Source of the DNA: Desulfobacterales bacterium
GTDB taxonomy: Bacteria > Desulfobacterota > Desulfobacteria > Desulfobacterales > UBA5852
Assembly: GCA_963674755.2 (NCBI GenBank)
Contig: CAXXVS010000002.1
Location: forward strand, 1,664,001 to 1,728,000
Length of the DNA stretch: 64,000 nucleotides
Direction: 5' to 3'
Below the pieces are notes generated by a model. The model did not search any database, had not been told where the DNA came from, and was given only the letters and a program-made list of their open reading frames with translations. Positions 1 through 64,000 of the stretch are shown piece after piece. Position 1 is the first letter of the stretch. Each line of letters begins with the position of its first letter. The position numbers and the translations under genes are program-made.

Positions 1-27
1 CTTCCGAGGCCTGGTCCGGGAGACGCC

Positions 28-729
28 GTGCGCCTCGTAACCGTGGCCGGGCCGCCCTCCTGCGGCAAGACGGCGGTCCTCACCCGGGCCTGCGCCGAGC
101 TGCTGCGCCGGAATGTCTCCTGCGCCGTGGTCAAGTTCGACTGCCTGCAAACCCGGGATGACGCCGTCTATGCGGCCGCCGGCATTCCGGCCACGGCCGC
201 CCTTTCCGGCGGCTTGTGCCCGGACCACTTCTTCGCCACCAACCTGGAGGAGGCCTTTGCCTGGGCGCAGGACAGCGGGGCCGAATGCTGCATCGTGGAA
301 ACGGCCGGGCTGTGCAACCGCTGCTCCCCCCACCTGCGCGGGGCCCTGGCCCTGTGCATCATCGACAACCTCATGGGCATCGAAGCGCCGAAGAAGATCG
401 GCCCCATGCTGCGTCTGGCCGACCTGGTGCTGGTGACCAAGGGCGATCTGGTCTCCCAGGCCGAGCGCGAGGTCTACCGCCACCGCATCCGGCAGATGAA
501 TGCCAAGGCCGTCATCCGGCACATCAACGGCCTCACCGGCCAGGGCTGCCGGGATCTGGCCACGATCCTGGCCATGGCCCCGCAAATCGCATCGGTCACG
601 GACATGCGCCTGCGCTTTGCCATGCCGGCCGCGGTCTGCTCCTATTGTCTGAGCGAAACCCGCATCGGCAGCCGCTACCAGAAGGGCAATGTGAAAAAGA
701 CGGCCTTCGGGGGGGACCATGACCGATAG
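28..729 (+). CDS. G3E-family P-loop GTPase (CobW/HypB/UreG-like), Cys-rich
   Basis: Walker A GPPSCGKT, CPDH motif, Walker B ETAG followed by CNRC, G4-like TKGD, C-terminal CSYC; GTG start after GGAG. Confidence 0.85.
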   Translation: MRLVTVAGPPSCGKTAVLTRACAELLRRNVSCAVVKFDCLQTRDDAVYAAAGIPATAALSGGLCPDHFFATNLEEAFAWAQDSGAECCIVETAGLCNRCSPHLRGALALCIIDNLMGIEAPKKIGPMLRLADLVLVTKGDLVSQAEREVYRHRIRQMNAKAVIRHINGLTGQGCRDLATILAMAPQIASVTDMRLRFAMPAAVCSYCLSETRIGSRYQKGNVKKTAFGGDHDR

Positions 730-1489
730 CGCCCTCACCCTGCAGCGCCTGACCGTTACGGCCGGTTGCGACAAGTCCGGCCGGGACGAAACACGGGATG
801 TGGTCTTCACCCCCGGGGAAATCACGGCCCTGCTCGGCCCTACGGGCTCCGGCAAAAGCCGTTTCCTGTACGACATCGAATCCCTGGCCGACCGGGACAC
901 CCCCTCCCGGCGCGGCGTTCTCCTGGACGATGCCCCGCCCGACCCGGAACGGCGCTTCGCCCTCCAGGGCCGGCTGGTGGCCCAGCTTACCCAGAACATG
1001 AACTTCGTCCTGGACATGGGGGTGCACGACTTCATCCGCACCCATGCCGAAAGCCGGGGCGTGAACGATCCCGAGGCCACGGCCGAAAAGGTAATCCGGG
1101 CCGCCAACGACCTGGCCGGCGAACCCTTCCGGGCAGACAGCCAGCTCACCCAGCTCTCGGGGGGGCAATCCCGGGCCCTGATGATCGCGGATGCGGCCCT
1201 GCTGAGCTGGTCCCCGGTGCTGCTCATCGACGAAATCGAAAACGCGGGCGTGGACAAGGGCCGGGCCCTGGACCTTTTGGTCAAAAGCGACAAGATCGTG
1301 GTTATCGCCACCCACGATCCGGTGTTGGCCCTGTCCGCCAATCGACGGCTGGTGTTCGAAAATGGTGCCGTGCGTGATGTGATCATGCGCTCGGCCACCG
1401 AAGAACGTCTTCTGGCCCGCGTGGAGGAAATGGAAGCGGAATACGCGCGCCTTCGCACCTGTCTCAGGCAGGGCGCTCCGCTGGAATGA
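719..1489 (+). CDS. ABC-type ATP-binding protein
   Basis: GPTGSGKS, LSGGQ signature, LLIDE Walker B, ATHD H-loop; overlaps the upstream GTPase. Confidence 0.9.
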   Translation: MTDSALTLQRLTVTAGCDKSGRDETRDVVFTPGEITALLGPTGSGKSRFLYDIESLADRDTPSRRGVLLDDAPPDPERRFALQGRLVAQLTQNMNFVLDMGVHDFIRTHAESRGVNDPEATAEKVIRAANDLAGEPFRADSQLTQLSGGQSRALMIADAALLSWSPVLLIDEIENAGVDKGRALDLLVKSDKIVVIATHDPVLALSANRRLVFENGAVRDVIMRSATEERLLARVEEMEAEYARLRTCLRQGAPLE

Positions 1490-1523
1490 GGCAACCATGC
1501 CGGCAACCGCAAGGAGAAAGCCA

Positions 1524-2333
1524 ATGAAGACCTTTGTATTTCTGCACGATGCGTTTCAGGGCGGTTGGATCTGGCGGGATGCGGCCCGGAGCCTGCGCAG
1601 TCTGGGCTGCGAGGCCTACACCCCCAGCTTCACCGGCTGCGGCGCCCGCCGCCATCTGACCGTTGACGGCTCTCCCCGGGCCACCTACCTGGCCGACATC
1701 GAAAACCTGTTTATCCACGAGAATATTCCCCAGGCCGCGCTGGTCTGCCACGGCTTTGCCGGCATGCTGGCCCCCTTGTTGGCCCGGCGGCTGGGCGCCA
1801 AAGTGCAGGCCATCATCTTTTTGGAGGCCGCCCTCCCGGAGAAGGGCGAAAGCTTCATGGATCTGGCCCAGCCACCCCTGGCCGCGCTGCTGCGCCAGCG
1901 CGAACACAACGGCATGGTTCGCCCGGTTGAACCGTCCCTGTTCCATACCCTGGAGCTGGGCGATTACTTTCAAGACCGGCTCGGCCCCTTTCCCATGCGC
2001 GCTTTTACCGAAACATACGATGGCCCGGAGCCGGTCCGTTGGCCTCCTAGTGTTTACCTCTACTGCGGCGCCAACCAGACCCCCTTCAACACGGCCATGC
2101 TGGCACGGGCCCGCACCCGCGGTCTGGACGCCCACGACTGCGCCCTGGACGCCGTCCCGGTACTGGCCCGCTTCGGCGAGATCGCCCGCCTGCTCGACGC
2201 CATGGTGCCACAGCCGGCCTCTTCGCTACCCTATGAAGGCTGCGGCCGGCCGCGCATGCCGGAGCATATGCGTCTCCTGCATTGTCCCCGCTACCGCCAG
2301 CGCATGGCCCTGGCCCGTTCCCATGGGGATTAG
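1524..2333 (+). CDS. Alpha/beta-hydrolase-fold protein (methylesterase-like) with degenerate catalytic motifs
   Basis: FVFLHDAFQGGWIW and PSFTGCG resemble esterase motifs; nucleophile elbow reads CHGFAG; AAGGAG RBS before ATG 1524. Confidence 0.75.
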   Translation: MKTFVFLHDAFQGGWIWRDAARSLRSLGCEAYTPSFTGCGARRHLTVDGSPRATYLADIENLFIHENIPQAALVCHGFAGMLAPLLARRLGAKVQAIIFLEAALPEKGESFMDLAQPPLAALLRQREHNGMVRPVEPSLFHTLELGDYFQDRLGPFPMRAFTETYDGPEPVRWPPSVYLYCGANQTPFNTAMLARARTRGLDAHDCALDAVPVLARFGEIARLLDAMVPQPASSLPYEGCGRPRMPEHMRLLHCPRYRQRMALARSHGD

Positions 2334-2452
2334 AAGTGATCTCAAATTCAGAAAGCCCCGGATCGATAAAACCTCCCAGGGCCTCCAACAGCGATGGATT
2401 GCATTAGGAATAGATCAGGCGGGAAGTCCTGCCGTGGGGTGAGACGCCCTTC

Positions 2453-3157
2453 TTAGCGCTCAAGAAGAAAACGCCTGTAGATTTGGAACGGCTCGGTTTC
2501 TTGATAGGTTATGGCACTTACCGGGCTATGGTCAAAACTGTAAATCTGAGCATCTTCGCATGCCAGCAAAATGGGCGAATGGGTTGCGATGAAGAACTGG
2601 GCCTGTCCCCCTTTGCTATTTTCTTGAAGCATACCCAGCAACGCAAGCTGACTTTTAGGCGAGAGGGCCGTCTCCGGTTCATCCAGAAAATAGATGCCTT
2701 TCAACCGATAGCGGGACCGAAAATACGACATGACCGATTGGCCATGGGATTGCGTCATCAGAGATTTCCCACCGACATACTGCAATTGATCGGGATCCGA
2801 GGCGGCCCAATTATCGACGATTCTCCTGAAGTCGTTAAATATTTCCGAACCGAAATAGGATCCCGGCACCTTTCCATTGGCCCATTCCAACGAAATGTAT
2901 TGGTAAAGTTGTTTTTCATAGGGGTTAACCTGGTAGCGCACACCTTCACGTTTGCGCCAGATATGGATATCGCTCGCAAGGGCCAATGCCTCCAACAAGG
3001 TGGACTTGCCCGTACCATTCTCCCCCACAAAAAACGTTACCGGAAATTCGAACCGCAGTTGTTTGGTTTGATTGAAAATCGGTAAGGAAAAGGGGTAATG
3101 ACAATCCGTCGGGTATTTCTCATGGTGCAAAGCCACACGGGTGATGTGATTGTTCAT
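2453..3157 (-). CDS. Predicted ABC/AAA-type ATPase (COG3910-like)
   Basis: GENGTGKST, SHGQS signature variant, FLDEPE, IATHSP; visibly lower GC than flanks. Confidence 0.85.
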   Translation of the reverse strand: MNNHITRVALHHEKYPTDCHYPFSLPIFNQTKQLRFEFPVTFFVGENGTGKSTLLEALALASDIHIWRKREGVRYQVNPYEKQLYQYISLEWANGKVPGSYFGSEIFNDFRRIVDNWAASDPDQLQYVGGKSLMTQSHGQSVMSYFRSRYRLKGIYFLDEPETALSPKSQLALLGMLQENSKGGQAQFFIATHSPILLACEDAQIYSFDHSPVSAITYQETEPFQIYRRFLLER

Positions 3158-3212
3158 TAGGTTGACCCAATTTCCTCAAATAAACGTGATTTTAATATCG
3201 ATTTTTTTAGAC

Positions 3213-3275
3213 AGCTAACGTTTTGATAACCGGTCAGCGAATTTATCACCCCGGTCCGGGTCCGGCCTGTTAAGT
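3213..3275. other. Possible degenerate attC-like site
   Basis: AGCTAAC ... GTTAAGT ends with imperfect inner inverted repeat (gataaccgg / ccgggtcc), between two co-oriented small lower-GC genes. Confidence 0.3.
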
Positions 3276-3312
3276 GGCCGGGTATTGCGCGTATGATGCA
3301 TTCTGGTCACAT

Positions 3313-3519
3313 TCATAGGACGCGTACCTTGCTTCCTGGTCGTGATGTCTCATGGAAAACATCATCTAAGAAACCTGGCAAATCCTCAGGTGATACCTCA
3401 GAGGGGATAACGATATCATGCACAGGTTTGCGATAACCATTGCCAAGTTTATAAACTTGCCATCGTCCGTGCTCGCGCTCTACCTGGAGCTGGAATTTTC
3501 CATAGATATCGAACTTCAT
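3313..3519 (-). CDS. Small hypothetical protein (68 aa, MKFDIYGKFQLQVEREHGRWQVY...YL/FLDDxFHE-type)
   Basis: Protein-like sequence from ATG 3519 within ORF 3313..3600. Confidence 0.65.
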   Translation of the reverse strand: MKFDIYGKFQLQVEREHGRWQVYKLGNGYRKPVHDIVIPSEVSPEDLPGFLDDVFHETSRPGSKVRVL

Positions 3520-4337
3520 GCTTTGGCCAGCATCGCAAAGAGAACCCGAATAGCGAGGCGTTTGCCACACTTTATTCGCAATGGCATGTGAGCCTTCCAT
3601 CCCAGCCTATCCAAAAAACCTGAATACCCTTCAATTTGTTTTTTTCCCGCCGACAATGAATCGGCCCTCCCCCCTATCTTGTATCTTTCGTTGCGCAATA
3701 ACGCATCCCCAGGCGGTCATTTGTCCGCCATGGCCGGGGGATGAAAGCGACCGGTCTTGGGGGGCCTTCCCGAGCGTCCGGTCCACCGGATCGTTGCACG
3801 ACGGAAGCAACTCCCCCACCGCAAGGCAGCGGGGAATCAACCTCTTGTCAGCCTCGGGCGGATCCAACCATAGCTTTATGACATTGCGAAATCAAGTGAT
3901 CGCCGTTTCTTGAACGGGCTTGCCCCCCCGCCGCCGTTCTTGCGTAGAGGGATGTGGTGTGAGGTGGTGAAAACGTCTTTGCGGACCCGGAGCGCCGGCA
4001 CGGTTCGAAAGTCGCCCGTCTTTGATAGACACTACGCGATACTTTTTTTCAGGACACATAGGGCTGGCACAAGGGGCATTCCGCCGCGACGGAATAGAAA
4101 CAGTCTATTCCGAAAATCAGCGGAAATGTCGCGAAAAGATTGTGGGAAAATCGACATGGAGCAACCTTGCGGAAACAAAAAGTTTTGAAAAACGACTTTA
4201 AATTGCAAATCGAGAATAAATAAATTTTTAAAAATTGGATATTTTAACAACGTTTTGACTTGTAATTCATAAAACAGACGCTATATTAGTCGGGACGATT
4301 GGTCATTATTTTAACTTTTAATCAAGGAGAACCTCGC

Positions 4338-4673
4338 ATGCCCAAGAAAAAGAAAGTTGATGCCAAAAAACTGATCAAAATGGTCAAAGACGAAACCCCC
4401 CAGCCGGAAATCATGAAAGCGTTTGGTTTCAAAACATCGGTGCAGTTGAAAAACTCTTACATGAACGCCCTCATCGAGCAAGGCTCGGTTGCGCCGATCA
4501 AAAAAGGCCGGGGAGCTGCCAAAAAGACCATCTCCAACGAGGTCAACGTGGGCAAACGCGGCAGCATCATCGTTCCCAAGGGCTTGGTCGAGGAATTGGG
4601 GTTCGTGGAAAACGACACCTTCTTAGTTCGCAAAACCAAAGCGGGGATTTCCTTGAAGCGACTCTACAAATAA
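4338..4673 (+). CDS. AbrB/MazE/SpoVT-like DNA-binding protein
   Basis: C-terminal VNVGKRGSIIVPKGLVEELGF swapped-hairpin motif; AAGGAG RBS; AT-rich upstream region; terminator downstream. Confidence 0.8.
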   Translation: MPKKKKVDAKKLIKMVKDETPQPEIMKAFGFKTSVQLKNSYMNALIEQGSVAPIKKGRGAAKKTISNEVNVGKRGSIIVPKGLVEELGFVENDTFLVRKTKAGISLKRLYK

Positions 4674-4700
4674 TTTTCTTTGCACCTGTTATTGCTGACG

Positions 4701-4734
4701 AATAAAGGCGGACCGGAAACGGCCCGCCTTTATT
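4701..4734. terminator. Bidirectional intrinsic terminator
   Basis: AATAAAGGCGG...CCGCCTTTATT hairpin between convergent genes. Confidence 0.85.
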
Positions 4735-4746
4735 ATTTCGACCGAT

Positions 4747-7059
4747 TTAATTTATCGTGAAATCGAATCGGCACTTATCGGATAATTCTGATTCAGTTGA
4801 AATAGATCCGTAACTTTTTGCGACATCAGAAAAACCATCTCCATCTAAAACCGACTTTATCACCCGCGCGAGTTCTTCAAGCATCAGCGGCTTTTTCAGG
4901 TATTGGCTGGCGCCGAGTTCGATCGCTTTCTTAACCTGCTTTGTTTCGGCGAAACCGCTCACGATGATCGCTTTTTGATCCGGCCGGATCTTTTTTACCC
5001 GTTCGTAGGTCTCCTGCCCGTCCATTCCGGGATCCATGATCATATCGAGAATGAGAAGGTCCACCTGGTGGCCCTTGACATAGTCGACGGCGGCCTCCCC
5101 GCTGGAAACGGCCCCGGCCTGATAGCCCAATTGTTCCAGCATCTGACAGGTGATCACTCTCTGGCTGGCCACATCGTCCACCACCAGGATGGTCTGCCCA
5201 TGGCCGTAAAAATGGGTCAGGTCGATGCGGGCCTTTTCGTCGGCGATCTTTTCGCGTGTTATGGGAAAGTAAATATCAAAACGTGTACCGTGCCTGCCGG
5301 TCGTCACATCGATATAGCCCCCATGGTCCTGGACCACGTTCCACACCAGCGCCAGACCCAGGCCGGTACCGCTCCGGCCCATGACCTTTTTGGTGTAGAA
5401 GGGCTCGAAAATCCGTTTGAGGTCATCATCGGATATCCCCGGGCCGTCGTCGAAAACCGACAGAACGGCATACTCGCCGATTTCAACATCATGATAGCCC
5501 CGCAGCGGTCGATCGAGATAGCGGTTGGCGGTTGCAACCGATAGTCGGCCACTGCCCTCGATGGCTTCGGCGGCGTTGGAAATGAGGTTCATGATCACCT
5601 TGCCCATGTGGATGGCCGACCCTTTGATGGGCAGCAACCGGGGATCCAGATCCACGGCCACGGACACCGCGGAATGGAACTTCAGCAGTTTGCCATGCTC
5701 GGGAGACTTCAGATAGCTTTTGACCGCTTCGTTCACGTCCAGCGGCCGTTTTTGCACGGCCACGCCCCGCGCCACGGTCAGCAGGTCCTGTACGATGGCG
5801 GCCGCCCGTTTGCCGGATTCCTGCATGGTGCGAATCGGTTCTCGCAGAGGACTGACCTTGGGCAGTTTCAGAAGAATCAAATCCGGGTAGCTGACAATGC
5901 CGCAGAGAACATTGTTCAGATCGTGGGCCACACCGCCGGCCAGAAGTCCGAGCGACTCCATTTTACGGAGCCGGGCAATTTTTTCTTCCTTTTCCTTCAG
6001 GGTAATTTCTTCGCGGATGCGCTCCGTGACATCCCGCAAAACAGCCAGTACCGCCGGACGTCTGCGGTAGTGGATGGTGTTGGCCCTGATTTCGGCGATG
6101 ATTTCCTCACCCTCGGCCCGCTGGATACGAACCGTCAGCAAACCGGGCGGATCCGTCTGATCTGCCGACCGATTGTCGTATTGCGATACGGCCTTGCGAT
6201 CTTCGGGTACGACCATTTCAAGAAAGGTTTCAAAGGCCATATCGGCTGCCGGCTGCCCGATCAGGGTGCTGGCGGCCGGGTTGGCAAAGACGGTCCGGCC
6301 GTCTTGAACCACGACGATGGCATCATTGGCGAATTCCGAGATCATGCGGTATTTGTCTTCCGACTCGGTTTCGAAAAATCGACTAAAAACGATCCAGAGG
6401 GCGATCATGGAAAACCCAAGGAAACCGTACTCCATGAAATATTGATAGGCCGGCATGCCCAGCGCGGCGAAACCGTCATGAATGCCGAGCACCGTCCAAA
6501 GAATGATACCGGCCATATAGAGGGGTTTGGAGGTCCGATAGGGATCTTTGTGGCGCGCCCATATCACAAGCAAAACCAGACCCGCCAGGGACGCATACAG
6601 CACAAAAAGAAATCCCAGCGGACCCAGGTCCGCTTCGATAAAGGGCTGTGCCATTCCACTGAAATGACGGCCGACAAATCGATCGGCTACCAGAAGGTCG
6701 GAAAACCACAGCAGCATGACGACCATCGTATGGAAAAGGCCCGCGATGCGGTGGTAGCGGCCTGCGGCGATATCAAAATAAGTGAAGCTAAACCCGTACA
6801 ACGAATGGATTAAAAAAATGACCGCCGTCCATTCCAGCAGACCGGCCGATCGATTGAGAACCCCGGGAGGGGTGTTGTATTCCAGGAAAACACCGATGGC
6901 GAACAGCATGGCAGAGAAAGATATGGCCATGCTCCAGGCGTAAAGCGTGAATCGGGGTTTGCGAAAGAGGGCAATGCCCTGCAGGATGACCATCATAAGG
7001 GCCACGACACCGACCGACAAAGACCCTGCCGACTGCAACACGATGTTTCCGAATGGCAT
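4747..7059 (-). CDS. Hybrid sensor histidine kinase (N-terminal 7TM, PAS, HisKA, HATPase, REC)
   Basis: Seven hydrophobic segments, AHDLNN H-box, NLISNA N-box, GTGLGL G2, C-terminal receiver ILDMIM; start 7059 or 7092. Confidence 0.92.
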   Translation of the reverse strand: MPFGNIVLQSAGSLSVGVVALMMVILQGIALFRKPRFTLYAWSMAISFSAMLFAIGVFLEYNTPPGVLNRSAGLLEWTAVIFLIHSLYGFSFTYFDIAAGRYHRIAGLFHTMVVMLLWFSDLLVADRFVGRHFSGMAQPFIEADLGPLGFLFVLYASLAGLVLLVIWARHKDPYRTSKPLYMAGIILWTVLGIHDGFAALGMPAYQYFMEYGFLGFSMIALWIVFSRFFETESEDKYRMISEFANDAIVVVQDGRTVFANPAASTLIGQPAADMAFETFLEMVVPEDRKAVSQYDNRSADQTDPPGLLTVRIQRAEGEEIIAEIRANTIHYRRRPAVLAVLRDVTERIREEITLKEKEEKIARLRKMESLGLLAGGVAHDLNNVLCGIVSYPDLILLKLPKVSPLREPIRTMQESGKRAAAIVQDLLTVARGVAVQKRPLDVNEAVKSYLKSPEHGKLLKFHSAVSVAVDLDPRLLPIKGSAIHMGKVIMNLISNAAEAIEGSGRLSVATANRYLDRPLRGYHDVEIGEYAVLSVFDDGPGISDDDLKRIFEPFYTKKVMGRSGTGLGLALVWNVVQDHGGYIDVTTGRHGTRFDIYFPITREKIADEKARIDLTHFYGHGQTILVVDDVASQRVITCQMLEQLGYQAGAVSSGEAAVDYVKGHQVDLLILDMIMDPGMDGQETYERVKKIRPDQKAIIVSGFAETKQVKKAIELGASQYLKKPLMLEELARVIKSVLDGDGFSDVAKSYGSISTESELSDKCRFDFTIN

Positions 7060-7388
7060 TTCCGTATTCCTTACCAGGGGTCCGCACCCCATTCGAGCGT
7101 GCTATAAGCGGGTCCCCTTCTACAGGGACGCGCTGTTCGAATTCTTTGCGATGGCCGGCGTCGTGGAAAAATCCTCGATCCGTATCGATAACGCAAAAGA
7201 CGGGATCGGATCTGGCCCCGCCTTTCTCTTTTGGGCCATCTTCGGCGTTATTGATCCCGATAGTCGCTTTTTTAGAGCATTGGGGAATTAGAGCCGCCAA
7301 AAATTCAGTTATCGGACGGTTTTGAAAAAACTTGAAAGGGTGCAAATCGGAAGGAGGGGCGCCGGCCACTCTTTTATTCATGGGCCGA

Positions 7389-7748
7389 TCATTCACTCAG
7401 CCATGCCAACGCCTTTTCGATCTCGCGGCGGTCAAAATACCGGGCCTGGATTCCGCCGAAGAGCCCGAATAGCGCAATCCAGGTATCCTCCCAGGTATGC
7501 CTGCCGATCACCGCCATTCTGACCAGTTTATCGCTGGCGATCTTGGCAAACCGCATGTTGTCGTAAAGATCTTCGGCGCTGATCATCCCCGGCGCGGCAT
7601 CGTAGGCCACCAGCAGCCGGACCGGGCCGTGTTGTGCAAAGCGCTCCTCGATCTGGTGGACGAGCGCCTTGGTTTCGGACCGGCTCACGTCCCCTGTGAT
7701 GTGCAGCCCCATAAAGGGACCCTCTGAAGGCGGTATGCGTTTGTACAT
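7389..7748 (-). CDS. STAS/SEC14 (SpoIIAA-like) domain protein
   Basis: GPVRLLV...RMAVIG...RYFD...ALAWL pattern; RBS AAGGAAGGGA. Confidence 0.8.
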   Translation of the reverse strand: MYKRIPPSEGPFMGLHITGDVSRSETKALVHQIEERFAQHGPVRLLVAYDAAPGMISAEDLYDNMRFAKIASDKLVRMAVIGRHTWEDTWIALFGLFGGIQARYFDRREIEKALAWLSE

Positions 7749-7841
7749 GAGCTTCCCTTCCTTATTAGATGGATTACATCCAAAAGGTTTGGCTGGTGTC
7801 CTCGCGTTGCCAAGAAGGAGGCGCGGAGGGTCCAGGAATCG

Positions 7842-9212
7842 TCAGAGCGGCAGCTGGATGCCGAAACGCTTCATCCGGTTCCAGACCGTCACGCGGGTCA
7901 CGCCTAAAATCTTGGCGGCGGCCGTCCGGTTGCCCCCGGTTTGCTGCAACGCGGTGATCAACTGCCGGCGTTGGGTTTCCTCCCGGCTTAGCCCCGGCTC
8001 CCGGCGTGGGGCGGCCAGCACGCCCTGCCCCACGATATGGGGAGGAAAATGGTAGTATTCCAGGCGATTGTCATGACAGGTCACACAGGCGTACTCGAAA
8101 GCGCTTTTCAGTTCGCGCACATTGCCGGGCCAGGGGTAGTTCATCAGGAGGGCCATGGCCTCGGGGCTGACCGCCGGGAGGGTTTGGCCGGTCTTCAAAC
8201 TGATCCCTTTAAGGAAAGCCTCGGCCAGCAGGGGGATGTCCTCGGTTCGCTCTCTCAGGGGCGGCACACAGATCGGGATGACGTTGATGCGGTAGAACAG
8301 GTCTTTGCGAAACACGCCTTCAGCCACCAGCGCGTCGAGATTCCGGTTGGTCGCGGAAATAATCCGCACGTTGATGGGGATCGGTGTATTGGCCCCAACC
8401 CGTTCGACCACCTTCTCTTCCAGCACACGCAGCAGTTTGACCTGAATATGGGGGGGCAGATCCCCAATCTCATCCAGGAAAATCTCCCCGCGCTGGGCCG
8501 CCTCGAACCGCCCTTCCCGATCCCGGAACGCACCGGTGAACGCGCCTTTGACGTGACCGAAAAGTTCGCTTTCCAATAGCGATTCGTTTAAAGCGGCACA
8601 ATTGACCTTGACGAAAGGCTTGTCCCGGCGGATGCCGACATCGTGGATGGCGCGCGCCACCATCTCCTTGCCGGTGCCGCTCTCTCCCAGGATAATGACC
8701 GGTGCGTCCGACCGGGCGGCGTTGCGGACCAGCTCGAACACGCGGCAGATGGCGGCCGAGGCTCCCAGGATACCGCTGAAGCCGTCTTCCAGATGATACT
8801 CTTGCCGGAAAGCCTCTAACTGATCTTCCCGGCGCACCAGTTCGGTCACGTCGGTGAGGGTCTCCACGGCACCGACCACCTTGCGCGTGGCCCCCTCCAG
8901 AAGCGATGCGTTCTTGATGACGTGCACCGGACGGCCGTCCTTGCGTTTCAGGGTACAGCGGTTGGCGTTGATGCGGCCCGTGCGAAACAGATTGCACCAG
9001 CTGCGCGCCCCGGTGTCCTGTGCCGCTTCACAGATATCGCAGCGCAGCAGCCGGCAACTCCGGCCGACGGCTTCCTCACGGCTGTATCCGGTAATCGTTT
9101 CAAAGGCGCGGTTGACCGAAACGATCCGCCCCCTTTTGTCGACGATCATGACCCCGTCACGGATGGTGTTGACGACGGTTTTCCAATGGAAATTCAGATC
9201 TTCTTCGCGCAT
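7842..9212 (-). CDS. Sigma54-dependent enhancer-binding protein (PAS-AAA+-Fis HTH)
   Basis: GESGTGKE, GAFTGA, FLDEIG, WPGNVREL, C-terminal HTH; Cys-rich PAS; start 9212 or 9236. Confidence 0.95.
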   Translation of the reverse strand: MREEDLNFHWKTVVNTIRDGVMIVDKRGRIVSVNRAFETITGYSREEAVGRSCRLLRCDICEAAQDTGARSWCNLFRTGRINANRCTLKRKDGRPVHVIKNASLLEGATRKVVGAVETLTDVTELVRREDQLEAFRQEYHLEDGFSGILGASAAICRVFELVRNAARSDAPVIILGESGTGKEMVARAIHDVGIRRDKPFVKVNCAALNESLLESELFGHVKGAFTGAFRDREGRFEAAQRGEIFLDEIGDLPPHIQVKLLRVLEEKVVERVGANTPIPINVRIISATNRNLDALVAEGVFRKDLFYRINVIPICVPPLRERTEDIPLLAEAFLKGISLKTGQTLPAVSPEAMALLMNYPWPGNVRELKSAFEYACVTCHDNRLEYYHFPPHIVGQGVLAAPRREPGLSREETQRRQLITALQQTGGNRTAAAKILGVTRVTVWNRMKRFGIQLPL

Positions 9213-9220
9213 GCCGGCCC

Positions 9221-9255
9221 TGTTAAAATTGAACATGTGTTAAAAAAAATTTAAC
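9221..9255. promoter_or_regulatory. Candidate enhancer (UAS) sites for the sigma54 activator
   Basis: Two palindromes, TGTTAAAATTGAACA and GTTAAAAAAAATTTAAC, about 120-155 bp upstream of the sigma54 promoter. Confidence 0.5.
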
Positions 9256-9376
9256 GTCTTTTACACCCGCCTAAAGGTCTTGGCAACCACCCCGAGAATG
9301 TTTCCCAAATAGCAAACCCCTTCGGCATCACGGCATCGACCGGTTTAAACGCCCCCTATCGAGACCGCGGCCCATC

Positions 9377-9391
9377 TGGCACCATAATTGC
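9377..9391 (+). promoter_or_regulatory. Sigma54 (-24/-12) promoter
   Basis: TGGCAC-CATAA-TTGC, exact consensus, upstream of the oxidoreductase and divergent from an EBP gene. Confidence 0.9.
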
Positions 9392-9490
9392 CATGATACT
9401 TGCCCAGGAAGGATTATGGCCTGTCCTTATTCCACGGCAACTTATCCGGTTTCGCGATGGGAACCGGCCCATAAACGGAGGGAAATTCAA

Positions 9491-10870
9491 ATGGATAAAA
9501 CCGATGTGTTGATTGTAGGCGGTTCCGCAGCCGGTCTCATGGCCGGCTTGACCGTCAAGCGGCGTCACCCGGGCAAAACCGTCACGATTGTTCGCAAGGC
9601 CAGCAAAACGCCGGTCCCCTGCGGCATTCCTTATATCTACGGCACATTGAAAGCGGTAGAGAAAAACCTTATCCCGGACGAAAATTTCATCAAACAGGGC
9701 ATCCGCATGCATACCCTGCCAGTGGAATCCATCGATCGGGGCAACAAGATCGCCGTCCTGGCCGACGGCACCCGTATTGCCTATGACAAACTGATCCTGG
9801 CCACCGGCTCCCGTCCGGCCATGCCGCCCATCCCCGGAATGCAAACCGGCAACGTGTTCGGCATCAAAAAAGAGCCGGAATATCTCGCTCAAATCCAGAA
9901 AACCCTCGGGTCGTCGCGTAAGGTGGTGGTCATCGGGGGCGGCTTCATCGGCGTGGAAATGGCCGAGCAGATCGCCAAGATGGCCCAGGCCGGGGCCAAC
10001 GGCGGGGCGGTGGACGTCAGCCTGATCGAGATGCTGCCCAACTGCCTGATGCTGGCCTGTGAGCAGGAATTCTGCAGCGATGCGGAGAAGGAACTCCGCC
10101 AGCTGGACGTCAAGGTCATGACCGAAGCCCAGGTAAAGTCCATCCAGGGTAATGGTACCGTCACCGGCGTCGAATTGGCCTCGGGGGAGACGATTCCAGC
10201 GGACGCGGTCGTGGTCGGTATCGGTGTTACCCCCAATATCGACCTGGCCCGGCAGATCGGCCTGGAAGCCGATCCGCGTATGGGCATCAAAGTGGATGCC
10301 TACATGCGCACCGAGGACCCGGATATCTTCGCGGCCGGCGACTGCGCCACCAAGTTTTCCTTCTTCGACGGCAACCCCAGCGGCATTCGCCTGGCATCGG
10401 TGGCCTGCAGCGAAGGCATGATCGCCGCCAGCAACCTCTATGAACCCCTTCGCAAGTGCATGGGCGCCGTAGGGGCTTTCGGCACCACGGTGGGCGCGAC
10501 CTCCATCGGTGCGGCGGGCCTGACCACCAAAGCCGCCGACGACGCCCACATCCCCTATGTGGTCGGCGAAGCCGTCTTTCCCAACCGCCATCCGGGTGCC
10601 CTGCCGGGTTGCATATCCGATATGAAGGCCAAATTGCTGTTCCACAGCGGCACCGGCCGCATCATTGGCGGGCATGTACGGGGGGGAGATTCAACCGCGG
10701 ACATGGTCAACATCGTTGCCGCAGCCATCCAGGGCGGCCTCACCGCCGAAGAACTGGCCACCATGCAGTATGCCACCCATCCTCTCCTGACCGCTTCGCC
10801 CCTGGGCTATCATGTGATGTTGGCTGCCGAGAACGCAACCGCCCATATGAACGCCAAACGGCCAGCCTGA
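9491..10870 (+). CDS. FAD-dependent pyridine nucleotide-disulfide oxidoreductase (CoA-disulfide reductase/NADH oxidase family)
   Basis: GGSAAG FAD motif, single redox Cys in VPCGIPY, GGGFIGVE NADH motif, IFAAGD, THP dimerisation motif; GGAGG RBS. Confidence 0.92.
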   Translation: MDKTDVLIVGGSAAGLMAGLTVKRRHPGKTVTIVRKASKTPVPCGIPYIYGTLKAVEKNLIPDENFIKQGIRMHTLPVESIDRGNKIAVLADGTRIAYDKLILATGSRPAMPPIPGMQTGNVFGIKKEPEYLAQIQKTLGSSRKVVVIGGGFIGVEMAEQIAKMAQAGANGGAVDVSLIEMLPNCLMLACEQEFCSDAEKELRQLDVKVMTEAQVKSIQGNGTVTGVELASGETIPADAVVVGIGVTPNIDLARQIGLEADPRMGIKVDAYMRTEDPDIFAAGDCATKFSFFDGNPSGIRLASVACSEGMIAASNLYEPLRKCMGAVGAFGTTVGATSIGAAGLTTKAADDAHIPYVVGEAVFPNRHPGALPGCISDMKAKLLFHSGTGRIIGGHVRGGDSTADMVNIVAAAIQGGLTAEELATMQYATHPLLTASPLGYHVMLAAENATAHMNAKRPA

Positions 10871-10889
10871 CATAATCTTCGCTAAACCA

Positions 10890-10919
10890 AAGGGGCGGTT
10901 CGCAAGCGAGCCGCCCCTT
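10890..10919 (+). terminator. Intrinsic terminator-like hairpin
   Basis: AAGGGGCGGTTCGC-AA-GCGAGCCGCCCCTT, 20 bp after the stop. Confidence 0.75.
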
Positions 10920-11260
10920 GTGTCTTCGGGCCCCAAAACGAGAGGTTTTTAACCCCCGTCGTATTTGGCCGGCCCTGTTGATTTCATTCCGCGTATGGTT
11001 TTTCAAAACACATGACAACAGCCGAGGTTGTTTTATGCGGTGTGGTGTATTCGGACATATAAACCAACTTCCATCCGTCATACTTCTTGAGAATGGCGTT
11101 ATTCCCATCGGTATTTCCCGTAAATTCAAAAAGCAAGGGCCGATCCGATGGCCGGGCCAGCGGTCTTCCGTACGCCTGGGGGCGGCCGGCGTTGCTCCGT
11201 GGACTTCCCCCCGCGCTTGTGCTATGCCCCCGTTATCACCACAACGGGAGACAATTCGAC

Positions 11261-12109
11261 ATGACGACGATCGCTTATTTCAACGGCCAATACCTTCCCA
11301 AAGACAAGATTGCGATTTCGCCGGACGACCGCGGCTTCCTGTTCGCCGACGGCCTCTATGAAGTCATCCGCTGCTACCACGGACGCCCCTTTGGGTTGGA
11401 AGCCCATCTCGAACGGCTGGCGCGCGGCGCCGCTTTTCTGCGCTTCCAAGCGGACGGATATGGCGACCTGGGCGAGGTTTGCCACCGGCTGCTGGCGGAC
11501 AACGGCCTGTCCGGGGCGGATGCCCTGATTTACATCCAGGTGACCCGGGGCGCCCCCTCCCCACGGTTGCATCATTTCCCGCCCGAGGACACGCCCCTCA
11601 CGGTCTATGCCGCGGCCCGGGCCTTTCAGCCGAATCCCCAAATCGCGCAACAGGGCCTGACGGTCATCATGGTGCCGGACCAGCGTTGGGCCCGCTGCGA
11701 TATCAAAACCGTGGGCCTGACCGCCAATATCCTGGCGGCCCAGCAGGCCCGGGAAAAGGGGGCTGACGAAGCCCTTTTCGTACGGGACGGCTGCATCATG
11801 GAAGCCTCCAAAAGCAGTTTCCTCACCGTCTGCCGGGGAACGGTCATCGGGCCGCCGCTGACCAACTACATCCTGGGCAGCGTCTCCCGCCAGGTGGTGG
11901 AAACCCTTTGCCGGGACAACGACATCCCTTTCTCGGCCGAGCCGATCTATCAGGAGCACCTCGCAAGCGCCGACGAACTGATGCTGGCCGGAACCACCCT
12001 TGAAGTGACCCCGGTGGTCGCGGTGGCCGGCCTTGAACGCACCTGGCCGGCCGGACCGGTCACCCGCCGGCTGCAGGAGGCATTCCGTCAAATGACCGAA
12101 AGCTTATAA
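11261..12109 (+). CDS. dat: Class IV PLP aminotransferase, D-amino acid transaminase-like
   Basis: DRGFLFADGLYEV, YIQVTRG, RWARCDIKT (catalytic Lys), ILGSVSR. Confidence 0.85.
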   Translation: MTTIAYFNGQYLPKDKIAISPDDRGFLFADGLYEVIRCYHGRPFGLEAHLERLARGAAFLRFQADGYGDLGEVCHRLLADNGLSGADALIYIQVTRGAPSPRLHHFPPEDTPLTVYAAARAFQPNPQIAQQGLTVIMVPDQRWARCDIKTVGLTANILAAQQAREKGADEALFVRDGCIMEASKSSFLTVCRGTVIGPPLTNYILGSVSRQVVETLCRDNDIPFSAEPIYQEHLASADELMLAGTTLEVTPVVAVAGLERTWPAGPVTRRLQEAFRQMTESL

Positions 12110-12245
12110 CCGCCAGGCCCCATCCCAATGAACTGCCCTGCCGCACAGCAGCGGGGTATCGATAAAGGCAACATAACGCCGCCAGCGATGGAGAAATAAC
12201 TCTCGTCCGCCTCAGGTGGCGTGAAAACGTAAGAAAGGGGTTCCC

Positions 12246-14042
12246 ATGCCATTCACGGACTTTCCCAACATGCACGCCATGCTCACGGCCACCGTCGAGC
12301 GCCACCGCAACCAACCGGCCTACCGCTGGTTCACGGCGCCGGGTCAAACCGCAGCGGTCACCTGGGGCGAATTTTACGACCAGGTCCGCCAGGTGGGGAA
12401 AAGTCTGATGGCACTCGGGGTGGCGCCCGGGGACAAGGTCAATATCGTCAGCTATTCCTGCTACCGCTGGGTCCTCAGCGACATGGGCATCACCAGCGTC
12501 GGGGCCGTTACGGTGGGCATCTACCAGTCGAACCTTCCGAAAGACTGCCAGTATATCATCGACCACTCCGACGCGGTGATCGTCTTCGCCCAGGACAACA
12601 CCCAATTGGACAAGCTCATGGCCATCCGGTCCCAGATACCGGACGTGCGCAAGGTCGTTCTCTTCGACGGGGAAGCGCCCGATGACGATTGGGTGATGGA
12701 CTATGACCGTTTCATGAAATTGGGCGAGACCGTCACGGACCAGGCGTTCGACCAGCGGGCCGTGCAACCCACGCCCCAGGATCCGGCCGGCATCGTCTAC
12801 ACCTCCGGCACCACCGGCGTTCCCAAGGGGGCCGTGCTCACCCACGACAACATCACCTTCACCGCCCAGTCCGTGGAGGGCAGCACCAGCATCGAAGACG
12901 GCGATGAGGTCTTTCTCTTTCTGCCCCTGGCCCATGTCTTCGCCCGCACCTGCGTCTACGCCACCTTGCTGGTGGGCTGCGCCACCACGTTTACCCGCAG
13001 CATGGAAACGGTGGTGGAAGACCTGCAGACCACCCGGCCCCATTGGTTTGCCAGCGTACCGCGCATCTACGAAAAGATTTACACCAAGGTCATCAGCGGT
13101 GCCGAAGCCAAGGGTGGCGCCGCCTTGAAAATTTTCCAGTGGGCCCGGGCCGTGGGCGAAGACGTCGGCGATCTTAAGCTGGCCAAACAGCCCATCCCTC
13201 TGGCCCTGAAATTGAAGTACGCCCTGGCCGACAAGCTGGTCTTCTCCAAAATCAGGGCCGCTTTGGGGGGGCGGGTGCGCTGGTGCATCAGCGGCGCAGC
13301 CCCCCTTAATGCCGACATCGGCCGCTTTTTCCACGCCGCCGGCATCCTGATCGTGGAGGGCATCGGCATGACCGAGGACACCTCCTTTAGCAACCTCAAC
13401 CGCTACGACAACTACCGCTTCGGCTGGGTCGGCCAGCCCGGCCCCGGGATCGAGCAAAAAATCGGGGCAGACGGCGAGGTCATGTTCCGGGGCCGCAACG
13501 TGATGAAGGAATACTATAAGATGCCGGAGGAGACGGCCGCCACGATCACGGAAGACGGCTGGCTGCTGTCCGGGGACATCGGCGAGATCGACGACGAGGG
13601 CTTCCTGCGCATCACCGGGCGCAAGAAAGAGCTGATCATCACGGCCGGCGGCAAAAATATCGCCCCGTCCGCCATCGAGGGCGCCATCGCCACCTCCAAG
13701 TACATCAACCAGGTATTCGTGATCGGCGACCGGCGCAAGTACCTTTCGGCCCTGGTGACCCTGGACGAGGAAAACGTGAAAGCCTGGGCGGACGCCGAAG
13801 GCATTGCCTACCGCGACATGGACGACCTGGTGGGCAACCATCAGGTCCAAAACCTGATCGAAGTCGAGGTGGCCGCCAAAAACGCCCAGTTCGCCAGTTT
13901 TGAAACCATCAAAAAGGTGACCCTGGTGCCCGAATTCACCATCGCCAACGGCCTCATCACCCCCACCCTTAAGGTGAAAAAAAATGTGGTGGCCGAGCGC
14001 TATACCGATGAAATCGAGCAGATGTACCCTGCTGATAGTTAA
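12246..14042 (+). CDS. Long-chain fatty acid-CoA ligase (AMP-forming)
   Basis: YTSGTTGVPKG, FLPLAHVF, EGIGMTE, GDIG..ITGRKKELIITAGGKNIAP, TPTLKVK. Confidence 0.93.
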   Translation: MPFTDFPNMHAMLTATVERHRNQPAYRWFTAPGQTAAVTWGEFYDQVRQVGKSLMALGVAPGDKVNIVSYSCYRWVLSDMGITSVGAVTVGIYQSNLPKDCQYIIDHSDAVIVFAQDNTQLDKLMAIRSQIPDVRKVVLFDGEAPDDDWVMDYDRFMKLGETVTDQAFDQRAVQPTPQDPAGIVYTSGTTGVPKGAVLTHDNITFTAQSVEGSTSIEDGDEVFLFLPLAHVFARTCVYATLLVGCATTFTRSMETVVEDLQTTRPHWFASVPRIYEKIYTKVISGAEAKGGAALKIFQWARAVGEDVGDLKLAKQPIPLALKLKYALADKLVFSKIRAALGGRVRWCISGAAPLNADIGRFFHAAGILIVEGIGMTEDTSFSNLNRYDNYRFGWVGQPGPGIEQKIGADGEVMFRGRNVMKEYYKMPEETAATITEDGWLLSGDIGEIDDEGFLRITGRKKELIITAGGKNIAPSAIEGAIATSKYINQVFVIGDRRKYLSALVTLDEENVKAWADAEGIAYRDMDDLVGNHQVQNLIEVEVAAKNAQFASFETIKKVTLVPEFTIANGLITPTLKVKKNVVAERYTDEIEQMYPADS

Positions 14043-14063
14043 CGCTTACGTCAACGTTACTTA

Positions 14064-14092
14064 TTGACAACCCTCCCCTTCCGGGCTAATCT
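14064..14092 (+). promoter_or_regulatory. Sigma70-type promoter for the DegV gene
   Basis: TTGACA-17 bp-TAATCT. Confidence 0.65.
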
Positions 14093-14166
14093 CCTGCCGT
14101 CTTATTGATATTACACTTTTATCCCGTCAAAGGACGGTCGAAAGTTCAGGATAGGGAGGACAGCAC

Positions 14167-15042
14167 ATGCCCCGGCAACGGATCGGTTTCATCTGCGACA
14201 GTACGGCGGACTTTCCCGCGGGCCTGGAAAAGGATCTCGAACTCCATATTCTTCCCGTGCACATCATGGTGGACGGCGAGGACCATCTGCACGGCCGGAC
14301 CATCAGCAACCGGGAAGTGGTCGCGGCCCTTAAACAGCACCAGGATGTCTACACCAAACCCTTCTACCCCCACGAGTGCGCCGACATCTTCGAAGAACTC
14401 CTGGAGCGCTACGACCAGGTGGTATCTTTTCACCTGTCCACCGAATTATCGGGCAACTACAACAGCGCCATGGCTGCCCTGAACCTGATGTTCGAGGACG
14501 AAGCCCGGCGCATCAAGGTCATGGACCTGCGCGGGGTGAGCATCAGCATGGGGCTGGTGGTCAAAAAAGCCGTGGAGCTGTTGCGCGCAGACGACAACCT
14601 GGACACCCTGGACACCCGTCTGCAGCCCTACCTGCATGAGGTCTTCATGGGGTTTACCGTGGAAGACCTGGACTGGCTGAAGAAGGGCGGGCGCGTAAGC
14701 GCTTTCGCGGCTTTCGTGGGCAGCATGCTGGACATCAAACCCATCATCCGGCTCGAAAACGCCCGCCTGATCCCCAAGGACCGCATGCGCGGCAAGAAAC
14801 CGGCCCTCAAGCGCCTGGTGGACATGGCCGAATCCCAATACCGGCACCTGGACGGCAACTGCGACATTTGGGTGGCCTACAATGACAACCTGGAAGAAGC
14901 CATGGTGACCCGTGAGCGGCTCGCCGAACGCGTCGCCCGGCAGGCCCGGGATATCTACCTGGCCGAAGTGGGCGCCACCATTTCCGTCCACACCGGCCCC
15001 GGTTCGGTATGCATCGCCATGACGCCCAGGGTCATGCAGTGA
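14167..15042 (+). CDS. DegV family fatty acid-binding protein
   Basis: CDSTAD, HLSTELSGNY, LKKGGRVS, LDIKPII, VHTGPG. Confidence 0.92.
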   Translation: MPRQRIGFICDSTADFPAGLEKDLELHILPVHIMVDGEDHLHGRTISNREVVAALKQHQDVYTKPFYPHECADIFEELLERYDQVVSFHLSTELSGNYNSAMAALNLMFEDEARRIKVMDLRGVSISMGLVVKKAVELLRADDNLDTLDTRLQPYLHEVFMGFTVEDLDWLKKGGRVSAFAAFVGSMLDIKPIIRLENARLIPKDRMRGKKPALKRLVDMAESQYRHLDGNCDIWVAYNDNLEEAMVTRERLAERVARQARDIYLAEVGATISVHTGPGSVCIAMTPRVMQ

Positions 15043-15071
15043 GGCTCCTCCCGCAAAGCGGGATGCCTCAC
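15039..15071. repeat. REP-like hairpin overlapping the DegV stop
   Basis: GTGAGGC..TCCCGC-AAA-GCGGGA.GCCTCAC; the core recurs inverted at 23865-23879. Confidence 0.5.
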
Positions 15072-15126
15072 GTAGCCCCCCTGAAGGGGACTTGAAAACA
15101 ATTTTTGAGATTTAGGTTTTGAATTT

Positions 15127-15301
15127 CCCTTTGTGCCGCGCCGAGCATCCTGCCTGCGGACGAAAAAGACGCGGTAACGGCTTGTCCGTCGTAGCCTTGG
15201 CGAAGGCGGGACGCGCAGGGTTAAGCGGGACACGGGCGTTTGAAGCCTGTCACGCCGAGGCGTGATTGCTTCCGTTTTCTTTCACGAGAAAGAAAATGAA
15301 G
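15127..15301 (+). repeat. Structured repeat family B, copy 1 (degenerate, with extra TCACGCCGAGGCGTGA hairpin)
   Basis: CCCTTTGT start, shared CGTAGCCTTGGCGAAGGCGGG core, terminal TTTTCTT/AAGAAAA hairpin; homologous to 18868-19058 and 24037-24234. Confidence 0.8.
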
Positions 15302-15413
15302 GAACCCATTGATGTAAAGGCACCCCGGATCGGTCGAACCTCTCCGGGGCCTCCACCAGAGGTGGAGGGCTTAGATCGAAACGAACGGATTTTTCCCTTT
15401 TATCTTTCTCCGC

Positions 15414-15450
15414 AAAAAAAGCGGTTGGACATTCCCGTCCAACCGCTTTT
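15414..15450. terminator. Bidirectional intrinsic terminator
   Basis: AAAAAAAGCGGTTGGAC-ATTCCC-GTCCAACCGCTTTT. Confidence 0.9.
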
Positions 15451-15471
15451 CATTCTTCAAGACGATGGCTG

Positions 15472-15606
15472 TCAGGCGCGGCAGCCGCAACGGCACTGGG
15501 CCACTTGCATGCGGCAGACCGATTCATGCTCCCGGCTCTGGACGCATTCGAGAAAGCTGGCGTTGCATTGCCGGTCGCAGTCGCTCTTGCGGGGTTTGCT
15601 TTCCAT
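15472..15606 (-). CDS. 44-aa Cys-rich small protein (7 Cys)
   Basis: RBS GAAGGGAG before ATG 15606; terminator about 20 bp after the stop; MESKPRKSDCDRQCNASFLECVQSREHESVCRMQVAQCRCGCRA. Confidence 0.7.
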   Translation of the reverse strand: MESKPRKSDCDRQCNASFLECVQSREHESVCRMQVAQCRCGCRA

Positions 15607-15820
15607 AAGAATTCGTCTCCCTTCATGATTCGGCGGAAATACACCGCCCGATCGCGTTTCCCGCCCAATCAGCATTAAGTTTACGCACACCAAGGGACCA
15701 TAAACATCCATCACGCCCTGCACAAGTTGGATGAGTTCAAGCCCTTTCAATCTCGGTCGCTATCACAACCTGCCAACGCATTAGTATGCGTATCGAATTG
15801 GAGAACACGCAACACCAGAA

Positions 15821-15943
15821 GACGGCTTCGTAAAACGTTCAAGATCAAGGCGCACAAGCGCCGAGGAGCGAGGCGTACATCAGTACGCCGCAACGACGAG
15901 AAGCGCAGGGCAACGCAGATATTGGGCGTTTTACGAAGCCGTC
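15821..15943 (-). repeat. Stop-codon-anchored hairpin element, family A, copy 1
   Basis: 17-bp perfect terminal IR GACGGCTTCGTAAAACG; ATCAAGGCG and CAACGCAGATAT motifs; overlaps the potC stop. Confidence 0.9.
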
Positions 15944-16796
15944 ACTCTTGTTTGCGGCTGAAGTATAGATTGATTACCGCCGCCAGCGACGTCCCCACGA
16001 TCAGCAGAAAGGAGATGGCGTTGATCACCGGGGTGCTGCCGTCGCGCACCTGGAGGTAGAGGTTGATGGGCAGGGTCGTTTCCGATCCGGTCAGAAACAG
16101 GGTGGTGTTGAAGTTTTCAAAGGACATCAGGAAGGCCACCGCGGCCGCGCCCACGATGGCCGGGCGCAGGAACTTCAGGGTGATGTGCCAGATGACCTCG
16201 AAGCGGTTGGCCCCCAGGTTCAGGGCGGCCTCCTCCAGGGTGCGGTCGAACTTGCGCAGCCGGGCCGAGACCACCAGGGTCACCAAGGTGGCGATAAAGG
16301 AAAACTGCCCCAGCACCACCAGCCAGAATCCGGGGCGGAAGAGGGGCACGTCGATGCCCCAGGTGTCCTCGAAATAGAGCCCCAGGGTATTGGAGAAGAG
16401 CAGGATGGAGATGCCCAGGATCACGCCCGGGATCACCAGGGGGGAGAGCATCAGAAAATAGAGGGCGCCCTTGAAGGGGAATTCTTCCTGCTCGAAGAGA
16501 AAGGACGCGCAGGTGCCCACCGTGACCGAGAGCAGGGTCACGAAAAAGGCCACCCGGGCGCTGACCCAGATGCTCTCCAGATTCATGCTGTCGTGAAAGA
16601 TGCCCACCCGGTTGGGCAAATCCCCCGTGAACCACTCCAGGGTAAACCCCTTCCAGGGCAGGGCCGGAAACTGGGAGTCGTTGAAGGCCAGCACGCAGGT
16701 CACCACCAGGGGGGCGAAAAGAAACGCGAAGTACAGCCCCATATAGAGCTTGTAGCTGTACAGATAACGCCGGCTGTTGGGAAGCGATCGGATCAT
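15942..16796 (-). CDS. potC: Spermidine/putrescine ABC transporter permease
   Basis: EAA motif LEEAALNLGA, hydrophobic segments; ATGA overlap with potB. Confidence 0.9.
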   Translation of the reverse strand: MIRSLPNSRRYLYSYKLYMGLYFAFLFAPLVVTCVLAFNDSQFPALPWKGFTLEWFTGDLPNRVGIFHDSMNLESIWVSARVAFFVTLLSVTVGTCASFLFEQEEFPFKGALYFLMLSPLVIPGVILGISILLFSNTLGLYFEDTWGIDVPLFRPGFWLVVLGQFSFIATLVTLVVSARLRKFDRTLEEAALNLGANRFEVIWHITLKFLRPAIVGAAAVAFLMSFENFNTTLFLTGSETTLPINLYLQVRDGSTPVINAISFLLIVGTSLAAVINLYFSRKQE

Positions 16797-17655
16797 TGCA
16801 CCACCCGACTCAGTTTCTGTCCGGAAAGTTTCAGCCCTACCCAGATGACCAGGGACGACAGGACCAGGAGCAGGAAGCCGAAGGCCGAGCCCTGGTTCCA
16901 GTTGAAGCTGGCGATGAACTGGTTGTAGATCTGCTCCGTGAACCACAGGGAGTTCTTGCCGCCCATGAGGTTCGGGGTAAGATAGTTGCCCAGGGTCAGC
17001 ATGAAGACCACGATGGAGCCGGACACGATCCCCGGCATGGCATGGGGAATCACGATGCGCAGAAAGATGGTGCCCATGTTGGCCCCCAGGTCGTAGGCCG
17101 CCTCGATCAGGCTGTCATCCAGGCTCTCCAGCACCGACACCAGGGGTACGGCCATGAAGAGCATGGAGGTGTAGACCAGGCCATGATCATGGTGGCGTCG
17201 TTGTAGAGCATCTCCACGGGGTGTTTGAGCAGTCCCAGCTGGACCAGGAAATGGTTGAGCACCCCGCTTTCCCGCAGCAGGATCATCCACCCGTAGACCC
17301 GTACCAATTCGCTCACCCAGAAGGGCATCAGCAGCAGCATCATGAGGAAGCCCTGAAAACGGGGGGCCACCACTTTGGTAATATAGAAGGCCACCGGCAT
17401 GGTCACGATGAAGGTCATCACGGTCACCAGGATGGAATAGACCGCCGTGCGCACAAAGGTCAGCCAGTAGATGGGCTCTTTAAAAAAATTCAGGTAGTTG
17501 CCGAAGCCCCAGGACTTGTGGCCGCTTATGTCTTCGGTGCGCAGGGACATGCCCAGCAGGTCGATGTGGGGCAGCACGATCAGCAGCACCAGCCAGAGCA
17601 GGACCGGCGTCAGGAAGCAAATCAGGGGCAGCGAGATCCGGAAGCGGCCTTTCAT
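16793..17655 (-). pseudogene. potB: Spermidine/putrescine ABC permease with a 1-bp frameshift (pseudogene or sequencing error)
   Basis: N-terminal half in ORF 17107..17655 and C-terminal half (GLVYTSMLF..LIEAAYDLGA) in ORF 16793..17290; adding one C at 17181 joins them. Confidence 0.88.
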
Positions 17656-18746
17656 GGGGCCTCCCCGGCGGCAAAACAGATCCCGGACTGGGGGTCCCAG
17701 CCCACTTCGATCCTGTCGTCCCGGCGGATATAGTCGAACTGCCGGTTCTGGGGCAGGGCGATGAGCAGCTCGGTGTCGCCGTTCACCGGATGGACCAGCA
17801 GGCGGCTGTTGGCCCCGTCGAAAAGCAGGGACTTCACGATCACCTCGAAGCGGTTGAGGTGGGCCGCGTCGGTTCCCGGCTGGATGATCATGGCTTCCGG
17901 GCGCAGAAAAAGTTCCACTTTAGCGCCCGTTTGCAGCGGTTCGGTGGCCCGGCTTTTGAAGATGCGGCCGGAAGCGGTTTCAATCTCCACCGTCCCCTCC
18001 TCCCAACGGCGCACCACGCCGTACCAGGCGTTGTTCTCCCCCACGAAGCGGGCCACAAAGGGCGTGCGCGGATGGCGGTAGAGATTCTGGGGGGTGTCCA
18101 CCTGCTCGAAGCGTCCCTTGTTCATGACGGCCACATGGTCGGACATGACCAGGGCTTCGGACTGGTCGTGGGTGATGTAGACGAAGGTCGTACCCACCTG
18201 GGCCTGGAGCTTTTTAAGCTCCACCTTCATCTGCTCCCGCAGTTTGAGATCCAGGGCGCCCAGGGGTTCGTCCAGCAGAAGCACGGCCGGCTCCAGCACC
18301 AGACAGCGGGCAATGGCCACCCGCTGTCGCTGCCCGCCGGAGAGCTGGTCCACGGCCTTGTCCTCGAAGCCCGGCAGATCCACCCGCTCCAGGATGCGGG
18401 TCACCTTGCGCTGGATATCGGCGCGCTTCTCCCGGCGGCGCTGGAGCCCGAAGGCGATGTTCTGGGCCACCGTCATCATGGGAAACAGGGCCAGGTGCTG
18501 GAAGATGAGGTTGACCGGACGCCGGTTGGGCGCCACTCCGGCCATGTCGGTCCCCCGGATCATAATGGCGCCCCGGGAGGGCTCGGTAAACCCGGCAATC
18601 ATCCGCAGCAGGGTCGTTTTGCCGCAGCCCGATGGTCCCAGAATGGAGAAAAACTGCCCCTGGAGCACCTCGAAACTCACGTCATCCACGGCCGTGAATT
18701 CCCCGAAGGTCTTGGTCACCTGTTGAACGGATAGATCGGTCTGCAT
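17652..18746 (-). CDS. potA: Spermidine/putrescine ABC transporter ATP-binding protein
   Basis: GPSGCGKTT, LSGGQRQR, LLLDEPLGALD, THDQSEA, C-terminal TOBE-like region. Confidence 0.93.
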   Translation of the reverse strand: MQTDLSVQQVTKTFGEFTAVDDVSFEVLQGQFFSILGPSGCGKTTLLRMIAGFTEPSRGAIMIRGTDMAGVAPNRRPVNLIFQHLALFPMMTVAQNIAFGLQRRREKRADIQRKVTRILERVDLPGFEDKAVDQLSGGQRQRVAIARCLVLEPAVLLLDEPLGALDLKLREQMKVELKKLQAQVGTTFVYITHDQSEALVMSDHVAVMNKGRFEQVDTPQNLYRHPRTPFVARFVGENNAWYGVVRRWEEGTVEIETASGRIFKSRATEPLQTGAKVELFLRPEAMIIQPGTDAAHLNRFEVIVKSLLFDGANSRLLVHPVNGDTELLIALPQNRQFDYIRRDDRIEVGWDPQSGICFAAGEAP

Positions 18747-18867
18747 AACATCTTTCAAAAAAGCGAAATGCCCTTCCGGGACAAAAAAGCATTTCCACAG
18801 AAATAAAAGCTTAGATAGATTCCAAGCGTAAGGGCAAAAATCGCAGTTTATGTTCTGGTTTACAGAT

Positions 18868-19058
18868 CCCTTTGTCCCGCGCCGAGCATCGGCGATGTGG
18901 CCGGATAAAAGCGCGCGGACCTGTTTGAGTCCCGCCGTAGCCTTGGCGAAGGCGGGGCGAGTTTCCGCGTGCTCCGGCCACAGCGACGACGCGCAGGATA
19001 GAGCGGGACACGGGCGTCTTCTTTTGGTTACTTTTCTTCCGCGCGGAAGAAAAGTAAC
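18868..19058 (+). repeat. Structured repeat family B, copy 2
   Basis: Nested stems TGTCCCGC/GCGGGACA and TGTGGCCGGA/TCCGGCCACA, shared core, terminal GTTACTTTTCTTCCG/CGGAAGAAAAGTAAC. Confidence 0.9.
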
Positions 19059-19168
19059 GGACTAAATAATGCAACCAGCTGCAACAATGAAACGTTATCA
19101 AAGCAGAGAGATGCGGGGACCGCTGCGAAACCAGGCCCCCGCATCCGTCATCTTCCATGATCACAGCC

Positions 19169-20236
19169 TTATTGTGCCGCCTTGACCTTGTCCAGGATCT
19201 TGCCTTCGATCTCCTCCAGTTTGGCCGGCACCGGCGGATACCACTTGATGTTGTCGATATCCGCTTCCGTAAAGCTGCGGGTGAAGTTATCCTTCACCGC
19301 CGGCTCGCAGAGCTGGATGGCGCCCTTGGAGGCCGTGCCGTATTTTTCGGCGTTGGTGAACACGGCCGCATTCTCCGGCCGCAGGACGAAATTGATCCAC
19401 TTGTAGGCGGCGGACACGTTCTTGGCCTTGGCCGGGATGGCGAAGGTGTCGATCCATCCCAGGGCGCCGCTCTTGGGGGCCACGAAATCGATGTCCGGAT
19501 TTTCTGCATGAAGCTTCCAGCCGCCGTTGTCCCAGGCCATGGCCACATAGACTTCCCCCGAACGCATGCTCTGGAGCAGAGCGTCGCCGTTGGCCCAATA
19601 GGTCTTAACGATGGGTTTGCCGGCGATCAGCTTCTGGCCGACCTCTTCCATGAGGGCTTTATAAGCCACGGGATCGCTGTAAAGGGCGAAGGGATCCTTG
19701 CCCATCGAAAAGGCGATGGCGATCAAGGTGGGGCGTTTCAGGCGGTAGCTGACCCGGCCCGTGTACTTGGGATCGAGCAGCGCGGTGTAGTCCTTGGCAT
19801 CCGGCGCGTACTTCTTGTTCACGATCAGGCCGGAGGTGCCGTAGACATGGGGTATGCCATAGCTCTTGCCGTCCACCAGGGTGTTCTTCTTCACGGCTTC
19901 CAGCATGGAGGCCACGATCTGCCCGGTCTTGAGCTGGCTGTAGTCGATGGGCTGGTAGATCTTGAACTCGGCCTGCACCGAGGAAATGCGGTCCTGGCTG
20001 GGCTGGGCCAGGTCGAACCCGGCCCCGCGGGTGGCCCGCAGCTTGGCGATCATCTCTTCGTTGTTGGAGTAGGTCGGTTTCACTTCGATGCCGGTTTCGG
20101 CCTGGAATTTATCGATCAGCGCCTTGGGCGCATAGCCTTTCCAGGTCAGCAGTTCCAGGGTTTCGGCCCCGACCGGCGCCACGATCAGTGCCAGGAAGGC
20201 GCCCAATACCATCAGACAAACGAGTGTACGCTTCAT
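19169..20236 (-). CDS. potD: Polyamine ABC transporter substrate-binding protein (PotD/PotF family)
   Basis: Signal peptide, LTWKGY, YSNNEEMIAKL, WIDTFAIP, WINFVLRPE; GGAGG RBS. Confidence 0.9.
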   Translation of the reverse strand: MKRTLVCLMVLGAFLALIVAPVGAETLELLTWKGYAPKALIDKFQAETGIEVKPTYSNNEEMIAKLRATRGAGFDLAQPSQDRISSVQAEFKIYQPIDYSQLKTGQIVASMLEAVKKNTLVDGKSYGIPHVYGTSGLIVNKKYAPDAKDYTALLDPKYTGRVSYRLKRPTLIAIAFSMGKDPFALYSDPVAYKALMEEVGQKLIAGKPIVKTYWANGDALLQSMRSGEVYVAMAWDNGGWKLHAENPDIDFVAPKSGALGWIDTFAIPAKAKNVSAAYKWINFVLRPENAAVFTNAEKYGTASKGAIQLCEPAVKDNFTRSFTEADIDNIKWYPPVPAKLEEIEGKILDKVKAAQ

Positions 20237-20349
20237 TTCCTCTCCTCCTTGCATAGGGGTTGGTTATATAACATGCGAAAACCGTCCGGCCGTGCGGCCA
20301 AGCATGAAAGCGACCGTTTAGCCGGTTTATGTTAAGCCTTTGTGAGCCC

Positions 20350-21219
20350 TCAGCGTTTTCCAAAGAGCGGCAGCACCAGATGATCGACCCAGTTGCGCAG
20401 CTCCTGCTCGCGGATGGCCGGATCCAGGATATCGTCCCCGATCTGCAACGCTTGCCGCAGCACGGCGGATTGGGGATCGGCGTGCAGCGCCTCCAACCGG
20501 GCCGCAAAAGCCGCCACCTCTTCCTCCTGTGCAAAAAACCCCTCTTTGGTCAGGGGGGTCGCCCGGGCGGCGATCAGACGGGCCATCTCCCGCAGGTTGA
20601 ATTCCGGGTGGTACTGGGTGGCCCAGAAGGTGCCCTGCCCGTATTTTACTTCCAGGGCCTGCACCCGGGTGTGGTCGCCCACGGCCAGCAGGGTCGCACC
20701 GGGGGGCAGCTGCGTCACTTCATCCAGGTGCATGATGAAGCCGTCGAAGCGTTCCGGCTTGCCCGCCATCAGGGGGGATTGCCGCCCTTCCGCCGTCAGC
20801 CGGATGTCCCGGGCGATGCACCATTCCCGGCCCTTGGGGTTCTTGGCCACCGCGCCCCCGGCCGCCACGGCCGCCATCTGAATCCCCCAGCAGCTGCCGC
20901 AGGCGGGCACCCCGGCCTCGAAAATGCGCCGGGCCAGCGCGATCTGGCGTGTTACCCGGGGATCGTCGTCGTGGTAGATGGTGAGGTCCGATCCGGTCCA
21001 GATGAACCCGGCGTAGTCCGCCAGGGCCGCGCCTTCCGGCAGCGCCTGGTCCGGATCGGCCACGAACCAGGTCTCCACCGCGGCTTGCGGCAGATGGCGT
21101 TTTAAAACGTCTTGGAAGAAATCGTGGGGATGGCCCACGCCGGTGCGGTCGAAGTTTTCCCGGCTTTGGCGGGGGTAGCCGTTTAATACGGCAATGGCCA
21201 AACGCGGTTCGGCGTTCAT
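20350..21219 (-). CDS. Type 1 glutamine amidotransferase-like protein (possible gamma-glutamyl hydrolase)
   Basis: GSCWGIQ nucleophile Cys, QYHPE His-Glu. Confidence 0.88.
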   Translation of the reverse strand: MNAEPRLAIAVLNGYPRQSRENFDRTGVGHPHDFFQDVLKRHLPQAAVETWFVADPDQALPEGAALADYAGFIWTGSDLTIYHDDDPRVTRQIALARRIFEAGVPACGSCWGIQMAAVAAGGAVAKNPKGREWCIARDIRLTAEGRQSPLMAGKPERFDGFIMHLDEVTQLPPGATLLAVGDHTRVQALEVKYGQGTFWATQYHPEFNLREMARLIAARATPLTKEGFFAQEEEVAAFAARLEALHADPQSAVLRQALQIGDDILDPAIREQELRNWVDHLVLPLFGKR

Positions 21220-21246
21220 AGAACTCCCTTCAGGTCGTCCAGGCTC

Positions 21247-22050
21247 TCAGCGCAGCAGGGCCAGACGCTGGGGAAAATCGGTAATCAGGCCATCCACCCC
21301 AAGGGCCATGAAGCGGCGCATGTCCATGGCGTCGTTCACCGTAAACAGGTTGATGGTCAGACCCTGCTGTTTGCGGGCCACGATGTCCTGATCCCGGATC
21401 AGGGTGTGCCGCGCATTGTAGGTGTGAAAGGTCAAGGGTCCCCAATCCAGGGGCCGGTCGCTGTAATAGCCGATGAGGGCTTGGGTTTCCAGCGCCGGCC
21501 GGCGGCTTTGGACCTCTTCCAGCCAGGTATGGTTGAAGGAGGAGATCAGGATCTGGTCCGGGCCGAGGCCCACGCGGTCGACCATCTCCAACATCCGCGG
21601 CACCACCGGAAAGCGATCCATGGGTGCCGGCAGGGCCTTGAGCTCCAGGTTCAACTTCCAGCCCGCCTCCCGGGTGAAAACAAACGCTTCCTCCAGGGTG
21701 GGCACCTGAACCCCACGGCAGGCCTTCTGATCCGTCTCGGAAACCGCCCCGGCCGCAATCTGGCCGTGGGGATCGGATTCCAGGAACCACGATCCGGCGT
21801 CCAGGGTGCGGATCTCCGCCAGGCTGAACGTGGTAAAGGGGTCGTAGGCCCGCTCCGGGTAGCGCTGCGCCACATCCGTCGTGCGCCCGAGCAGGTCGTC
21901 GTGCAACAGGACCAACTGTTCGTCCCGGGTCACGGCCAGGTCGGTCTCCCACAGGTCAGCCCCGGCTTCCAAACCCCGCCGGGCTGCCAGAAGGGTGTTC
22001 TCCGGTGCCAGGCTGCGTGCCCCGCGGTGTGCGATGTTCAATACCATCAT
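21247..22050 (-). CDS. Glycerophosphodiester phosphodiesterase family protein
   Basis: IAHRGA..APENT, ETD, LLHD, NLELK, GVDGLITDFP. Confidence 0.92.
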   Translation of the reverse strand: MMVLNIAHRGARSLAPENTLLAARRGLEAGADLWETDLAVTRDEQLVLLHDDLLGRTTDVAQRYPERAYDPFTTFSLAEIRTLDAGSWFLESDPHGQIAAGAVSETDQKACRGVQVPTLEEAFVFTREAGWKLNLELKALPAPMDRFPVVPRMLEMVDRVGLGPDQILISSFNHTWLEEVQSRRPALETQALIGYYSDRPLDWGPLTFHTYNARHTLIRDQDIVARKQQGLTINLFTVNDAMDMRRFMALGVDGLITDFPQRLALLR

Positions 22051-22334
22051 GGAATCCACATGAAAGTTGTCTGTCCGCAAAAGGTGGGACGCGATTAACA
22101 CCACTTCAATAGCGGACTTGCCCCCGGTTTGGCAAGACATAGAATCGGCGTTCGCCACGATTCAGCCGACCTGCTGAAATTCCTTTGAAATCTCACCGAT
22201 GAAATGGGAAAAAGCACCCCGGGCGAGGCCGCGCATGGGTCTCAGAAGTCACCTTGCCCGTCGATTGTCCAAAACCGGCAACTATGATATGGGCAGGCCA
22301 TCTGAAACGCATTCCATCCTCACAGGAGAACCCC

Positions 22335-23714
22335 ATGGCGGAACTCAAAGGCATGTTGACGCTGGCGCAGCTCGGTAATCTGGCCCGGGAAAATGTCATC
22401 CATACGGTTCAGGTGGTCTTCACGGATCTCTACGGCCGTTTTCTGGGTAAACGCATCGACGTGGATTTCTTCCTGGACCAGGTGGCCGAACACGGCACCC
22501 ACGCCTGCAACTACCTGCTCACCGTGGACATGGAAATGGAGCCCGTCCCGGGCTATGATTTTGCCAACTGGGAAAAGGGCTACGGTGATTTTCACCTGGT
22601 GCCCGATCTGGCCACCCTGCGGGTCACGAGCTGGCTGGAGGGTACGGCCCTGGTCATCTGCGACGTCCACCATGTCGACCGCCACGCGCCGGTCATGCAG
22701 GCCCCGCGCTCCCTGCTGCAGGCCCGAATCCAGGACGCCACGCAGATGGGGTTTGCCCCCATGGTGGGTTCGGAACTGGAGTACTACATTTTTGAAGACA
22801 ACTACCGCGATGCGTCCGAGAAGGGCTATGCCGGGCTGCAGCCGGCCGGCTGGTACCTGGAAGATTATCACATGCTCCAGGGCAGCCGGGAAGAATCCTT
22901 CAATGCGGCCGTGCGCCGCCATCTGAAGGCCTCCGGCATCCCGGTGGAGTGTTCCAAGGGGGAATGGGGCCTCGGCCAGCACGAAATCAACGTCCAATAC
23001 AGTGACGCCCTGCAGATGGCCGACCGCCACGGCGTCTTCAAACAGTGCCTGCGGGAAGTGGCCGACCAGCAGGGGCGCAGCATCACCTTCATGGCCAAGT
23101 TCGCCACGGACCAGGCCGGCTCCAGCTGCCACTTGCATGTCAGCCTGCAAAAAGACGGCCGTAATGCCTTTGCCGGGCAGGAGACCTTCGGCCCGGTGCA
23201 ATGCTCGCCCGAGTTCAAATGGTTTTTAGGGGGCTGGCTGGCCCACGTACCCGAGTGCATGGTCTTCTATGCCCCCACCATCAACGCCTACAAACGCTAC
23301 CAGACCGGGTCCTGGGCCCCGACCCGCATCGCCTGGAGTCACGACAACCGCACGGCCGGCTTCCGGGTGGTGGGCAGCGGCGAGAGCCTGCGCATCGAGT
23401 GCCGCATCCCGGGGGCGGACTGCAACCCCTACCTGGCCTTTGCGGCCGCCATCGCCTCGGGCCTGGACGGCATCCGCAACCACATCGAACCCCCGGCCAT
23501 TTTCGAAGGCGACATGTACGCCGCCCAGGATCTGCCCGGTGTCCCCGCCACCCTGCGGGATGCCATCGCCTCCTTCGAGGGCAGCGAGTGGCAGAAATCC
23601 CTGTTGGGGGAAGCGGTGGTCCGCCATTACACCCACTTCTTCCAGGTCGAGCAGACCGCCTACGACCAGGCCGTTACCGACTGGGAGCGCAGGCGCTATT
23701 TCGAAAGAATATAG
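22335..23714 (+). CDS. Glutamine synthetase family protein (gamma-glutamyl-amine ligase/PuuA-like)
   Basis: ELEYY, EWGLGQHE, TFMAK, GSSCHLH, DNRT..FR, RIECRIPGADCNPY; AGGAG RBS. Confidence 0.9.
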   Translation: MAELKGMLTLAQLGNLARENVIHTVQVVFTDLYGRFLGKRIDVDFFLDQVAEHGTHACNYLLTVDMEMEPVPGYDFANWEKGYGDFHLVPDLATLRVTSWLEGTALVICDVHHVDRHAPVMQAPRSLLQARIQDATQMGFAPMVGSELEYYIFEDNYRDASEKGYAGLQPAGWYLEDYHMLQGSREESFNAAVRRHLKASGIPVECSKGEWGLGQHEINVQYSDALQMADRHGVFKQCLREVADQQGRSITFMAKFATDQAGSSCHLHVSLQKDGRNAFAGQETFGPVQCSPEFKWFLGGWLAHVPECMVFYAPTINAYKRYQTGSWAPTRIAWSHDNRTAGFRVVGSGESLRIECRIPGADCNPYLAFAAAIASGLDGIRNHIEPPAIFEGDMYAAQDLPGVPATLRDAIASFEGSEWQKSLLGEAVVRHYTHFFQVEQTAYDQAVTDWERRRYFERI

Positions 23715-23936
23715 AGAAGCAATCCCAAAAAAGTCTTTTCGCCCGATCCGCCAGAGGCGGACAAGTCTCGGCGTTGAAGCCTCGTCTTAAGTCCTCGACA
23801 TTCATGCATCCGCATGCCGTATGCCTGCGGGCACCCCCCATTGCTGATTTCATCAGATGGGAAGTCCCGCTTTACGGGAATGAGACTCGGCTTCGCCTTG
23901 ATCTCGAACGAAAATCCAATTTTTAGCATCGCTTCT
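23715..23936 (+). repeat. Family A hairpin element, copy 2 (expanded, with nested small REP-like hairpins)
   Basis: Begins right after the TAG stop; AGAAGC...GCTTCT arms, GGCGTTG and CGCCTTGATC motifs; nested TCCGCCAGAGGCGGA and TCCCGCTTTACGGGA. Confidence 0.8.
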
Positions 23937-24036
23937 GGCTAAGTCTCTGTTTCGTTTGGGGGAAACCCCATGGTGTGCGACGTGCCCGGCGGCAAACGAG
24001 AAATGATTACAGGCAATAGCGGTAGTCTGCTTAATT

Positions 24037-24234
24037 CCCTTTGTCACGAGGCCTGCGCAGCGGGGTTGCGGACGAGAAAGGCGCGGCGACTGTCTGAGCC
24101 CTGCCGTAGCCTTGGCGAAGGCGGGGCGAGTTTCGGCGCGTCCGGCCGCAAACCCGATGTGCAGGCGGTCCCGAAGGGCTCGTGACAGGGCGCCTTCTTT
24201 TGGTTACTTTTCTTCCGCGGGGAAGAAAAGTAAC
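24037..24234 (+). repeat. Structured repeat family B, copy 3
   Basis: TGTCACGA/TCGTGACA outer stem, shared core, terminal GTTACTTTTCTTCC/GGAAGAAAAGTAAC. Confidence 0.9.
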
Positions 24235-24352
24235 GATAAAAACAATGCCCACCAAGCACTCTGTTCTTGTGAACCTGTCAAAGGCCGATTTTCTAATCAA
24301 TGGTTCACAAACGACGGCGCCTTCTTACCAAACAGTCCCTGCGGGCAATTCC

Positions 24353-25726
24353 TCACGCCGCCCCATCCCGGAAATTGATACTCTTGGGCCGCGTCAGGGC
24401 ATAATACCCGTAGCGTGACAGGCTCGATCCCCGTCCGCTGTCCTTGACCCCGGTCCAGGGCAGCCCCGGGTCGAGATAGTCGCAGCGGTTCTGGTAGACG
24501 GTCCCCGCCTCCAGACGGGCGGCAAACCACTCGGCCCGCTCCCGGCTGCGGGTCCACACCGAGGCTGTCAGCCCGTAGCGCGAGGCGTTCATCTGCGCCA
24601 GGGCCTCATCATCGTCCGCCACCGCCCGCACCGGCAGGAGCGGGCCGAAACTCTCCTCCTGCATGACGGTTGCGTCGTTGTCCACGTCCGCCAGGAGCGT
24701 CGGGAGGTAGAAATTGCCCGGGGTTCCTTCCAGGCGTTTGCCGCCGGCCAGCAGCCGGGCCCCGCGCCCCACGGCATCCTGCACCTGGCCTTCCAGCACT
24801 TCCAGGGCCGAACGGTCGGCCAGCGGGCCCAGGGTCGTTGCGGGATCCATGGGATCGCCGGGCTTGTAGTGCGCCAGGGCCTCCAGGGCCTGCTCGATAA
24901 AGGCCTCGTAGATCTTGCGGTGCACATAGACCCGCTCGATGGCGCAGCAGGACTGCCCGCCATTGTAAAGGGCGCCCTCCACCACCGCGGGCACGCTGTA
25001 GGCCAGATCGGCATCTTCGGCCACATAGGCCGGATCCTTGCCCCCCAGCTCCAGCCCCACATCGATGAAGCGGCCGGCCGCGGCTTGGTGGACGCGCCGG
25101 CCGCCGTTCACGGAGCCCGTGAACACCACGTGATCGAGGCGGGGATCCTGGATCAGGTCGAGGGTCTGATCGTGGGTTAGCACCAGGTTGGTCAAAAGCC
25201 CCGGCAGATGATCGAAGGCGTTCTGAAAATGCTCGCCGCACAGGGGCGTCTTGGCGCTGTGTTTGAGCAGGACGGCGTTGCCCGCGGCCAGGGCCGGCAC
25301 CACCACGTTGACCGCAATGAGCAGGGGGTAATTCCAGGCCGCGATGTCCAGGACCAGTCCCAGGGGTGCCCGTTCGATCCGGCGCAGGAGCCCGTCACGC
25401 GGCGGCAGCACCTCCGGGGCAAGGGTCTCTTCGGCAATGGCCAGCATGAATTCGGCCCGCTCGAAGAAGCCGCCAATCTCATTGCGGGCCTCGCGCAGCG
25501 GCTTGCCCATCTGCCTGGTGATGTCGGCGGCGATGGCCTCCCGATGGTCCCGAAAATAGTCCAGGCCGCGGCGCACCGCGGCGATGCGTTCCCCCAGGGG
25601 CGCCCGCCGCCATTGGTCAAAGGCGGTCCTGGCCGCGACGATTTTATCCTCCAAGGCGGTCTCCGTCTCGAAGCGCAATTCGCGATACATACTCTGGTCG
25701 TAGGGATTGATGACACGCAGGGGCAT
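24353..25726 (-). CDS. Aldehyde dehydrogenase family protein
   Basis: AWNYP, FTGS, LELGGKDP, GQSCCA, EESFGP. Confidence 0.95.
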   Translation of the reverse strand: MPLRVINPYDQSMYRELRFETETALEDKIVAARTAFDQWRRAPLGERIAAVRRGLDYFRDHREAIAADITRQMGKPLREARNEIGGFFERAEFMLAIAEETLAPEVLPPRDGLLRRIERAPLGLVLDIAAWNYPLLIAVNVVVPALAAGNAVLLKHSAKTPLCGEHFQNAFDHLPGLLTNLVLTHDQTLDLIQDPRLDHVVFTGSVNGGRRVHQAAAGRFIDVGLELGGKDPAYVAEDADLAYSVPAVVEGALYNGGQSCCAIERVYVHRKIYEAFIEQALEALAHYKPGDPMDPATTLGPLADRSALEVLEGQVQDAVGRGARLLAGGKRLEGTPGNFYLPTLLADVDNDATVMQEESFGPLLPVRAVADDDEALAQMNASRYGLTASVWTRSRERAEWFAARLEAGTVYQNRCDYLDPGLPWTGVKDSGRGSSLSRYGYYALTRPKSINFRDGAA

Positions 25727-25932
25727 GGGGTTCTCTCCTTGGTGGTCCTTGATGTTCCCGAGGGCTTGGGTTCGGCACCGCTGCCCGCCGTTGCGGCAAC
25801 AAACGATCTTGATTATTCCCGTCCGGATGATAATGAAGGGCAGCTGGTGGGGCTGCGGCAGTTCGAAGAAGTTCTTTTGCCATTGAAGTTAAGCGATGTC
25901 AAACCATCGTCAAGCAAAGACCGGAGAAGCAC

Positions 25933-26391
25933 ATGAGCGATCGTTGGCGGGTGTTTGTCTATGGCACCCTGAAAAAGGGGTTTCCCAACCATGCGCGCTA
26001 TCTGGCGGATGCCGACCTGTTGGGAACCTTCCGCACCCGGGAGCGCTTCCGGCTCGTGCTGAACGGCGAGCGCTTCTCCCCCTGTCTGCTGGCCGGGGCC
26101 GGCCAGGGACGACGGGTCATAGGAGAAGTCTACGCCGTAGACCGGTCGGGGCTGCAGCAGCTCGACCGCCTGGAGCGCATCCATCTTCCGGACGGCTACC
26201 GGCGCCAGCGCATCGTCGTGGATGCGGTCGACAGCTCCCCGCCGGAATCCTGCGACGTGTTTGCCTATCTGAAACATCCCGAAGGGGTGACCGATCCGCG
26301 CTCCGAGCCCCTCGAAGTCTACACCCCGGAGGCGGCCCGCGCCTACCGCAGACGAAATGAAGGAAGTGGGGATGAAAAAAGAACCACCTGA
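25933..26391 (+). CDS. Gamma-glutamylcyclotransferase (GGCT/AIG2-like) family protein
   Basis: VFVYGTLKKG, GEVYAV, LDRLE..YRR. Confidence 0.9.
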   Translation: MSDRWRVFVYGTLKKGFPNHARYLADADLLGTFRTRERFRLVLNGERFSPCLLAGAGQGRRVIGEVYAVDRSGLQQLDRLERIHLPDGYRRQRIVVDAVDSSPPESCDVFAYLKHPEGVTDPRSEPLEVYTPEAARAYRRRNEGSGDEKRTT

Positions 26392-27526
26392 CAGGACCGA
26401 TCCGGCCGCCGTCGAGCTGGAGACCCTGCGGCAAGCCATCGACGCCATCGACCACGACATAGTGGCCCTCCTCAAGGCGCGCCAGGAACAGGTGGACCGT
26501 GTGCTGGCCCTCAAGCGGGCCCACGGCCTGCCGGTCTACCATCCGTCCCGGGAGGAAAACCTGATCTCGGAAAAACGACGTACGGCGCGCGCCGTCGGTT
26601 TGGACCCGGATTTCCTGGAAGACCTTTTCCGACGGATCCTGCGGCAATCACGCGTCGAACAAACCGCCCAGTTGGCCCGCCGGGGCACCAAACCGGGCGC
26701 CCGCATCCTCCTGGTAGGGGGCGCCGGCGCCATGGGGCGTTATCTGCAGCGCTGGTTCAGGGAGGCCGGCTACACGGTTCGCCTTCTGGAACGCGAGGAC
26801 TGGGATCGCGCCGCCGTCCTGTGCGACGGCATTGCCCTGGCCCTGCTGAGCGTGCCGATCGGCCAGACGGCCGCAGTGGCCCGTCGCCTGGCCCCCCATC
26901 TGCCGCCGGATTGCCTCCTGGGCGATGTCACCAGCCTGAAGGCGGCGCCCCTGGAGGCCATGCTGGCTGCCCATCCCGGGCCGGTGGTGGGCCTGCACCC
27001 CCTGTTCGGCCCGGCCACGACTTCCCTGGACAAGCAGGTGGTCATCACCACCCCCGGACGCCGCCCGGCAGATTGCCAGTGGTTGCTGGACCAGTTTGCG
27101 GATTGGGGCGCCATCGTGATCCAGGCCGATCCGCTGGAGCACGACGAGGCCATGGACGTTATCCAGGCCCTGCGGCATTTTGCGGCCTTCACTTTCGGCA
27201 AATTTTTGTTCGAACGCCGGGTGGCCCTGGATCGGACCCTGGACTTTTCCAGCCCCATCTACCGCCTCGAACTGGGCATGGTGGGACGGCTGTTCGCCCA
27301 GGATCCGGCCCTGTATTCGGAAATCATCCTGGCCACCCCCGGCCGCCGACAGCTCCTGCGGGACTATCTGGCCTCCCTGGGGGACAGCCTGGCCTTATTC
27401 GAAACCGGGGACAAGGCGGCTTTTGAAGCGCTTTTCCGCGAGATCGCCGCCTGGTTCGACCCCTTCAGCGGGCAGGCGTTGCGGGAGACGACCTATCTAA
27501 TAGACAAGCTCATCGAGCGCTTCTGA
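26372..27526 (+). CDS. tyrA: Bifunctional chorismate mutase/prephenate dehydrogenase
   Basis: N-terminal AroQ (LRQAIDAID..REE), GGAGAMG Rossmann, DVTSLK, GLHPLFGP, EHDEAM, SSPIYRLELGMVGRLFAQDP. Confidence 0.93.
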   Translation: MKKEPPDRTDPAAVELETLRQAIDAIDHDIVALLKARQEQVDRVLALKRAHGLPVYHPSREENLISEKRRTARAVGLDPDFLEDLFRRILRQSRVEQTAQLARRGTKPGARILLVGGAGAMGRYLQRWFREAGYTVRLLEREDWDRAAVLCDGIALALLSVPIGQTAAVARRLAPHLPPDCLLGDVTSLKAAPLEAMLAAHPGPVVGLHPLFGPATTSLDKQVVITTPGRRPADCQWLLDQFADWGAIVIQADPLEHDEAMDVIQALRHFAAFTFGKFLFERRVALDRTLDFSSPIYRLELGMVGRLFAQDPALYSEIILATPGRRQLLRDYLASLGDSLALFETGDKAAFEALFREIAAWFDPFSGQALRETTYLIDKLIERF

Positions 27527-27652
27527 GCCGGTGGCGTAGAATGGCCGATATCGGCGTTGTGCGGCGCCATTCGGCGTTGCGGCGTACCTGGTGTACGCCT
27601 CGCTTCTCAAGGCTTGCACGCCTTGATCTCGACCATTCTACGCCACCGGCTC
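27525..27652 (+). repeat. Family A hairpin element, copy 3
   Basis: 20-bp perfect terminal IR GAGCCGGTGGCGTAGAATGG, overlapping the tyrA TGA; ATATCGGCGTTG and CGCCTTGATC motifs. Confidence 0.9.
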
Positions 27653-27870
27653 GGACGATTGAAACCGTTTCCTATCATGTTCAATTTCCGCCATGAGCGA
27701 TGACATGGTCAGGATCATCCTGCCCTCCAGCCGGTCATTGGCATATCCCGGATACTCAGCGTCTGTCCGTCATGGTTCCGATAGTCGGTCGAGGCGCGAT
27801 TTAAATTACCAATTAAGAAAAACTAGTGGGAAAAGTGACGGTAAAAGTTGTTTCGTTATAAAGATGTTGG

Positions 27871-29094
27871 TCAAAATTCGACGTAAACCTTATTTTGCAT
27901 GTCGGGTTCTATGGTTTCAAAATCGATAAAAAGATGTGTTGAACAGATATCCGTGGCAGCGACATAGGCGGTGGCGGTCCCGTTGGCTTCGATCCATTTT
28001 ATCCGTGGTCGTCCCCGAAGCCTCAGGGCAACTGTCAGTCCGCCTTGAATTGGTTCCCCGCCGTAAAAGGCGAACCCAAGGTCGAGAGAATGATCGTTTT
28101 CCATTTTTCGGTAGGGTGCGATGCTGCCGAAAATATGGCGCTGTTCCCAGATTTCCCGCCTTGAAGCGCGTCGTATCGCCGAAGTTTCTCCCCGAGGGCG
28201 TATGGAGGCTTGAAAATCACCTATTATAATCCGGTTGGGATAACCCGGGTAGTATTCCCACGGAAAGACGGCGTTGCCGGTTTCAAGAAGGGCGGCAATG
28301 GCTGCAACTCCGCTTTCAGCCGCTTCTTGGGGACTGAGGACAAAATGATTGACTTCGATGCCGAAGGTCAGGGAATGGAACGCATCGTAGAAAATCTGGT
28401 TGACATGGTTGTTGAAAGCCCCTTCGGCAAGCGTTGCCGCTTTATTTTTCAGGCTTCGGTAGAATTCGATGGTATGCAGGAGGAAAGGATAGCCTTTTTG
28501 GGCTGCTCCCTGGACCATTTTGTCTGCCAATGTATGCAAAATATACGGATCTTCCCCGGATCGCGCTGTCTCATCAATGATGACAGCCTCCAACCCTCCC
28601 CAGTTGTAACCGTATTTTTCCTTTCCAACGCTGTGAACGTCCAGGACTAAATCCGGGATGATGGATAGGCCGAATTTGACGACGGATTCTTTTTCGAGAG
28701 CAGAGAGCCGATTCTTGGGAAGCCCAAAGGTTTTAGCTGCGCAACCATCCGGATTGGCGACCGGCACCACAATGACCTGCTGATTTATCAGGACGTCCCT
28801 TGCTTCCGGTGCAGCCAGCCATTCGAGGAGGTGCAGGCCGACAGTGCGGGTGCCGAGTTCATCCCCGTGTCGGCCTATGACGATCAGAACGATCTCCTTG
28901 TTTTGATCTGGATGGGCGGCGCTTGTGACAAGGACTGCTCGGATTTCTTTGCCTTCCTCGGTGTGGCCAATGGTTTCAATCCGAGCGATATCGCTGTTTT
29001 TTTGAGCAAACCGCTCCACCCGATCCCGGATTTCCTGCCATGTTGGAATCGAAACGGGTGACCGTCTATGAAGTAAAGAGTTGCCGGACGTCAT
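27871..29094 (-). CDS. M14 zinc carboxypeptidase/deacylase-like protein with C-terminal extension
   Basis: GRHGDE (HxxE), PVANPDG, LDVHS, GIE; start uncertain. Confidence 0.8.
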   Translation of the reverse strand: MTSGNSLLHRRSPVSIPTWQEIRDRVERFAQKNSDIARIETIGHTEEGKEIRAVLVTSAAHPDQNKEIVLIVIGRHGDELGTRTVGLHLLEWLAAPEARDVLINQQVIVVPVANPDGCAAKTFGLPKNRLSALEKESVVKFGLSIIPDLVLDVHSVGKEKYGYNWGGLEAVIIDETARSGEDPYILHTLADKMVQGAAQKGYPFLLHTIEFYRSLKNKAATLAEGAFNNHVNQIFYDAFHSLTFGIEVNHFVLSPQEAAESGVAAIAALLETGNAVFPWEYYPGYPNRIIIGDFQASIRPRGETSAIRRASRREIWEQRHIFGSIAPYRKMENDHSLDLGFAFYGGEPIQGGLTVALRLRGRPRIKWIEANGTATAYVAATDICSTHLFIDFETIEPDMQNKVYVEF

Positions 29095-30619
29095 TCGTTA
29101 AGACCTTACCCATTCGGTTTTTGGGGATTTCTTCGACAAATTTGACATCTTTCGGGATTTTCCAGGCATGGATATGCTCTCGGCAGTGATGCCGTATTTC
29201 GGAGGCATCAAGTTTCGCACCGGGGCGGCATTTGATGGCGGCAACCACTTTTTCACCCCATTTTTCGTCCGGAAGGCCGACCACGGACGATTCAAGGACA
29301 GCCTCTATCTGGTTGATAACAGTCTCGACTTCTTTGGGCGATATATTCTCGCCTCCGGAAATGATTATGTTTTTGATGCGATCCGTCAGATAGTAATATC
29401 CGTCTTGGTCCACATAGCCAAGATCGCCGGTTTTGAACCAGCTGTCTTCAAATGCCTTGGCGGTCTCCTGGGGTTTTTCCCAATATCCGGGCGTTATGCC
29501 GGGGCCTTTAAGCCAGATTTCCCCGATTTCACCGGATTCGAGTGTGCCGCCGGTTTCCGGAGAGACAATTTTTACGGCAAGTTTCGGCAGGGGCCGTCCA
29601 ATTGACCCTGGTTTTCTGGGGCCATCCAGGGGGTTGGAAAAGTTCATGCCGGTTTCTGACATTCCTTCCCGTTCTACCGGCGCCTTTCCGAAAACCGTTT
29701 TGATCCTCTCGAAGTCTTTTGAAAGAAGCGGAGCCGATCCCGAGGTCCACAACCGAATGTGCTCAAAATCCGGTGTTTTATCTCCAACAGCCTCCAACAT
29801 TTTGACGTACATGGAAGGAACGGCCATGAAAACGGTGCACGCGACGTTCACGTCCTTTCGGGCCAGCGTGTCCAGCACCTGCAAGGGCGTGAACCGATCG
29901 AGCATGACGATTTCTGCCCCGGCCATCAGGGCTGTATGGGTTGCAAAACCGAGGCCGTGGACATGAAACAGTGGAAGTGCATGACAGATGCGATCTGAAC
30001 CGTTGATTTGCCATATATCGATGATGTTTTGGGCGTCATGGACAAGGTTTCCCTGGGTCAGAACTGCACCTTTGGGCTGTCCGGTCGTGCCGGATGTATA
30101 GATGATCGTGGCGGGATCTTCCGGCAGGATATCGACAGGCCGACTTTTGTCACTGAAGGGCCGAAAAAAATCAAGCTTGGCATAGGGTTGATCGGTGTCC
30201 AGAATCTGGTGGTTGAGTTTCGGATTCACAGCGTTGAGGATCTCGGCCTGAGTGACACCGGCGATTATCAGAGACGGGCGCGTGTCCTCTGTCAGATAGG
30301 CCATTTCAGCTTTCAAGAAACCCGGATTTACCGGAACCGAAACAGCACCGATCCGAAGCAGGGACAGATGGGCGATTAAAAAGATGACGGATTTCGGAAG
30401 AAAGAGGATCACCCGATCCCCTTTGCGGATTCCGGCATTCGAAAAATAGCAGGCCATTCGGTTGGTGTCCGCGTCGAGAATTGCGTAGGTTAATTCTGTT
30501 TCAATGCGGCCATCGCGCAAAAAACGCAAAGCTGTTTTATGGGCATTCGACGAAAAACTTGCATCAAAGCAGCCTGTGATACAATCTGTCCCAATTATCG
30601 AAGCCGTCGTTGTTTCCAT
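29066..30619 (-). CDS. Acyl-CoA synthetase (malonyl-CoA synthetase MatB-like)
   Basis: YTSGTTGQPKG, HALPLFHVHGL, SGSAPL, EREGMSETGM, KTGDLG, PKNRMGKV; start 30619 or 30634. Confidence 0.9.
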   Translation of the reverse strand: METTTASIIGTDCITGCFDASFSSNAHKTALRFLRDGRIETELTYAILDADTNRMACYFSNAGIRKGDRVILFLPKSVIFLIAHLSLLRIGAVSVPVNPGFLKAEMAYLTEDTRPSLIIAGVTQAEILNAVNPKLNHQILDTDQPYAKLDFFRPFSDKSRPVDILPEDPATIIYTSGTTGQPKGAVLTQGNLVHDAQNIIDIWQINGSDRICHALPLFHVHGLGFATHTALMAGAEIVMLDRFTPLQVLDTLARKDVNVACTVFMAVPSMYVKMLEAVGDKTPDFEHIRLWTSGSAPLLSKDFERIKTVFGKAPVEREGMSETGMNFSNPLDGPRKPGSIGRPLPKLAVKIVSPETGGTLESGEIGEIWLKGPGITPGYWEKPQETAKAFEDSWFKTGDLGYVDQDGYYYLTDRIKNIIISGGENISPKEVETVINQIEAVLESSVVGLPDEKWGEKVVAAIKCRPGAKLDASEIRHHCREHIHAWKIPKDVKFVEEIPKNRMGKVLTNDVRQLFTS

Positions 30620-30626
30620 TTCCTCA

Positions 30627-31505
30627 TTATCCATCAGCCGTTTCATTGTCATCCAGAACATACATGCTTCCGGAGTTGTTAACGAAAAAGTCGCCGCCGA
30701 ATTCTTGGGCCAGTTTCATTGAGGCGTCGAATCCTGTGCAGTGAGATGCGCCTATTTTCCGAATTCCTATTTCGCGCAGTGCTGCAATTGCCTTTTTTTT
30801 CTGTTCTTCGGTTTTTGGGAAGAGGTGCGTCCCCCCAACGATCGTGTGTACGCTCTGCTCACCCGTGATGTGCTGGGCATGGCGGATCGAATTGATCATT
30901 CCCCGATGAGCGCAGCCGAGAACGATCACAAGCCCTTCCCGGCTGCGAATGATTAAGGCCTGGTCATCAAGGATCGGATCGGGTTGGAACGCCCCGTTTT
31001 TGAGGATGTGAAATATCGGTTCTATTGATTCGAAATCGGTGACCATCGGGATTTCGCCTGTTGTCCAGATGTTTTCCGAAAGCTGGACAGGCTCCCGACT
31101 GAGCTGAAAATGAGCCCCGAGTTGCTCGAGTTGTTTTTTTTCATAGGGGATGCTGATATCGGCGGCGGTGTCTTCGTATGGCCGCCGTGTGTATTTCTCC
31201 TCCCAGATGGCCGGATGGGCGATAACCCGGGTTTCCCCAATTCGCCTGAGCATGGGCGCCAATCCGCCCGTGTGGTCGGCGTGGGCATGGCTGAGAACGA
31301 TGGGGGTACCCGACGGGATTTTAATGCCAAGCCGATCCGCATTGCGGAGCGTGATATCGCTGGCACCGGTGTCAAAAAGGATGGTGCGACCATCGGCCTC
31401 AACGAAAATGCTTAGCCCCCACTCGGCTGCAAATCCTGGCTTGCCTGCCGAGTTTTCACATAATGTCGCCAGTCGAATCTTCAAATCACCAAGCTCCCTT
31501 CGCAT
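30627..31505 (-). CDS. MBL-fold metallo-hydrolase (COG1237-like)
   Basis: AEWGLS, LFDTG, SHAHADHTGG, GCAHRG, GGTHL, SHCTG. Confidence 0.9.
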   Translation of the reverse strand: MRRELGDLKIRLATLCENSAGKPGFAAEWGLSIFVEADGRTILFDTGASDITLRNADRLGIKIPSGTPIVLSHAHADHTGGLAPMLRRIGETRVIAHPAIWEEKYTRRPYEDTAADISIPYEKKQLEQLGAHFQLSREPVQLSENIWTTGEIPMVTDFESIEPIFHILKNGAFQPDPILDDQALIIRSREGLVIVLGCAHRGMINSIRHAQHITGEQSVHTIVGGTHLFPKTEEQKKKAIAALREIGIRKIGASHCTGFDASMKLAQEFGGDFFVNNSGSMYVLDDNETADG

Positions 31506-31519
31506 CTTGTGGCGCGGTG

Positions 31520-33538
31520 TTAGCTGACCTTCATATCAGCGATGCTGGTGCCGCTTCCCCAATCGATATCTTCGAGATTGATCCGGGGAAGCTCCGTTGG
31601 CCGTTTGCCAAGGAATGGGATATTCGGCGTAAAATGGTGGCTCAGGATGCCGACGCCCACCAAGGCAATGCCAATCACATCGGTCAGCAAGGTGGAACTG
31701 AGAAGAAACAACCCGCCGACAATGAAGAGTAGCCGTTCCGACGGTGATGTCGGTTTCAGAAAGTATCCGAATACGCCGGCTTCGATGAAAAACATGGCGA
31801 TGATGACGGTGATCACGACCCAGAGGGTGCCGAGGACCGTTCCGCCCTGCATCAGGATTGCGGGTTGGTAAATGAAGAAATAAGGGATGATGTATCCACC
31901 GAGACTCAACCCCATCGAGATCATGGCAATGCGGACCCAGGATCCGCCTGAAATGGCCCGGGCGGTGAAGACAGCTACACAAACGGGGGGCGTGATCCCT
32001 GCCGCGATGGCAAAATAGAAGATGAAAAGATGCGCCGGCAACCCTGGCAGACCGAGGGTCACCAGAGCCGGTCCGAGAGCCGAGGCTGCGATGACATAGG
32101 CGGCCGTGGTCGACATGCCCATGCCGAGGATGATGGCGACAATCATGACGGCGACAAGTGCCAGAAAGGCATTGGTGCCGGCCAAATTGACAATGAACTC
32201 AGAAATTTTCACCCCGAGTCCGGTGGCGTTGATTAGCGTGACGACGACCTGGACGCAACTCATCATCACAATGAGCATGACCAGGGCGCCGTTGACCGCT
32301 TTGTAAAAAGCCTGCAGGCTTGATTTGGTGCGTTTGCCGGTTTCTTTCCGGTTTAGCGGGCCGCCGATGAACAGGAAAATAGCCAACGCCGATACCAGAG
32401 ACCATCCGGCACAGGTTTGCGGCGGAAGGTAATTAACAAGAAGATAGATCAGGATTCCGATCGGAATAAGAGTATTCAATAATTCCCGGGGATTGAAAAG
32501 ATCGGCCCATTTGGGGATAAGACTTGCCGGAAGTTTACCGAGGCCATGTTTTCCTGCCAGCACGTAGATGCCGCTGCCGATTCCCACGAAATAGCAAATA
32601 GCGGGTATGATGGCGGCAACCATGATGGACATGTACTTGACCCCGAGCAACTCGGCCATGACGAAGGCCCCGGCCCCCATGATGGGCGGCATAATCTGGC
32701 CGCCCGAAGAGGCCGATGCTTCGGTTGCGGCCGCTATTTCATCGTTGTAACCGAGTTTTTTCATGGTTGGGATTGTGAAGGTACCCGTCGTGGCGACGTT
32801 GGCCACAGAGGAACCGGAGAGCATGCCGAGCCCTGCGCTGGAGAGCAGCGCGATCTGGCCGGCACCACCCCGGATCCGTCCGCCGGTGAAACGGGACCAT
32901 TTTATGAAAGTGTTGCCCACCCCGCATGCAAAAAGGATCGGTCCAAGCAATATGAAAATTGCGATCAGTCGACTCGTCAGATCCGTCAGAAGCCCCCAGA
33001 CCCCTTCCGTGGTAAGGTAGAAAATGTAAAGCAGTTCCTCGAGGCCATAACCGGCATGGCCGAGTTCTCCCGGAAGCAAATCCCCGAAAAGCGCATACGC
33101 CACGAAAGAGAACACGACAATCGGGACGATATTGCCCAGGGTCCGGCGGGTCCCTTCCACCAGCATGATAAACAAGATCGCTCCGAGCACCAAGTAATAG
33201 GTCTCGTAGGTCAGCGGATTGCTGACGATCGGTTCCCAGTTTATAATGATAAAAATGCACGGCGCGCTTCCCATTACGGTAAAAACGATGTCGAGGAGGG
33301 AGGGGGTGCTGTTCGTGCCGAACACCAGACTTGCCGCTGTTCGGGACGGGCCCTTTGCCAGCGCCTTCCTGCTGATCGGGTTGTTGATGAATACCAGGAG
33401 CATGCCGAAGGTAAGGATCACGGCCCCTTGCAGGGCAGGATGGAAAGGACGCCAGAGGGAAGTGAAAACAATAAAGGTTACGGTCAATGCCGTAATCGCC
33501 ACAACAATCCACTTCCAAACGCCCGTCAGTGCTCTCAT
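31520..33538 (-). CDS. TRAP transporter fused 4TM/12TM permease
   Basis: SGSSVAN, GGQIMPPIMGAGAF, ILGMGM, ITPPVC; AGGAGG RBS. Confidence 0.95.
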   Translation of the reverse strand: MRALTGVWKWIVVAITALTVTFIVFTSLWRPFHPALQGAVILTFGMLLVFINNPISRKALAKGPSRTAASLVFGTNSTPSLLDIVFTVMGSAPCIFIIINWEPIVSNPLTYETYYLVLGAILFIMLVEGTRRTLGNIVPIVVFSFVAYALFGDLLPGELGHAGYGLEELLYIFYLTTEGVWGLLTDLTSRLIAIFILLGPILFACGVGNTFIKWSRFTGGRIRGGAGQIALLSSAGLGMLSGSSVANVATTGTFTIPTMKKLGYNDEIAAATEASASSGGQIMPPIMGAGAFVMAELLGVKYMSIMVAAIIPAICYFVGIGSGIYVLAGKHGLGKLPASLIPKWADLFNPRELLNTLIPIGILIYLLVNYLPPQTCAGWSLVSALAIFLFIGGPLNRKETGKRTKSSLQAFYKAVNGALVMLIVMMSCVQVVVTLINATGLGVKISEFIVNLAGTNAFLALVAVMIVAIILGMGMSTTAAYVIAASALGPALVTLGLPGLPAHLFIFYFAIAAGITPPVCVAVFTARAISGGSWVRIAMISMGLSLGGYIIPYFFIYQPAILMQGGTVLGTLWVVITVIIAMFFIEAGVFGYFLKPTSPSERLLFIVGGLFLLSSTLLTDVIGIALVGVGILSHHFTPNIPFLGKRPTELPRINLEDIDWGSGTSIADMKVS

Positions 33539-33799
33539 GATTTCCTCCTGTAAAACAGATCAGTTAATTCAGCTCAGTTGCCCAAGTGCAGACCGGAAAA
33601 ATTATTACCATGGGAAATCCCGTTTCAGGCAGCGGGCAAATGGCGCAGTGGGTCGAAATACAGCGTTATACCGTCTCTGAAAGTGCACACCTTTATCTGA
33701 TAGGCGACTGTTCCAATTTTAAGCAAACCACGCTGATCAGCACTATCCTTGTTTTCCCAGGGATATCCGTCCTGGTTGCGATGATCGTTAATTATAAGA

Positions 33800-33875
33800 A
33801 ATATGTGGGGTGGAGAGCGACGCACATGCTTTGGGTAGCGTCGGAAGACACCGGATTTTCTCCTCCCCACATATT
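33800..33875. other. Long intra-operon stem-loop
   Basis: AATATGTGGGGTGGAGA ... TCTCCTCCCCACATATT with inner CGACGC/GCGTCG stem. Confidence 0.65.
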
Positions 33876-34002
33876 GCGAACGATCTTTTTTTCTCAAAGC
33901 ACGCTCCCCATATCGTTGCCTGCAGATGCGTCCGGCTTTGTGACCGTGCATCCAATTAGGCCTTTGTCTTTTTCAGCCTAATCGGGTTTTAGTCCAAGCC
34001 GG

Positions 34003-34392
34003 TCAAGGTTTCAGGATTTCAACTTTGCAGACCGCTTCGGTCCCCTTGTCTCCGGTGGCCACCAAGTCCCAGAAACCCGGGATCGCCACATATTTGTGGG
34101 GATAGTTGGTTTTGGCTGCAAACGTTCCATCTTGCCCGGCTTGGATGGCCACGCCCTTTTTCCCGACGATGATGGGGACATCCTCCATGTTGAGCACGAG
34201 TTCAATGATCTCACCGGGGATGAACCCGCTTCCGGTCACATCCATGGCTTTACCGGGGACACCCGATCCGGAAACGGCGATGGTCGGCGTTGTATCCCCC
34301 GACCGCATGTCCTTTCCCGCACAACCGGAAAATGCCAGCACCAGGATCAGGCCGATAGAGATACCAGCGAAAACTTTCGGTAGTCTTTTCAT
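34003..34392 (-). CDS. Small lipoprotein with probable Ig-like fold
   Basis: Lipobox LAFSGC; VTGSGFIPGE beta-sandwich-type motif; AAGGAGG RBS. Confidence 0.8.
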   Translation of the reverse strand: MKRLPKVFAGISIGLILVLAFSGCAGKDMRSGDTTPTIAVSGSGVPGKAMDVTGSGFIPGEIIELVLNMEDVPIIVGKKGVAIQAGQDGTFAAKTNYPHKYVAIPGFWDLVATGDKGTEAVCKVEILKP

Positions 34393-34406
34393 CAGAACCT
34401 CCTTGC

Positions 34407-35399
34407 CTAACGTGCTTCGGGCGGAATGAGTCGATCCGGAACAGTGAAACCAAGTTCCCGATACGCCTTTACGGCACCCTTGTGAAGTGGGACCTCCATG
34501 AAATTGAGCGTATGGTTCCACATATCGCTCCATTTTCCATCACGGGCGATGGGGACCGAAGAGCCAATCTTTTCCCGGTGCTGGTACGCTGACTTAACAA
34601 TTTTATAAATCACGTCTTCAGGCACTCTTACGTGGCTATAGTCACCACAAGCGTAAGCCAGGCAGAGAACCGGATCGGTCTGCCCATCGTAAGTGTTGGC
34701 CGGAAGCGTGTATTCAAGAGAATGTTTTGGCCAGGCTTTTTCGAATTTGGCCAGATCGTCCTTGGTGACCGGCAGGAGAACGACGTCCATGGTCGATTGG
34801 ATTTCGAGAATGGAGGAATCGAGAGGGCCGATGCGGTAAAAGGCGTCAACCGATCCGGCCTTCATGGCATCGATCCCCGATGAGATCCCCATGAGTTTAT
34901 AGTCAGCCTTGATGCCCAACGATTCGAGAAACATTTTAGACAGCCGCCCCCCGGTGGTACCCGGGCTCATGACATAGGGCCGGCCGTCGAGTTCATAGAT
35001 GCTGTTGATGTTGCGGTCCTTGATGGCGACTTGAAGCACTGGGGCGACATATCCTCCCCACAGCCCGCGAAGCTGATCATCACCTTTACCCTCAAAGTCA
35101 GCGATTCCCTTGTAGCAGGCATATGCCGCCAGGTTGTGGGTAAGGCCGCAGTGGATCAGTCCTTTCTGAAGCCTGAGGATGTTGTCGAGGAACCCCCCGG
35201 TTTCCATGGGGGAGATCGTGACCTGCCCTTTAAGATCCTTGTTGACGGCTCTTGCCATGGTCGTGACATAGGCGAACGAGCCGATCCGTGGTGATACGGC
35301 CCCCCACTTTATCCTGTATGCCTTTGCGGCAAACGCCTCTGTTGCTGTGAAGGCGGCCATCGTCAAAACGACCATTATCGCAGCTAAAGCCTTTTTCAT
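34407..35399 (-). CDS. TAXI family TRAP solute-binding subunit
   Basis: Signal peptide, ETGGFLDN, VPLHKGAVKAYRELG. Confidence 0.92.
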   Translation of the reverse strand: MKKALAAIMVVLTMAAFTATEAFAAKAYRIKWGAVSPRIGSFAYVTTMARAVNKDLKGQVTISPMETGGFLDNILRLQKGLIHCGLTHNLAAYACYKGIADFEGKGDDQLRGLWGGYVAPVLQVAIKDRNINSIYELDGRPYVMSPGTTGGRLSKMFLESLGIKADYKLMGISSGIDAMKAGSVDAFYRIGPLDSSILEIQSTMDVVLLPVTKDDLAKFEKAWPKHSLEYTLPANTYDGQTDPVLCLAYACGDYSHVRVPEDVIYKIVKSAYQHREKIGSSVPIARDGKWSDMWNHTLNFMEVPLHKGAVKAYRELGFTVPDRLIPPEAR

Positions 35400-35488
35400 G
35401 GTTCCCTCCTTTGCGGTTTATGGATACATCAAGCGTAAGGGTTTTCCCGCGCTTTTTTAAATATGTGAAGCTATCGTACATCAAAGCG

Positions 35489-36688
35489 TCATGGGCTCAC
35501 ATATTGCCGAATGATGTCGTCGGCTTTAAGCGCCCGGATTTTTTCATCGGCATATCCGATTTCTTTCAGAATCTCTTCGGTGTGCTCACCGAGAAGCGGT
35601 GGCATCATGCGAATTTTCCCCGGGGTTGCGGAAAGCTTGGTTGGGATGCCGAGCATTTGGATTTTTCCCCGCAACGCGTCTTCCATTTCGACAACCATCT
35701 CACGCGCCTTGGTCTGCTCCAGTTCGAGGGCTTCCTTGACAGTTCGGACCTTTCCGCACGGGACACCGCCTTCGTTTAGAAGCTCCACCCAAGCCTCGGT
35801 ATCATTTTCCAGGGTTGTTTTTTCGATCTCGTCTTGCAGGATTGCATGATTTTTGTTGCGGTCTTTAAGGGTCAGAAACCTGGGGTCTTCAAGAAGTTCC
35901 GTGCGGCCGAGAACACGGCTGCACAGATTTTCCCACAACCGCTGACTGCCGGCACCAATAATGACATAGCCGTCTTTGGTTTGAAATGTACCATAAGGCG
36001 TCTGCTGGGGATGTCGGTTGCCGGTCCTTGCGGGGGTCTCTCCAGTCGTAAAATAGTGCCCGGCCTGGTATGTAAGCAGCGCCAGAATACCGTCCATCAT
36101 GGCGCTGTCCACGTGTTGACCCTCGCCTGTTTTTTCCCGGGCAAGAAGGGCGGAGTAGATGCCGACCAAACCGTAAAATGCACCGATGAAATCGGTCAGG
36201 CCAATGCCTACCCGGGTTGGGACATCGAAACCGGTGATATCCATGAAGCCGGTATCCCCTTGAACAGAAACATCGAACCCGGATTTGTTTTGGAAGGGGC
36301 CGGTCTGACCATAGGCGGTGATCGAACAATAGACAAGTTTAGGATTGATTTCATGGACTTCCGGCCAGGAAAGCCCCATTTTTTTCATCAGGCCCGGACG
36401 GAAGTTTTCAACGAGAACATCGCTTTCTTCGATCAGCCGTTTGACAATCGCTATGCCTTCCGGACTTCTCAGATCAAGTGCTATGCTTCGTTTGTTTTTG
36501 TTAAGGGTTATGAAATAGTAGCTTTGGTCTCCAATGAAAGGGCCCCAGCTTCTCAGCTGGTCCCCGCGGTCGACTGGTGATTCAATTTTAACCACATCGG
36601 CACCGTGGTCGGCCAGCTGCATGGAGCAGAAAGTTCCAGAAACGAAACGGGTCAAATCGACGACCTTCAAACCCTCCAGAGCATACAT
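35489..36688 (-). CDS. CoA-transferase family III (CaiB/BaiF)
   Basis: LEGLKVVDLT, GADVVKIE, NKNKRSI, ENFRPG, catalytic Asp in GLTDFIG, PLLGEHT. Confidence 0.95.
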   Translation of the reverse strand: MYALEGLKVVDLTRFVSGTFCSMQLADHGADVVKIESPVDRGDQLRSWGPFIGDQSYYFITLNKNKRSIALDLRSPEGIAIVKRLIEESDVLVENFRPGLMKKMGLSWPEVHEINPKLVYCSITAYGQTGPFQNKSGFDVSVQGDTGFMDITGFDVPTRVGIGLTDFIGAFYGLVGIYSALLAREKTGEGQHVDSAMMDGILALLTYQAGHYFTTGETPARTGNRHPQQTPYGTFQTKDGYVIIGAGSQRLWENLCSRVLGRTELLEDPRFLTLKDRNKNHAILQDEIEKTTLENDTEAWVELLNEGGVPCGKVRTVKEALELEQTKAREMVVEMEDALRGKIQMLGIPTKLSATPGKIRMMPPLLGEHTEEILKEIGYADEKIRALKADDIIRQYVSP

Positions 36689-36785
36689 TATCTACCTCCT
36701 TACGCCTCGCAGGTGAGCGGTTTTATAAAATCTGGAATGAGCATTGTTCATTAATATTATGAGAGTCATATTTTTATGCAAACAA

Positions 36786-36808
36786 TAACATATTATGTTG
36801 TATGTCAA
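36786..36808. promoter_or_regulatory. Candidate FadR/GntR operator
   Basis: AACATA-T-TATGTT and TTGTATGTCAA near-palindromes in the divergent intergenic region. Confidence 0.45.
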
Positions 36809-36837
36809 GTATTAAATCACACAACGAACTTTGGTGT

Positions 36838-36865
36838 TTGACATTCAGCATAAATTTCTCATAAT
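36838..36865 (+). promoter_or_regulatory. Sigma70-type promoter for the GntR gene
   Basis: TTGACA-16 bp-CATAAT. Confidence 0.55.
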
Positions 36866-36895
36866 ATTGATCAACTTGCAGATTGGAAAAGAACG

Positions 36896-37609
36896 ATGAA
36901 ACTGAGCCGAAAACCAAAAATTGTTAGAGTACCCAAACTCTCTGATCAGATTTCAGATTTTCTGATTTCTGAGATTGAGAGTGGAACCCTTAAGCCGGGC
37001 GAATTGCTCCCATCGGAGGCCGAACTTTCCGAACAATTCAATGTCAGTCGGACGGTGATCCGGGAGGCTCTGGGGCGTCTGAAATATGATGGGCTGCTGG
37101 AATCGAGTCAGGGCAGCCGATCAAAGGTTGCCGCTGACGGTTCCAAGCGAGTTTTTCGCATGAATCAGCTTGAGGCGAGCAATCTGGGAGAAATCGGTTT
37201 TCTTTATGAATTTCGGGCAATTCTGGAAAGCGAAGCGGCTGCACTGGCAGCAAAACGACGTACCGATGAAGACTTGGATGAAATGAAGAAACTTATCGCG
37301 GTCCTTAACCGCGCCAGCGAAGAACATCACGACGGAACGAATGAAAATGTTAATTTTCACAAAAGGGTGACCGACGCCAGCAAGAATCCTTATCTATATG
37401 ATTTCATGGAATTTCTCGGGAGCAAGATTCGTGATCTGGTCCAGGCAGATCGGGACAGTTCAAAACAAATCGGCCTTCCTCCGGAAGTACAGGAAGAGCA
37501 CATCGCTATTTTTGAAGCGATTTCACGAAAGGAACCCGAGGAAGCGCGCAAGGCTGTAAAAACGCACATCCAAAACGCAGCGAAACGCCGTGGGTTGAAC
37601 ATCTCTTAA
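36896..37609 (+). CDS. FadR/GntR family transcriptional regulator
   Basis: LPSEAEL..FNVSRTVIREAL wHTH; FCD domain (RAILE, FH, EEH). Confidence 0.95.
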   Translation: MKLSRKPKIVRVPKLSDQISDFLISEIESGTLKPGELLPSEAELSEQFNVSRTVIREALGRLKYDGLLESSQGSRSKVAADGSKRVFRMNQLEASNLGEIGFLYEFRAILESEAAALAAKRRTDEDLDEMKKLIAVLNRASEEHHDGTNENVNFHKRVTDASKNPYLYDFMEFLGSKIRDLVQADRDSSKQIGLPPEVQEEHIAIFEAISRKEPEEARKAVKTHIQNAAKRRGLNIS

Positions 37610-37708
37610 TCGATTAGATGGAAAAACTTTCCGGCAATGGCGGTTCTTTGATTGGTCGGAAAAAATTCAGGGGGAAGGCTGAATCGTCTAAAACCCTGTT
37701 TTTATTTA

Positions 37709-37722
37709 TGGTGCCGCAGACC
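37709..37722 (-). other. Possible tRNA 3'-end remnant (att-like)
   Basis: Minus strand GGTCTGCGGCACCA followed by TAAATAAAAACAGGGTTTTAG at the edge of the lower-GC island. Confidence 0.35.
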
Positions 37723-38356
37723 TAATTCCTTACAATAATTCAAATATATAAAAATTAGGCCGTTTCTATAAATCGTACCATTTCGGCTCCATATCAGAAT
37801 GGTAATCCGACATTTTAATCTCAAGCTTCCGTAAAACCTTCAAGATTTTTATAAAATATTCGCAGTGCCCCCTTCTGCAAGGAATTTGACACCTGTAGTC
37901 TAATAATTGTTTTAGCATTACAGATATTGGAAGGGCGATGCCTGCAATTTCAAAAGAAAAACGATAAATGCAGATATGCAATGTGAGCCTGTATCTATTA
38001 GTCGGAACTGTTAAGGTTTTATGGATTTTGCAGCGGTTTTGATTGGAACGTTGTGATTAATTGATTTCATTAGTGATATCTCAATAATTCAGCGCTTTGG
38101 AAAATGTCGGATTACGTGCCACTGTCCAGGATCCGGCAATCCTATAGGTAGGGCCCCCTAATCGGCAGCCTAGCACCCTGCCCTATTGCACTGACCCCGC
38201 AGCTTACCCGCGCACTTGAATGTCACAACCCCTGAGCCGGCGTTATCATCGGGTCGCCCGTTGCCGGATACCTCCCATCCACTGAGATTTTTCATTATCC
38301 TAAATGGCGCACTTACTCCACAGACCTGGTGCCGATCTTACCGCAGGGGTACAACC

Positions 38357-40459
38357 TCAGAACGCCATCCCAACGCTGAAGTGGAAAACCCAGGTGTCTT
38401 CGTTGCGGTCCTTGTCGGCATCGGGGTTCCAGGCCAGGTCGCAGCGCACCGGGCCGATGGGCAGCTTGTAGTGCAGCCCGAACCCGATGCCCGACCGCAT
38501 GTCCCTGAAGAAATCCCGGAGGGTATCGGAGACGGCATCGGCGCGGGTCTCCGGTGCGGGTCGACCCCCTTCGCTGATGGAGCGGTTGGGGGCCACGTTG
38601 CCGAGATCGTAGAACAGCGTGCCCGACAGGTCGCCGATCAGGCGCTGGCGCAGCTCCACGTTGATGGTATTGAAGGCCAGGCCGCCCACCGGATTGCCCG
38701 AACGGTCCTTGGGGCCCAGCTCCGACTCGCGGAAACTGCGCACGCTGTTCTCCCCCCCGTTGAAGAAACGCTCGCTGATGGGCACGTTGGTCTCCCCCGG
38801 CCCCGGATAGATGAAGCCCGTGGCATAACGCAGTCCCAGCACCGTGCCGGGTTTGAACGGATAGAAATAGCGCATGCCGGCGGTCAGGCGGGTGAAGGTG
38901 ATATCGCCCCCCAGGGCGTTGTCCGCGTGTTCGACGCTGAAGGTCAGGCGCCGGCCCCGGGAGGGATAGAAGGGATCGTCGCGGTCATCGAAGGTGGTCT
39001 GCAGCTTGAGGCTGCCGAAATTGTAGTTGTCTTCTCCGAGGTCCTCCAGGGCCACCAGGGGATCCACGTCGCTGATATCGGTATTACGCAGGGTATAGGT
39101 GGCCGTGGCCGAGACGTGTTCGCTCAACTGGCTGGAAAGCGAAGGCGACAGGCCGACGTCTTCCCGGGTAAAGGAAGGCTCTTCCCGGTAGCTGTAATAC
39201 AGGGGCACGTCCGCCGTAATTTCCGTATTCAGAAACCAGGGATCCGCCAGGCTGGCCACCACCTGACGGGATTTGGTCGAGACCGTGGTTTCGAGCCCCA
39301 GACTGCGTCCGCTTCCGAAGATATTCTTCTCGCGCCATCCCAGCCGCAGGCGGAGCAGTTCGTAGGACCCCCACCCCGGTTCGACATAGAATTCCCGGGT
39401 GGGGGCCTCGCTCACCGCCACCACCAGAATCCGCCGGCCGAATTCTCCCGGACCCTCGAGAGACAGATCCACCTTGGAGAACAGGCCGGTGCGGAAGAGC
39501 GCGCGAAAGCTTTCCCGTTCCTTTGTCAGGCTGTAGCGATCACCGGGGGCCAGCTTGAGCCGGCGGCGGATGAAGTCCGGATCGGTCTTGTGCGCGCCCT
39601 GCACCTCGATCCTGTCGATGGTCACCATAGGGCCGCTGGTGATCATCGCCACCAGGCGAATGCCTTCCGGGGCCGGCAGCCGCTGTTCATCCAGGGCCGC
39701 TTCCATATCGGCATAACCCTGATCGCCGTAGATTTCCTCCAGGCGGCTTTGGACCACCAAACGCAGACTGCGGTTGTAGGGCTGCCCCACCATGGCCTCC
39801 CGCAAGGCCCGCAGACCGGGGGTCACGGCCGTCGGGAGATCGCCGGTAAACCGCAGATCGGTCAAAAGATAGCGCCGCCCCTCGACAACCGGTATCTCGA
39901 CGGCGACACGGCTACGGTCAGGCGAGAAGATCAAACGGGGCGCTTCCACCCGAACGTCCAGGTAGCCCCGGGCCAGGTAATAATCCCGCACCCGGCCGGC
40001 GCCTGCCTCGATTTCCGACCGAACGTAGGGCGGCCTGCGGGACGGCCTAAAAATACTTTGCGTGGGTGTAAAGAGGGCCTCCAGATCCGCTTGGGGAACG
40101 GTCAGGTCGCCGGTGAAACGGATGCTCGCAACCACGACCTGGGGGCCTTCATCGACGGAAAAGACGACCAGTGTGTGGTCATCGCGGCGATTCCGGGTGT
40201 AGGTCACCCGGGCAAAGGCATAACCTTCCTGGCGGTAGTGAATCACCATCTGGAAGACGGCATCCACGAGATCGGCGTCGCGCCCCTTGTTCTGAATGAA
40301 AGTCTCCAGTTCGGCACCGGCGGCCCGGCGCAGGGCGGCATCGCTCATGTGGCGGTTGCCCACGAACCGGAATGTAAAACGGCCCTCGTCGGCGGCAGGG
40401 GCCGCCATCGGCAACCCCAGGAGCACGGCCAGGGCCAGCCCCAGGAGCCCGGCGGCCAT
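38357..40459 (-). CDS. Omp85 family outer-membrane protein (BamA/TamA-like), about four POTRA domains plus beta-barrel
   Basis: Signal peptide, POTRA motifs (VDEGP, YLARGY), RFFNGGENSVRSF, PIGPVRCD, terminal Phe. Confidence 0.9.
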   Translation of the reverse strand: MAAGLLGLALAVLLGLPMAAPAADEGRFTFRFVGNRHMSDAALRRAAGAELETFIQNKGRDADLVDAVFQMVIHYRQEGYAFARVTYTRNRRDDHTLVVFSVDEGPQVVVASIRFTGDLTVPQADLEALFTPTQSIFRPSRRPPYVRSEIEAGAGRVRDYYLARGYLDVRVEAPRLIFSPDRSRVAVEIPVVEGRRYLLTDLRFTGDLPTAVTPGLRALREAMVGQPYNRSLRLVVQSRLEEIYGDQGYADMEAALDEQRLPAPEGIRLVAMITSGPMVTIDRIEVQGAHKTDPDFIRRRLKLAPGDRYSLTKERESFRALFRTGLFSKVDLSLEGPGEFGRRILVVAVSEAPTREFYVEPGWGSYELLRLRLGWREKNIFGSGRSLGLETTVSTKSRQVVASLADPWFLNTEITADVPLYYSYREEPSFTREDVGLSPSLSSQLSEHVSATATYTLRNTDISDVDPLVALEDLGEDNYNFGSLKLQTTFDDRDDPFYPSRGRRLTFSVEHADNALGGDITFTRLTAGMRYFYPFKPGTVLGLRYATGFIYPGPGETNVPISERFFNGGENSVRSFRESELGPKDRSGNPVGGLAFNTINVELRQRLIGDLSGTLFYDLGNVAPNRSISEGGRPAPETRADAVSDTLRDFFRDMRSGIGFGLHYKLPIGPVRCDLAWNPDADKDRNEDTWVFHFSVGMAF

Positions 40460-40478
40460 CGCACGACCGCGGCGTTGG

Positions 40479-43400
40479 CTATTTGAACCGGAAGACAAAT
40501 TTCACTCCCGCATTATAGAAATCGAAGACATCCCGCTCCCCCGTGATGTAAATGCTGTCGCCGTCCCTTAGCACATCCTCCCCCAGCCGGAACTGGGCTT
40601 CCAGGGTTTCATCCCCCCCGCGTGTCACCCGGCGGCCGACGGTCACCTCGAAGCGGTCCAGGAGGGAGGTCCACGATTCCGTCTCCCCCCCGCCAAACCA
40701 CTGAAGCAGCAAATCCTGCCCGATATAGACGGCCAGATTCATGGGCACCCCCCGGCGCTCCGTGCTGTTCTTATCCGCCGGGGGCCGGCCTGTGATCAGC
40801 ATCAGCATCAACTCATCGCCGGGCAGCGGCGGCGAAGAGGACAAGGTCACCTGGGGTTCGTCGAGCGATCCCTCGATCAGGGCCGTTATGTCATAATTGA
40901 GGACCTTGCCCTCGCCCTGCAAATCCATCACGGGGCGGTTGGCCCGGGACGGCAGAAAGCGGATCACGCCCGACTGGAGCGTCATGAGACCGGCGGGCAG
41001 GCGCAGCCGGATGGGATCCAGGTAGACGTCGCCCGTGAGCAGGGGCAGCTCGCCCGTCCCCCCGAGATGGAGGTGGGGGCGCAAGCCGCCTTTGGCCACA
41101 TTGTTGGTCAGCTCGAAGGGGGTCTTGCTGTCGATGGTCACATCGAAGGTCATATCCTTCCATGGGGGATCCGGCAGCGAGAACAACACTTCCGAGGGGG
41201 TCCCGGCCGATGGGGGGGCTGATTTCAGAAAGCCGAAAAAATCGACGTTGCGTTTGAAACGGCTGTTGGTCAGGCCCACCTCGCCCTGGAGGGCCATCTT
41301 CGCCACGGGTCCTGTCAGGTGCAACGCGGTATCGGCCCGCACCCGGATGTCCGCGCTGCGGTAGAGCAGCAGATTGGTGCCGTCAAAACGGAAATCGGTC
41401 GTCCATTCGCCGCCGTCCGTTTTCCGAAGCGCGCCCGTCAGCTGGAACGGCGCGCCGCCGATCTCCCCCCCGCCGGAGCGCAGCACCACCTGCGTCCCGT
41501 CCGCTGCCAGGTCGGCATGGAGCGCTTCAAGCGGGGGAGCGTCGCCCTCGGGCTGCAGCCCGCCTTCTTCAAGGCGGAGATCGGCTTTCACCGTCGGGGC
41601 CTGCCAGGGGCCTTCGATGGCCAACGATCCCTTCAGGCGGCCGCTGATGCGCCGCACCCCCGGCAGCATGGCCGCCAGCCAGCCCAGGTCGGGAACGTCC
41701 AGATCCACAGCGCCGGCCACGGCCCCCCCGGGCCAGTGGCCGGTCCGGAAAGACCAGGGCGCCGCCGTCTCGTCGATGCGCCAATGCCCGGTTCCCTGAA
41801 GGGACATGCGCGCGGACGCGATGCGCAGTTCCACCAGGTCCGCGCTGCGCCCATGCAGGCGCACCAGCGCCTCCCCCTCAAAAGGCCCCTGGGGCTGGCC
41901 ATCGAGGGCGGGGGTCAGACGCAGGTCGTGAAGCACGCTCTGCAGGGTGCCGGTGGGCGCGGCCAGGGTGCCCGCCAGGTCGATCTCGGCAGTCAAACGC
42001 CCGCCGGCGATGGGGACATCCGGCACGGCGTCCTTCAGGATGGCCAGGTCGCCCAGAACCAGTTCGGCCTTGAGCTGCAGCGGCGCGCCGCTGTCCTGCC
42101 AACCGTCCCGATAGACCAGCGGTATGCGGCCTTCCGCCGACATCTGCTGACCGGCGTCATCGGTCCAGGTCCAGCGCCGGACCGCTAGGCCGCCCGCATC
42201 GAGGGCCAGGCCGAACTGCCCCTGCAAGGCGTGGGGCCATTGCCCGATCTGCATGCCGCGCAGGCTGCCGGCGAAATCGATGCGCGGGGCGGCCCCCGTT
42301 CCGGACAGCCGCAGGCGGGCGTCGGCATCTTCCAGAGCGCGCAGCGGGCCGTCCCATACAGCCAGCCAGGGCTCGGCCCGGATGCCGTCCAGCTCGACAA
42401 GCAGGTCCGCCGGAGCCGTCCCGCCCAGCCGGCCGCTGATGGCGATGCGGCCGGCCGAACCTGCCAATACCAGGGGCGTTATCTGCCAGCCGCCATCCGG
42501 CTGCCCCACAATTTGGGCCGGAGCCGCCAGGTTGAGGGCGGCGTCATCCTTTTGCAGGGAAAAGCGTGTCAGCCGGGCCGTCAGGGGACTGTCACCCTGA
42601 CCGAAGGCCATCTGCCCCGCCAGCATGAGATCGCCGGGGACGCTTTTCAAATCGATGCGCGTAATCGTCAATTGGTGCGGCGAGGCCTGCAAGGCCCCCT
42701 TGATTTGGGCGGCCGTCAGATCGCCCAGGCCGGCCTTGGTCAGGGTGAAGGCCGCCTGCAGATCGGGCAGCGCCAGGGTACCGGCAATGGTCGCTGTGAG
42801 GTCGACGTGCCCACGGGCCGGCCAGGCGGCGGGCAGCAGCGGATTGGCATAGGCGCCCATGTCCTGGATCTGCGCTGTCCAGCGGGTATCGGCCAGTTGG
42901 CCGGAGGCCAGGTTAACCCGGCCGCTGAGGGTGATATGGTCGTTGCCGTTGCGGAGGGCCACTTTTGGGACCCGCAACCACTCCCCGTCGATGCGGCCAT
43001 CCGCCACCAGCTGCCCCAGACGGATTCCGCCCAAATAAACGTCTTCGCCTTGGAGCGCCAAAGTCCCCCGGGGCGCCCGCAACGGGCCGGACAGTTTCAA
43101 GTGCCCCTGCAGCCGGCCGGCAAGGGGCGGCAGGGGCAGCAGGGCGGCGAAATCCGCAAGCGCCGGCACATCGAGGTCGGCCTCGGCTTCTAGATCGGCG
43201 TCTTTCCGCTGGTCGGCCAACGCGGCCAGGTCGACTTGCAGGCGCTTCAAATCGATCTGGCTGTCTCCGCAAGTCAATCTCCCTTCCGTCAATCGGAGAA
43301 GACCGGCCTGGACATGCCCCTGCACAGCCAGCTGGTGGGACGGGAGGGACGTTGCTGTCGGTTGGATATCCACGTTCCACAGGGCCGTCAGGGCCGGAAT

Positions 43401-44579
43401 GTTCTTCAAGGAGGCTTCGAAGCGCGCGTTCAAGCCGGACAGCAGGCGATCGAGCGGCCCATCGAACAAAGCGGCCGTAGAAAGCGACAGGTCCTGGATG
43501 CGGCCGGTGTTGCCCTGACCGCGCCATTCGGCCCGGGGTACGGACAGACGGCCTTCGCCGGCCCGGGCCTGTAAAGACATCTGCTCCCAGGTGAAGGATT
43601 GCCAGCGGCCGGAACCGGCGTTTACCTCGACGGTTCCATTCAGGGTCTCCGGTTGGGCGTAGGGGATCATTAAATCAACGGCGACAGCGACTTTCCCGGA
43701 TAGATCCTGCGGGGGCATCGCCAGGATCTGCTGCACAAGCGCGAGGTTCATCTCCTGGCCATCGAGGTGCAGTTGCAGCGCGTCCTCGTCATGCCGTCCG
43801 CTGACGACCAGATGGCCTTTCCCGGACGGAATGCGGGCCTCGAAGGAAAGGCTCCGGGGCAGCTGCGCGAGGTCGGCCCACCCCTCGTCGACCAGCGCCG
43901 TGTTGTTCAGCTCGAGCCCATGGACCACCAACCGTCCCGAGGGCGCCAGCACAAGCCGGGCACGGGCCTTGACCTGGCCGTCCCGCAGGGGGGGCAGATG
44001 CCAGCGCCATTCCGCGATCTCGATCTGTACATCAGCAGCCGCCCCGCCGCTCCGGGCCGACGGGCCAAGCCGGATGCCGTCCCACCGGCTTCCGTAGCCG
44101 TCGCCCGCAATGTCCAGCCGGCCATCCGTGACGACAATCCCTGGCAGGACGGCCGGCCAGCGGCCGGGTGCTTCCGCTCCGCTTTCGGCCGGGCTTTCTG
44201 AAGAAGGGCGGGACAGGTCGATGGCGACGCGGGGGCGCTCGAGCGTCACCGTCATTCCGGATAGGAAGGCGTCGAAGCCCTGGAGGAGATCGATCAGGCG
44301 ATACTGCCCCCGAAGGGCGTCCATGCTCACCTTAAGCGGGGTATCGGCGCCAGGCAGGGTGCTGATCCGGATATCGTCGAATTCGAGGCCGCCCAGGAGC
44401 GAGCCGCGGATCGCGCCCAGTTCGAGCTGCAGATCCAGATCGTTACGCAAAGCTTCGATGGCGGCCTGTTTCAGGTGCGGATAAAGGAGAACGCCGCGCA
44501 GTAGATAAAGGCCCAGCAACAGTCCCCCCGCCAGGAGGAACAGGAATAGGGCCCAGCGCGCCGGATGCCGCAGATTCAC
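40479..44579 (-). CDS. tamB: Translocation/assembly module TamB-like protein
   Basis: 1366 aa, N-terminal TM anchor, beta-rich repeats, C-terminal DUF490-like region (LSSSPPLP); adjacent to Omp85. Confidence 0.85.
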   Translation of the reverse strand: MNLRHPARWALFLFLLAGGLLLGLYLLRGVLLYPHLKQAAIEALRNDLDLQLELGAIRGSLLGGLEFDDIRISTLPGADTPLKVSMDALRGQYRLIDLLQGFDAFLSGMTVTLERPRVAIDLSRPSSESPAESGAEAPGRWPAVLPGIVVTDGRLDIAGDGYGSRWDGIRLGPSARSGGAAADVQIEIAEWRWHLPPLRDGQVKARARLVLAPSGRLVVHGLELNNTALVDEGWADLAQLPRSLSFEARIPSGKGHLVVSGRHDEDALQLHLDGQEMNLALVQQILAMPPQDLSGKVAVAVDLMIPYAQPETLNGTVEVNAGSGRWQSFTWEQMSLQARAGEGRLSVPRAEWRGQGNTGRIQDLSLSTAALFDGPLDRLLSGLNARFEASLKNIPALTALWNVDIQPTATSLPSHQLAVQGHVQAGLLRLTEGRLTCGDSQIDLKRLQVDLAALADQRKDADLEAEADLDVPALADFAALLPLPPLAGRLQGHLKLSGPLRAPRGTLALQGEDVYLGGIRLGQLVADGRIDGEWLRVPKVALRNGNDHITLSGRVNLASGQLADTRWTAQIQDMGAYANPLLPAAWPARGHVDLTATIAGTLALPDLQAAFTLTKAGLGDLTAAQIKGALQASPHQLTITRIDLKSVPGDLMLAGQMAFGQGDSPLTARLTRFSLQKDDAALNLAAPAQIVGQPDGGWQITPLVLAGSAGRIAISGRLGGTAPADLLVELDGIRAEPWLAVWDGPLRALEDADARLRLSGTGAAPRIDFAGSLRGMQIGQWPHALQGQFGLALDAGGLAVRRWTWTDDAGQQMSAEGRIPLVYRDGWQDSGAPLQLKAELVLGDLAILKDAVPDVPIAGGRLTAEIDLAGTLAAPTGTLQSVLHDLRLTPALDGQPQGPFEGEALVRLHGRSADLVELRIASARMSLQGTGHWRIDETAAPWSFRTGHWPGGAVAGAVDLDVPDLGWLAAMLPGVRRISGRLKGSLAIEGPWQAPTVKADLRLEEGGLQPEGDAPPLEALHADLAADGTQVVLRSGGGEIGGAPFQLTGALRKTDGGEWTTDFRFDGTNLLLYRSADIRVRADTALHLTGPVAKMALQGEVGLTNSRFKRNVDFFGFLKSAPPSAGTPSEVLFSLPDPPWKDMTFDVTIDSKTPFELTNNVAKGGLRPHLHLGGTGELPLLTGDVYLDPIRLRLPAGLMTLQSGVIRFLPSRANRPVMDLQGEGKVLNYDITALIEGSLDEPQVTLSSSPPLPGDELMLMLITGRPPADKNSTERRGVPMNLAVYIGQDLLLQWFGGGETESWTSLLDRFEVTVGRRVTRGGDETLEAQFRLGEDVLRDGDSIYITGERDVFDFYNAGVKFVFRFK

Positions 44580-44641
44580 CTTAGCGTCCCCTCACCCCAT
44601 GGCGCCGCCTGCCGAACCCTGCTGTGCCGCATCGCCATGAC

Positions 44642-45382
44642 TCAAAACCGAGCGATGACACTGGTGGGCAGCCATCGCAGCACCGGCCCCAGTAGACGCC
44701 AGGGCCAGACCGGCACCGGGGAGGATTTGACCCGTCGTTCAATCATGCCGGCGATCAGGGTCGCGCCCTTCTCGGCCGAAATCAGGAAAGGCCTGCTTTT
44801 CAGCATATCGTTAAGGGGGGTGTCGATGTAGCCGGGATACAAAACCGTCACCTGGATATTTTTATGGTAGACTTCCGCCCGCAGGGATTCCAGATAGATC
44901 GCGAATCCGGCTTTGGAGGCGCAATACGATCCGCTGCGGGGCATACCGCGGTTGGCCATCACCGAACTCGTGCCCACCACGTGGCCGTGCCCCTGTTCGA
45001 GAAAATAGGCTACGGCTGCATCCACCGTAGCCATGGCCCCCAGGAGGTTGGTCTCGATGGTGCGCCGGGCATCAGCGAAGCGTCCCCGCCCCACCTTGTC
45101 CCCTAACCCGATGCCGGCATTGGCGAAGACGATGTCCAGCCCGCCCAGGGCTTCGGCGCAGGCCCCTACGACCCCGGGAACCGTGTCAAAAGCGGTCACG
45201 TCCAGGGCATGCGCCACCACGAGGGTCGAAGGATGTTGGGCCAGGATCTCTTCCCGAACGGTTTCCAAGGCCTCGACGCGGCGGGCGGCAAGGGCCAGAG
45301 TATACCCCATTCCGGCCAGTTCAATCGCCAGCGCCCGCCCGATGCCGGACGAGGCCCCTGTGATCAGTATCTTCTTTGCCAT
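44642..45382 (-). CDS. Short-chain dehydrogenase/reductase
   Basis: TGASSGIG, ANAG, YCASK, PGYIDT. Confidence 0.93.
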   Translation of the reverse strand: MAKKILITGASSGIGRALAIELAGMGYTLALAARRVEALETVREEILAQHPSTLVVAHALDVTAFDTVPGVVGACAEALGGLDIVFANAGIGLGDKVGRGRFADARRTIETNLLGAMATVDAAVAYFLEQGHGHVVGTSSVMANRGMPRSGSYCASKAGFAIYLESLRAEVYHKNIQVTVLYPGYIDTPLNDMLKSRPFLISAEKGATLIAGMIERRVKSSPVPVWPWRLLGPVLRWLPTSVIARF

Positions 45383-45592
45383 ACGGTCACCTCTCCTGTG
45401 GGCACGATTCCCAATATTTCTGGTGGTCGAAAACAACCTCTACGCCGAATGCCGGTCCGCATCCGATACCACGACCGCCGCCCGCCCGTAAATACCAAGA
45501 CGTGCGGTTCCTGTAGCGCAACGGATTTTCAAGCCCGCCGGAGCCGGAAACGGTTATTGACCATCAGCCAGCATCACTGCAAACCCCATTTG

Positions 45593-46220
45593 GGGCGGTT
45601 GCGTAAAACGCCCAAAATCAAGGCGTGCAAGCTCGGAGAAGTGAGCGCACCCAGGTGCGCCGCAGCAACGAGAAGCGCCGCACAACGCCGATATTTGTCC
45701 GTCCCAGTGGAGCGGTCGTTTTTTGCAGTGGCATGTGTTGCCTATTTATTTCGTGCACAGGGAGGTTGTGTAAAACGCCCAAAATCAAGGCGTGCAAGCT
45801 CGGAGAAGTGAGGCGCACCCAGGTGCGCCGCAGCGACGAGAAGCGCCGCACAACGCCGATATTTGTCCATCCCAGTGGAGCGGTCGTTTTTTGCAGTGGC
45901 ATGTGTTGCCTATTTATTTCGTGCACAGGGAGGTTGTGTAAAACGCCCAAAATCAAGGCGTGCAAGCTCGGAGAAGTGAGGCGCACCCAGGTGCGCCGCA
46001 GCGACGAGGAGCGCCGCACAACGCCGATATTTGTCCGTCCCAGTGGAGCGGTCGTTTTTTGTAGTGGCATGTGTTGCCTATTTATTTCGTGCACAGGGAG
46101 GTTGTGTAAAACGCCCAAAATCAAGGCGTGCAAGCTCGGAGAAGTGAGGCGCACCCAGGTGCGCCGCAGCGACGAGGAGCGCCGCACAACGCCGAGTTTG
46201 GGCGTTTTACACAACCTCCC
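45593..46220 (-). repeat. Tandem array (168-bp period, about 3.7 units) of family A hairpin element
   Basis: GTAAAACGCCCAAAATCAAGGCG at 45603, 45770, 45938 and 46106; last unit has a 24-bp perfect IR ending in the dctM stop. Confidence 0.95.
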
Positions 46221-47521
46221 TAGAACATGGTGTTGGGAAGGTATAGCGCAATCCCCGGAAACGCCACCAAAATCAGCAGACAGGCCAGCATGGCCAGCCA
46301 GAAGGGCCAGATGCCCCGGAAGATCGTCGCAAGGGGAACGTCCGGCGCAACCCCCTTCACCACGAAGACGTTGACCCCCACCGGCGGACTGATGAGCCCC
46401 ATTTCCAGCACGATCACCACGATGACCCCGAACCAGATGGGGCTGTAGCCCAGGGCCAGAATCACCGGGAAGACCACCGGCAGGGTCAGCACCAGCATGG
46501 CGATGCCTTCCAGAAAGGTGCCCAGCACGACGTAGGTGGCCAGAACGATGAGCAGGACCCCCAGGGAGCCCACATCCAGTCCCGTGAGAAAGCCCACCAG
46601 GTTGGATGGAATCTCCGAGAGTGCCATGAAGGGGATGAAGACATGCGCGCCGATCAGGATCATGAAGGTCAGGGCCGTGGTGCGCAGGGTGTGGAGGATG
46701 ACCGCCTTGAAGGCCGCGATGCTCAGGGAGCGCCGGGCCAGGGCCACGATCAAGGTCAGGAAGGCGCCGATGCCGGAGGCCTCCACCGGCGTCATCACGC
46801 CGCCGTAGATGCCGCCGATGGTCACCAGCACGATGGCGATGAAAACCCCCGCCCGGCGCAGGGTCTGCCAGCGTTCCCCCAGAGAGGCCCGGGGGCCGGC
46901 GGGACCGGCCTGGGGCCGCAGGCGGGTGACCACGGCGATGGCCAGCAGGAAGAGCGCGGTCAGCAGAAGGCCGGGCAGGATGCCGGCAATGAAAAGCTTG
47001 CCGATGGACTGCTCGGTCAGGATGGCATAGATGACGAAGCCCGACGAGGGGGGAATCAGGAATCCCAGGGTACCGCCGGCTGCCACACACCCGGTGGCCA
47101 AGCCGTCGTCGTAGTGGAAGCGCCGCATCTCGGGCAGAGCCACGCGTCCCATGGTGACGGCCGATGCAAAGGACGACCCACTCAGGGCGGCAAAGCCGGC
47201 ACAGCCGATGATAGTGGCGCCGGCCAGCCCTCCCCGGTGGTGGCCGGCCCAGGCGTAGGCCGCGTTGTAGAGATCCCGGCTCATGCCGGAAAGGCCGGCC
47301 AGGTTGCCCATCAGCACGAAAAGGGGGATTACGCTCAGTTCGATGTACGAGGCGATCTCAAAGGTTTCCGAGCCCAGGATGGTACAGGCCGCCGGAAAGC
47401 CGCTGATGGCGGCAATGCCGCCAAAACCGGCGATCAGCATGCCCATGGCGATGGGCACCCGGAAGATCAGCAATACGAAAAAGGCCGTCAGCCCCACAGC
47501 GCCGATCAGTTCAGGTGTCAT
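46220..47521 (-). CDS. dctM: TRAP transporter large permease
   Basis: IPLFVLMG, SGSS, GGTLGFLIPPS, ISPPVG. Confidence 0.95.
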   Translation of the reverse strand: MTPELIGAVGLTAFFVLLIFRVPIAMGMLIAGFGGIAAISGFPAACTILGSETFEIASYIELSVIPLFVLMGNLAGLSGMSRDLYNAAYAWAGHHRGGLAGATIIGCAGFAALSGSSFASAVTMGRVALPEMRRFHYDDGLATGCVAAGGTLGFLIPPSSGFVIYAILTEQSIGKLFIAGILPGLLLTALFLLAIAVVTRLRPQAGPAGPRASLGERWQTLRRAGVFIAIVLVTIGGIYGGVMTPVEASGIGAFLTLIVALARRSLSIAAFKAVILHTLRTTALTFMILIGAHVFIPFMALSEIPSNLVGFLTGLDVGSLGVLLIVLATYVVLGTFLEGIAMLVLTLPVVFPVILALGYSPIWFGVIVVIVLEMGLISPPVGVNVFVVKGVAPDVPLATIFRGIWPFWLAMLACLLILVAFPGIALYLPNTMF

Positions 47522-48051
47522 GACCGGACATCATCGGGAGGCTGGTCCAGATCCTGGATGCGGCCCCGCAGAATCAACAGCAATTCAACCACCAATACGG
47601 CGGCATAGAGCAGCATGCCCAAGGCCAGAAAACGGTAGAAAGGGCCATAGGGGATTCCGAGCGCCATCGAGGTTTCCCCGAAAGCGGCCGCATTGGCGCC
47701 GCTGATCCAGAGCTGGCGGGAGAGCACTGCCAGCATGGCCAGGCCGGCCAGGCGCGCCCCGGCTTCGGAGCAGGCGGCCAGGCGCGGTCCCATGCGGCGG
47801 CTGAAAAATTCGATCACCACCTGACCGCCCGTGCGGGCGCTATAGGCCACCGACAGGGCCACCATGACGAGCAGCATCAGCTTGGCCACGTCCCGGGCTC
47901 CGTAGAGCGGCGCATTGAACAGGTAGCGCAGGGTCACGTCCGCCACGGTAAGCCCCATCAACCCCAGGAGCATGGCGCCGCCCCCCCACAGGGCCACCTG
48001 CCGCACCACGAGGTCGACGCCGCCCATCAGCCGCACCGGCAAGGGCGGCAT
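47518..48051 (-). CDS. dctQ: TRAP transporter small permease
   Basis: Four TM segments, DVTLRYLFNAP; lies between dctP and dctM; start uncertain. Confidence 0.88.
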   Translation of the reverse strand: MPPLPVRLMGGVDLVVRQVALWGGGAMLLGLMGLTVADVTLRYLFNAPLYGARDVAKLMLLVMVALSVAYSARTGGQVVIEFFSRRMGPRLAACSEAGARLAGLAMLAVLSRQLWISGANAAAFGETSMALGIPYGPFYRFLALGMLLYAAVLVVELLLILRGRIQDLDQPPDDVRS

Positions 48052-48055
48052 CCCG

Positions 48056-49081
48056 TCAGCGTTTGAAGGCCTGGTAGATTTCCCGGGCATTGATCCCCTC
48101 GGCTTCCAGTTGATCCAGATGCTTGTCGATGGCCTTCTGGGCGGCCGCGGCGAAAGCCTCCCGTTCCTGGGAGGAGAGTTCGGTGTAGCCGAGGCTGCTA
48201 TCGGTCTTGGCCTTCTCCAGGGCGTCGATGTCCTTGCGGCTCCAGATGATGGCAGCCTTGATGCTGAAGTCCCGCCCGGTCAGCCGGTCCAGGGCCGCCT
48301 GCTGGTCGGGCGTAAGACCGGCCCAGCTGCCCTTGTTCATGACCAGGCAGACGATGGAGGTGGGGCTGGGCAGGTTCGTGGTGACGAATTGGGCCGGTTC
48401 GGCCAGGTTCCAGGGCTTGTAAAGGGCGTTGGGCTGGATCAAGACCGCATCCACCACCCCGGTATTGAGCGCATTGTAGGACTCGGTAATGGGCATGGCT
48501 ACCGGAACGGCGCCCCAGGATTGGATCAGATCGGACTCCACCGGCGAGCTGATGCGGATCTTCATGCCCTGCAGATCCGGCACGGTCTGCACGGGCCGCT
48601 CCCGGATCATCAGCACCGTGGGCGACATGACCCAGATGCCCAATACCTTGACCGCGTCGTACTCTTGGGCCAGGTAGGTGTCGTAGATCTCCCACAGCCG
48701 GCGGGTGCCCTGTTCGGCGCTCTGCGTCACCCCCGGCTGGGTGGCGATCAGGGAGCGGGGAAAAAGGGTCGCCGAATAACTCTGGATGCAGAAAGTGATG
48801 TCCGCCACCCCGGTGACGGCCCGTTTGTACTGCTGTACCGGGCCTTTGCCCAGGGCGCCGGAAGGGTAGATCTTGATGGTCAGCGCCCCGTCGGTGGCCG
48901 CCGCCAGGTCCTGGGCCAGGGGCAGGAAGACCTCCTGATGCAGGGTGTGCACCGTGGGCATGAAATGGGCCAGTTTGAGTTCCTTGGCGCCCGCGCCCGC
49001 CGGCCGGCCGGCCAGCAGGACGACCGCGGTCGTCAGCATTACCATGAATTCAGCCAGACATCTGATTCGGTTCTTCATCAT
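48056..49081 (-). CDS. dctP: TRAP transporter solute-binding protein
   Basis: Signal peptide, IYPSGALG, DLQGMKIR, ESYNALNTGVVD. Confidence 0.92.
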   Translation of the reverse strand: MMKNRIRCLAEFMVMLTTAVVLLAGRPAGAGAKELKLAHFMPTVHTLHQEVFLPLAQDLAAATDGALTIKIYPSGALGKGPVQQYKRAVTGVADITFCIQSYSATLFPRSLIATQPGVTQSAEQGTRRLWEIYDTYLAQEYDAVKVLGIWVMSPTVLMIRERPVQTVPDLQGMKIRISSPVESDLIQSWGAVPVAMPITESYNALNTGVVDAVLIQPNALYKPWNLAEPAQFVTTNLPSPTSIVCLVMNKGSWAGLTPDQQAALDRLTGRDFSIKAAIIWSRKDIDALEKAKTDSSLGYTELSSQEREAFAAAAQKAIDKHLDQLEAEGINAREIYQAFKR

Positions 49082-50637
49082 AAGCCCTCTTCTTTTGTTG
49101 GAGTCGCAAAATCACAGTCTCCCTCGTCGATCATCGTTACCAGGTCGTGCAAATCATGGTCCAGACGACGGTCGAAGGCCAGAACCGGCGAGCGTCTGCG
49201 AACGGTTGCGAGCAGACGTCGCCCGCCTTCCGACAGAAGCGCCTCGTCCCGCAGGGCCGCGGCGTTGGACAGGGCGATCAGCTGGGTGGCCAAAACCTGT
49301 TGCAGCAGGCGAGTCGCTTCGGCGGCGTTGAGGGCCGCATTGAGCCCCATGCTCACCTTGTCCTGGTTGTTGACCTCGGTGGGGCGCGACAAAACCGTAT
49401 CCGGGGCTGCCCGCTGGACGGCCAGGGCCGTCAGGGCGCTGCAAGTCAGCTGCAAGGCCTTGAGGCCGCAGCCCTCGTAGGCCACCAGGGTTTCCGGCAG
49501 CCCCGCGTTGAGGCGGGAATCCACCAGCAGGGCATATTGCCGGTCGATCAGATCCGCCACCGAGGCGGCCGTGGTTTTGAGGAGGTCCATGGTGAGCGCC
49601 ACGTGCCCCCCGTAAAAATTGCCGGCGAAAATGGTGTCCTGCCCTTCGGGATCCACGAGGGGGTTGTCGTTGACGCTGTTGAGCTCCCGCTGGAGGACCT
49701 CACTCGTCCAGGTCAGGGCATCCCGGGCGGCGCCCAGCACCTGGGGCGCGCAACGCAGGGAATAGGGGTCCTGGATGATGCGCCCCGCCTCCTTGTGGCT
49801 GTCCATCAGGCGGCTGCCGTCCAGGGCCTGGCGGATGGCCGTCGCGGACGCGATCTGGCCCGGGTGGTGCTTGAGCCGGTGGGCCGTGGGATGGAAGGCC
49901 TGGGAGCGGCCGTAGAGCACCTCCGCCGCCAGGGCGCAGGCCCGTTCGCAGGCCTCCAGGGTGCGCCCGAACCGCTCGGCCGCCAGGATCCCGATGGCGG
50001 TCATCACGGCCGTGCCGTTCATGATGGCCAGGGACTCCTTGGGAACGAAGGTGTGCACCGGCAGACCGGCCTGCCCCAGGGCCTCGTCCGCCGGCATGAT
50101 CATGCCGTCATAATAGACTTCCCGCTCGCCGCACAGCACGGCGGCCAGGTAGGACAAAGGGGTCAGATCCCCCGAGGCACCCACCGATCCCAGGGACGGA
50201 ATGACCGGAATCAGATCGTGGTTGAGCAGGCCGCACAGGGCCTCCAGCAAAATAGGACGCACGGCGGAGTAACCTTTGGCCAGGCTCACCAGACGGGCGA
50301 ACACGATGGCGCGCCCCTCTTGGGCACTGAAAGGCGCCCCCACCCCGCAGCCGTGCTGACGGATGATCTGATAGGCGAATTCCTGGGAGTGCTCCGGCCC
50401 CACGGTACGGCCCGAGCTGTACCCCACGCTGGTGGAAACGCCGTAGATGCGCTCTCCGGCCGAAAGGGATCGCTCCAGAATCGCCCGGCCCCGGTTGAGC
50501 TTGGCCAGCCAGGCGGCATCGCTGGACAGGCGCACCGGGCGGGCGGACAGGGCGACGGCGGTCAACTGCGCAAGGGTGACCGTTTTATCGTCGATCGTCA
50601 GCTCTGATTGGGGTAAGCGATCGTTTTCTCCTGGCAT
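49078..50637 (-). CDS. MIO-dependent aromatic amino acid ammonia-lyase (HAL/PAL/TAL family)
   Basis: IYGVST, GSVGASGDL (ASG MIO triad), KESLAIMNGT, QDPYSLRC, NDNPL, GNFYG, NQDKVSMG. Confidence 0.93.
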   Translation of the reverse strand: MPGENDRLPQSELTIDDKTVTLAQLTAVALSARPVRLSSDAAWLAKLNRGRAILERSLSAGERIYGVSTSVGYSSGRTVGPEHSQEFAYQIIRQHGCGVGAPFSAQEGRAIVFARLVSLAKGYSAVRPILLEALCGLLNHDLIPVIPSLGSVGASGDLTPLSYLAAVLCGEREVYYDGMIMPADEALGQAGLPVHTFVPKESLAIMNGTAVMTAIGILAAERFGRTLEACERACALAAEVLYGRSQAFHPTAHRLKHHPGQIASATAIRQALDGSRLMDSHKEAGRIIQDPYSLRCAPQVLGAARDALTWTSEVLQRELNSVNDNPLVDPEGQDTIFAGNFYGGHVALTMDLLKTTAASVADLIDRQYALLVDSRLNAGLPETLVAYEGCGLKALQLTCSALTALAVQRAAPDTVLSRPTEVNNQDKVSMGLNAALNAAEATRLLQQVLATQLIALSNAAALRDEALLSEGGRRLLATVRRRSPVLAFDRRLDHDLHDLVTMIDEGDCDFATPTKEEGL

Positions 50638-50652
50638 GGCTCGATCCCCTTT

Positions 50653-50862
50653 TTAAGCCTCTGGGCGGATATTGATTCGTTTAGCCATCGATCGCAGGAT
50701 TCGACTCTGCTTCTGGTGCCAAACATAGGCGCTGCGGAACCGGAAAATAAAGTTGCCGCGTTTGCTGCGCATCGCTCTCTGGATCACCCGGCGCCCGGAG
50801 AACGGCTTCTCCCTTCCGCCGGGGATCTCAGCATGCAAATAATCTTTCAGGATAGAAGACAT
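50653..50862 (-). pseudogene. 69-aa fragment resembling the N-terminal helical domain of serine acetyltransferase-like proteins
   Basis: EIPGGREKPFS..RV..R..NFIFRFRSAYVWH..LRSMAKRIN pattern recalled from CysE-like proteins; no hexapeptide repeats follow. Confidence 0.4.
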
Positions 50863-50922
50863 CCAATCGTTGCCCTTTCGACACCCGCCCGGACACCGGG
50901 CAAACCCCGCCGGCCAAGTGCA

Positions 50923-52452
50923 TCACGTCGGCGGCGGCATCAAAGCCGCCTTCAGCTCATTTTTTAAAACCTTGCCCAATCGGTTGCGGGGAAGCGCCTG
51001 CGTCACGAAGCGGATCTTGCGGGGATGCTTGAAGGCCGCAATTTTATCATCCAGGAAGCGCAGCAATTCCTCCTCCTTGAGCGACCGGCTCTCCTCCAGG
51101 CGTATGAAGGCCGCCGCCACCTCCCCGCGTTTGGCATCCGGCAGGCCCACCACGGCGGCTTCCGCCACGTGGGGATGGGCTTCGATGGCGTGCTCCACCT
51201 CGGGGGCATAGATATTCTCTCCGGCACAAATAATCAATTCGCTTTTGCGGCCGGCCACATAGAGGAAGCCTTCCTCGTCGCGCCGGCCCAGGTCGCCGGT
51301 ATGGAACCAGCCGTCCTGCAAGACAGCCGCTGTGGCCTCGGGATTGTTCCAATAGCCCTGAAAAACGGTGGGGCTCTTGACGACAATCTCGCCGATCTCG
51401 CCGGGCGGCACCTCGCCGCCGTCGTCGCTGATCATTTTAAGCGTCGTATGAAAGACTTCCTTGCCGATGGACCCGGCCTTGCGGACGGCATCTTCCAGAT
51501 CCAGGGCCGTTATACGCAGGGTCTCGGTCATGCCGTAGCCCTGGGCGAACTTGACCCCCTTTTCCTCCTGATAGCGGTGGATCAGGGCCACCGGCATGGG
51601 GGCCCCCCCGGCAATGAAAAAGCGCACCGCCGAAAAGTCGGCCGACGGCCAGCGGGGGGCCTTGGTCATCATGTCATACATTACCGGCACGGCAAACATA
51701 TAGGTGATCGGCTCCTGCATGATGCAGGTGATGATGTCCGAAGGATTGTCGAAGCTTTTCAGCACCAACGAACCGCCCGCGTATATCACCGGGGTTGCCG
51801 ATGCCGCCAGGGCCCCGATATGGAAGAGGGGGGCCACGACCAGGGATTTGCAGGTCGCGTCCAATTGATAATTATGCAGGGAATGGATGGCGCCAAAAAG
51901 AAAATTGCCGTGGGTCAGGACAGCTCCCTTGGGGCGGCCGGTGGTGCCGGAGGTGTACATGATCATCAGGGGATCGGCGAGACCCGCCGCCTCACCCGTA
52001 GGAGGCTCCGCCGTCGGCTGGTCCCGGGTCAGCGCCTCCAGCGTCGGATCGCCGCTGCCGGCCGCGCCGTGGGCCAGGTAGTGCATCGGGATACCTGGAT
52101 CGGATTTAACCTTCTGGGCCTTGGCTTCCATATCCGCCGAATAGACCAACGCCCGCGGGCCCGCATCCCCGACGATATGGGCCAGTTCCTCCGCCGTCAG
52201 ATGGGTGTTGACCGGCACGATCAGGGCGCCGATCTTGGCACAGGCAAAAAAGACCTCCAGAAACGCGCTGGAGTTGGCCATCAGGACCACCACCCGTTCG
52301 CCTTTGGTCAGACCGAGGGCCAGCAGGCCATGGGCGGTTCGGTTGACCTGCGCGTTGAAATGCCGGTTGTTTAATTCCAGGTCCTCTTCCTTTAAAAAAA
52401 GGCGGTTTGGATAAAGCAGCGCACGTTTGGTGATCCACTCCCCGATATGCAT
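50923..52452 (-). CDS. Acyl/aryl-CoA ligase (AMP-forming)
   Basis: YTSGTTGRPKG, APLFHIG, QGYGMTE, HTGDLG, LPRNRLGKV. Confidence 0.93.
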   Translation of the reverse strand: MHIGEWITKRALLYPNRLFLKEEDLELNNRHFNAQVNRTAHGLLALGLTKGERVVVLMANSSAFLEVFFACAKIGALIVPVNTHLTAEELAHIVGDAGPRALVYSADMEAKAQKVKSDPGIPMHYLAHGAAGSGDPTLEALTRDQPTAEPPTGEAAGLADPLMIMYTSGTTGRPKGAVLTHGNFLFGAIHSLHNYQLDATCKSLVVAPLFHIGALAASATPVIYAGGSLVLKSFDNPSDIITCIMQEPITYMFAVPVMYDMMTKAPRWPSADFSAVRFFIAGGAPMPVALIHRYQEEKGVKFAQGYGMTETLRITALDLEDAVRKAGSIGKEVFHTTLKMISDDGGEVPPGEIGEIVVKSPTVFQGYWNNPEATAAVLQDGWFHTGDLGRRDEEGFLYVAGRKSELIICAGENIYAPEVEHAIEAHPHVAEAAVVGLPDAKRGEVAAAFIRLEESRSLKEEELLRFLDDKIAAFKHPRKIRFVTQALPRNRLGKVLKNELKAALMPPPT

Positions 52453-52476
52453 GGCAACCTCCTTGCGGCCGGGCGT

Positions 52477-53700
52477 TCACGCCTGTCGTTTCATCAAAAG
52501 GGATACAAAAGTTCCACCCGAAGAAAAGCCGTTCACGAGTCCACAGGTCAGCGGGTGTGCCTGCGGGCGTCCCCGGACAAAGTTCAGCGGCGCCAGGGGC
52601 GTGTCCAGCCCCAGGGTCGGCGGCAGCAAGCCGTCCCTGAGGGAGAGGGCCATGGCGGCCGACCGGACCCCCCCGGACGAAAAGCTTTCCCCGAGAGCGC
52701 CTTTGACGGATCCGATCCGGGGGCCGTCCGGCAATGGGCCGAAAAGACCGGACAGGGCCTCGGCTTCGAGACGATCCAGACGGACGGCGCCATTGGCCGA
52801 AGCGGAGACATAATCCACCTGGCCTGGGGCAAGGCCCGCCCCCTGGAGGGCCCGCTGCATGGCCCGCACGGGCCCCCGTGAATCGTCGGGCCAGTCGGTG
52901 GGCGGTGCCGGCGACGAACTGAGCCCCCACCCGCCGATTTCACAATACGGTGTGGCACCCCGCTGCCGGGCATGGGTCAGGGACTCGAGGCATACGACCC
53001 CGGCACCCTCTCCCACCACAAAACCGTTGCGCCGGCGATCGAAGGGGCGCGCCTCCTCGTCCTCACCTTTCCCCGGCGAGAGGGCCTTGAAATGTGTCAA
53101 AATCTCGAAAAAGAAGGCGGAAAAGATATCGGCCCCGCCGGCCAGCATGACATCGGCCCGCCCGTTCCTGATTTCCGCGGCCGCATAGGCCAGGGCGGTT
53201 TCGGCCGAGGCTTCCCGGTGGTTGACGGTGGCGTTGATGCCCCGGAAGCCGATCTCGATGGCGGCGTGGCCGGCGGGCGCATTCATCACCGTGTTGGGTA
53301 CCAGAATGGGGTTCACCAGACGGGGTCCCTCGGTGAAGAGGGTCTCCATGAACCGGGCGGCCACATCGGTGCTGCCGAATGCCACCCCCAGGATGATCCC
53401 CACCCGATCCCGGTTGGCGGCCGTTATGGTGAGGCCGGCATCCTCCAGGGCCATGCGGGCCGAGGCCGTCGCCATGAGGGAGAGGCGGTCCATGCGCCGC
53501 CGGTTTTTAATGGAAATATGGTCCTTGGGATTGAACCCCTGCGCTTCGGCGCCCAGCCGGGAGGGGAAGCGTGCCGTATCGAAGGCGCTGATCGGCCGGA
53601 TGCCGGAGCGGCCGTCGAAAAGATTCCGGGCAAAGGCCGCCTTGCCGGTGCCCAGAGGCGTTACGACGCCCAGCCCTGTGACCACCACCGGATCAGGCAT
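52477..53700 (-). CDS. Ketosynthase-like chain-length factor (catalytic residues absent)
   Basis: Thiolase fold; catalytic Cys position reads NHREASA, His positions read SASANG and GESFSS. Confidence 0.88.
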   Translation of the reverse strand: MPDPVVVTGLGVVTPLGTGKAAFARNLFDGRSGIRPISAFDTARFPSRLGAEAQGFNPKDHISIKNRRRMDRLSLMATASARMALEDAGLTITAANRDRVGIILGVAFGSTDVAARFMETLFTEGPRLVNPILVPNTVMNAPAGHAAIEIGFRGINATVNHREASAETALAYAAAEIRNGRADVMLAGGADIFSAFFFEILTHFKALSPGKGEDEEARPFDRRRNGFVVGEGAGVVCLESLTHARQRGATPYCEIGGWGLSSSPAPPTDWPDDSRGPVRAMQRALQGAGLAPGQVDYVSASANGAVRLDRLEAEALSGLFGPLPDGPRIGSVKGALGESFSSGGVRSAAMALSLRDGLLPPTLGLDTPLAPLNFVRGRPQAHPLTCGLVNGFSSGGTFVSLLMKRQA

Positions 53701-54940
53701 GGTCCCGGTTCTCCGTCCGGTAACGCCCGATGACGACCGAGGTGTTGTTGCCCCCGAAGGCAAAGGAGTTGGACAACACAATAGCGAGCTCTGTCCGGCG
53801 CGCGCCTTCGGTCACGTAGTCGAGGTCGCAATCCGGATCGGGGGTCGTGAGATGAATCGTGGGCGGTATGAAGCCCCCCGTGATGGCCAGCACCGCGGCG
53901 ACCGCCTCGATGGCCCCGGCCGCGCCCAGGGTGTGGCCGGTCATGGATTTGGTGGAGCTCACGGGAATCGCATAGGCCCGCTCGCCGAAAACCTGTTTGA
54001 TCCCGACGGTCTCCATCCGGTCGTTGGCCGGGGTGGCGGTACCGTGGGCGTTGATGTAATCGACCCGGGACGGCGCGACACCGGCATCTTCCAGGGCCGC
54101 CCGCATGCAACGCACAGCCCCGGAGGCTTCGTGATCAGGGGCGGTCATGTGGTTGGCATCGCAGCTGATGCCGTAGCCCAACAATTCGCCGTGGATCCGG
54201 GCCCCCCGGGCCAGGGCATGCGCTAAAGATTCCAGGACCATCATACCGGCCCCCTCCCCCAGGGACATGCCCGCCCGGTGGCGGTCAAAGGGTTTGCAGT
54301 AGTGCGGGTCCACCGCCTTCAGGGCGTTGAAGGCGGCATAGGTGGTGCGGGCCAGGGGTTCGGCGCCGCCGGCAATCATCACCCGGGCCTGCCCGTCCCT
54401 TATCAGGTCCCGGGCATAGCCCAGCGCCGTGGCCCCGGAGGAACAGGCCGTCATGAAAGTGGTTTTCGGCCCCCCCAGGTTGAGTTTGGAGACGATATGA
54501 TCGGCGGATGAGGCGCAGCAAAACGCCGAAAAAGCGGAGAACCGCACCGCCGCGGCCTTGCCCTGCAGATGCCGGCGGAAAGCGGCCTCGCCTTCCAGCA
54601 TGCCACCGGCCCCGCCGCCCACGGCAACCCCGGTCTCCTCCCGCAAATCCCCGGGGAGAGGAAGGAGACCGGCATCCTGCAAGGCTTCCAGGGCCGCCGC
54701 CATGGCCATGACATCCGAACGGGACATACGTTTGCCGTAAAGGGCTTCGGGAATGGTCTCGTGGGGTGAAAAATCCCGGATCTCGCCGCCCGTGCGGGTC
54801 GGAAACCCTGTGGTATCAAACACCGTGATCGGACCGATGCCGCAGCGCCCCGCCTGCAGAGCGGCTGCAAAAGCGGGCGCCGTGCGGGCGACGGCATTGA
54901 CGGTTCCCAGCCCTGTGATGACAACACGCCTGCTTTCCAT
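53693..54940 (-). CDS. Beta-ketoacyl-ACP synthase (FabF-like / type II PKS KS)
   Basis: TACSSG, AHGTAT, GHTLGAAG, SNSFAFGG. Confidence 0.95.
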   Translation of the reverse strand: MESRRVVITGLGTVNAVARTAPAFAAALQAGRCGIGPITVFDTTGFPTRTGGEIRDFSPHETIPEALYGKRMSRSDVMAMAAALEALQDAGLLPLPGDLREETGVAVGGGAGGMLEGEAAFRRHLQGKAAAVRFSAFSAFCCASSADHIVSKLNLGGPKTTFMTACSSGATALGYARDLIRDGQARVMIAGGAEPLARTTYAAFNALKAVDPHYCKPFDRHRAGMSLGEGAGMMVLESLAHALARGARIHGELLGYGISCDANHMTAPDHEASGAVRCMRAALEDAGVAPSRVDYINAHGTATPANDRMETVGIKQVFGERAYAIPVSSTKSMTGHTLGAAGAIEAVAAVLAITGGFIPPTIHLTTPDPDCDLDYVTEGARRTELAIVLSNSFAFGGNNTSVVIGRYRTENRDHA

Positions 54941-55286
54941 CGCTGCAGCGCCTTCCGCCTTCGATTTCGGTTGTGTTGTGGGTACGGCGGCATATGCCGG
55001 CCAGAGAAGCAACTGAAAGGGCCTCCGGGCCGCTTCCGGATGGCGGCGCCATCTCCCCGGCCGGGATGTCCGGTTGGAACTAACAAGTGGTCATGAAGGT
55101 GTCAAGCAGGGAAGCTGGTCATGCCTGTCTTTACAGGAATTGATAACGGTCGCGCGATAAGGCTGGTCGCCACGATGCCCATTGAAACAAGTTGACAACG
55201 CAAGGCCCCAAGACATAGGATTGACAGGTCATTGCGATGACCAGCCGACATTCCTTTCCGAACAACCTGTTTGACAGGATCTCCCC

Positions 55287-55709
55287 ATGCACGATCTGGA
55301 CATCGACACCCTCGTACCCCATCGCCGCCCTATGCGGTTGGTCGACGAAATCCTGGCTGTCGACGAGCATTCCGCCACCACCACCGCTACCGTGACGCCG
55401 GCTTGGCCGTCCTTCGCCGCCGGGGCGGTCAGCGCCCTGCTCACGATCGAGCTCGTCGCCCAGACGGCCGCCGTGATCGGCGGCTACAAAGCCCTCAGCG
55501 CGCCTTCCCCTACCAAAGTCCGCACGGGCATGCTGGTGGGCATCAAACAGGCCGATTTCCGGGTGGACGTCCTGCCGGCCGGAACCCGCCTCGTAATCCG
55601 GGCCACAACCCATCCCATTCTTGAAAATTTCAAAGAAATCAAAGGCGTTGTTGAAATTGACGACCGGATCGTCTGCGAGATGATCCTGCAGGGCGTCCAG
55701 TCCGCATGA
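55287..55709 (+). CDS. Hotdog-fold 3-hydroxyacyl-ACP dehydratase (ApeP-like)
   Basis: VPHRRPMRLVD, IELVAQT, GMLVGI. Confidence 0.82.
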   Translation: MHDLDIDTLVPHRRPMRLVDEILAVDEHSATTTATVTPAWPSFAAGAVSALLTIELVAQTAAVIGGYKALSAPSPTKVRTGMLVGIKQADFRVDVLPAGTRLVIRATTHPILENFKEIKGVVEIDDRIVCEMILQGVQSA

Positions 55710-55763
55710 ACCACTTTTGGTCCCCGGCCACAGCCCATCCTATGGCGGGCGGCGAATATAAGG

Positions 55764-55781
55764 GTGTGCATATTCTGACAC
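55764..55781. promoter_or_regulatory. Candidate EBP enhancer site
   Basis: GTGTGCATATTCTGACAC imperfect palindrome about 110-125 bp upstream of the sigma54 promoter, followed by an AT-rich IHF-like tract. Confidence 0.4.
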
Positions 55782-55888
55782 CCCGCGTCAACGATTCTGC
55801 CACCATCATCCCCTGCCCCAGCACCAGCGCTGACGCTAAAATTCTATATCTAATTGTTATCATTATAAATATTGATTTTTATAAAAAA

Positions 55889-55904
55889 TGGCACATAGTT
55901 TGCT
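55889..55904 (+). promoter_or_regulatory. Sigma54 (-24/-12) promoter
   Basis: TGGCAC-ATAGT-TTGCT, exact consensus. Confidence 0.9.
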
Positions 55905-55914
55905 AAAATCTCAT

Positions 55915-55970
55915 GCAGACCATCTTTTCTCCCTCCTCTTAGGGGCAAGGCATAGGGCCTTGCCCCTTTT
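55915..55970 (+). ncRNA. Candidate sigma54-dependent small RNA (~56 nt) with anti-SD seed
   Basis: Promoter, then CCATCTTTTCTCCCTCCTCT, then terminator AGGGGCAAGGC-ATAGG-GCCTTGCCCCTTTT; no credible ORF. Confidence 0.72.
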
Positions 55971-55976
55971 ACTTTG

Positions 55977-56096
55977 GACGGCGTCGTAAAAGGCTCAATA
56001 TCAGCGTTGTGCTTCATCGGCGTTGTGCTTCATTTCTCGTCAGGCCTCCTCATCGAAATTCGCTCGCCTTGATCTTGAGCCTTTTACGACGCCCTC
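55977..56096 (+). repeat. Family A hairpin element, copy 5
   Basis: GGCGTCGTAAAAGGCTCAA / TTGAGCCTTTTACGACGCC perfect IR; ATATCAGCGTTG and CGCCTTGATC motifs; internal duplication of GCGTTGTGCTTCAT. Confidence 0.88.
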
Positions 56097-56185
56097 TGCG
56101 ATACAATCTTCCCCCTCCCATTCCCCTGCCTTTCGGATCGCACCAGCCGGGCAGGCTTTCACGGGCATCCACTATCCTGATAAGC

Positions 56186-56219
56186 GAAAAGGCGGAGCGT
56201 TGAGCCCCGCCTTCTCTTC
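56186..56219 (-). terminator. Intrinsic terminator for the small Cys-rich genes
   Basis: Minus strand AAGGCGGGGC-TCAAC-GCTCCGCCTTTT. Confidence 0.7.
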
Positions 56220-56257
56220 AGTTCTTTAGCGCCCTCTGACCAAACAGCCTGAACGGC

Positions 56258-56434
56258 TCAGGAGGTCTTGACGCAGGTTTTCGCACGCCGGCCGCTTTGC
56301 CAGGCGGCGAAACGGTAGCAATGATGCTTCTGTTCTTCTGTTCTCGAAGGACTGTCACAATATTTGAGATGCTCCCTCAACCGATGGTGTTCTTTGGAGC
56401 AGCATGCTTTGGCTCTATTCTTGTCGCTGGCCAT
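56258..56434 (-). CDS. 58-aa basic Cys/His-rich small protein
   Basis: CAGGAGG RBS before ATG 56434; MASDKNRAKACC...TCVKTS; terminator follows. Confidence 0.75.
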   Translation of the reverse strand: MASDKNRAKACCSKEHHRLREHLKYCDSPSRTEEQKHHCYRFAAWQSGRRAKTCVKTS

Positions 56435-56490
56435 GATATCCTCCTGTACAATGCTGCCGTCCGATATGGCCGCCTCTTTAGAGACCGCCC

Positions 56491-56649
56491 CTAACAACAG
56501 CAGCAGCAACAATCATCCTCGGCTTCGTCTTCAGGCGATGCCCACAATTGGCAGCTATCCTCATCGCAGCGATGGCCGTCGGCATCATCCGGATGGGCCG
56601 ATGTTTCCTCGGGGGTCTTGGGTTCGGTTTGATGATCTTCCATGGACAT
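56491..56649 (-). CDS. 52-aa acidic small protein ending in six consecutive Cys
   Basis: GGAGG RBS before ATG 56649; tail codons TGT TGC TGC TGC TGT TGT TAG; TTGACA at 56728-56723 upstream. Confidence 0.7.
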   Translation of the reverse strand: MSMEDHQTEPKTPEETSAHPDDADGHRCDEDSCQLWASPEDEAEDDCCCCCC

Positions 56650-56951
56650 AACCACCTCCATCGATATTCGTTGTTTCATCCGTCCGTTCCTTCCACAGAT
56701 AGTGTTGCCCTGAAGTTTTTATTGTCAAGGGGTGTACCGATCGGTTTTGATCAGCCGCGGATGGACGTTCGATGCCCGGAATGATGAAACGGCATCCGCC
56801 GGAAGCGGCCTGCCAGTGAAAAGATTTTCCGCCAGCAAGACCAGGGCCGCGTCGGTGTAACGCTTGCAGTTTGCCTATCCATGCGTTATGAAAATCAGGT
56901 AATCAACACAAACGGAACTTAATCCGCAGAGCAAACCGAAAGCGGTGCGGC

Positions 56952-57971
56952 ATGAAAAAACAACCGCACAACATTCCCGCCCCGGTAGCACCAAAGAACC
57001 ATGCCAAGCCCGATCCGGCCAAAACCCCACAAGGGCAAAAGGTCGCATTGGTCGTCGACGACGAGGGGGCCATGCGCCGTCTGCTGACCAGGATCCTCTC
57101 CAAACAAAACCTGGAAGTCCTGACAGCCGGAAATGCCGCCCAAGCCAGGGATATCCTTGGCCAAAGACCGATTGCCCTGATGCTGTGTGATCTGATGATG
57201 CCCGGCGAGCCGGGCCAAAGCCTCATTGAGCATGTGGCCCGCGCCCATCCCGACACGGCCGTCGTGGTGGTTACGGGTCTCACCGAACCCGGGGAAGCCG
57301 AGCGCGTCATCGATATCGGTGTGCTGGGGTACCTGATCAAGCCTTTCGATAAAAACCAGGTATTGATTACCATCTCTAACGCCCTGCGACTGAGAGAGTT
57401 CGAACTCCGCGATCGAATCCGACGGGAAGCGCTTGAGAAGGAAGTCCGGAAAAAAAACCACGACCTGATCGATCTGCATGAAACCCTGCAGCAGCGTCAG
57501 CAGGAAATGCAGGAGCAGGAACTGTCCCTGCGCGACGCCGCCGGTACGGTGCGCACGCTACTCAGCCAGCAGCGCCGGGAAAAGACCGATTTCGAGACGG
57601 TCATCCTGGAAAACGTCCGCCAAAGCGTCCAGCCCTTTATCCATAAACTGAAGGCCACCCGGCTTTCACCGACCCAGGCGAATTATCTGGACGCCTTGCA
57701 AATGAATCTGGAGAACATCATCTCGCCCTTCATCAAAGTCGTTTCCTCCCGCTATTTGGACCTGACCCCCACCGAACTGCAGGTGGCCGATCTGATCCGC
57801 CAGGGCCGGCGCACGAAGGATATCGCAGCGATATTGAACCTGTCTCCCAACACGGTCATGACCCATCGCTACCACCTGCGCGACAAGCTCGGCCTGAAAA
57901 ACAAGTCCGTCAGTCTTTCCACATATCTTAAAACGCTGGAGCAAAGGCAGGATACGACCGTTCCGCCTTGA
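56952..57971 (+). CDS. Response regulator (REC, coiled coil, LuxR HTH)
   Basis: LVVDDE, LCDLMMPG, LIKPF; LTPTELQVA..TVMTHR..LRDKLG. Confidence 0.92.
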   Translation: MKKQPHNIPAPVAPKNHAKPDPAKTPQGQKVALVVDDEGAMRRLLTRILSKQNLEVLTAGNAAQARDILGQRPIALMLCDLMMPGEPGQSLIEHVARAHPDTAVVVVTGLTEPGEAERVIDIGVLGYLIKPFDKNQVLITISNALRLREFELRDRIRREALEKEVRKKNHDLIDLHETLQQRQQEMQEQELSLRDAAGTVRTLLSQQRREKTDFETVILENVRQSVQPFIHKLKATRLSPTQANYLDALQMNLENIISPFIKVVSSRYLDLTPTELQVADLIRQGRRTKDIAAILNLSPNTVMTHRYHLRDKLGLKNKSVSLSTYLKTLEQRQDTTVPP

Positions 57972-58075
57972 TCGGGTGATCCGCGGGAGGGGGTTGTCCG
58001 CTGTTCGGGAAGAAACGCAAGGACAGAATCCTGCAAGCGATTAAAATATTATGGATTAATTACAAATTCAAAGGT

Positions 58076-58196
58076 TTTTCCAGCACCGGCGTCGGGCTTG
58101 CCTTGACCCGAAAAACCGCCTCCCGAATGGTGCGGAAAGATCCGGGCTGAAAGCATCCCGGAGCTGGGCGCGCCCCTTTGCCCCGCAATACGCTAA
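58076..58196 (+). pseudogene. Remnant of a histidine kinase HATPase C-terminus
   Basis: FSSTGVGLALTRKTASRM, then after a frameshift GKIRAESIPELGA; aligns with FPGTGVGLAIVKKAAVRMGGRTWAESSPGRGA of the kinase ending at 63866. Confidence 0.75.
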
Positions 58197-58238
58197 TCGC
58201 TAACCGAGGACGCATTCACTTAACAGCGGAGGCCCCAC

Positions 58239-58673
58239 ATGAATAACAGTCTTGACAGTCGTCGCCCCATTTTGTTGGTCGAAGATAATCCCTTGGATAT
58301 CGACCTGACGAAAAGAGCATTTAAAAAGCGGCATTTTCTCAACCCTCTCAGCATTGCCCGCGACGGCGAAGAGGCCTTAGCCTGTATCGAGAAATGGGAA
58401 CAGGGCGATCCTATACCCCTCCTCATCCTATTGGACTTAAAGCTGCCCAAGGTCGACGGCTTGGAAGTCCTGCGCCAAATAAAAGCGCATGCAACATTTC
58501 ACGTCATTCCGGTGGTTGTTCTTACCTCATCATCCGAAGACAAGGATATCGAAACCGCCTATAAGTATGGGGCGAATTCCTATATTGTAAAACCGGTCGA
58601 TTTTGACAAATTTTTGCAAGTTGCCACTGACATTGAAATATACTGGCTGGCCACGACGACATTGCCGAGGTAA
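58239..58673 (+). CDS. Single-domain response regulator (Rcp1-like)
   Basis: LLVEDNP, ILLDLKLPKVDGLEVL, GANSYIVKPV, YW. Confidence 0.95.
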   Translation: MNNSLDSRRPILLVEDNPLDIDLTKRAFKKRHFLNPLSIARDGEEALACIEKWEQGDPIPLLILLDLKLPKVDGLEVLRQIKAHATFHVIPVVVLTSSSEDKDIETAYKYGANSYIVKPVDFDKFLQVATDIEIYWLATTTLPR

Positions 58674-58675
58674 TC

Positions 58676-61018
58676 ATGAGAGTCCTCTATATCGAAGATA
58701 ATCCTTTGGATGTTGACCTGACACGGCACGCCTTCCGGAAAAGCCGGCCGGAGCTTGAATTGGACGTTGCAAGATCCCAACGCGAAGCCCTGGAAAAAAT
58801 CAAGGGGATCGATGTTGCCAACTACGACCTGGTACTTACGGATATGCATCTCGGCGACGGAGACGGCCTCGCCATTTTATCCCACATCAGAAGCCGTTCG
58901 ATTCCCCTACCCGTCGTCATTCTGACGGGTCAGGGCGACGAGGAGTTCGCGGTGGCCGCCCTCAAAGCCGGGGCGGAGAATTATATTGTCAAAAAAAGCG
59001 GCTATCTGGATTCCCTGCCGCGGATTCTGGAGGAGGCCCATGCGTCTTTTCGAACCGGCCAGGAAAGAAAAGCATATTCCCTTAAAGTTCTTTATGTGGA
59101 GCACAACCAGGCGGACGTCGATTTAACCCTTCGGCATTTTCGGCAGCATGCCCCCCATATCGCATTTACCGTCATCTGCCGCGTTGCTGAGTTTATCACC
59201 CTGCTGCAGGATTCCCAAAACGAACTGGCGCGTTATGATGTTATCCTACTGGACTACAGGCTGCCCCAGGAAAACGCGCTGGAGCTTTTGAAACGCGTTA
59301 AAAATTCGGATTTTTCTAAAATTCCCGTTATCCTGATTACAGGCAAAGGCGACGAAGAAATCGCCGTGCAGGCATTAAGGATCGGCGCTTTCGACTATGT
59401 CACCAAAAACCAGGGTTATCTTTACAAACTCCCTTCGGCAATCGAAAATGCCAATTATAGCGTACGTCTTGAACGCGAACGTCAAGCGCTCCTCGAAAGC
59501 GAACAGCGCTATCGCAGTCTATTTGAGAACAACCACACCATCATGTTGCTGGTCGATCCCCTGAAGCAGCAAATCGTAGATGCCAATCCGGCCGCCGTCA
59601 ACTTCTATGGCTGGTCCCGGGAAGCGTTTAAGGGTAAGCCTGTTACGGAAGTTAACACGTTAAGTGCCGGTGAAATGCGAAAGCAAATCCAGGCGGCCGC
59701 CAATGAAGACCGCCATCATTTCATTTTCAAGCATTACCGGGCCGATGGTTCCGTCTGCGACGTGGAGGTCTATAGCGGACCGATTGAAATCGGCGGGAAA
59801 CCGCTACTCTATTCTATCATTTATGACATCTCAGAAAGGCTTCAAGTAGAACGCGAGGGAGAGAAACTGAGAGCGCAACTCGCACAGGCCCAGAAGATGG
59901 AAGCCGTTGGTCAATTGGCCGGCGGTATCGCCCATGATTTCAACAACGTTCTTTCACCGATTTTAGGGTTTACCGAATTGGCGCTGGAAGATGTCGAAAC
60001 CGGCTCCCAAATCGAGGACAGCCTTCAAGAAGTCTATCGTGCCGCCAAGCGGGCAAGGGATCTTGTAAAGCAAATCTTGGCTTTTGCAAGACAGACGGAT
60101 GAAGATCGCAAACCCATCGAACTCGGCCTTGTCGTGAAGGAAGCCCTTAAACTCCTTCGCTCCACGATTCCCACCTCGATCGAAATCAATGGCATTATTG
60201 AAAGCACGGCGCTTGTTTTAGGCAACGCCACCCAGCTTCATCAAATCATATTGAATCTATGCACCAATGCTTATCACGCGATGGAAAACACGGGCGGAGT
60301 CCTGTCCGTCCATTTAGAGGACTTCAACAATTCGCCCTCAAAGGACAACCCGCATCCCGAGCTCACCCATGACGACTATATTCAACTCACCATTGCGGAT
60401 ACGGGGATCGGCATCCCTGAGGCTATTATGGAATCGATCTTCGAGCCCTATTTTACGACCAAAGAACCCGGGAAAGGGACGGGCATGGGGCTGGCCATGG
60501 TGCATGGCATTGTCGAGGCCTATAGCGGTAAAATTTTTGTCGAAACCGTTCCCGGCGAGGGATCACGTTTTACCATTTTTCTCCCTGCTACGAAGCAGCC
60601 GCCCTCCGACAATCTCTATGTTTCCAAAACCCTGCCATCCGGCCAGGAGCGCCTGCTATTCATCGATGACGAAGTCGCGATCACCAAGATCGGGCATCGG
60701 ATTCTATCAAGTTTGGGATACACGGTTACCACCATGACGAGTAGTACAGCCGCCTTAGATCATTTCCGCAACACACCCGAGGCGTTCGACCTGGTTTTAA
60801 CCGATATGACGATGCCGAAGATGAACGGCGATCAGCTGGCCGTCGAATTGCGCGGTATCCGGGCGGATATTCCGATCATTCTGTGCACCGGCTACAGCAA
60901 ACAAATATCGGATGAATCGATTGATCGTATCGGTATCAACCGCCTGCTGTTTAAACCCATAACGAAATCCGATTTGGCCAGGGCCGTCCGCCACGTCCTG
61001 GATGGCGCCAAAGGATAA
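58676..61018 (+). CDS. Hybrid histidine kinase (REC-REC-PAS-HisKA-HATPase-REC)
   Basis: Two N-terminal receivers, PAS, AHDFNN, GTGMGL, C-terminal receiver LTDMTMP. Confidence 0.93.
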   Translation: MRVLYIEDNPLDVDLTRHAFRKSRPELELDVARSQREALEKIKGIDVANYDLVLTDMHLGDGDGLAILSHIRSRSIPLPVVILTGQGDEEFAVAALKAGAENYIVKKSGYLDSLPRILEEAHASFRTGQERKAYSLKVLYVEHNQADVDLTLRHFRQHAPHIAFTVICRVAEFITLLQDSQNELARYDVILLDYRLPQENALELLKRVKNSDFSKIPVILITGKGDEEIAVQALRIGAFDYVTKNQGYLYKLPSAIENANYSVRLERERQALLESEQRYRSLFENNHTIMLLVDPLKQQIVDANPAAVNFYGWSREAFKGKPVTEVNTLSAGEMRKQIQAAANEDRHHFIFKHYRADGSVCDVEVYSGPIEIGGKPLLYSIIYDISERLQVEREGEKLRAQLAQAQKMEAVGQLAGGIAHDFNNVLSPILGFTELALEDVETGSQIEDSLQEVYRAAKRARDLVKQILAFARQTDEDRKPIELGLVVKEALKLLRSTIPTSIEINGIIESTALVLGNATQLHQIILNLCTNAYHAMENTGGVLSVHLEDFNNSPSKDNPHPELTHDDYIQLTIADTGIGIPEAIMESIFEPYFTTKEPGKGTGMGLAMVHGIVEAYSGKIFVETVPGEGSRFTIFLPATKQPPSDNLYVSKTLPSGQERLLFIDDEVAITKIGHRILSSLGYTVTTMTSSTAALDHFRNTPEAFDLVLTDMTMPKMNGDQLAVELRGIRADIPIILCTGYSKQISDESIDRIGINRLLFKPITKSDLARAVRHVLDGAKG

Positions 61019-61043
61019 GGCTTCAAGTGCCGGGAAAGTGACC

Positions 61044-63866
61044 ATGGACAAGATTTTAACTCTTTTCGTTCTCTTGCTTATCGTCATTTCGCCCAATGGC
61101 CGGCCTGCCGCCGCTGATGCCGAAGAAAGCCATAAAAATCCCATACCGGTGGGTGTCCTTGAAAACTGGCCTCCGTATTATTCAACCGATCCAAAGACAG
61201 GAATTCCGGAGGGGTTTGCGATCGAGGTGATGAACAAGGCGGCTGAATTGGCCGACCTCAGGATCCGCTACCGATCTTATAAAAACTGGCCCGAGCTCAT
61301 CCGGGCGCTTGCCGCTCACCAAGTGATGGTTGTCCCGAACATGGGCATAACGGCTGAAAGATTGGACCGCTATGATTTCACGGCTCCCTATGAAACATTC
61401 CAAATCGCCATCCTTGTTCGCAGCAGCACGACATCGGTCCGCCGGCTGAATGATCTCGCCCAAAAAAAAGTGGGGGTTGTGGAAGATAACAAGGGAACCG
61501 CCATCATGATGAAGACGGGTGGCGCTGACCTGATGGTGTTTCCATCCCTGTCAGAAGCGTTTATGGCATTATTGACCGGCAACACAGACGCACTGGTTTA
61601 CCCTGAAGCCCCTGTCCGCGCGCTGGCCTTAAACGCCGGTCTTGAAGATGCCATCAAAACGGTGGGAGCGCCCCTCCTTGAAGTAAAACGCGCTATCGCG
61701 ATTATAAAGGGGGAACCGGAAATCTATCAACCCCTGGACAAAGCGGTTTCCGCCCTCATTACATCCCAAGATTTTGTAACCATTTATGAAAAATGGTTTG
61801 GAAAGCCAAAGCCCTACTGGAATGCTCAACGGGTGCTTATCGCCATGGGCATTGTGCTTGCTTTATCGACAGGCCTGCTTTTAGTCCTGCGCCATCGGGC
61901 CGTGACGAAATCGAACGCGGAGCTGTCGCGCTCGATTGACACCCTTAACCATGCCCGGCAACGGATAGCCGAAAACGAAGCGCTGCTGAAGAAATCGCAA
62001 GCCATCGCCCATGTTGGTTCATGGCGGCTGGATGTCCAACAGGATGCGCTTTATTGTACCGATGAAGTCTATCGGATACTGGGATTACAGCCCGGTGCGA
62101 CCGCGCTATCCCATGCAAGCCTTTTGGCCGCGATTCATCCGGATGATCGCGATAGGGTCGCGGGGACATATGCAGCCCTGGATAACAACGGCCATCACCT
62201 CGACCTAACCTATCGCATCCGTCGTCCGGACGGCATCACCCGGTTTGTGCATGAAAAATCAGAAATCATTCGCGATGAATCCGGCCATATCGCTCTGGTC
62301 ATCGGTGTTATACATGATATTTCAGAGCTCAAGAAATCCGAATCGGAATTGCGGCAAAGGGAAGCGACTCTGGATAGTATTTTCAAGGTCGCTCCGGTCG
62401 GCATCGGGATGGGCGTCGATCGTGTTTTTTCGTGGGCCAACGCGTCCCTGTTGGAAATGCTCGGCTATGACCATGATGACCTTATGGGCAGCAGCACCCG
62501 CATCCTCTATTCAAACCAAAGCGAATTTGAAAGGGTGGGGCGCACATATGCGGCCCAGATTGAAAATTGCGGCACCGGATCTCTTGAGACCCAATGGCTA
62601 ACTGCAAAGGGTGATACGATCGACGTGCTGCTCAACATCACGCCCATTAACTTCCCCGACAGATCGGAAGAGGTTGTTTTCACGGTCCTGGACATCAGTG
62701 CCCGGAAAAAAGCTGAGACTCTTTTAAAGGAATCGGAGCGCAATTACCGGGAAATTTTTAATGCCGTCAATGATGTGCTTCTGATTCATGACAAAGATAC
62801 AGGCCAGATTATCGATGCGAATGCCAAAGTGACGGAGCTGTACGGTTATACATCGGGAGAATTGTGTGGCCAAACGGTTGAATGCCTCAGTCTGGGGGAG
62901 CCTCCTTTCGGCGGAGTGGAAGCTGCCGCGAATGTTAAACGGGCTGTTGAGGTAGGCCCTCACCTATTCGAGTGGCGGGCGCGCCATAAATCCGGCCAGG
63001 CCTTCTGGGTGGAGGTCAATCTAAAGCTGGCCTCTATCGGCGGGGCGGAGCGGCTGCTTGCTGTCGTCAGGGATATAAATCAACGCAAAGCCAATGAGAT
63101 GGAGCTAAAAGCCTATCGCGAGCACTTAGAGGAACTCGTGAGGAGCCGCACGGCCGCGCTTGAGAAAAAAACAGAGGAGATGGAAACGTTCACCTATTCC
63201 GTCTCACACGATCTAAAGGCGCCCCTGCGCGGCATTGACGGGTATAGCCGTCTTCTGGCTGATGAATATGCGAATAAGCTCGATGAGGAGGGGCTGCAGT
63301 TTCTGGCGAACATCCGCAGCGCTACGGAACAAATGCATCAATTGATCGAGGATCTCTTGGCCTACTCACGGATGGAGCGCCAGGATCTGCGTCCAATTCC
63401 CGTCGACATTCAACAACTGATCGATGAACTGCTTTTTGAAAGACAGCATGAGATTACCTCGCGATTCATTCACATTGCAACCGAAGTGCCGCCCGAGCGT
63501 CCTGTATGCGATCGCGAAAGTCTTCGCCAAATACTGGGGAATTTTTTAGATAACGCCATTAAATTCACGGTCTCGACATCGGCCCCCCAAGTTGTCTTGC
63601 AGGTTTTAAAAACAACAGACGGCTGGCGGTTTTCGGTCAAGGACAACGGCATCGGCTTCGACCCCAAATACCAGGAGCGCATCTTTGGCATTTTTCAACG
63701 CCTCCACCATGCTGAAGACTTTCCCGGCACCGGGGTCGGTTTGGCCATCGTTAAAAAGGCCGCCGTCCGGATGGGAGGAAGGACCTGGGCTGAAAGCAGC
63801 CCGGGCCGGGGCGCCACCTTTTATGTGGAAATTCCCCAAGCCCAGTCGCCGGAGAATATCGCCTAG
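61044..63866 (+). CDS. Sensor histidine kinase with periplasmic amino-acid-binding (SBP_bac_3) domain and three PAS domains
   Basis: Signal peptide, WPPY..GFAIE, TM helix, PAS/PAC repeats, SHDLKAPLR, NFLDNAIKF, FQRLH, GTGVGL. Confidence 0.93.
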   Translation: MDKILTLFVLLLIVISPNGRPAAADAEESHKNPIPVGVLENWPPYYSTDPKTGIPEGFAIEVMNKAAELADLRIRYRSYKNWPELIRALAAHQVMVVPNMGITAERLDRYDFTAPYETFQIAILVRSSTTSVRRLNDLAQKKVGVVEDNKGTAIMMKTGGADLMVFPSLSEAFMALLTGNTDALVYPEAPVRALALNAGLEDAIKTVGAPLLEVKRAIAIIKGEPEIYQPLDKAVSALITSQDFVTIYEKWFGKPKPYWNAQRVLIAMGIVLALSTGLLLVLRHRAVTKSNAELSRSIDTLNHARQRIAENEALLKKSQAIAHVGSWRLDVQQDALYCTDEVYRILGLQPGATALSHASLLAAIHPDDRDRVAGTYAALDNNGHHLDLTYRIRRPDGITRFVHEKSEIIRDESGHIALVIGVIHDISELKKSESELRQREATLDSIFKVAPVGIGMGVDRVFSWANASLLEMLGYDHDDLMGSSTRILYSNQSEFERVGRTYAAQIENCGTGSLETQWLTAKGDTIDVLLNITPINFPDRSEEVVFTVLDISARKKAETLLKESERNYREIFNAVNDVLLIHDKDTGQIIDANAKVTELYGYTSGELCGQTVECLSLGEPPFGGVEAAANVKRAVEVGPHLFEWRARHKSGQAFWVEVNLKLASIGGAERLLAVVRDINQRKANEMELKAYREHLEELVRSRTAALEKKTEEMETFTYSVSHDLKAPLRGIDGYSRLLADEYANKLDEEGLQFLANIRSATEQMHQLIEDLLAYSRMERQDLRPIPVDIQQLIDELLFERQHEITSRFIHIATEVPPERPVCDRESLRQILGNFLDNAIKFTVSTSAPQVVLQVLKTTDGWRFSVKDNGIGFDPKYQERIFGIFQRLHHAEDFPGTGVGLAIVKKAAVRMGGRTWAESSPGRGATFYVEIPQAQSPENIA

Positions 63867-64000
63867 CATACCGTTGCAGGTCATAGACGACTGAGACCGT
63901 CCTGAACCGTAATTGGGATTACGCCCGATTGATCAAGGGCGCCCTCGGACGTCGACTGACCATGTCCGCCCGATGGCATTCATCCTCCTTTCGATGAGGC

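Follow-up and report, generated by a model that had tools for sequence, protein, structure and literature searches.

The five hairpin loci of this 64,000-nucleotide stretch of Desulfobacterales DNA (the window) are probably members of a genome-wide MITE family built on a core homologous to ERIC, and subfamily A, to which four of them belong, has the ends of an IS1182-like insertion sequence (IS) that likely moves it in trans. ERIC has so far been treated as a MITE of enterobacteria and vibrios; the same folded core is found here, and in several phyla, between the ends of other transposase families.

The five loci of the window

All five loci reported in the earlier note are present at the coordinates that it gave. 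Their parts are as follows (positions in the window).

15821..15943, minus strand: subfamily A hairpin MITE, 123 bp, after an ABC permease (potC-like) gene
15840..15924, plus strand: ERIC-homologous core, structured (CAAGGCG) strand, matched by the ERIC-only model
23715..23936, plus strand: subfamily B element with TA-type ends, immediately 3' of the TAG (23712-23714) of a glutamine-synthetase-like gene
23748..23765, plus strand: small nested hairpin insert at the core left edge of 23715..23936, ends read by eye
23832..23879, plus strand: nested ~48-nt insert 3' of the central hairpin of 23715..23936, ends read by eye
27525..27652, plus strand: subfamily A hairpin at the tyrA TGA (27524-27526), arms rewritten yet paired
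27546..27631, minus strand: ERIC-homologous core, structured strand
46097..46219, minus strand: subfamily A hairpin, array unit 1, immediately 3' of the dctM TAG (46222-46220)
45593..46096, minus strand: three more tandem units (core, right arm and spacer, without intact left arm)
45948-46032, 45780-45864 and 45613-45696: cores of these three further units
55977..56096, plus strand: degenerate subfamily A hairpin, central hairpin lost and left core part duplicated
55941..55967, plus strand: terminator-like hairpin just 5' of the fifth copy (context)

Four loci thus belong to subfamily A, one of them (45593-46220) being a four-unit array with a period of 168/168/167, and 23715-23936 belongs to the sister subfamily B and carries two nested inserts. 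As the earlier note had described, four copies begin in or beside stop codons (Pfam assigns the genes to an ABC permease, a glutamine-synthetase-like protein, a chorismate mutase/prephenate dehydrogenase and DctM), the fifth comes after a terminator-like hairpin, and the GCGTT...GCCTTG strand is the sense strand at all five. At the potC-like gene, the GA of the TGA stop (15944-15942) is provided by the left terminal repeat of the element. However, the loci share far more than the short internal motifs that had been noticed: the four subfamily A loci have in common the whole ~85-nt core (mean column identity of 82% over 31 aligned cores) and the terminal-repeat consensus GA(C/T)GG-N3-CGTAAAA. 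These same four loci were folded against shuffled sequences, giving z values of -5.7 to -10.2 on both strands, with none of 200 shuffles as good.

The motif of the small nested hairpin occurs in or beside 82 of the 346 copies catalogued in the genome and is common elsewhere in the genome too. The ~48-nt insert is present in 49 of the 346, and 33 of 34 exact genomic matches to its motif fall inside elements. ERIC also carries nested inserts at fixed sites, which those described here resemble.

A genome-wide family of MITEs

A profile search of the whole genome retrieved 346 copies at 286 loci, distributed in six subfamilies, versus no match in the reversed genome. Just one of these loci lies within a called ORF; the elements are short, non-coding, multicopy and intergenic, as MITEs are. 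The repeat was found in all 12 same-genus genomes, and 25 of the 58 loci that can be compared with one relative (G004) are empty there. Comparison of empty and filled orthologous sites, which the earlier note had proposed, shows that the whole end-to-end unit inserts with a target duplication. The ~85-nt core also occurs in records of NC10, Rokubacteria, Gemmatimonadota, Acidobacteriota and Nitrospirota, and combines across several phyla with several other transposon end types; in many cases the left end is repeated in inverted form on the inside and an outer end stands apart from it. That the hairpins are chance inverted repeats or ordinary terminators can practically be discounted: the terminator-like hairpin preceding one copy is the observation in its favour, and it is refuted by the outcome of the profile search, the target duplications, the empty sites and the cross-phylum homology.

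Among the TA-flanked subfamilies, C shows an exact 6-bp duplication of the form TA-N2-TA in 10 of 68 copies (0.7 in shuffles), and B has TA at both sides, not more often than in shuffles. For B, C and D no matching IS turned up; these subfamilies would depend on different, putative DDE transposases. A resident IS5 was considered as a partner of the TA-flanked subfamilies and rejected: it shares the TA-N2-TA duplication (3/3), but its ends match only loosely and it was found in 4 of 151 genomes. Other DUF772 elements were also rejected as partners of the TA-flanked subfamilies, their ends being different.

An Rfam scan of the window gave one chance match, and that of 10 further loci gave no match to the repeat near the gathering score. 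Genes flanked on both sides by copies, like those lying between close pairs of copies in other genomes, appeared by eye to be ordinary host genes. Split copies were examined as possible autonomous versions: the one clear case is a two-gene IS inserted in the tip, and the others are deletions or nested inserts. With ~290 sites per genome, such repeats are easily mis-annotated as small RNAs.

Subfamily A and its probable IS1182-like partner

The young A element is 151 bp long and consists of a left terminal repeat, the core, an inverted inner copy of that repeat, an 8-nt spacer and an outer right repeat; it is flanked by a 6-7 bp target duplication. Copies carrying both the outer repeat and an exact duplication are found at C3:1714584, C3:1322236 and C1:900062, the last of which corresponds in G004 to a clean empty site with a single target copy. 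Among 57 A copies from other genomes, 11 have exact and 11 near target duplications.

The ends of these elements match the terminal repeats of a resident IS1182-like element present in four copies (98-100% identical, three with an exact 6-bp duplication), and the A-N4-T form of the 6-bp duplication is common to both. In one relative (L049), the end of the IS shows no difference from the left end of A. The IS end consensus, GATG(G/A)-N3-CGTAAAAAGTC, was obtained from 77 and 71 ends at 80 metagenomic IS loci; both ends are present at 69 of these, 46 are without duplication, and the duplication is of 6 bp in 17 of the 23 that have one. The partner transposase carries DUF772 and DDE_Tnp_1_6 domains, and its open frame is kept in three of the four copies. 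Three acidic residues, D151, D359 and E484, are invariant in eight transposase sequences and form a putative catalytic triad. The top NCBIfam match is IS1182 (NF033551, aligned over 38-487 of 488 positions), with a score of 134.9 bits that does not reach the curated cut-off of 270, and the element is therefore labelled 'IS1182-like'. The transposase was seen in 4 of the 12 same-genus genomes, most of which are fragmented, against all 12 for the repeat; this and the score below the cut-off speak against its moving the A copies.

The earlier note had proposed a non-autonomous element handled by an enzyme encoded elsewhere, and the four-copy IS fits this role: its transposase likely moves A copies in trans. 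The A arms are the terminal inverted repeats of this DDE element, a match to IS ends that the note itself had named as refuting its reading. The core lies within none of 29 and none of 80 partner IS loci, two matches being located beyond the IS ends; it therefore did not arise from these IS by deletion, and the A element differs from IS1182-derived MITEs in that its internal sequence is not IS-derived. Ends of the A type also enclose a different cargo, a REP-like doublet.

Subfamily A is a MITE and not an attC or RAYT site. The suggested attC-, HUH- or RAYT-type site does not account for the terminal repeats and their duplications, and its single-strand flavour survives for the core only. No Y1/RAYT gene is flanked by the hairpins: the 13 Y1_Tnp and 3 RT matches are all more than 2.6 kb from the closest copy, the nearest Y1_Tnp being 2.7 kb away, and 16 of 17 tyrosine-recombinase matches are at least 2.6 kb from a copy, the other being a short fragment at 374 bp. 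REP/RAYT (HUH) insertion is not known to produce a target duplication, unlike the insertions described here (6-7 bp). Likewise, integron cassettes form an array beside the integrase, whereas these copies are dispersed after housekeeping genes. What is shared with attC and REP/RAYT hairpins is a selected fold on one strand with conserved unpaired (extrahelical) bases, which is a functional resemblance only.

The ERIC-homologous core

The core is homologous to ERIC, as judged from covariance models that retrieve each other's families. With a model built on A copies only, ERIC copies are the top 6 of 12 matches in E. coli loci totalling 52 kb (best E-value 6e-8; all these E-values are rough, owing to a short calibration); under strict filters the same model matched nowhere in the complete E. 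coli chromosome, the matches appearing with filters off on the selected loci only. Conversely, A cores are the top 6 of 17 window matches of an ERIC-only model, the highest-scoring being 15840..15924 (E 1.1e-4, equally approximate). This model matches 15 of 20 A cores, and its five matches in the whole genome are all family members (three catalogued, two by eye). The two cores have in common an AA bulge, an AAC bulge, three G·A tandems and a TAC-loop-GTA tip.

The proposal that structure is kept on the antisense (CAAGGCG) strand was borne out. On this strand, both partners have changed in 13 of 28 pairs (a level seen in 0 of 500 shuffles), G·T wobbles are in excess as the earlier note had reported, and of the 31 cores in the alignment all keep the AA bulge and 26 the G·A mismatch. 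As RNA, this bottom strand folds better in 217 of 234 copies. As the core is kept while the ends are exchanged, it would do something of its own, and its occurrence between different transposon end types across bacterial groups suggests a strand-specific role. A DDE transposase needs no one-strand fold, and the fold thus counts against a plain transposase-driven explanation.

These features are what would be expected if what moves were the core itself, as a hairpin of single-stranded DNA on which a putative HUH-, recombinase- or host-type enzyme acts. Such a hairpin would insert opposite exposed single strands (the lagging-strand template, or the non-template strand past a stop), its right arm being copied from whatever lies to its left; it would land in IS ends, and these would afterwards give it a second, transposase-driven route. 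The single core with many end types, its strand-specific covariation and the G·A tandems that it has in common with ERIC speak for this explanation, which we nevertheless regard as unlikely, since the unit found to move extends from end to end with a staggered-cut duplication and copies are not flanked by any Y1 or RT gene.

Orientation relative to replication

Away from stops, the orientation of copies follows replication (102:37), as do 13 of 14 young copies with a perfect flanking duplication, which follow the leading strand; the CAAGGCG strand lies mostly on the leading-strand template. The bottom attC strands in sedentary integrons are described as oriented likewise (25/30; PMC5371416), which again favours the core as mobile unit. 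By contrast, the 15 ERIC copies of E. coli show no bias (8:7, for assumed origin and terminus positions), which argues against it. In relatives, the orientation of the partner IS is mixed (5 lagging, 4 leading and 1 ambiguous, from 20-kb skew), and IS1182 is listed among families biased in few or no chromosomes (Gómez et al., PMC3971601); both points weigh against the preferred, transposase-driven explanation. Under this explanation, fresh insertions would be oriented by the replication fork at AT-rich targets. The replication bias and the one-strand G·A tandems point to which strand to probe. Neither this orientation nor the ERIC homology of the core figured in the earlier note.

Anchoring at stop codons

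Among 245 full-length copies, 87 lie at stops in sense orientation and 7 in antisense (null 1.9-4.3%). The anchoring that had been noticed in the window is therefore a genome-wide sense-orientation excess but not a universal property. The junction of target and end makes the stop codon, as T|GA in A and TA|G in B, C and D. At four of four such sites empty in G004, a native stop is present at the same codon, and protein truncation, considered as the origin of the anchoring, was seen in none. Stop loci are filled in G004 more often (14/18) than other loci (19/40; p 0.045). None of the 14 copies with a perfect flanking duplication is at a stop; 6 of 30 near-intact C copies already are, which fits some targeting, and antisense copies occur at the null rate and not below it, so that purging alone is insufficient to explain the pattern. 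Different subfamilies are found at an identical stop in two genomes, which is compatible with an independently moving core.

Stop-anchored copies could have been domesticated as 3' mRNA elements, i.e. processing or stability signals coupled to termination, with positive selection for that function alone explaining position, orientation and core conservation. The tyrA site, occupied in 8 of 12 genomes and empty in 4, is kept in a clade of 8 genomes (76-93% protein identity). Stop-anchored C copies diverge less in their cores (0.11) than in their arms (0.28-0.30); however, cores are similarly conserved away from stops (0.15 versus 0.14 at stops, G000 and G004). Orientation-dependent effects of ERIC on mRNA are reported in Yersinia according to PMC2229807 and PMC3049150, and the five E. 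coli ERIC copies at most 6 nt from a stop are oriented as here, but three located 8-13 nt from a stop point the other way. In phages, the repeat completes a TGA at 8 of 14 loci, these representing few independent phages. The mRNA carries the strand that folds worse, on which mismatches are A·C. Domestication is therefore a rather improbable explanation. Under the preferred one, MITE insertions in a native stop codon that place the weaker-folding strand in the mRNA would be retained longer, probably because the element supplies the stop, the opposite orientation putting a stronger hairpin under the terminating ribosome. What tells against it is that stop-anchored copies have their G·T wobbles mostly on the strand absent from the mRNA (13:4 and 46:16).

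Arms, stacking and arrays

The arms are self-complementary and vary in sequence from copy to copy, as first noticed in the window: genome-wide, pairing is 0.73-0.75 with a copy's own arm versus 0.59-0.62 when arms are swapped. Strongly diverged arms that still pair occur in 34 copies, 25 of them at stops (p 1e-6). Between orthologues, mirrored arm changes are either absent or clustered in bursts that reach 7. At stops, the pairing of A copies extends 1.08 nt into the flank versus 0.36 expected, as the core-as-unit explanation would predict. However, even the most diverged of the rewritten arms still match the terminal repeat at 7-9 of its 16 positions; this trace led to the rejection of host DNA as the source of the arms and weighs against that same explanation. 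Within the transposase-driven scheme, arms would be re-matched blockwise through arm-to-arm copying.

Adjacent copies are in the same direction in 54 cases, tail-to-tail in 6 and head-to-head in none. New copies would stack beside old ones, and recombination between cores would produce arrays and subfamily swaps at one stop. A rolling-circle origin of arrays is not needed, since unequal exchange among stacked copies suffices to explain them.

Known relatives

Besides their homologous core, the ERIC/IRU elements of enterobacteria and vibrios (MITEEc1, MITEPlu5, MITEYpe1) resemble this family in size, intergenic location, proximity to gene ends and, for subfamilies B-D, TA ends. ERIC ends are described as resembling those of IS630-type transposons with TA duplication (PMC6267812). 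They differ from A, with its IS1182-like ends, 6-bp duplication and doubled right end, and from C, with its 6-bp TA-N2-TA duplication. ERIC might tentatively be viewed as a branch of a strand-specific module of single-stranded DNA that spans phyla and has become joined to ends from unrelated families of transposases (IS630, IS1182-like, IS5-like and more). This module would be read by a putative cellular or mobile-element factor that determines how it is oriented with respect to the replication fork and stop codons, its arms being rewritten by fold-back copying; this broader view is possible, though doubtful. According to a 2007 review (PMC2229807), ERIC movement had no experimental support. 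Subfamily A provides a ready test case, since one genome holds both a 151-bp element whose ends are intact (C3:1714584-1714734) and a matching transposase that is apparently intact too (C1:417167-418915).

A Geobacter repeat published in 2009 (PMC2700814) was described as RNAs of unknown function, with relatives in other Geobacter species and Desulfotalea according to the legend of its Figure S1; in that account it is not linked to ERIC or to IS ends. This repeat may bear on whether subfamily C has already been catalogued: as far as the figure legend allows comparison, its central palindrome resembles that of subfamily C.

Extent and common plan of the repeat family

The five hairpin loci of the window are present where the earlier note placed them. 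The four that were folded reach z values of -5.7 to -10.2 against shuffles, on both strands, and the four upstream gene labels (potC, glnA-like, tyrA and dctM) are backed by Pfam. The likeness of the loci, described as short internal motifs only, was understated: four of them have a whole core of ~85 nt and a terminal consensus in common, and the locus 23715-23936 represents a sister type that has TA ends and carries two nested inserts. A scan of the window and 10 further loci against Rfam found no family for the repeat.

Genome-wide, three iterated profile HMMs give 346 matches with an E-value of at most 0.01; the reversed genome gives none. These correspond to 286 loci, only one of which lies within a called ORF (custom hexamer gene model, 5348 genes, 78% coding, some genes missed). 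The 235 near-full copies fall into six clusters of 13-66 members and 8 singletons. The clusters are named A, B, C (three of the six) and D and share one layout: arm, GCGTT, stem, central hairpin, stem, GCCTT, arm. The family probably consists of an ERIC-type core spread as a MITE, with subfamily A moved in trans by an IS1182-like transposase, copies oriented by the replication fork and those in stop codons kept longer; this reading builds on observed ends, duplications, empty sites, homology and two orientation rules.

A further subfamily has an ERIC-type GA/GA tip, is partly absent from this catalogue and includes the best matches of the ERIC-only model described below:
G000 (genome holding the window) C2:138459, C2:617097, C3:659908, C3:753110, and locus L078: copies with GA/GA tip

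The core and its relationship with ERIC

On the CAAGGCG (bottom) strand, the 31 A cores form a single interrupted hairpin with 92% of cells paired. Both sides have changed in 13 of 28 pairs, a count inflated by the relatedness of the sequences but equalled in none of 500 shuffles (slid controls, 21-44%). The unpaired bases are kept (AA in 31/31, AAC in 29/31), and three G·A tandems occur in 25, 23 and 25 of the 31. In 27 aligned copies of ERIC, the enterobacterial repeat used for comparison, AA is found in 24, AAC in 21 and the three GA/GA tandems in 16, 21 and 27.

In 52 kb of E. coli loci, ERIC copies are the top 6 of 12 matches of a covariance model built from A only (best E 6e-8, the E-values of both models being rough). 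These matches run end to end on the expected strand, and the ERIC position is matched in 6 of 17 loci; under strict filters, the whole E. coli chromosome gives no match. Reciprocally, A cores are the top 6 of 17 matches of an ERIC-only model in the window. This model matches 15 of 20 A cores and, in the whole genome, gives five matches, all family members (two assigned by eye). As judged from these sequence comparisons, the core is an ERIC homologue. L156, from a viral contig, is intermediate in form, its tip being that of ERIC and its flanks A-like. Both L156 and L153, also viral, display the ERIC central hairpin with non-ERIC arms.

The A model matches in 44 of 121 genomes of the phylum. Among the matches listed from a pattern scan (80 of 124), labels include Desulfobacterota, NC10, Rokubacteria, Gemmatimonadota, Acidobacteriota, Nitrospirota and Rhodothermales. 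By eye, at least five end types surround the core in these records, several with the same doubled right end; one core has therefore been joined to several kinds of ends, among them those of unrelated transposase families. ERIC ends themselves are described, in a passage of PMC6267812, as resembling IS630-type transposons. Taken as a MITE, the repeat is ordinary; it is of more interest as evidence for an old and widely distributed ERIC core that is strand-specific and does not depend on its ends. A full-text literature search, with the original ERIC papers and ISfinder outside its reach, returned no report tying the ERIC core to these phyla or to ends of the IS1182 or IS5 type. According to the legend of Figure S1 in PMC2700814, subfamily C may already be listed as short RNAs.

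Ends, target duplications and candidate transposases

A search for repeated DNA revealed a 1.89-kb element with ends GATGG-N3-CGTAAAAA, present in four copies, three of them with an exact 6-bp duplication. Its 582-aa protein carries DUF772 and DDE_Tnp_1_6 domains; the best NCBIfam match is IS1182 at 134.9 bits, and the element is called IS1182-like because this is under the cut-off of 270. Relatives occur in 15 of 61 genomes. The end consensus recurs across 80 metagenomic loci of the IS: 69 have both ends, 46 of them without duplication, and the duplication is 6 bp in 17 of the 23 showing one.

The youngest A copies (C3:1714584, C3:1322236) are 151 bp long, with a 6-bp duplication on either side. 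In them the core is preceded by the left repeat and followed by an inverted inner copy of that repeat, 8 nt of spacer and the outer right repeat. Empty and filled orthologous sites were compared with G004, a relative: the copy at C1:900062 has a 7-bp duplication, and the G004 site is empty with a single target copy. Outer-end duplications are exact in 11 and near-exact in another 11 of 57 copies of the A end type from other genomes; the outer end is gone from most A copies of G000, including all those of the window. As none of 29 + 80 loci of the partner IS contains the core, the latter is a cargo and not an IS remnant. Subfamily A is probably moved in trans by the IS1182-like transposase.

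IS1182-like ends also enclose another cargo of ~132 bp:
G000 C1:852183, C1:866587, C3:1542407, C3:2348204, C3:2490367, and L075: REP-like doublet of GTCA(C/T)TCCCGCG-type hairpins

In subfamily C the duplication is TA-N2-TA (6 bp), exact in 10 of 68 copies versus 0.7 in shuffles, and resembles that of a resident IS5 element:
G000 C3:2485559, C3:1413921, C2:1227598: three-copy IS5-family element, NF033578 over cut-off, 6-bp TA-N2-TA duplication

A search for an IS bearing C, B or D ends found none.

Stop codons, replication and orientation

Of 245 full-length copies, 87 have the left end and 7 the right end -3 to +4 nt from a sense stop codon, as against 1.9-4.3% of matching target sites in empty intergenic gaps. 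The positions peak at junctions at which target and end together spell the stop, T|GA in A and TA|G in B, C and D. At all four stop sites empty in G004, a native stop occupies the identical codon. Stop completion leaves the orientation unexplained, since either end could provide a stop. Away from stops, the GCGTT strand (the sense strand at stop codons) is collinear with the leading strand, assigned from GC skew, at 102 of 139 loci (A, 26/30), irrespective of local transcription; at stops the figure is 54/87, close to the 54% of genes that lie on the leading strand. A passage of PMC5371416 gives sedentary attC arrays the same replication sense as this repeat away from stops. The replication fork would set the orientation of insertion.

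Flanking duplications are perfect in 14 copies, none of them at a stop and 13 collinear with the leading strand. When one mismatch is permitted, C has 30 such copies, 6 of them at stops, and some targeting is therefore possible. Among 58 comparable loci (about 1.7 Mb of G004), 14 of 18 stop loci versus 19 of 40 others are filled in G004 (p 0.045). The tyrA site is filled in 8 genomes, which form a clade, and empty in 4 others. In phage contigs, which represent few related phages, the element completes a TGA at 8 of 14 family loci. In E. coli, five ERIC copies no more than 6 nt away from a stop are oriented as here, and three at 8-13 nt are opposite. Retention would be longer where the element has become part of the stop codon, in the weaker-folding orientation, this being its presumed cause.

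The A copies of phage genomes (L329-L336, L342, L343) lie where successive genes almost meet, one example being the junction ahead of a terminase-like gene (named by eye). At some of these sites the downstream ATG is restored by the target duplication and the upstream TGA is given by the left end.

Strand bias and evolution of the arms

The earlier note had assigned the selected fold to the CAAGGCG strand, and both arm mismatches and folding agree. In 219 copies, mismatches appear as G·T 749 times on this strand and 169 on the other, a bias that persists without a nearby sense stop (185:41). Many of these mismatches are inherited from subfamily ancestors; when only consensus departures are counted, the bias is kept at stops in A (13:4) and B-D (46:16), and away from stops in B-D (84:51) but not in A (13:10). 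Of 234 copies, 217 fold better on the CAAGGCG strand when treated as RNA and 208 when treated as DNA. A purely mRNA-level function fits the retention at stops but conflicts with the strand of the fold, and selection on an mRNA hairpin fails to account for the bias because at stops the CAAGGCG strand is absent from the mRNA; such a function is quite improbable.

The main rival, in which the core is the single-stranded DNA substrate of an enzyme yet to be named, is somewhat less improbable and covers both the one-strand fold and the two orientation rules. However, end-to-end insertion with staggered duplications is left unexplained, and genome-wide domain matches place no Y1 or RT gene beside any copy. 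The long Y1_Tnp matches are as follows:
G000 C1:626392, C1:916428, C1:1285484, C2:1644746, C2:1885907, C3:764779, C3:1282460: seven frames of 275-354 aa, RAYT-like by length

Part of the difference between arms comes from the IS end itself, whose N3 is variable, and the remainder is mirrored change. Arms are at least 25% off consensus yet at least 85% paired in 34 copies, 25 of them at stops. In 20 pairs of copies compared between G000 and G004, 23-25% of arm sites and 14-15% of core sites differ, and mirrored arm changes come in bursts of up to 7 or not at all. The same stop can be held by different subfamilies in two genomes, and at the potC and glnA-like stops of G004, new copies stand ahead of older ones. 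Adjacent copies have the same direction in 54 cases, are tail to tail in 6 and head to head in none. Copies may stack, undergo exchange between their cores and have one arm copied block-wise onto the other; the arrays, including 45593-46220, are compatible with this process.

Nested inserts and neighbouring elements

At least five small inserts occupy fixed positions in elements genome-wide (in the window, 23748-23765 and 23832-23879). Four are nearly confined to elements (49, 24, 6 and 3 copies) and one is common elsewhere too; they look like a second layer of tiny mobile hairpins aimed at the core. A larger insert interrupts the tip of one subfamily C copy:
G000 C2:1572912-1575295: 2.2-kb two-gene IS, four genome copies, presumably IS21-like

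Another dispersed repeat family, which starts with AATTCCCTTTGTC, includes GACTGTCTGAG and has its own nested small hairpin, often adjoins ERIC-like copies:
window 24030-24200; G000 C1:308453 flank; L005-L007, after tyrA: second repeat family

Finally, window 27871-31500 contains long ORFs whose codon usage scores very low in the custom gene model, possibly a recent acquisition.

Follow-up and report, generated by a model that had tools for sequence, protein, structure and literature searches.

A predicted sigma-54-dependent small RNA gene with a conserved anti-ribosome-binding-site seed in a Desulfobacterales bacterium

The locus described here lies in a 64,000-nucleotide stretch of DNA (hereafter the window) from the genome of a Desulfobacterales bacterium (G000). 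The genome contains dsrA, scoring above the family cut-off, and the host is thus likely a sulfate reducer. On the forward strand of the window, a FabZ/ApeP-like dehydratase gene is followed by an enhancer-like region, an IHF-like site, a sigma-54 promoter, and a predicted small RNA ending in an intrinsic terminator (Table 1). Window positions 46220-55709 include a minus-strand gene cluster that diverges from this dehydratase gene and comprises two FabF-like synthases, an AMP-binding ligase, a lyase acting on aromatic amino acids, and a TRAP transporter; together they likely specify a specialised acyl/aryl lipid pathway. In G008, the RNA sits between a FabZ-like gene and fabF, all on one strand. 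Directly 3' of the terminator in the window is an inverted repeat with 18-bp arms (55979-56096; z -5.55), of which about five divergent copies occur in the genome; a related element occupies the same place in G005.

Table 1. Coordinates of the features discussed; positions are those of the window unless a contig is named
Feature	Position	Strand	Basis or remark
FabZ/ApeP-like dehydratase gene	55287..55709	+	Pfam ApeP-like; NCBIfam FabZ below cut-off; outside the RNA
Upstream half of tandem enhancer-like region (GTG..TGACA)	55764..55780	+	Conserved block in 7/7 aligned genomes
Predicted activator-binding palindrome, CGTCA-N7-TG(A/C)CA	55786..55802	+	9/10 copies
IHF-like site within AT-rich tract	55847..55859	+	Position kept in 8/10 copies
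Sigma-54 -24/-12 promoter	55889..55904	+	TGGCAC and TTGCT invariant, spacer variable (7/7 genomes aligned)
Predicted small RNA, ~57 nt	55915..55971	+	Promoter spacing plus terminator, fold; both ends predicted
Single-stranded pyrimidine seed CATCTTTTCTCCCTCCTCT, 19 nt	55921..55939	+	Identical in 10/10 copies; predicted unpaired
Intrinsic terminator	55941..55975	+	GGGGCAAGGC stem, ATAGG loop, U-rich tail; hairpin common to paralogue family
Stand-alone tetraheme cytochrome c3 gene	G000:C1:620672-621169		Predicted target
Long paralogue L324	G000:C2:~1807205-1807350	+	Directly 3' of activator gene
Long paralogue L321	G000:C2:~906145-906292	-	Sigma-54 box, CU tract, same hairpin

An earlier note on this DNA had proposed an exact TGGCAC-N5-TTGCT promoter and, about 25 nt after the predicted RNA start, a strong terminator, the two delimiting an RNA of about 56 nt; at the level of sequence, all three proposals held. 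TGGCAC (55889-55894) and TTGCT (55900-55904) are separated by a 5-nt spacer, and TGGCAC-N5-TTGCW occurs once across the window, where 0.08 occurrences are expected by chance. With the RNA start placed at ~55915 by what we take to be the sigma-54 consensus spacing, terminator onset follows after 26 nt; sequence conservation of the RNA region sets in at ~55917 in the alignment of seven genomes. The terminator hairpin comprises 11 bp (8 of them G-C), a 5-nt loop, and a TTTTACTTT tail. In the 6.7-Mb genome, 2 of 49 strict sigma-54 boxes have a terminator within 130 nt on their 3' side. The predicted fold of 55915-55973 (-22.9 kcal/mol, z -2.8) leaves the 5'-most 26 nt unpaired, and the computed energy cost of opening the seed is 0.43 kcal/mol. 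The seed consists of an anti-AUG, an 8-nt pyrimidine spacer, and an anti-Shine-Dalgarno (anti-SD); the SD-to-AUG spacing of 8 that it implies is normal in this genome (130 of 1081 GGAGG genes; mode 5). RNA runs X1-X4, in the form of assembled contigs only, had a flat depth of 2-3 over promoter DNA and RNA alike. Judged by its sequence, the locus is a self-contained, conserved RNA gene with its own sigma-54 promoter and terminator.

Seven of the genus's 13 genomes and three metagenome contigs contained the unit of promoter, seed, and terminator. A DNA search of 61 genomes returned full-length copies from 6 of the genus's other 12 members and from no other genome, and a covariance model run against 151 genomes likewise returned no full-length orthologue beyond the genus, its weak matches being other family members or noise. 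In the alignment, no change occurs in either promoter box, in the 19-nt seed, or in the terminator stem, and the intervening bases drift; the 16-17 nt from the -12 box to the CAT of the seed are mostly variable. Carrier genomes are kin and do not count as independent samples. The metagenome scan specified promoter and hairpin only, not the seed, and yielded at least 120 loci; among those listed, four had the full hairpin, three being the short RNA with an identical seed and one a paralogue. A seed match on a viral contig, with neither promoter nor hairpin in the stretch read, was taken as chance.

Seed conservation, the absence of which had been named beforehand as telling against a small RNA, was thus found in all ten copies, and the claim of an unpaired anti-SD plus anti-AUG seed is upheld by the predicted fold. 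The complement of the seed is a strong ribosome-binding site (RBS), an 8-nt spacer, and an ATG, and the minus-strand reading frame that starts there is, as the earlier note had it, six codons long (MVCMRF). Translation of this peptide might have explained the motif. Over the ten copies, the minus-strand frame measures 2, 2, 2, 4, 6, 6, 14, 20, 21, and 21 codons, with unrelated sequences, and we regard a peptide origin of the motif as scarcely credible.

Upstream of the promoter, a candidate enhancer and an IHF-like tract had also been proposed, and the positions of both are kept in orthologues. Relative to the -24 box, nine of ten copies have the palindrome at -101 to -105; the tenth copy has TGTCA-N7-TGACA. 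In eight of ten copies, an IHF-like site at -42 to -44 relative to the box matches 7-8 of 9 positions of the IHF consensus as we assume it to be. The N7 spacing of the palindrome agrees with sites of the DVU0110/DVUA0057 type in D. vulgaris; a flagellar activator site of the DVU2894 type was rejected, its spacing being N6. Because the genome encodes 67 activator-like proteins, we assigned none of them to the palindrome. Elsewhere in the genome, sigma-54 promoters with TGTAA-N7-TGACA-like upstream sites that match the DVU0110/DVUA0057-type motif occur at G000:C2:405803, 409004, and 417401 and at C3:947187 and 598306, mostly 5' of signalling-protein genes.

The promoter region bears on a different origin for the RNA, in which the locus mainly represents the 3' end of the FabZ/ApeP-like mRNA with its terminator, the small RNA is a processed piece of its 3'-UTR, and the sigma-54 elements are secondary. 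The FabZ/ApeP-like gene is the constant upstream neighbour of the RNA in the aligned genomes and in locus L203; in every carrier examined it lies 230 nt away on the same strand with no terminator-like site between, and gene and RNA were both not found in G002, G006, G007, G009, and G011 (75-95% complete). An RNA of Campylobacter jejuni, CJnc230, arises in this way (PMC11187230). Processing from this mRNA is nevertheless improbable here: promoter boxes, enhancer-like palindrome, and IHF-like site hold fixed distances while the DNA between them drifts, and paralogues with the same hairpin adjoin unrelated genes, most with a sigma-54 box of their own.

The pattern search for orthologues and paralogues that the earlier note had proposed was productive on both counts, and it placed the RNA in a family that had been beyond that note's view. 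Paralogues with one common hairpin form a lineage-wide family, of which this RNA is the shortest and thus minimal member. This GGGGCAAGGC hairpin occurred in 13 of 17 family genomes at 1-5 copies each, the reversed control in one genome. Over 24 paralogue and orthologue rows, which were hand-chosen, CU-rich, and selected by a palindromic pattern that inflates pairing, 240 of 240 cells (100%) are paired, 4 of the 10 pairs have changes on both sides (0 of 500 shuffles reach as many), and the other six never vary. The covariation score at the true register (0.154) equals that at a slide of +3 (0.157). A REP-like repeat was rejected as the origin of the hairpin, there being four genomic copies only.

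Paralogues retain the sigma-54 box and CU tract and differ in their 5' part. The long-hairpin type (6 of 25 pairs compensatory over 10 rows) has two copies in this genome, L324 and L321, both with a conserved 5' stem (GGCAATC..GATTGCC) with compensatory changes. Both also carry tandem TGACA-N5-YGKCA sites upstream, and neither has an Rfam match. The sister clade (G002, G009, G011) has a shorter type, and G014 and G016 have tandem copies with no sigma-54 box nearby. Activator genes immediately precede one paralogue in this genome and one related RNA in G017. Two further sigma-54 units, L322 (G000:C2:~931300-931452, minus strand) and L283 (G008), have the 5' stem and upstream sites of the long type, followed by an RBS and a reading frame and no hairpin, so that the stem domain may have a role as a cis-acting leader as well. 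Another family member, L012/L326 (G014:C6:~369375-369414), has the identical terminator and, instead of a sigma-54 box, what we presume to be a sigma-28-like promoter.

A sigma-54 box followed by a CU tract was matched in 85 of 401 genomes of the order, as compared with three control matches. A terminator lay 3' of the pattern in 31 of 43 order loci (30 listed by the pattern search and 13 hand-picked to cover other seed types), as compared with 2 of 63 boxes in this genome. CAT, which was absent from the search pattern, stood 5-9 nt 5' of CCTCC in 19 of the 30 order loci; these come from some four lineages only, and ten of them have the CAT inside a predicted stem. At the level of the phylum, 33 of 401 genomes matched and a terminator was present in only 7 of 30 loci, which does not support a phylum-wide class.

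Several other candidate RNAs were noted during these searches. In this genome, L307 (G000:C3:503817, minus strand) is a candidate for a further short RNA under sigma-54, which carries GGTTTCCTCCTT, ends in a different terminator, and is kept in G003 (L289), and L323 (G000:C1:646072, minus strand) combines a sigma-54 box, a CCTCCT tract, and a strong hairpin, with a PAS-domain activator gene directly upstream. A very conserved sigma-54 RNA of ~80 nt was found in three families of the order (L362-L371, L467, L468) and at L343 and L345-L348; it is built of a GGAATGAAG hairpin, a CU-rich loop, a CACCTCC linker, and a terminator, and in one family it adjoins genes that we take to be flagellar hook-associated. 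In Acidobacteriota (L026, L029, L032, L049, L061, L096, and ~25 further loci), a sigma-54 promoter precedes a 5' leader with a CATCTCTTTCTCCCTCC tract, predicted to pair with the RBS of the same transcript and thus a cis version of nearly the same seed; the gene 3' of it encodes a Lys/Pro-rich, signal-peptide-like protein of 65-67 amino acids with no Pfam match.

An RNA of this kind need not act on mRNAs. It could be real and sigma-54 driven and yet mainly bind a protein (a KH-domain protein or ribosomal protein S1) or sponge another RNA, with CU tract and hairpin as the binding site. Consistent with such a role, the sequence of the hairpin, not just its shape, is kept across paralogues (6 of 10 pairs invariant), a CAUAGGG-like loop appears again in RNAs of other families, the statistics of target prediction are modest (below), and tblastn found 4-5 proteins in this genome that presumably belong to the KhpA family, one of them encoded behind a sigma-54 box. 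We consider protein binding or sponging unlikely, since an anti-AUG at normal distance from an anti-SD recurs across lineages, and since a search of the genome for CsrA was negative and GGA repeats are absent from the RNA. Nor was Hfq found in any of the 17 family genomes, in a search that gave a signal in 5 of 14 controls; this, too, the earlier note had not foreseen.

Targets of the seed were predicted over 5442 genes called by a simple purpose-written script, and some gene starts are therefore wrong. Among seed duplexes at 5438 gene starts, the 20th-best surpassed 35 of 35 shuffles (CCTCC held fixed) and the 5th-best 34 of 35; the single best was matched by 2 of 35 and is thus unexceptional. 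Every start window contains an ATG, which favours any CAU-bearing seed. No predicted gene start held a perfect complement of the seed, the matches to tuf and cytochrome c3 (c3) being imperfect too, and counts of the wobble-complement pattern in carriers were near control. Poly-G runs at G000:C3:~1790600-1791360 and C3:~2118680, probably assembly artefacts, swamp purine-pattern searches.

Seven top predicted targets were checked in relatives, and only the sites in tuf and c3 were kept. The top energy match, nuoCD (-35.2), yielded a close orthologue in only G004 and G001 of the six other carriers, and its site is not kept; a response-regulator/formate-nitrite-transporter fusion, a zinc-ribbon protein, an ArgT-like protein, and potC were not conserved either. 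Translation of sixteen pattern matches from other carriers gave tuf as the sole shared orthologue. After correction of the top 250 for accessibility, the two tuf copies ranked 2 and 5 and c3 ranked 4. The best-conserved predicted targets are thus both copies of tuf (EF-Tu) and the stand-alone tetraheme cytochrome c3 gene, with modest statistical support.

Both tuf copies pair with the seed in register at 17 of 19 positions, the two best scores among the 5442 predicted genes. The site is unchanged in 6 of 7 carriers (tuf was not found in G008) and is the same in G002 and G011, genomes without this RNA; 16 of 56 permutations of the spacer equal the true spacer in pairing with tuf. The c3 protein has four CxxCH motifs, and its relatives include cytochromes c3 of solved structure. 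In all seven carriers its site pairs with the seed of the same genome, at energies between -22.6 and -30.8 kcal/mol, and the pairing reaches into codon 2. With the seed of this genome, 0 and 2 of 2000 shuffles equalled the carrier mean at c3; with own seeds, 7 of 1000 (G005, G008) and 56 of 1000 (G001, G003, G010) did so, as compared with 35 of 1000 for tuf, all from related genomes, with candidates chosen after ranking, and the own-seed and tuf values uncorrected. Carrier c3 sites gave -27.5 to -32.9 and those of the sister clade -19.3 to -19.9, a contrast that is gone with the AGAAC seed variant (sister clade -23.6 to -24.2; carriers -21.7 to -23.4, with G003 at -27.2). Takeover of the c3 site by the sister-clade paralogue was rejected, 81 of 1000 shuffles equalling it.

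The seed might instead serve one dedicated target, tuf or c3, and be invariant as the mirror of that partner. In this genome, GGAGG followed by 8 purines and ATG occurs in three predicted genes only, two of them tuf, and the second codon of c3 (GUC/UUC) would account for the invariant GA that adjoins the anti-AUG on its 5' side. That neither match is perfect, and that neither the tuf nor the c3 site covaries with the seed within carriers, makes a single partner quite improbable; nor did the tuf RBS covary in any apparent way with the seeds of other families. Related seeds in another family match several start regions in a number of genomes, among them those of HU and of an amino-acid binding protein. 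These matches are consistent with a broad anti-RBS role; they are also expected of strong RBSs.

How the RNA relates to known systems was judged from Rfam and from the literature. The Rfam search that the earlier note had proposed gave no match in the window at gathering score; the nearest family was suhB/MmgR (RF00519), at 21.9 bits against a cut-off of 41 (E 0.037). From 20 related loci only a tRNA and a Methylobacterium suhB passed, and a further 20 gave sub-threshold matches only. That Methylobacterium suhB/MmgR copy (L075:1522-1604; 45.1 bits) lies directly behind a sigma-54 box.

RNAs of the alpha-r8 group (SuhB/MmgR/SisA-D) resemble the RNA described here in being short and in presenting a U/C-rich, single-stranded anti-SD just 5' of a Rho-independent terminator. 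Sibling copies are under different promoters (PMC12559287), and SuhB represses thnR at the RBS by blocking its SD (10.64898/2025.12.09.693200). The defining internal 10-mer of the group, UUUCCUCCCU (PMC12559287), is not reproduced here: the core reads UUUUCUCCCU, with 9 of 10 positions in agreement, in all ten copies. The weak 5' hairpin of alpha-r8 is absent, the corresponding model positions being deleted in the alignment and the 5' 26 nt unpaired. Furthermore, alpha-r8 RNAs are alphaproteobacterial, usually FGase-adjacent, and Hfq-associated, in contrast to the dsrA-bearing host, FabZ-like neighbour, and Hfq count of 0 of 17 here.

The Qrr sRNAs of Vibrio are primary sigma-54 transcripts driven by enhancer-binding proteins (PMC10162802) and turn activation into post-transcriptional repression (PMC2680268). 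The likeness at this locus is one of sequence features, a sigma-54 promoter with upstream activator sites; the Qrr Rfam model had no match at gathering score nor at E up to 10. A Qrr RNA is longer and structured and depends on Hfq, whereas the RNA here is one seed plus a terminator. CJnc230 (FlmE) is RpoN-dependent and covers RBS and start codon with a single-stranded anti-SD, but is processed from flgE mRNA and is ~98 nt long with two stem-loops (PMC11187230), in contrast to the dedicated promoter and predicted 57-nt primary RNA here. The rhizobial AbcR1/2 and NfeR1 silence many mRNAs at the RBS by anti-SD motifs (PMC8844928); they differ in length (114-121 nt), in having several hairpins and short 8-nt motifs, and, for AbcR1/2, in binding Hfq, and the table of PMC7143759 gives no RpoN promoter for them.

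In D. vulgaris Hildenborough, four sigma-54-dependent ncRNAs are under dedicated activators, two lie just downstream of the activator gene, and the function of one, Dv_sRNA2, is given as unknown (PMC4641369, PMC3333781). Activator-adjacent placement is common to these ncRNAs and the paralogues here; their listed activator sites, on a comparison of promoter and activator-site sequences, differ from CGTCA-N7-TGACA. According to its preprint, DseA is the first sRNA to which a role in Desulfovibrio has been assigned (10.1101/803072). Titles and opening lines of abstracts, covering few subscription journals, gave no description of this RNA or its family; a listing in an sRNA catalogue is possible. 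On this search, the RNA gene is uncatalogued. Its seed design is like that of alpha-r8/SuhB, AbcR1/2, and CJnc230, and its regulatory logic like that of Qrr; it is a member of none of those tested. With a predicted promoter and terminator of its own and a conserved anti-SD seed predicted to be unpaired, it has the attributes of an anti-SD sRNA gene.

The earlier note had read the RNA as a repressor acting in trans. Conservation supports the gene anatomy, the elements of sigma-54 control, and a seed that combines anti-SD with anti-AUG; repression in trans is our inference. Our preferred reading, which we hold to be probable, is a trans-acting and probably Hfq-independent repressor: a sigma-54 RNA whose long seed blocks translation initiation on several mRNAs. 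The proposed order of events is as follows: an enhancer-binding protein would bind the CGTCA-N7-TGACA sites, IHF would bend the promoter DNA, and sigma-54 polymerase would make an RNA of 55-57 nt. The long seed would then pair, without Hfq, with purine-rich start regions, covering them from the Shine-Dalgarno to the AUG inclusive, and would exclude ribosomes; an activating signal would thereby be turned into repression.

Riboregulation in sulfate reducers is little studied, and this RNA, with promoter, enhancer, seed, and two candidate targets, offers a compact model of possible sRNA action without Hfq. It also points to a class that roughly one in five of the order's sampled genomes contains. 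It is conceivable, though doubtful, that the Hfq-less sulfate reducers of this order run a whole layer of sigma-54 anti-RBS RNAs in which a single module, CU seed plus hairpin, is used again and again with interchangeable enhancers and 5' domains; the minimal member described here would then let one sensory activator directly lower EF-Tu and periplasmic cytochrome c3 and so couple translation capacity to respiration. If tuf and cytochrome c3 are true targets, one signal would link the growth machinery with electron transfer.
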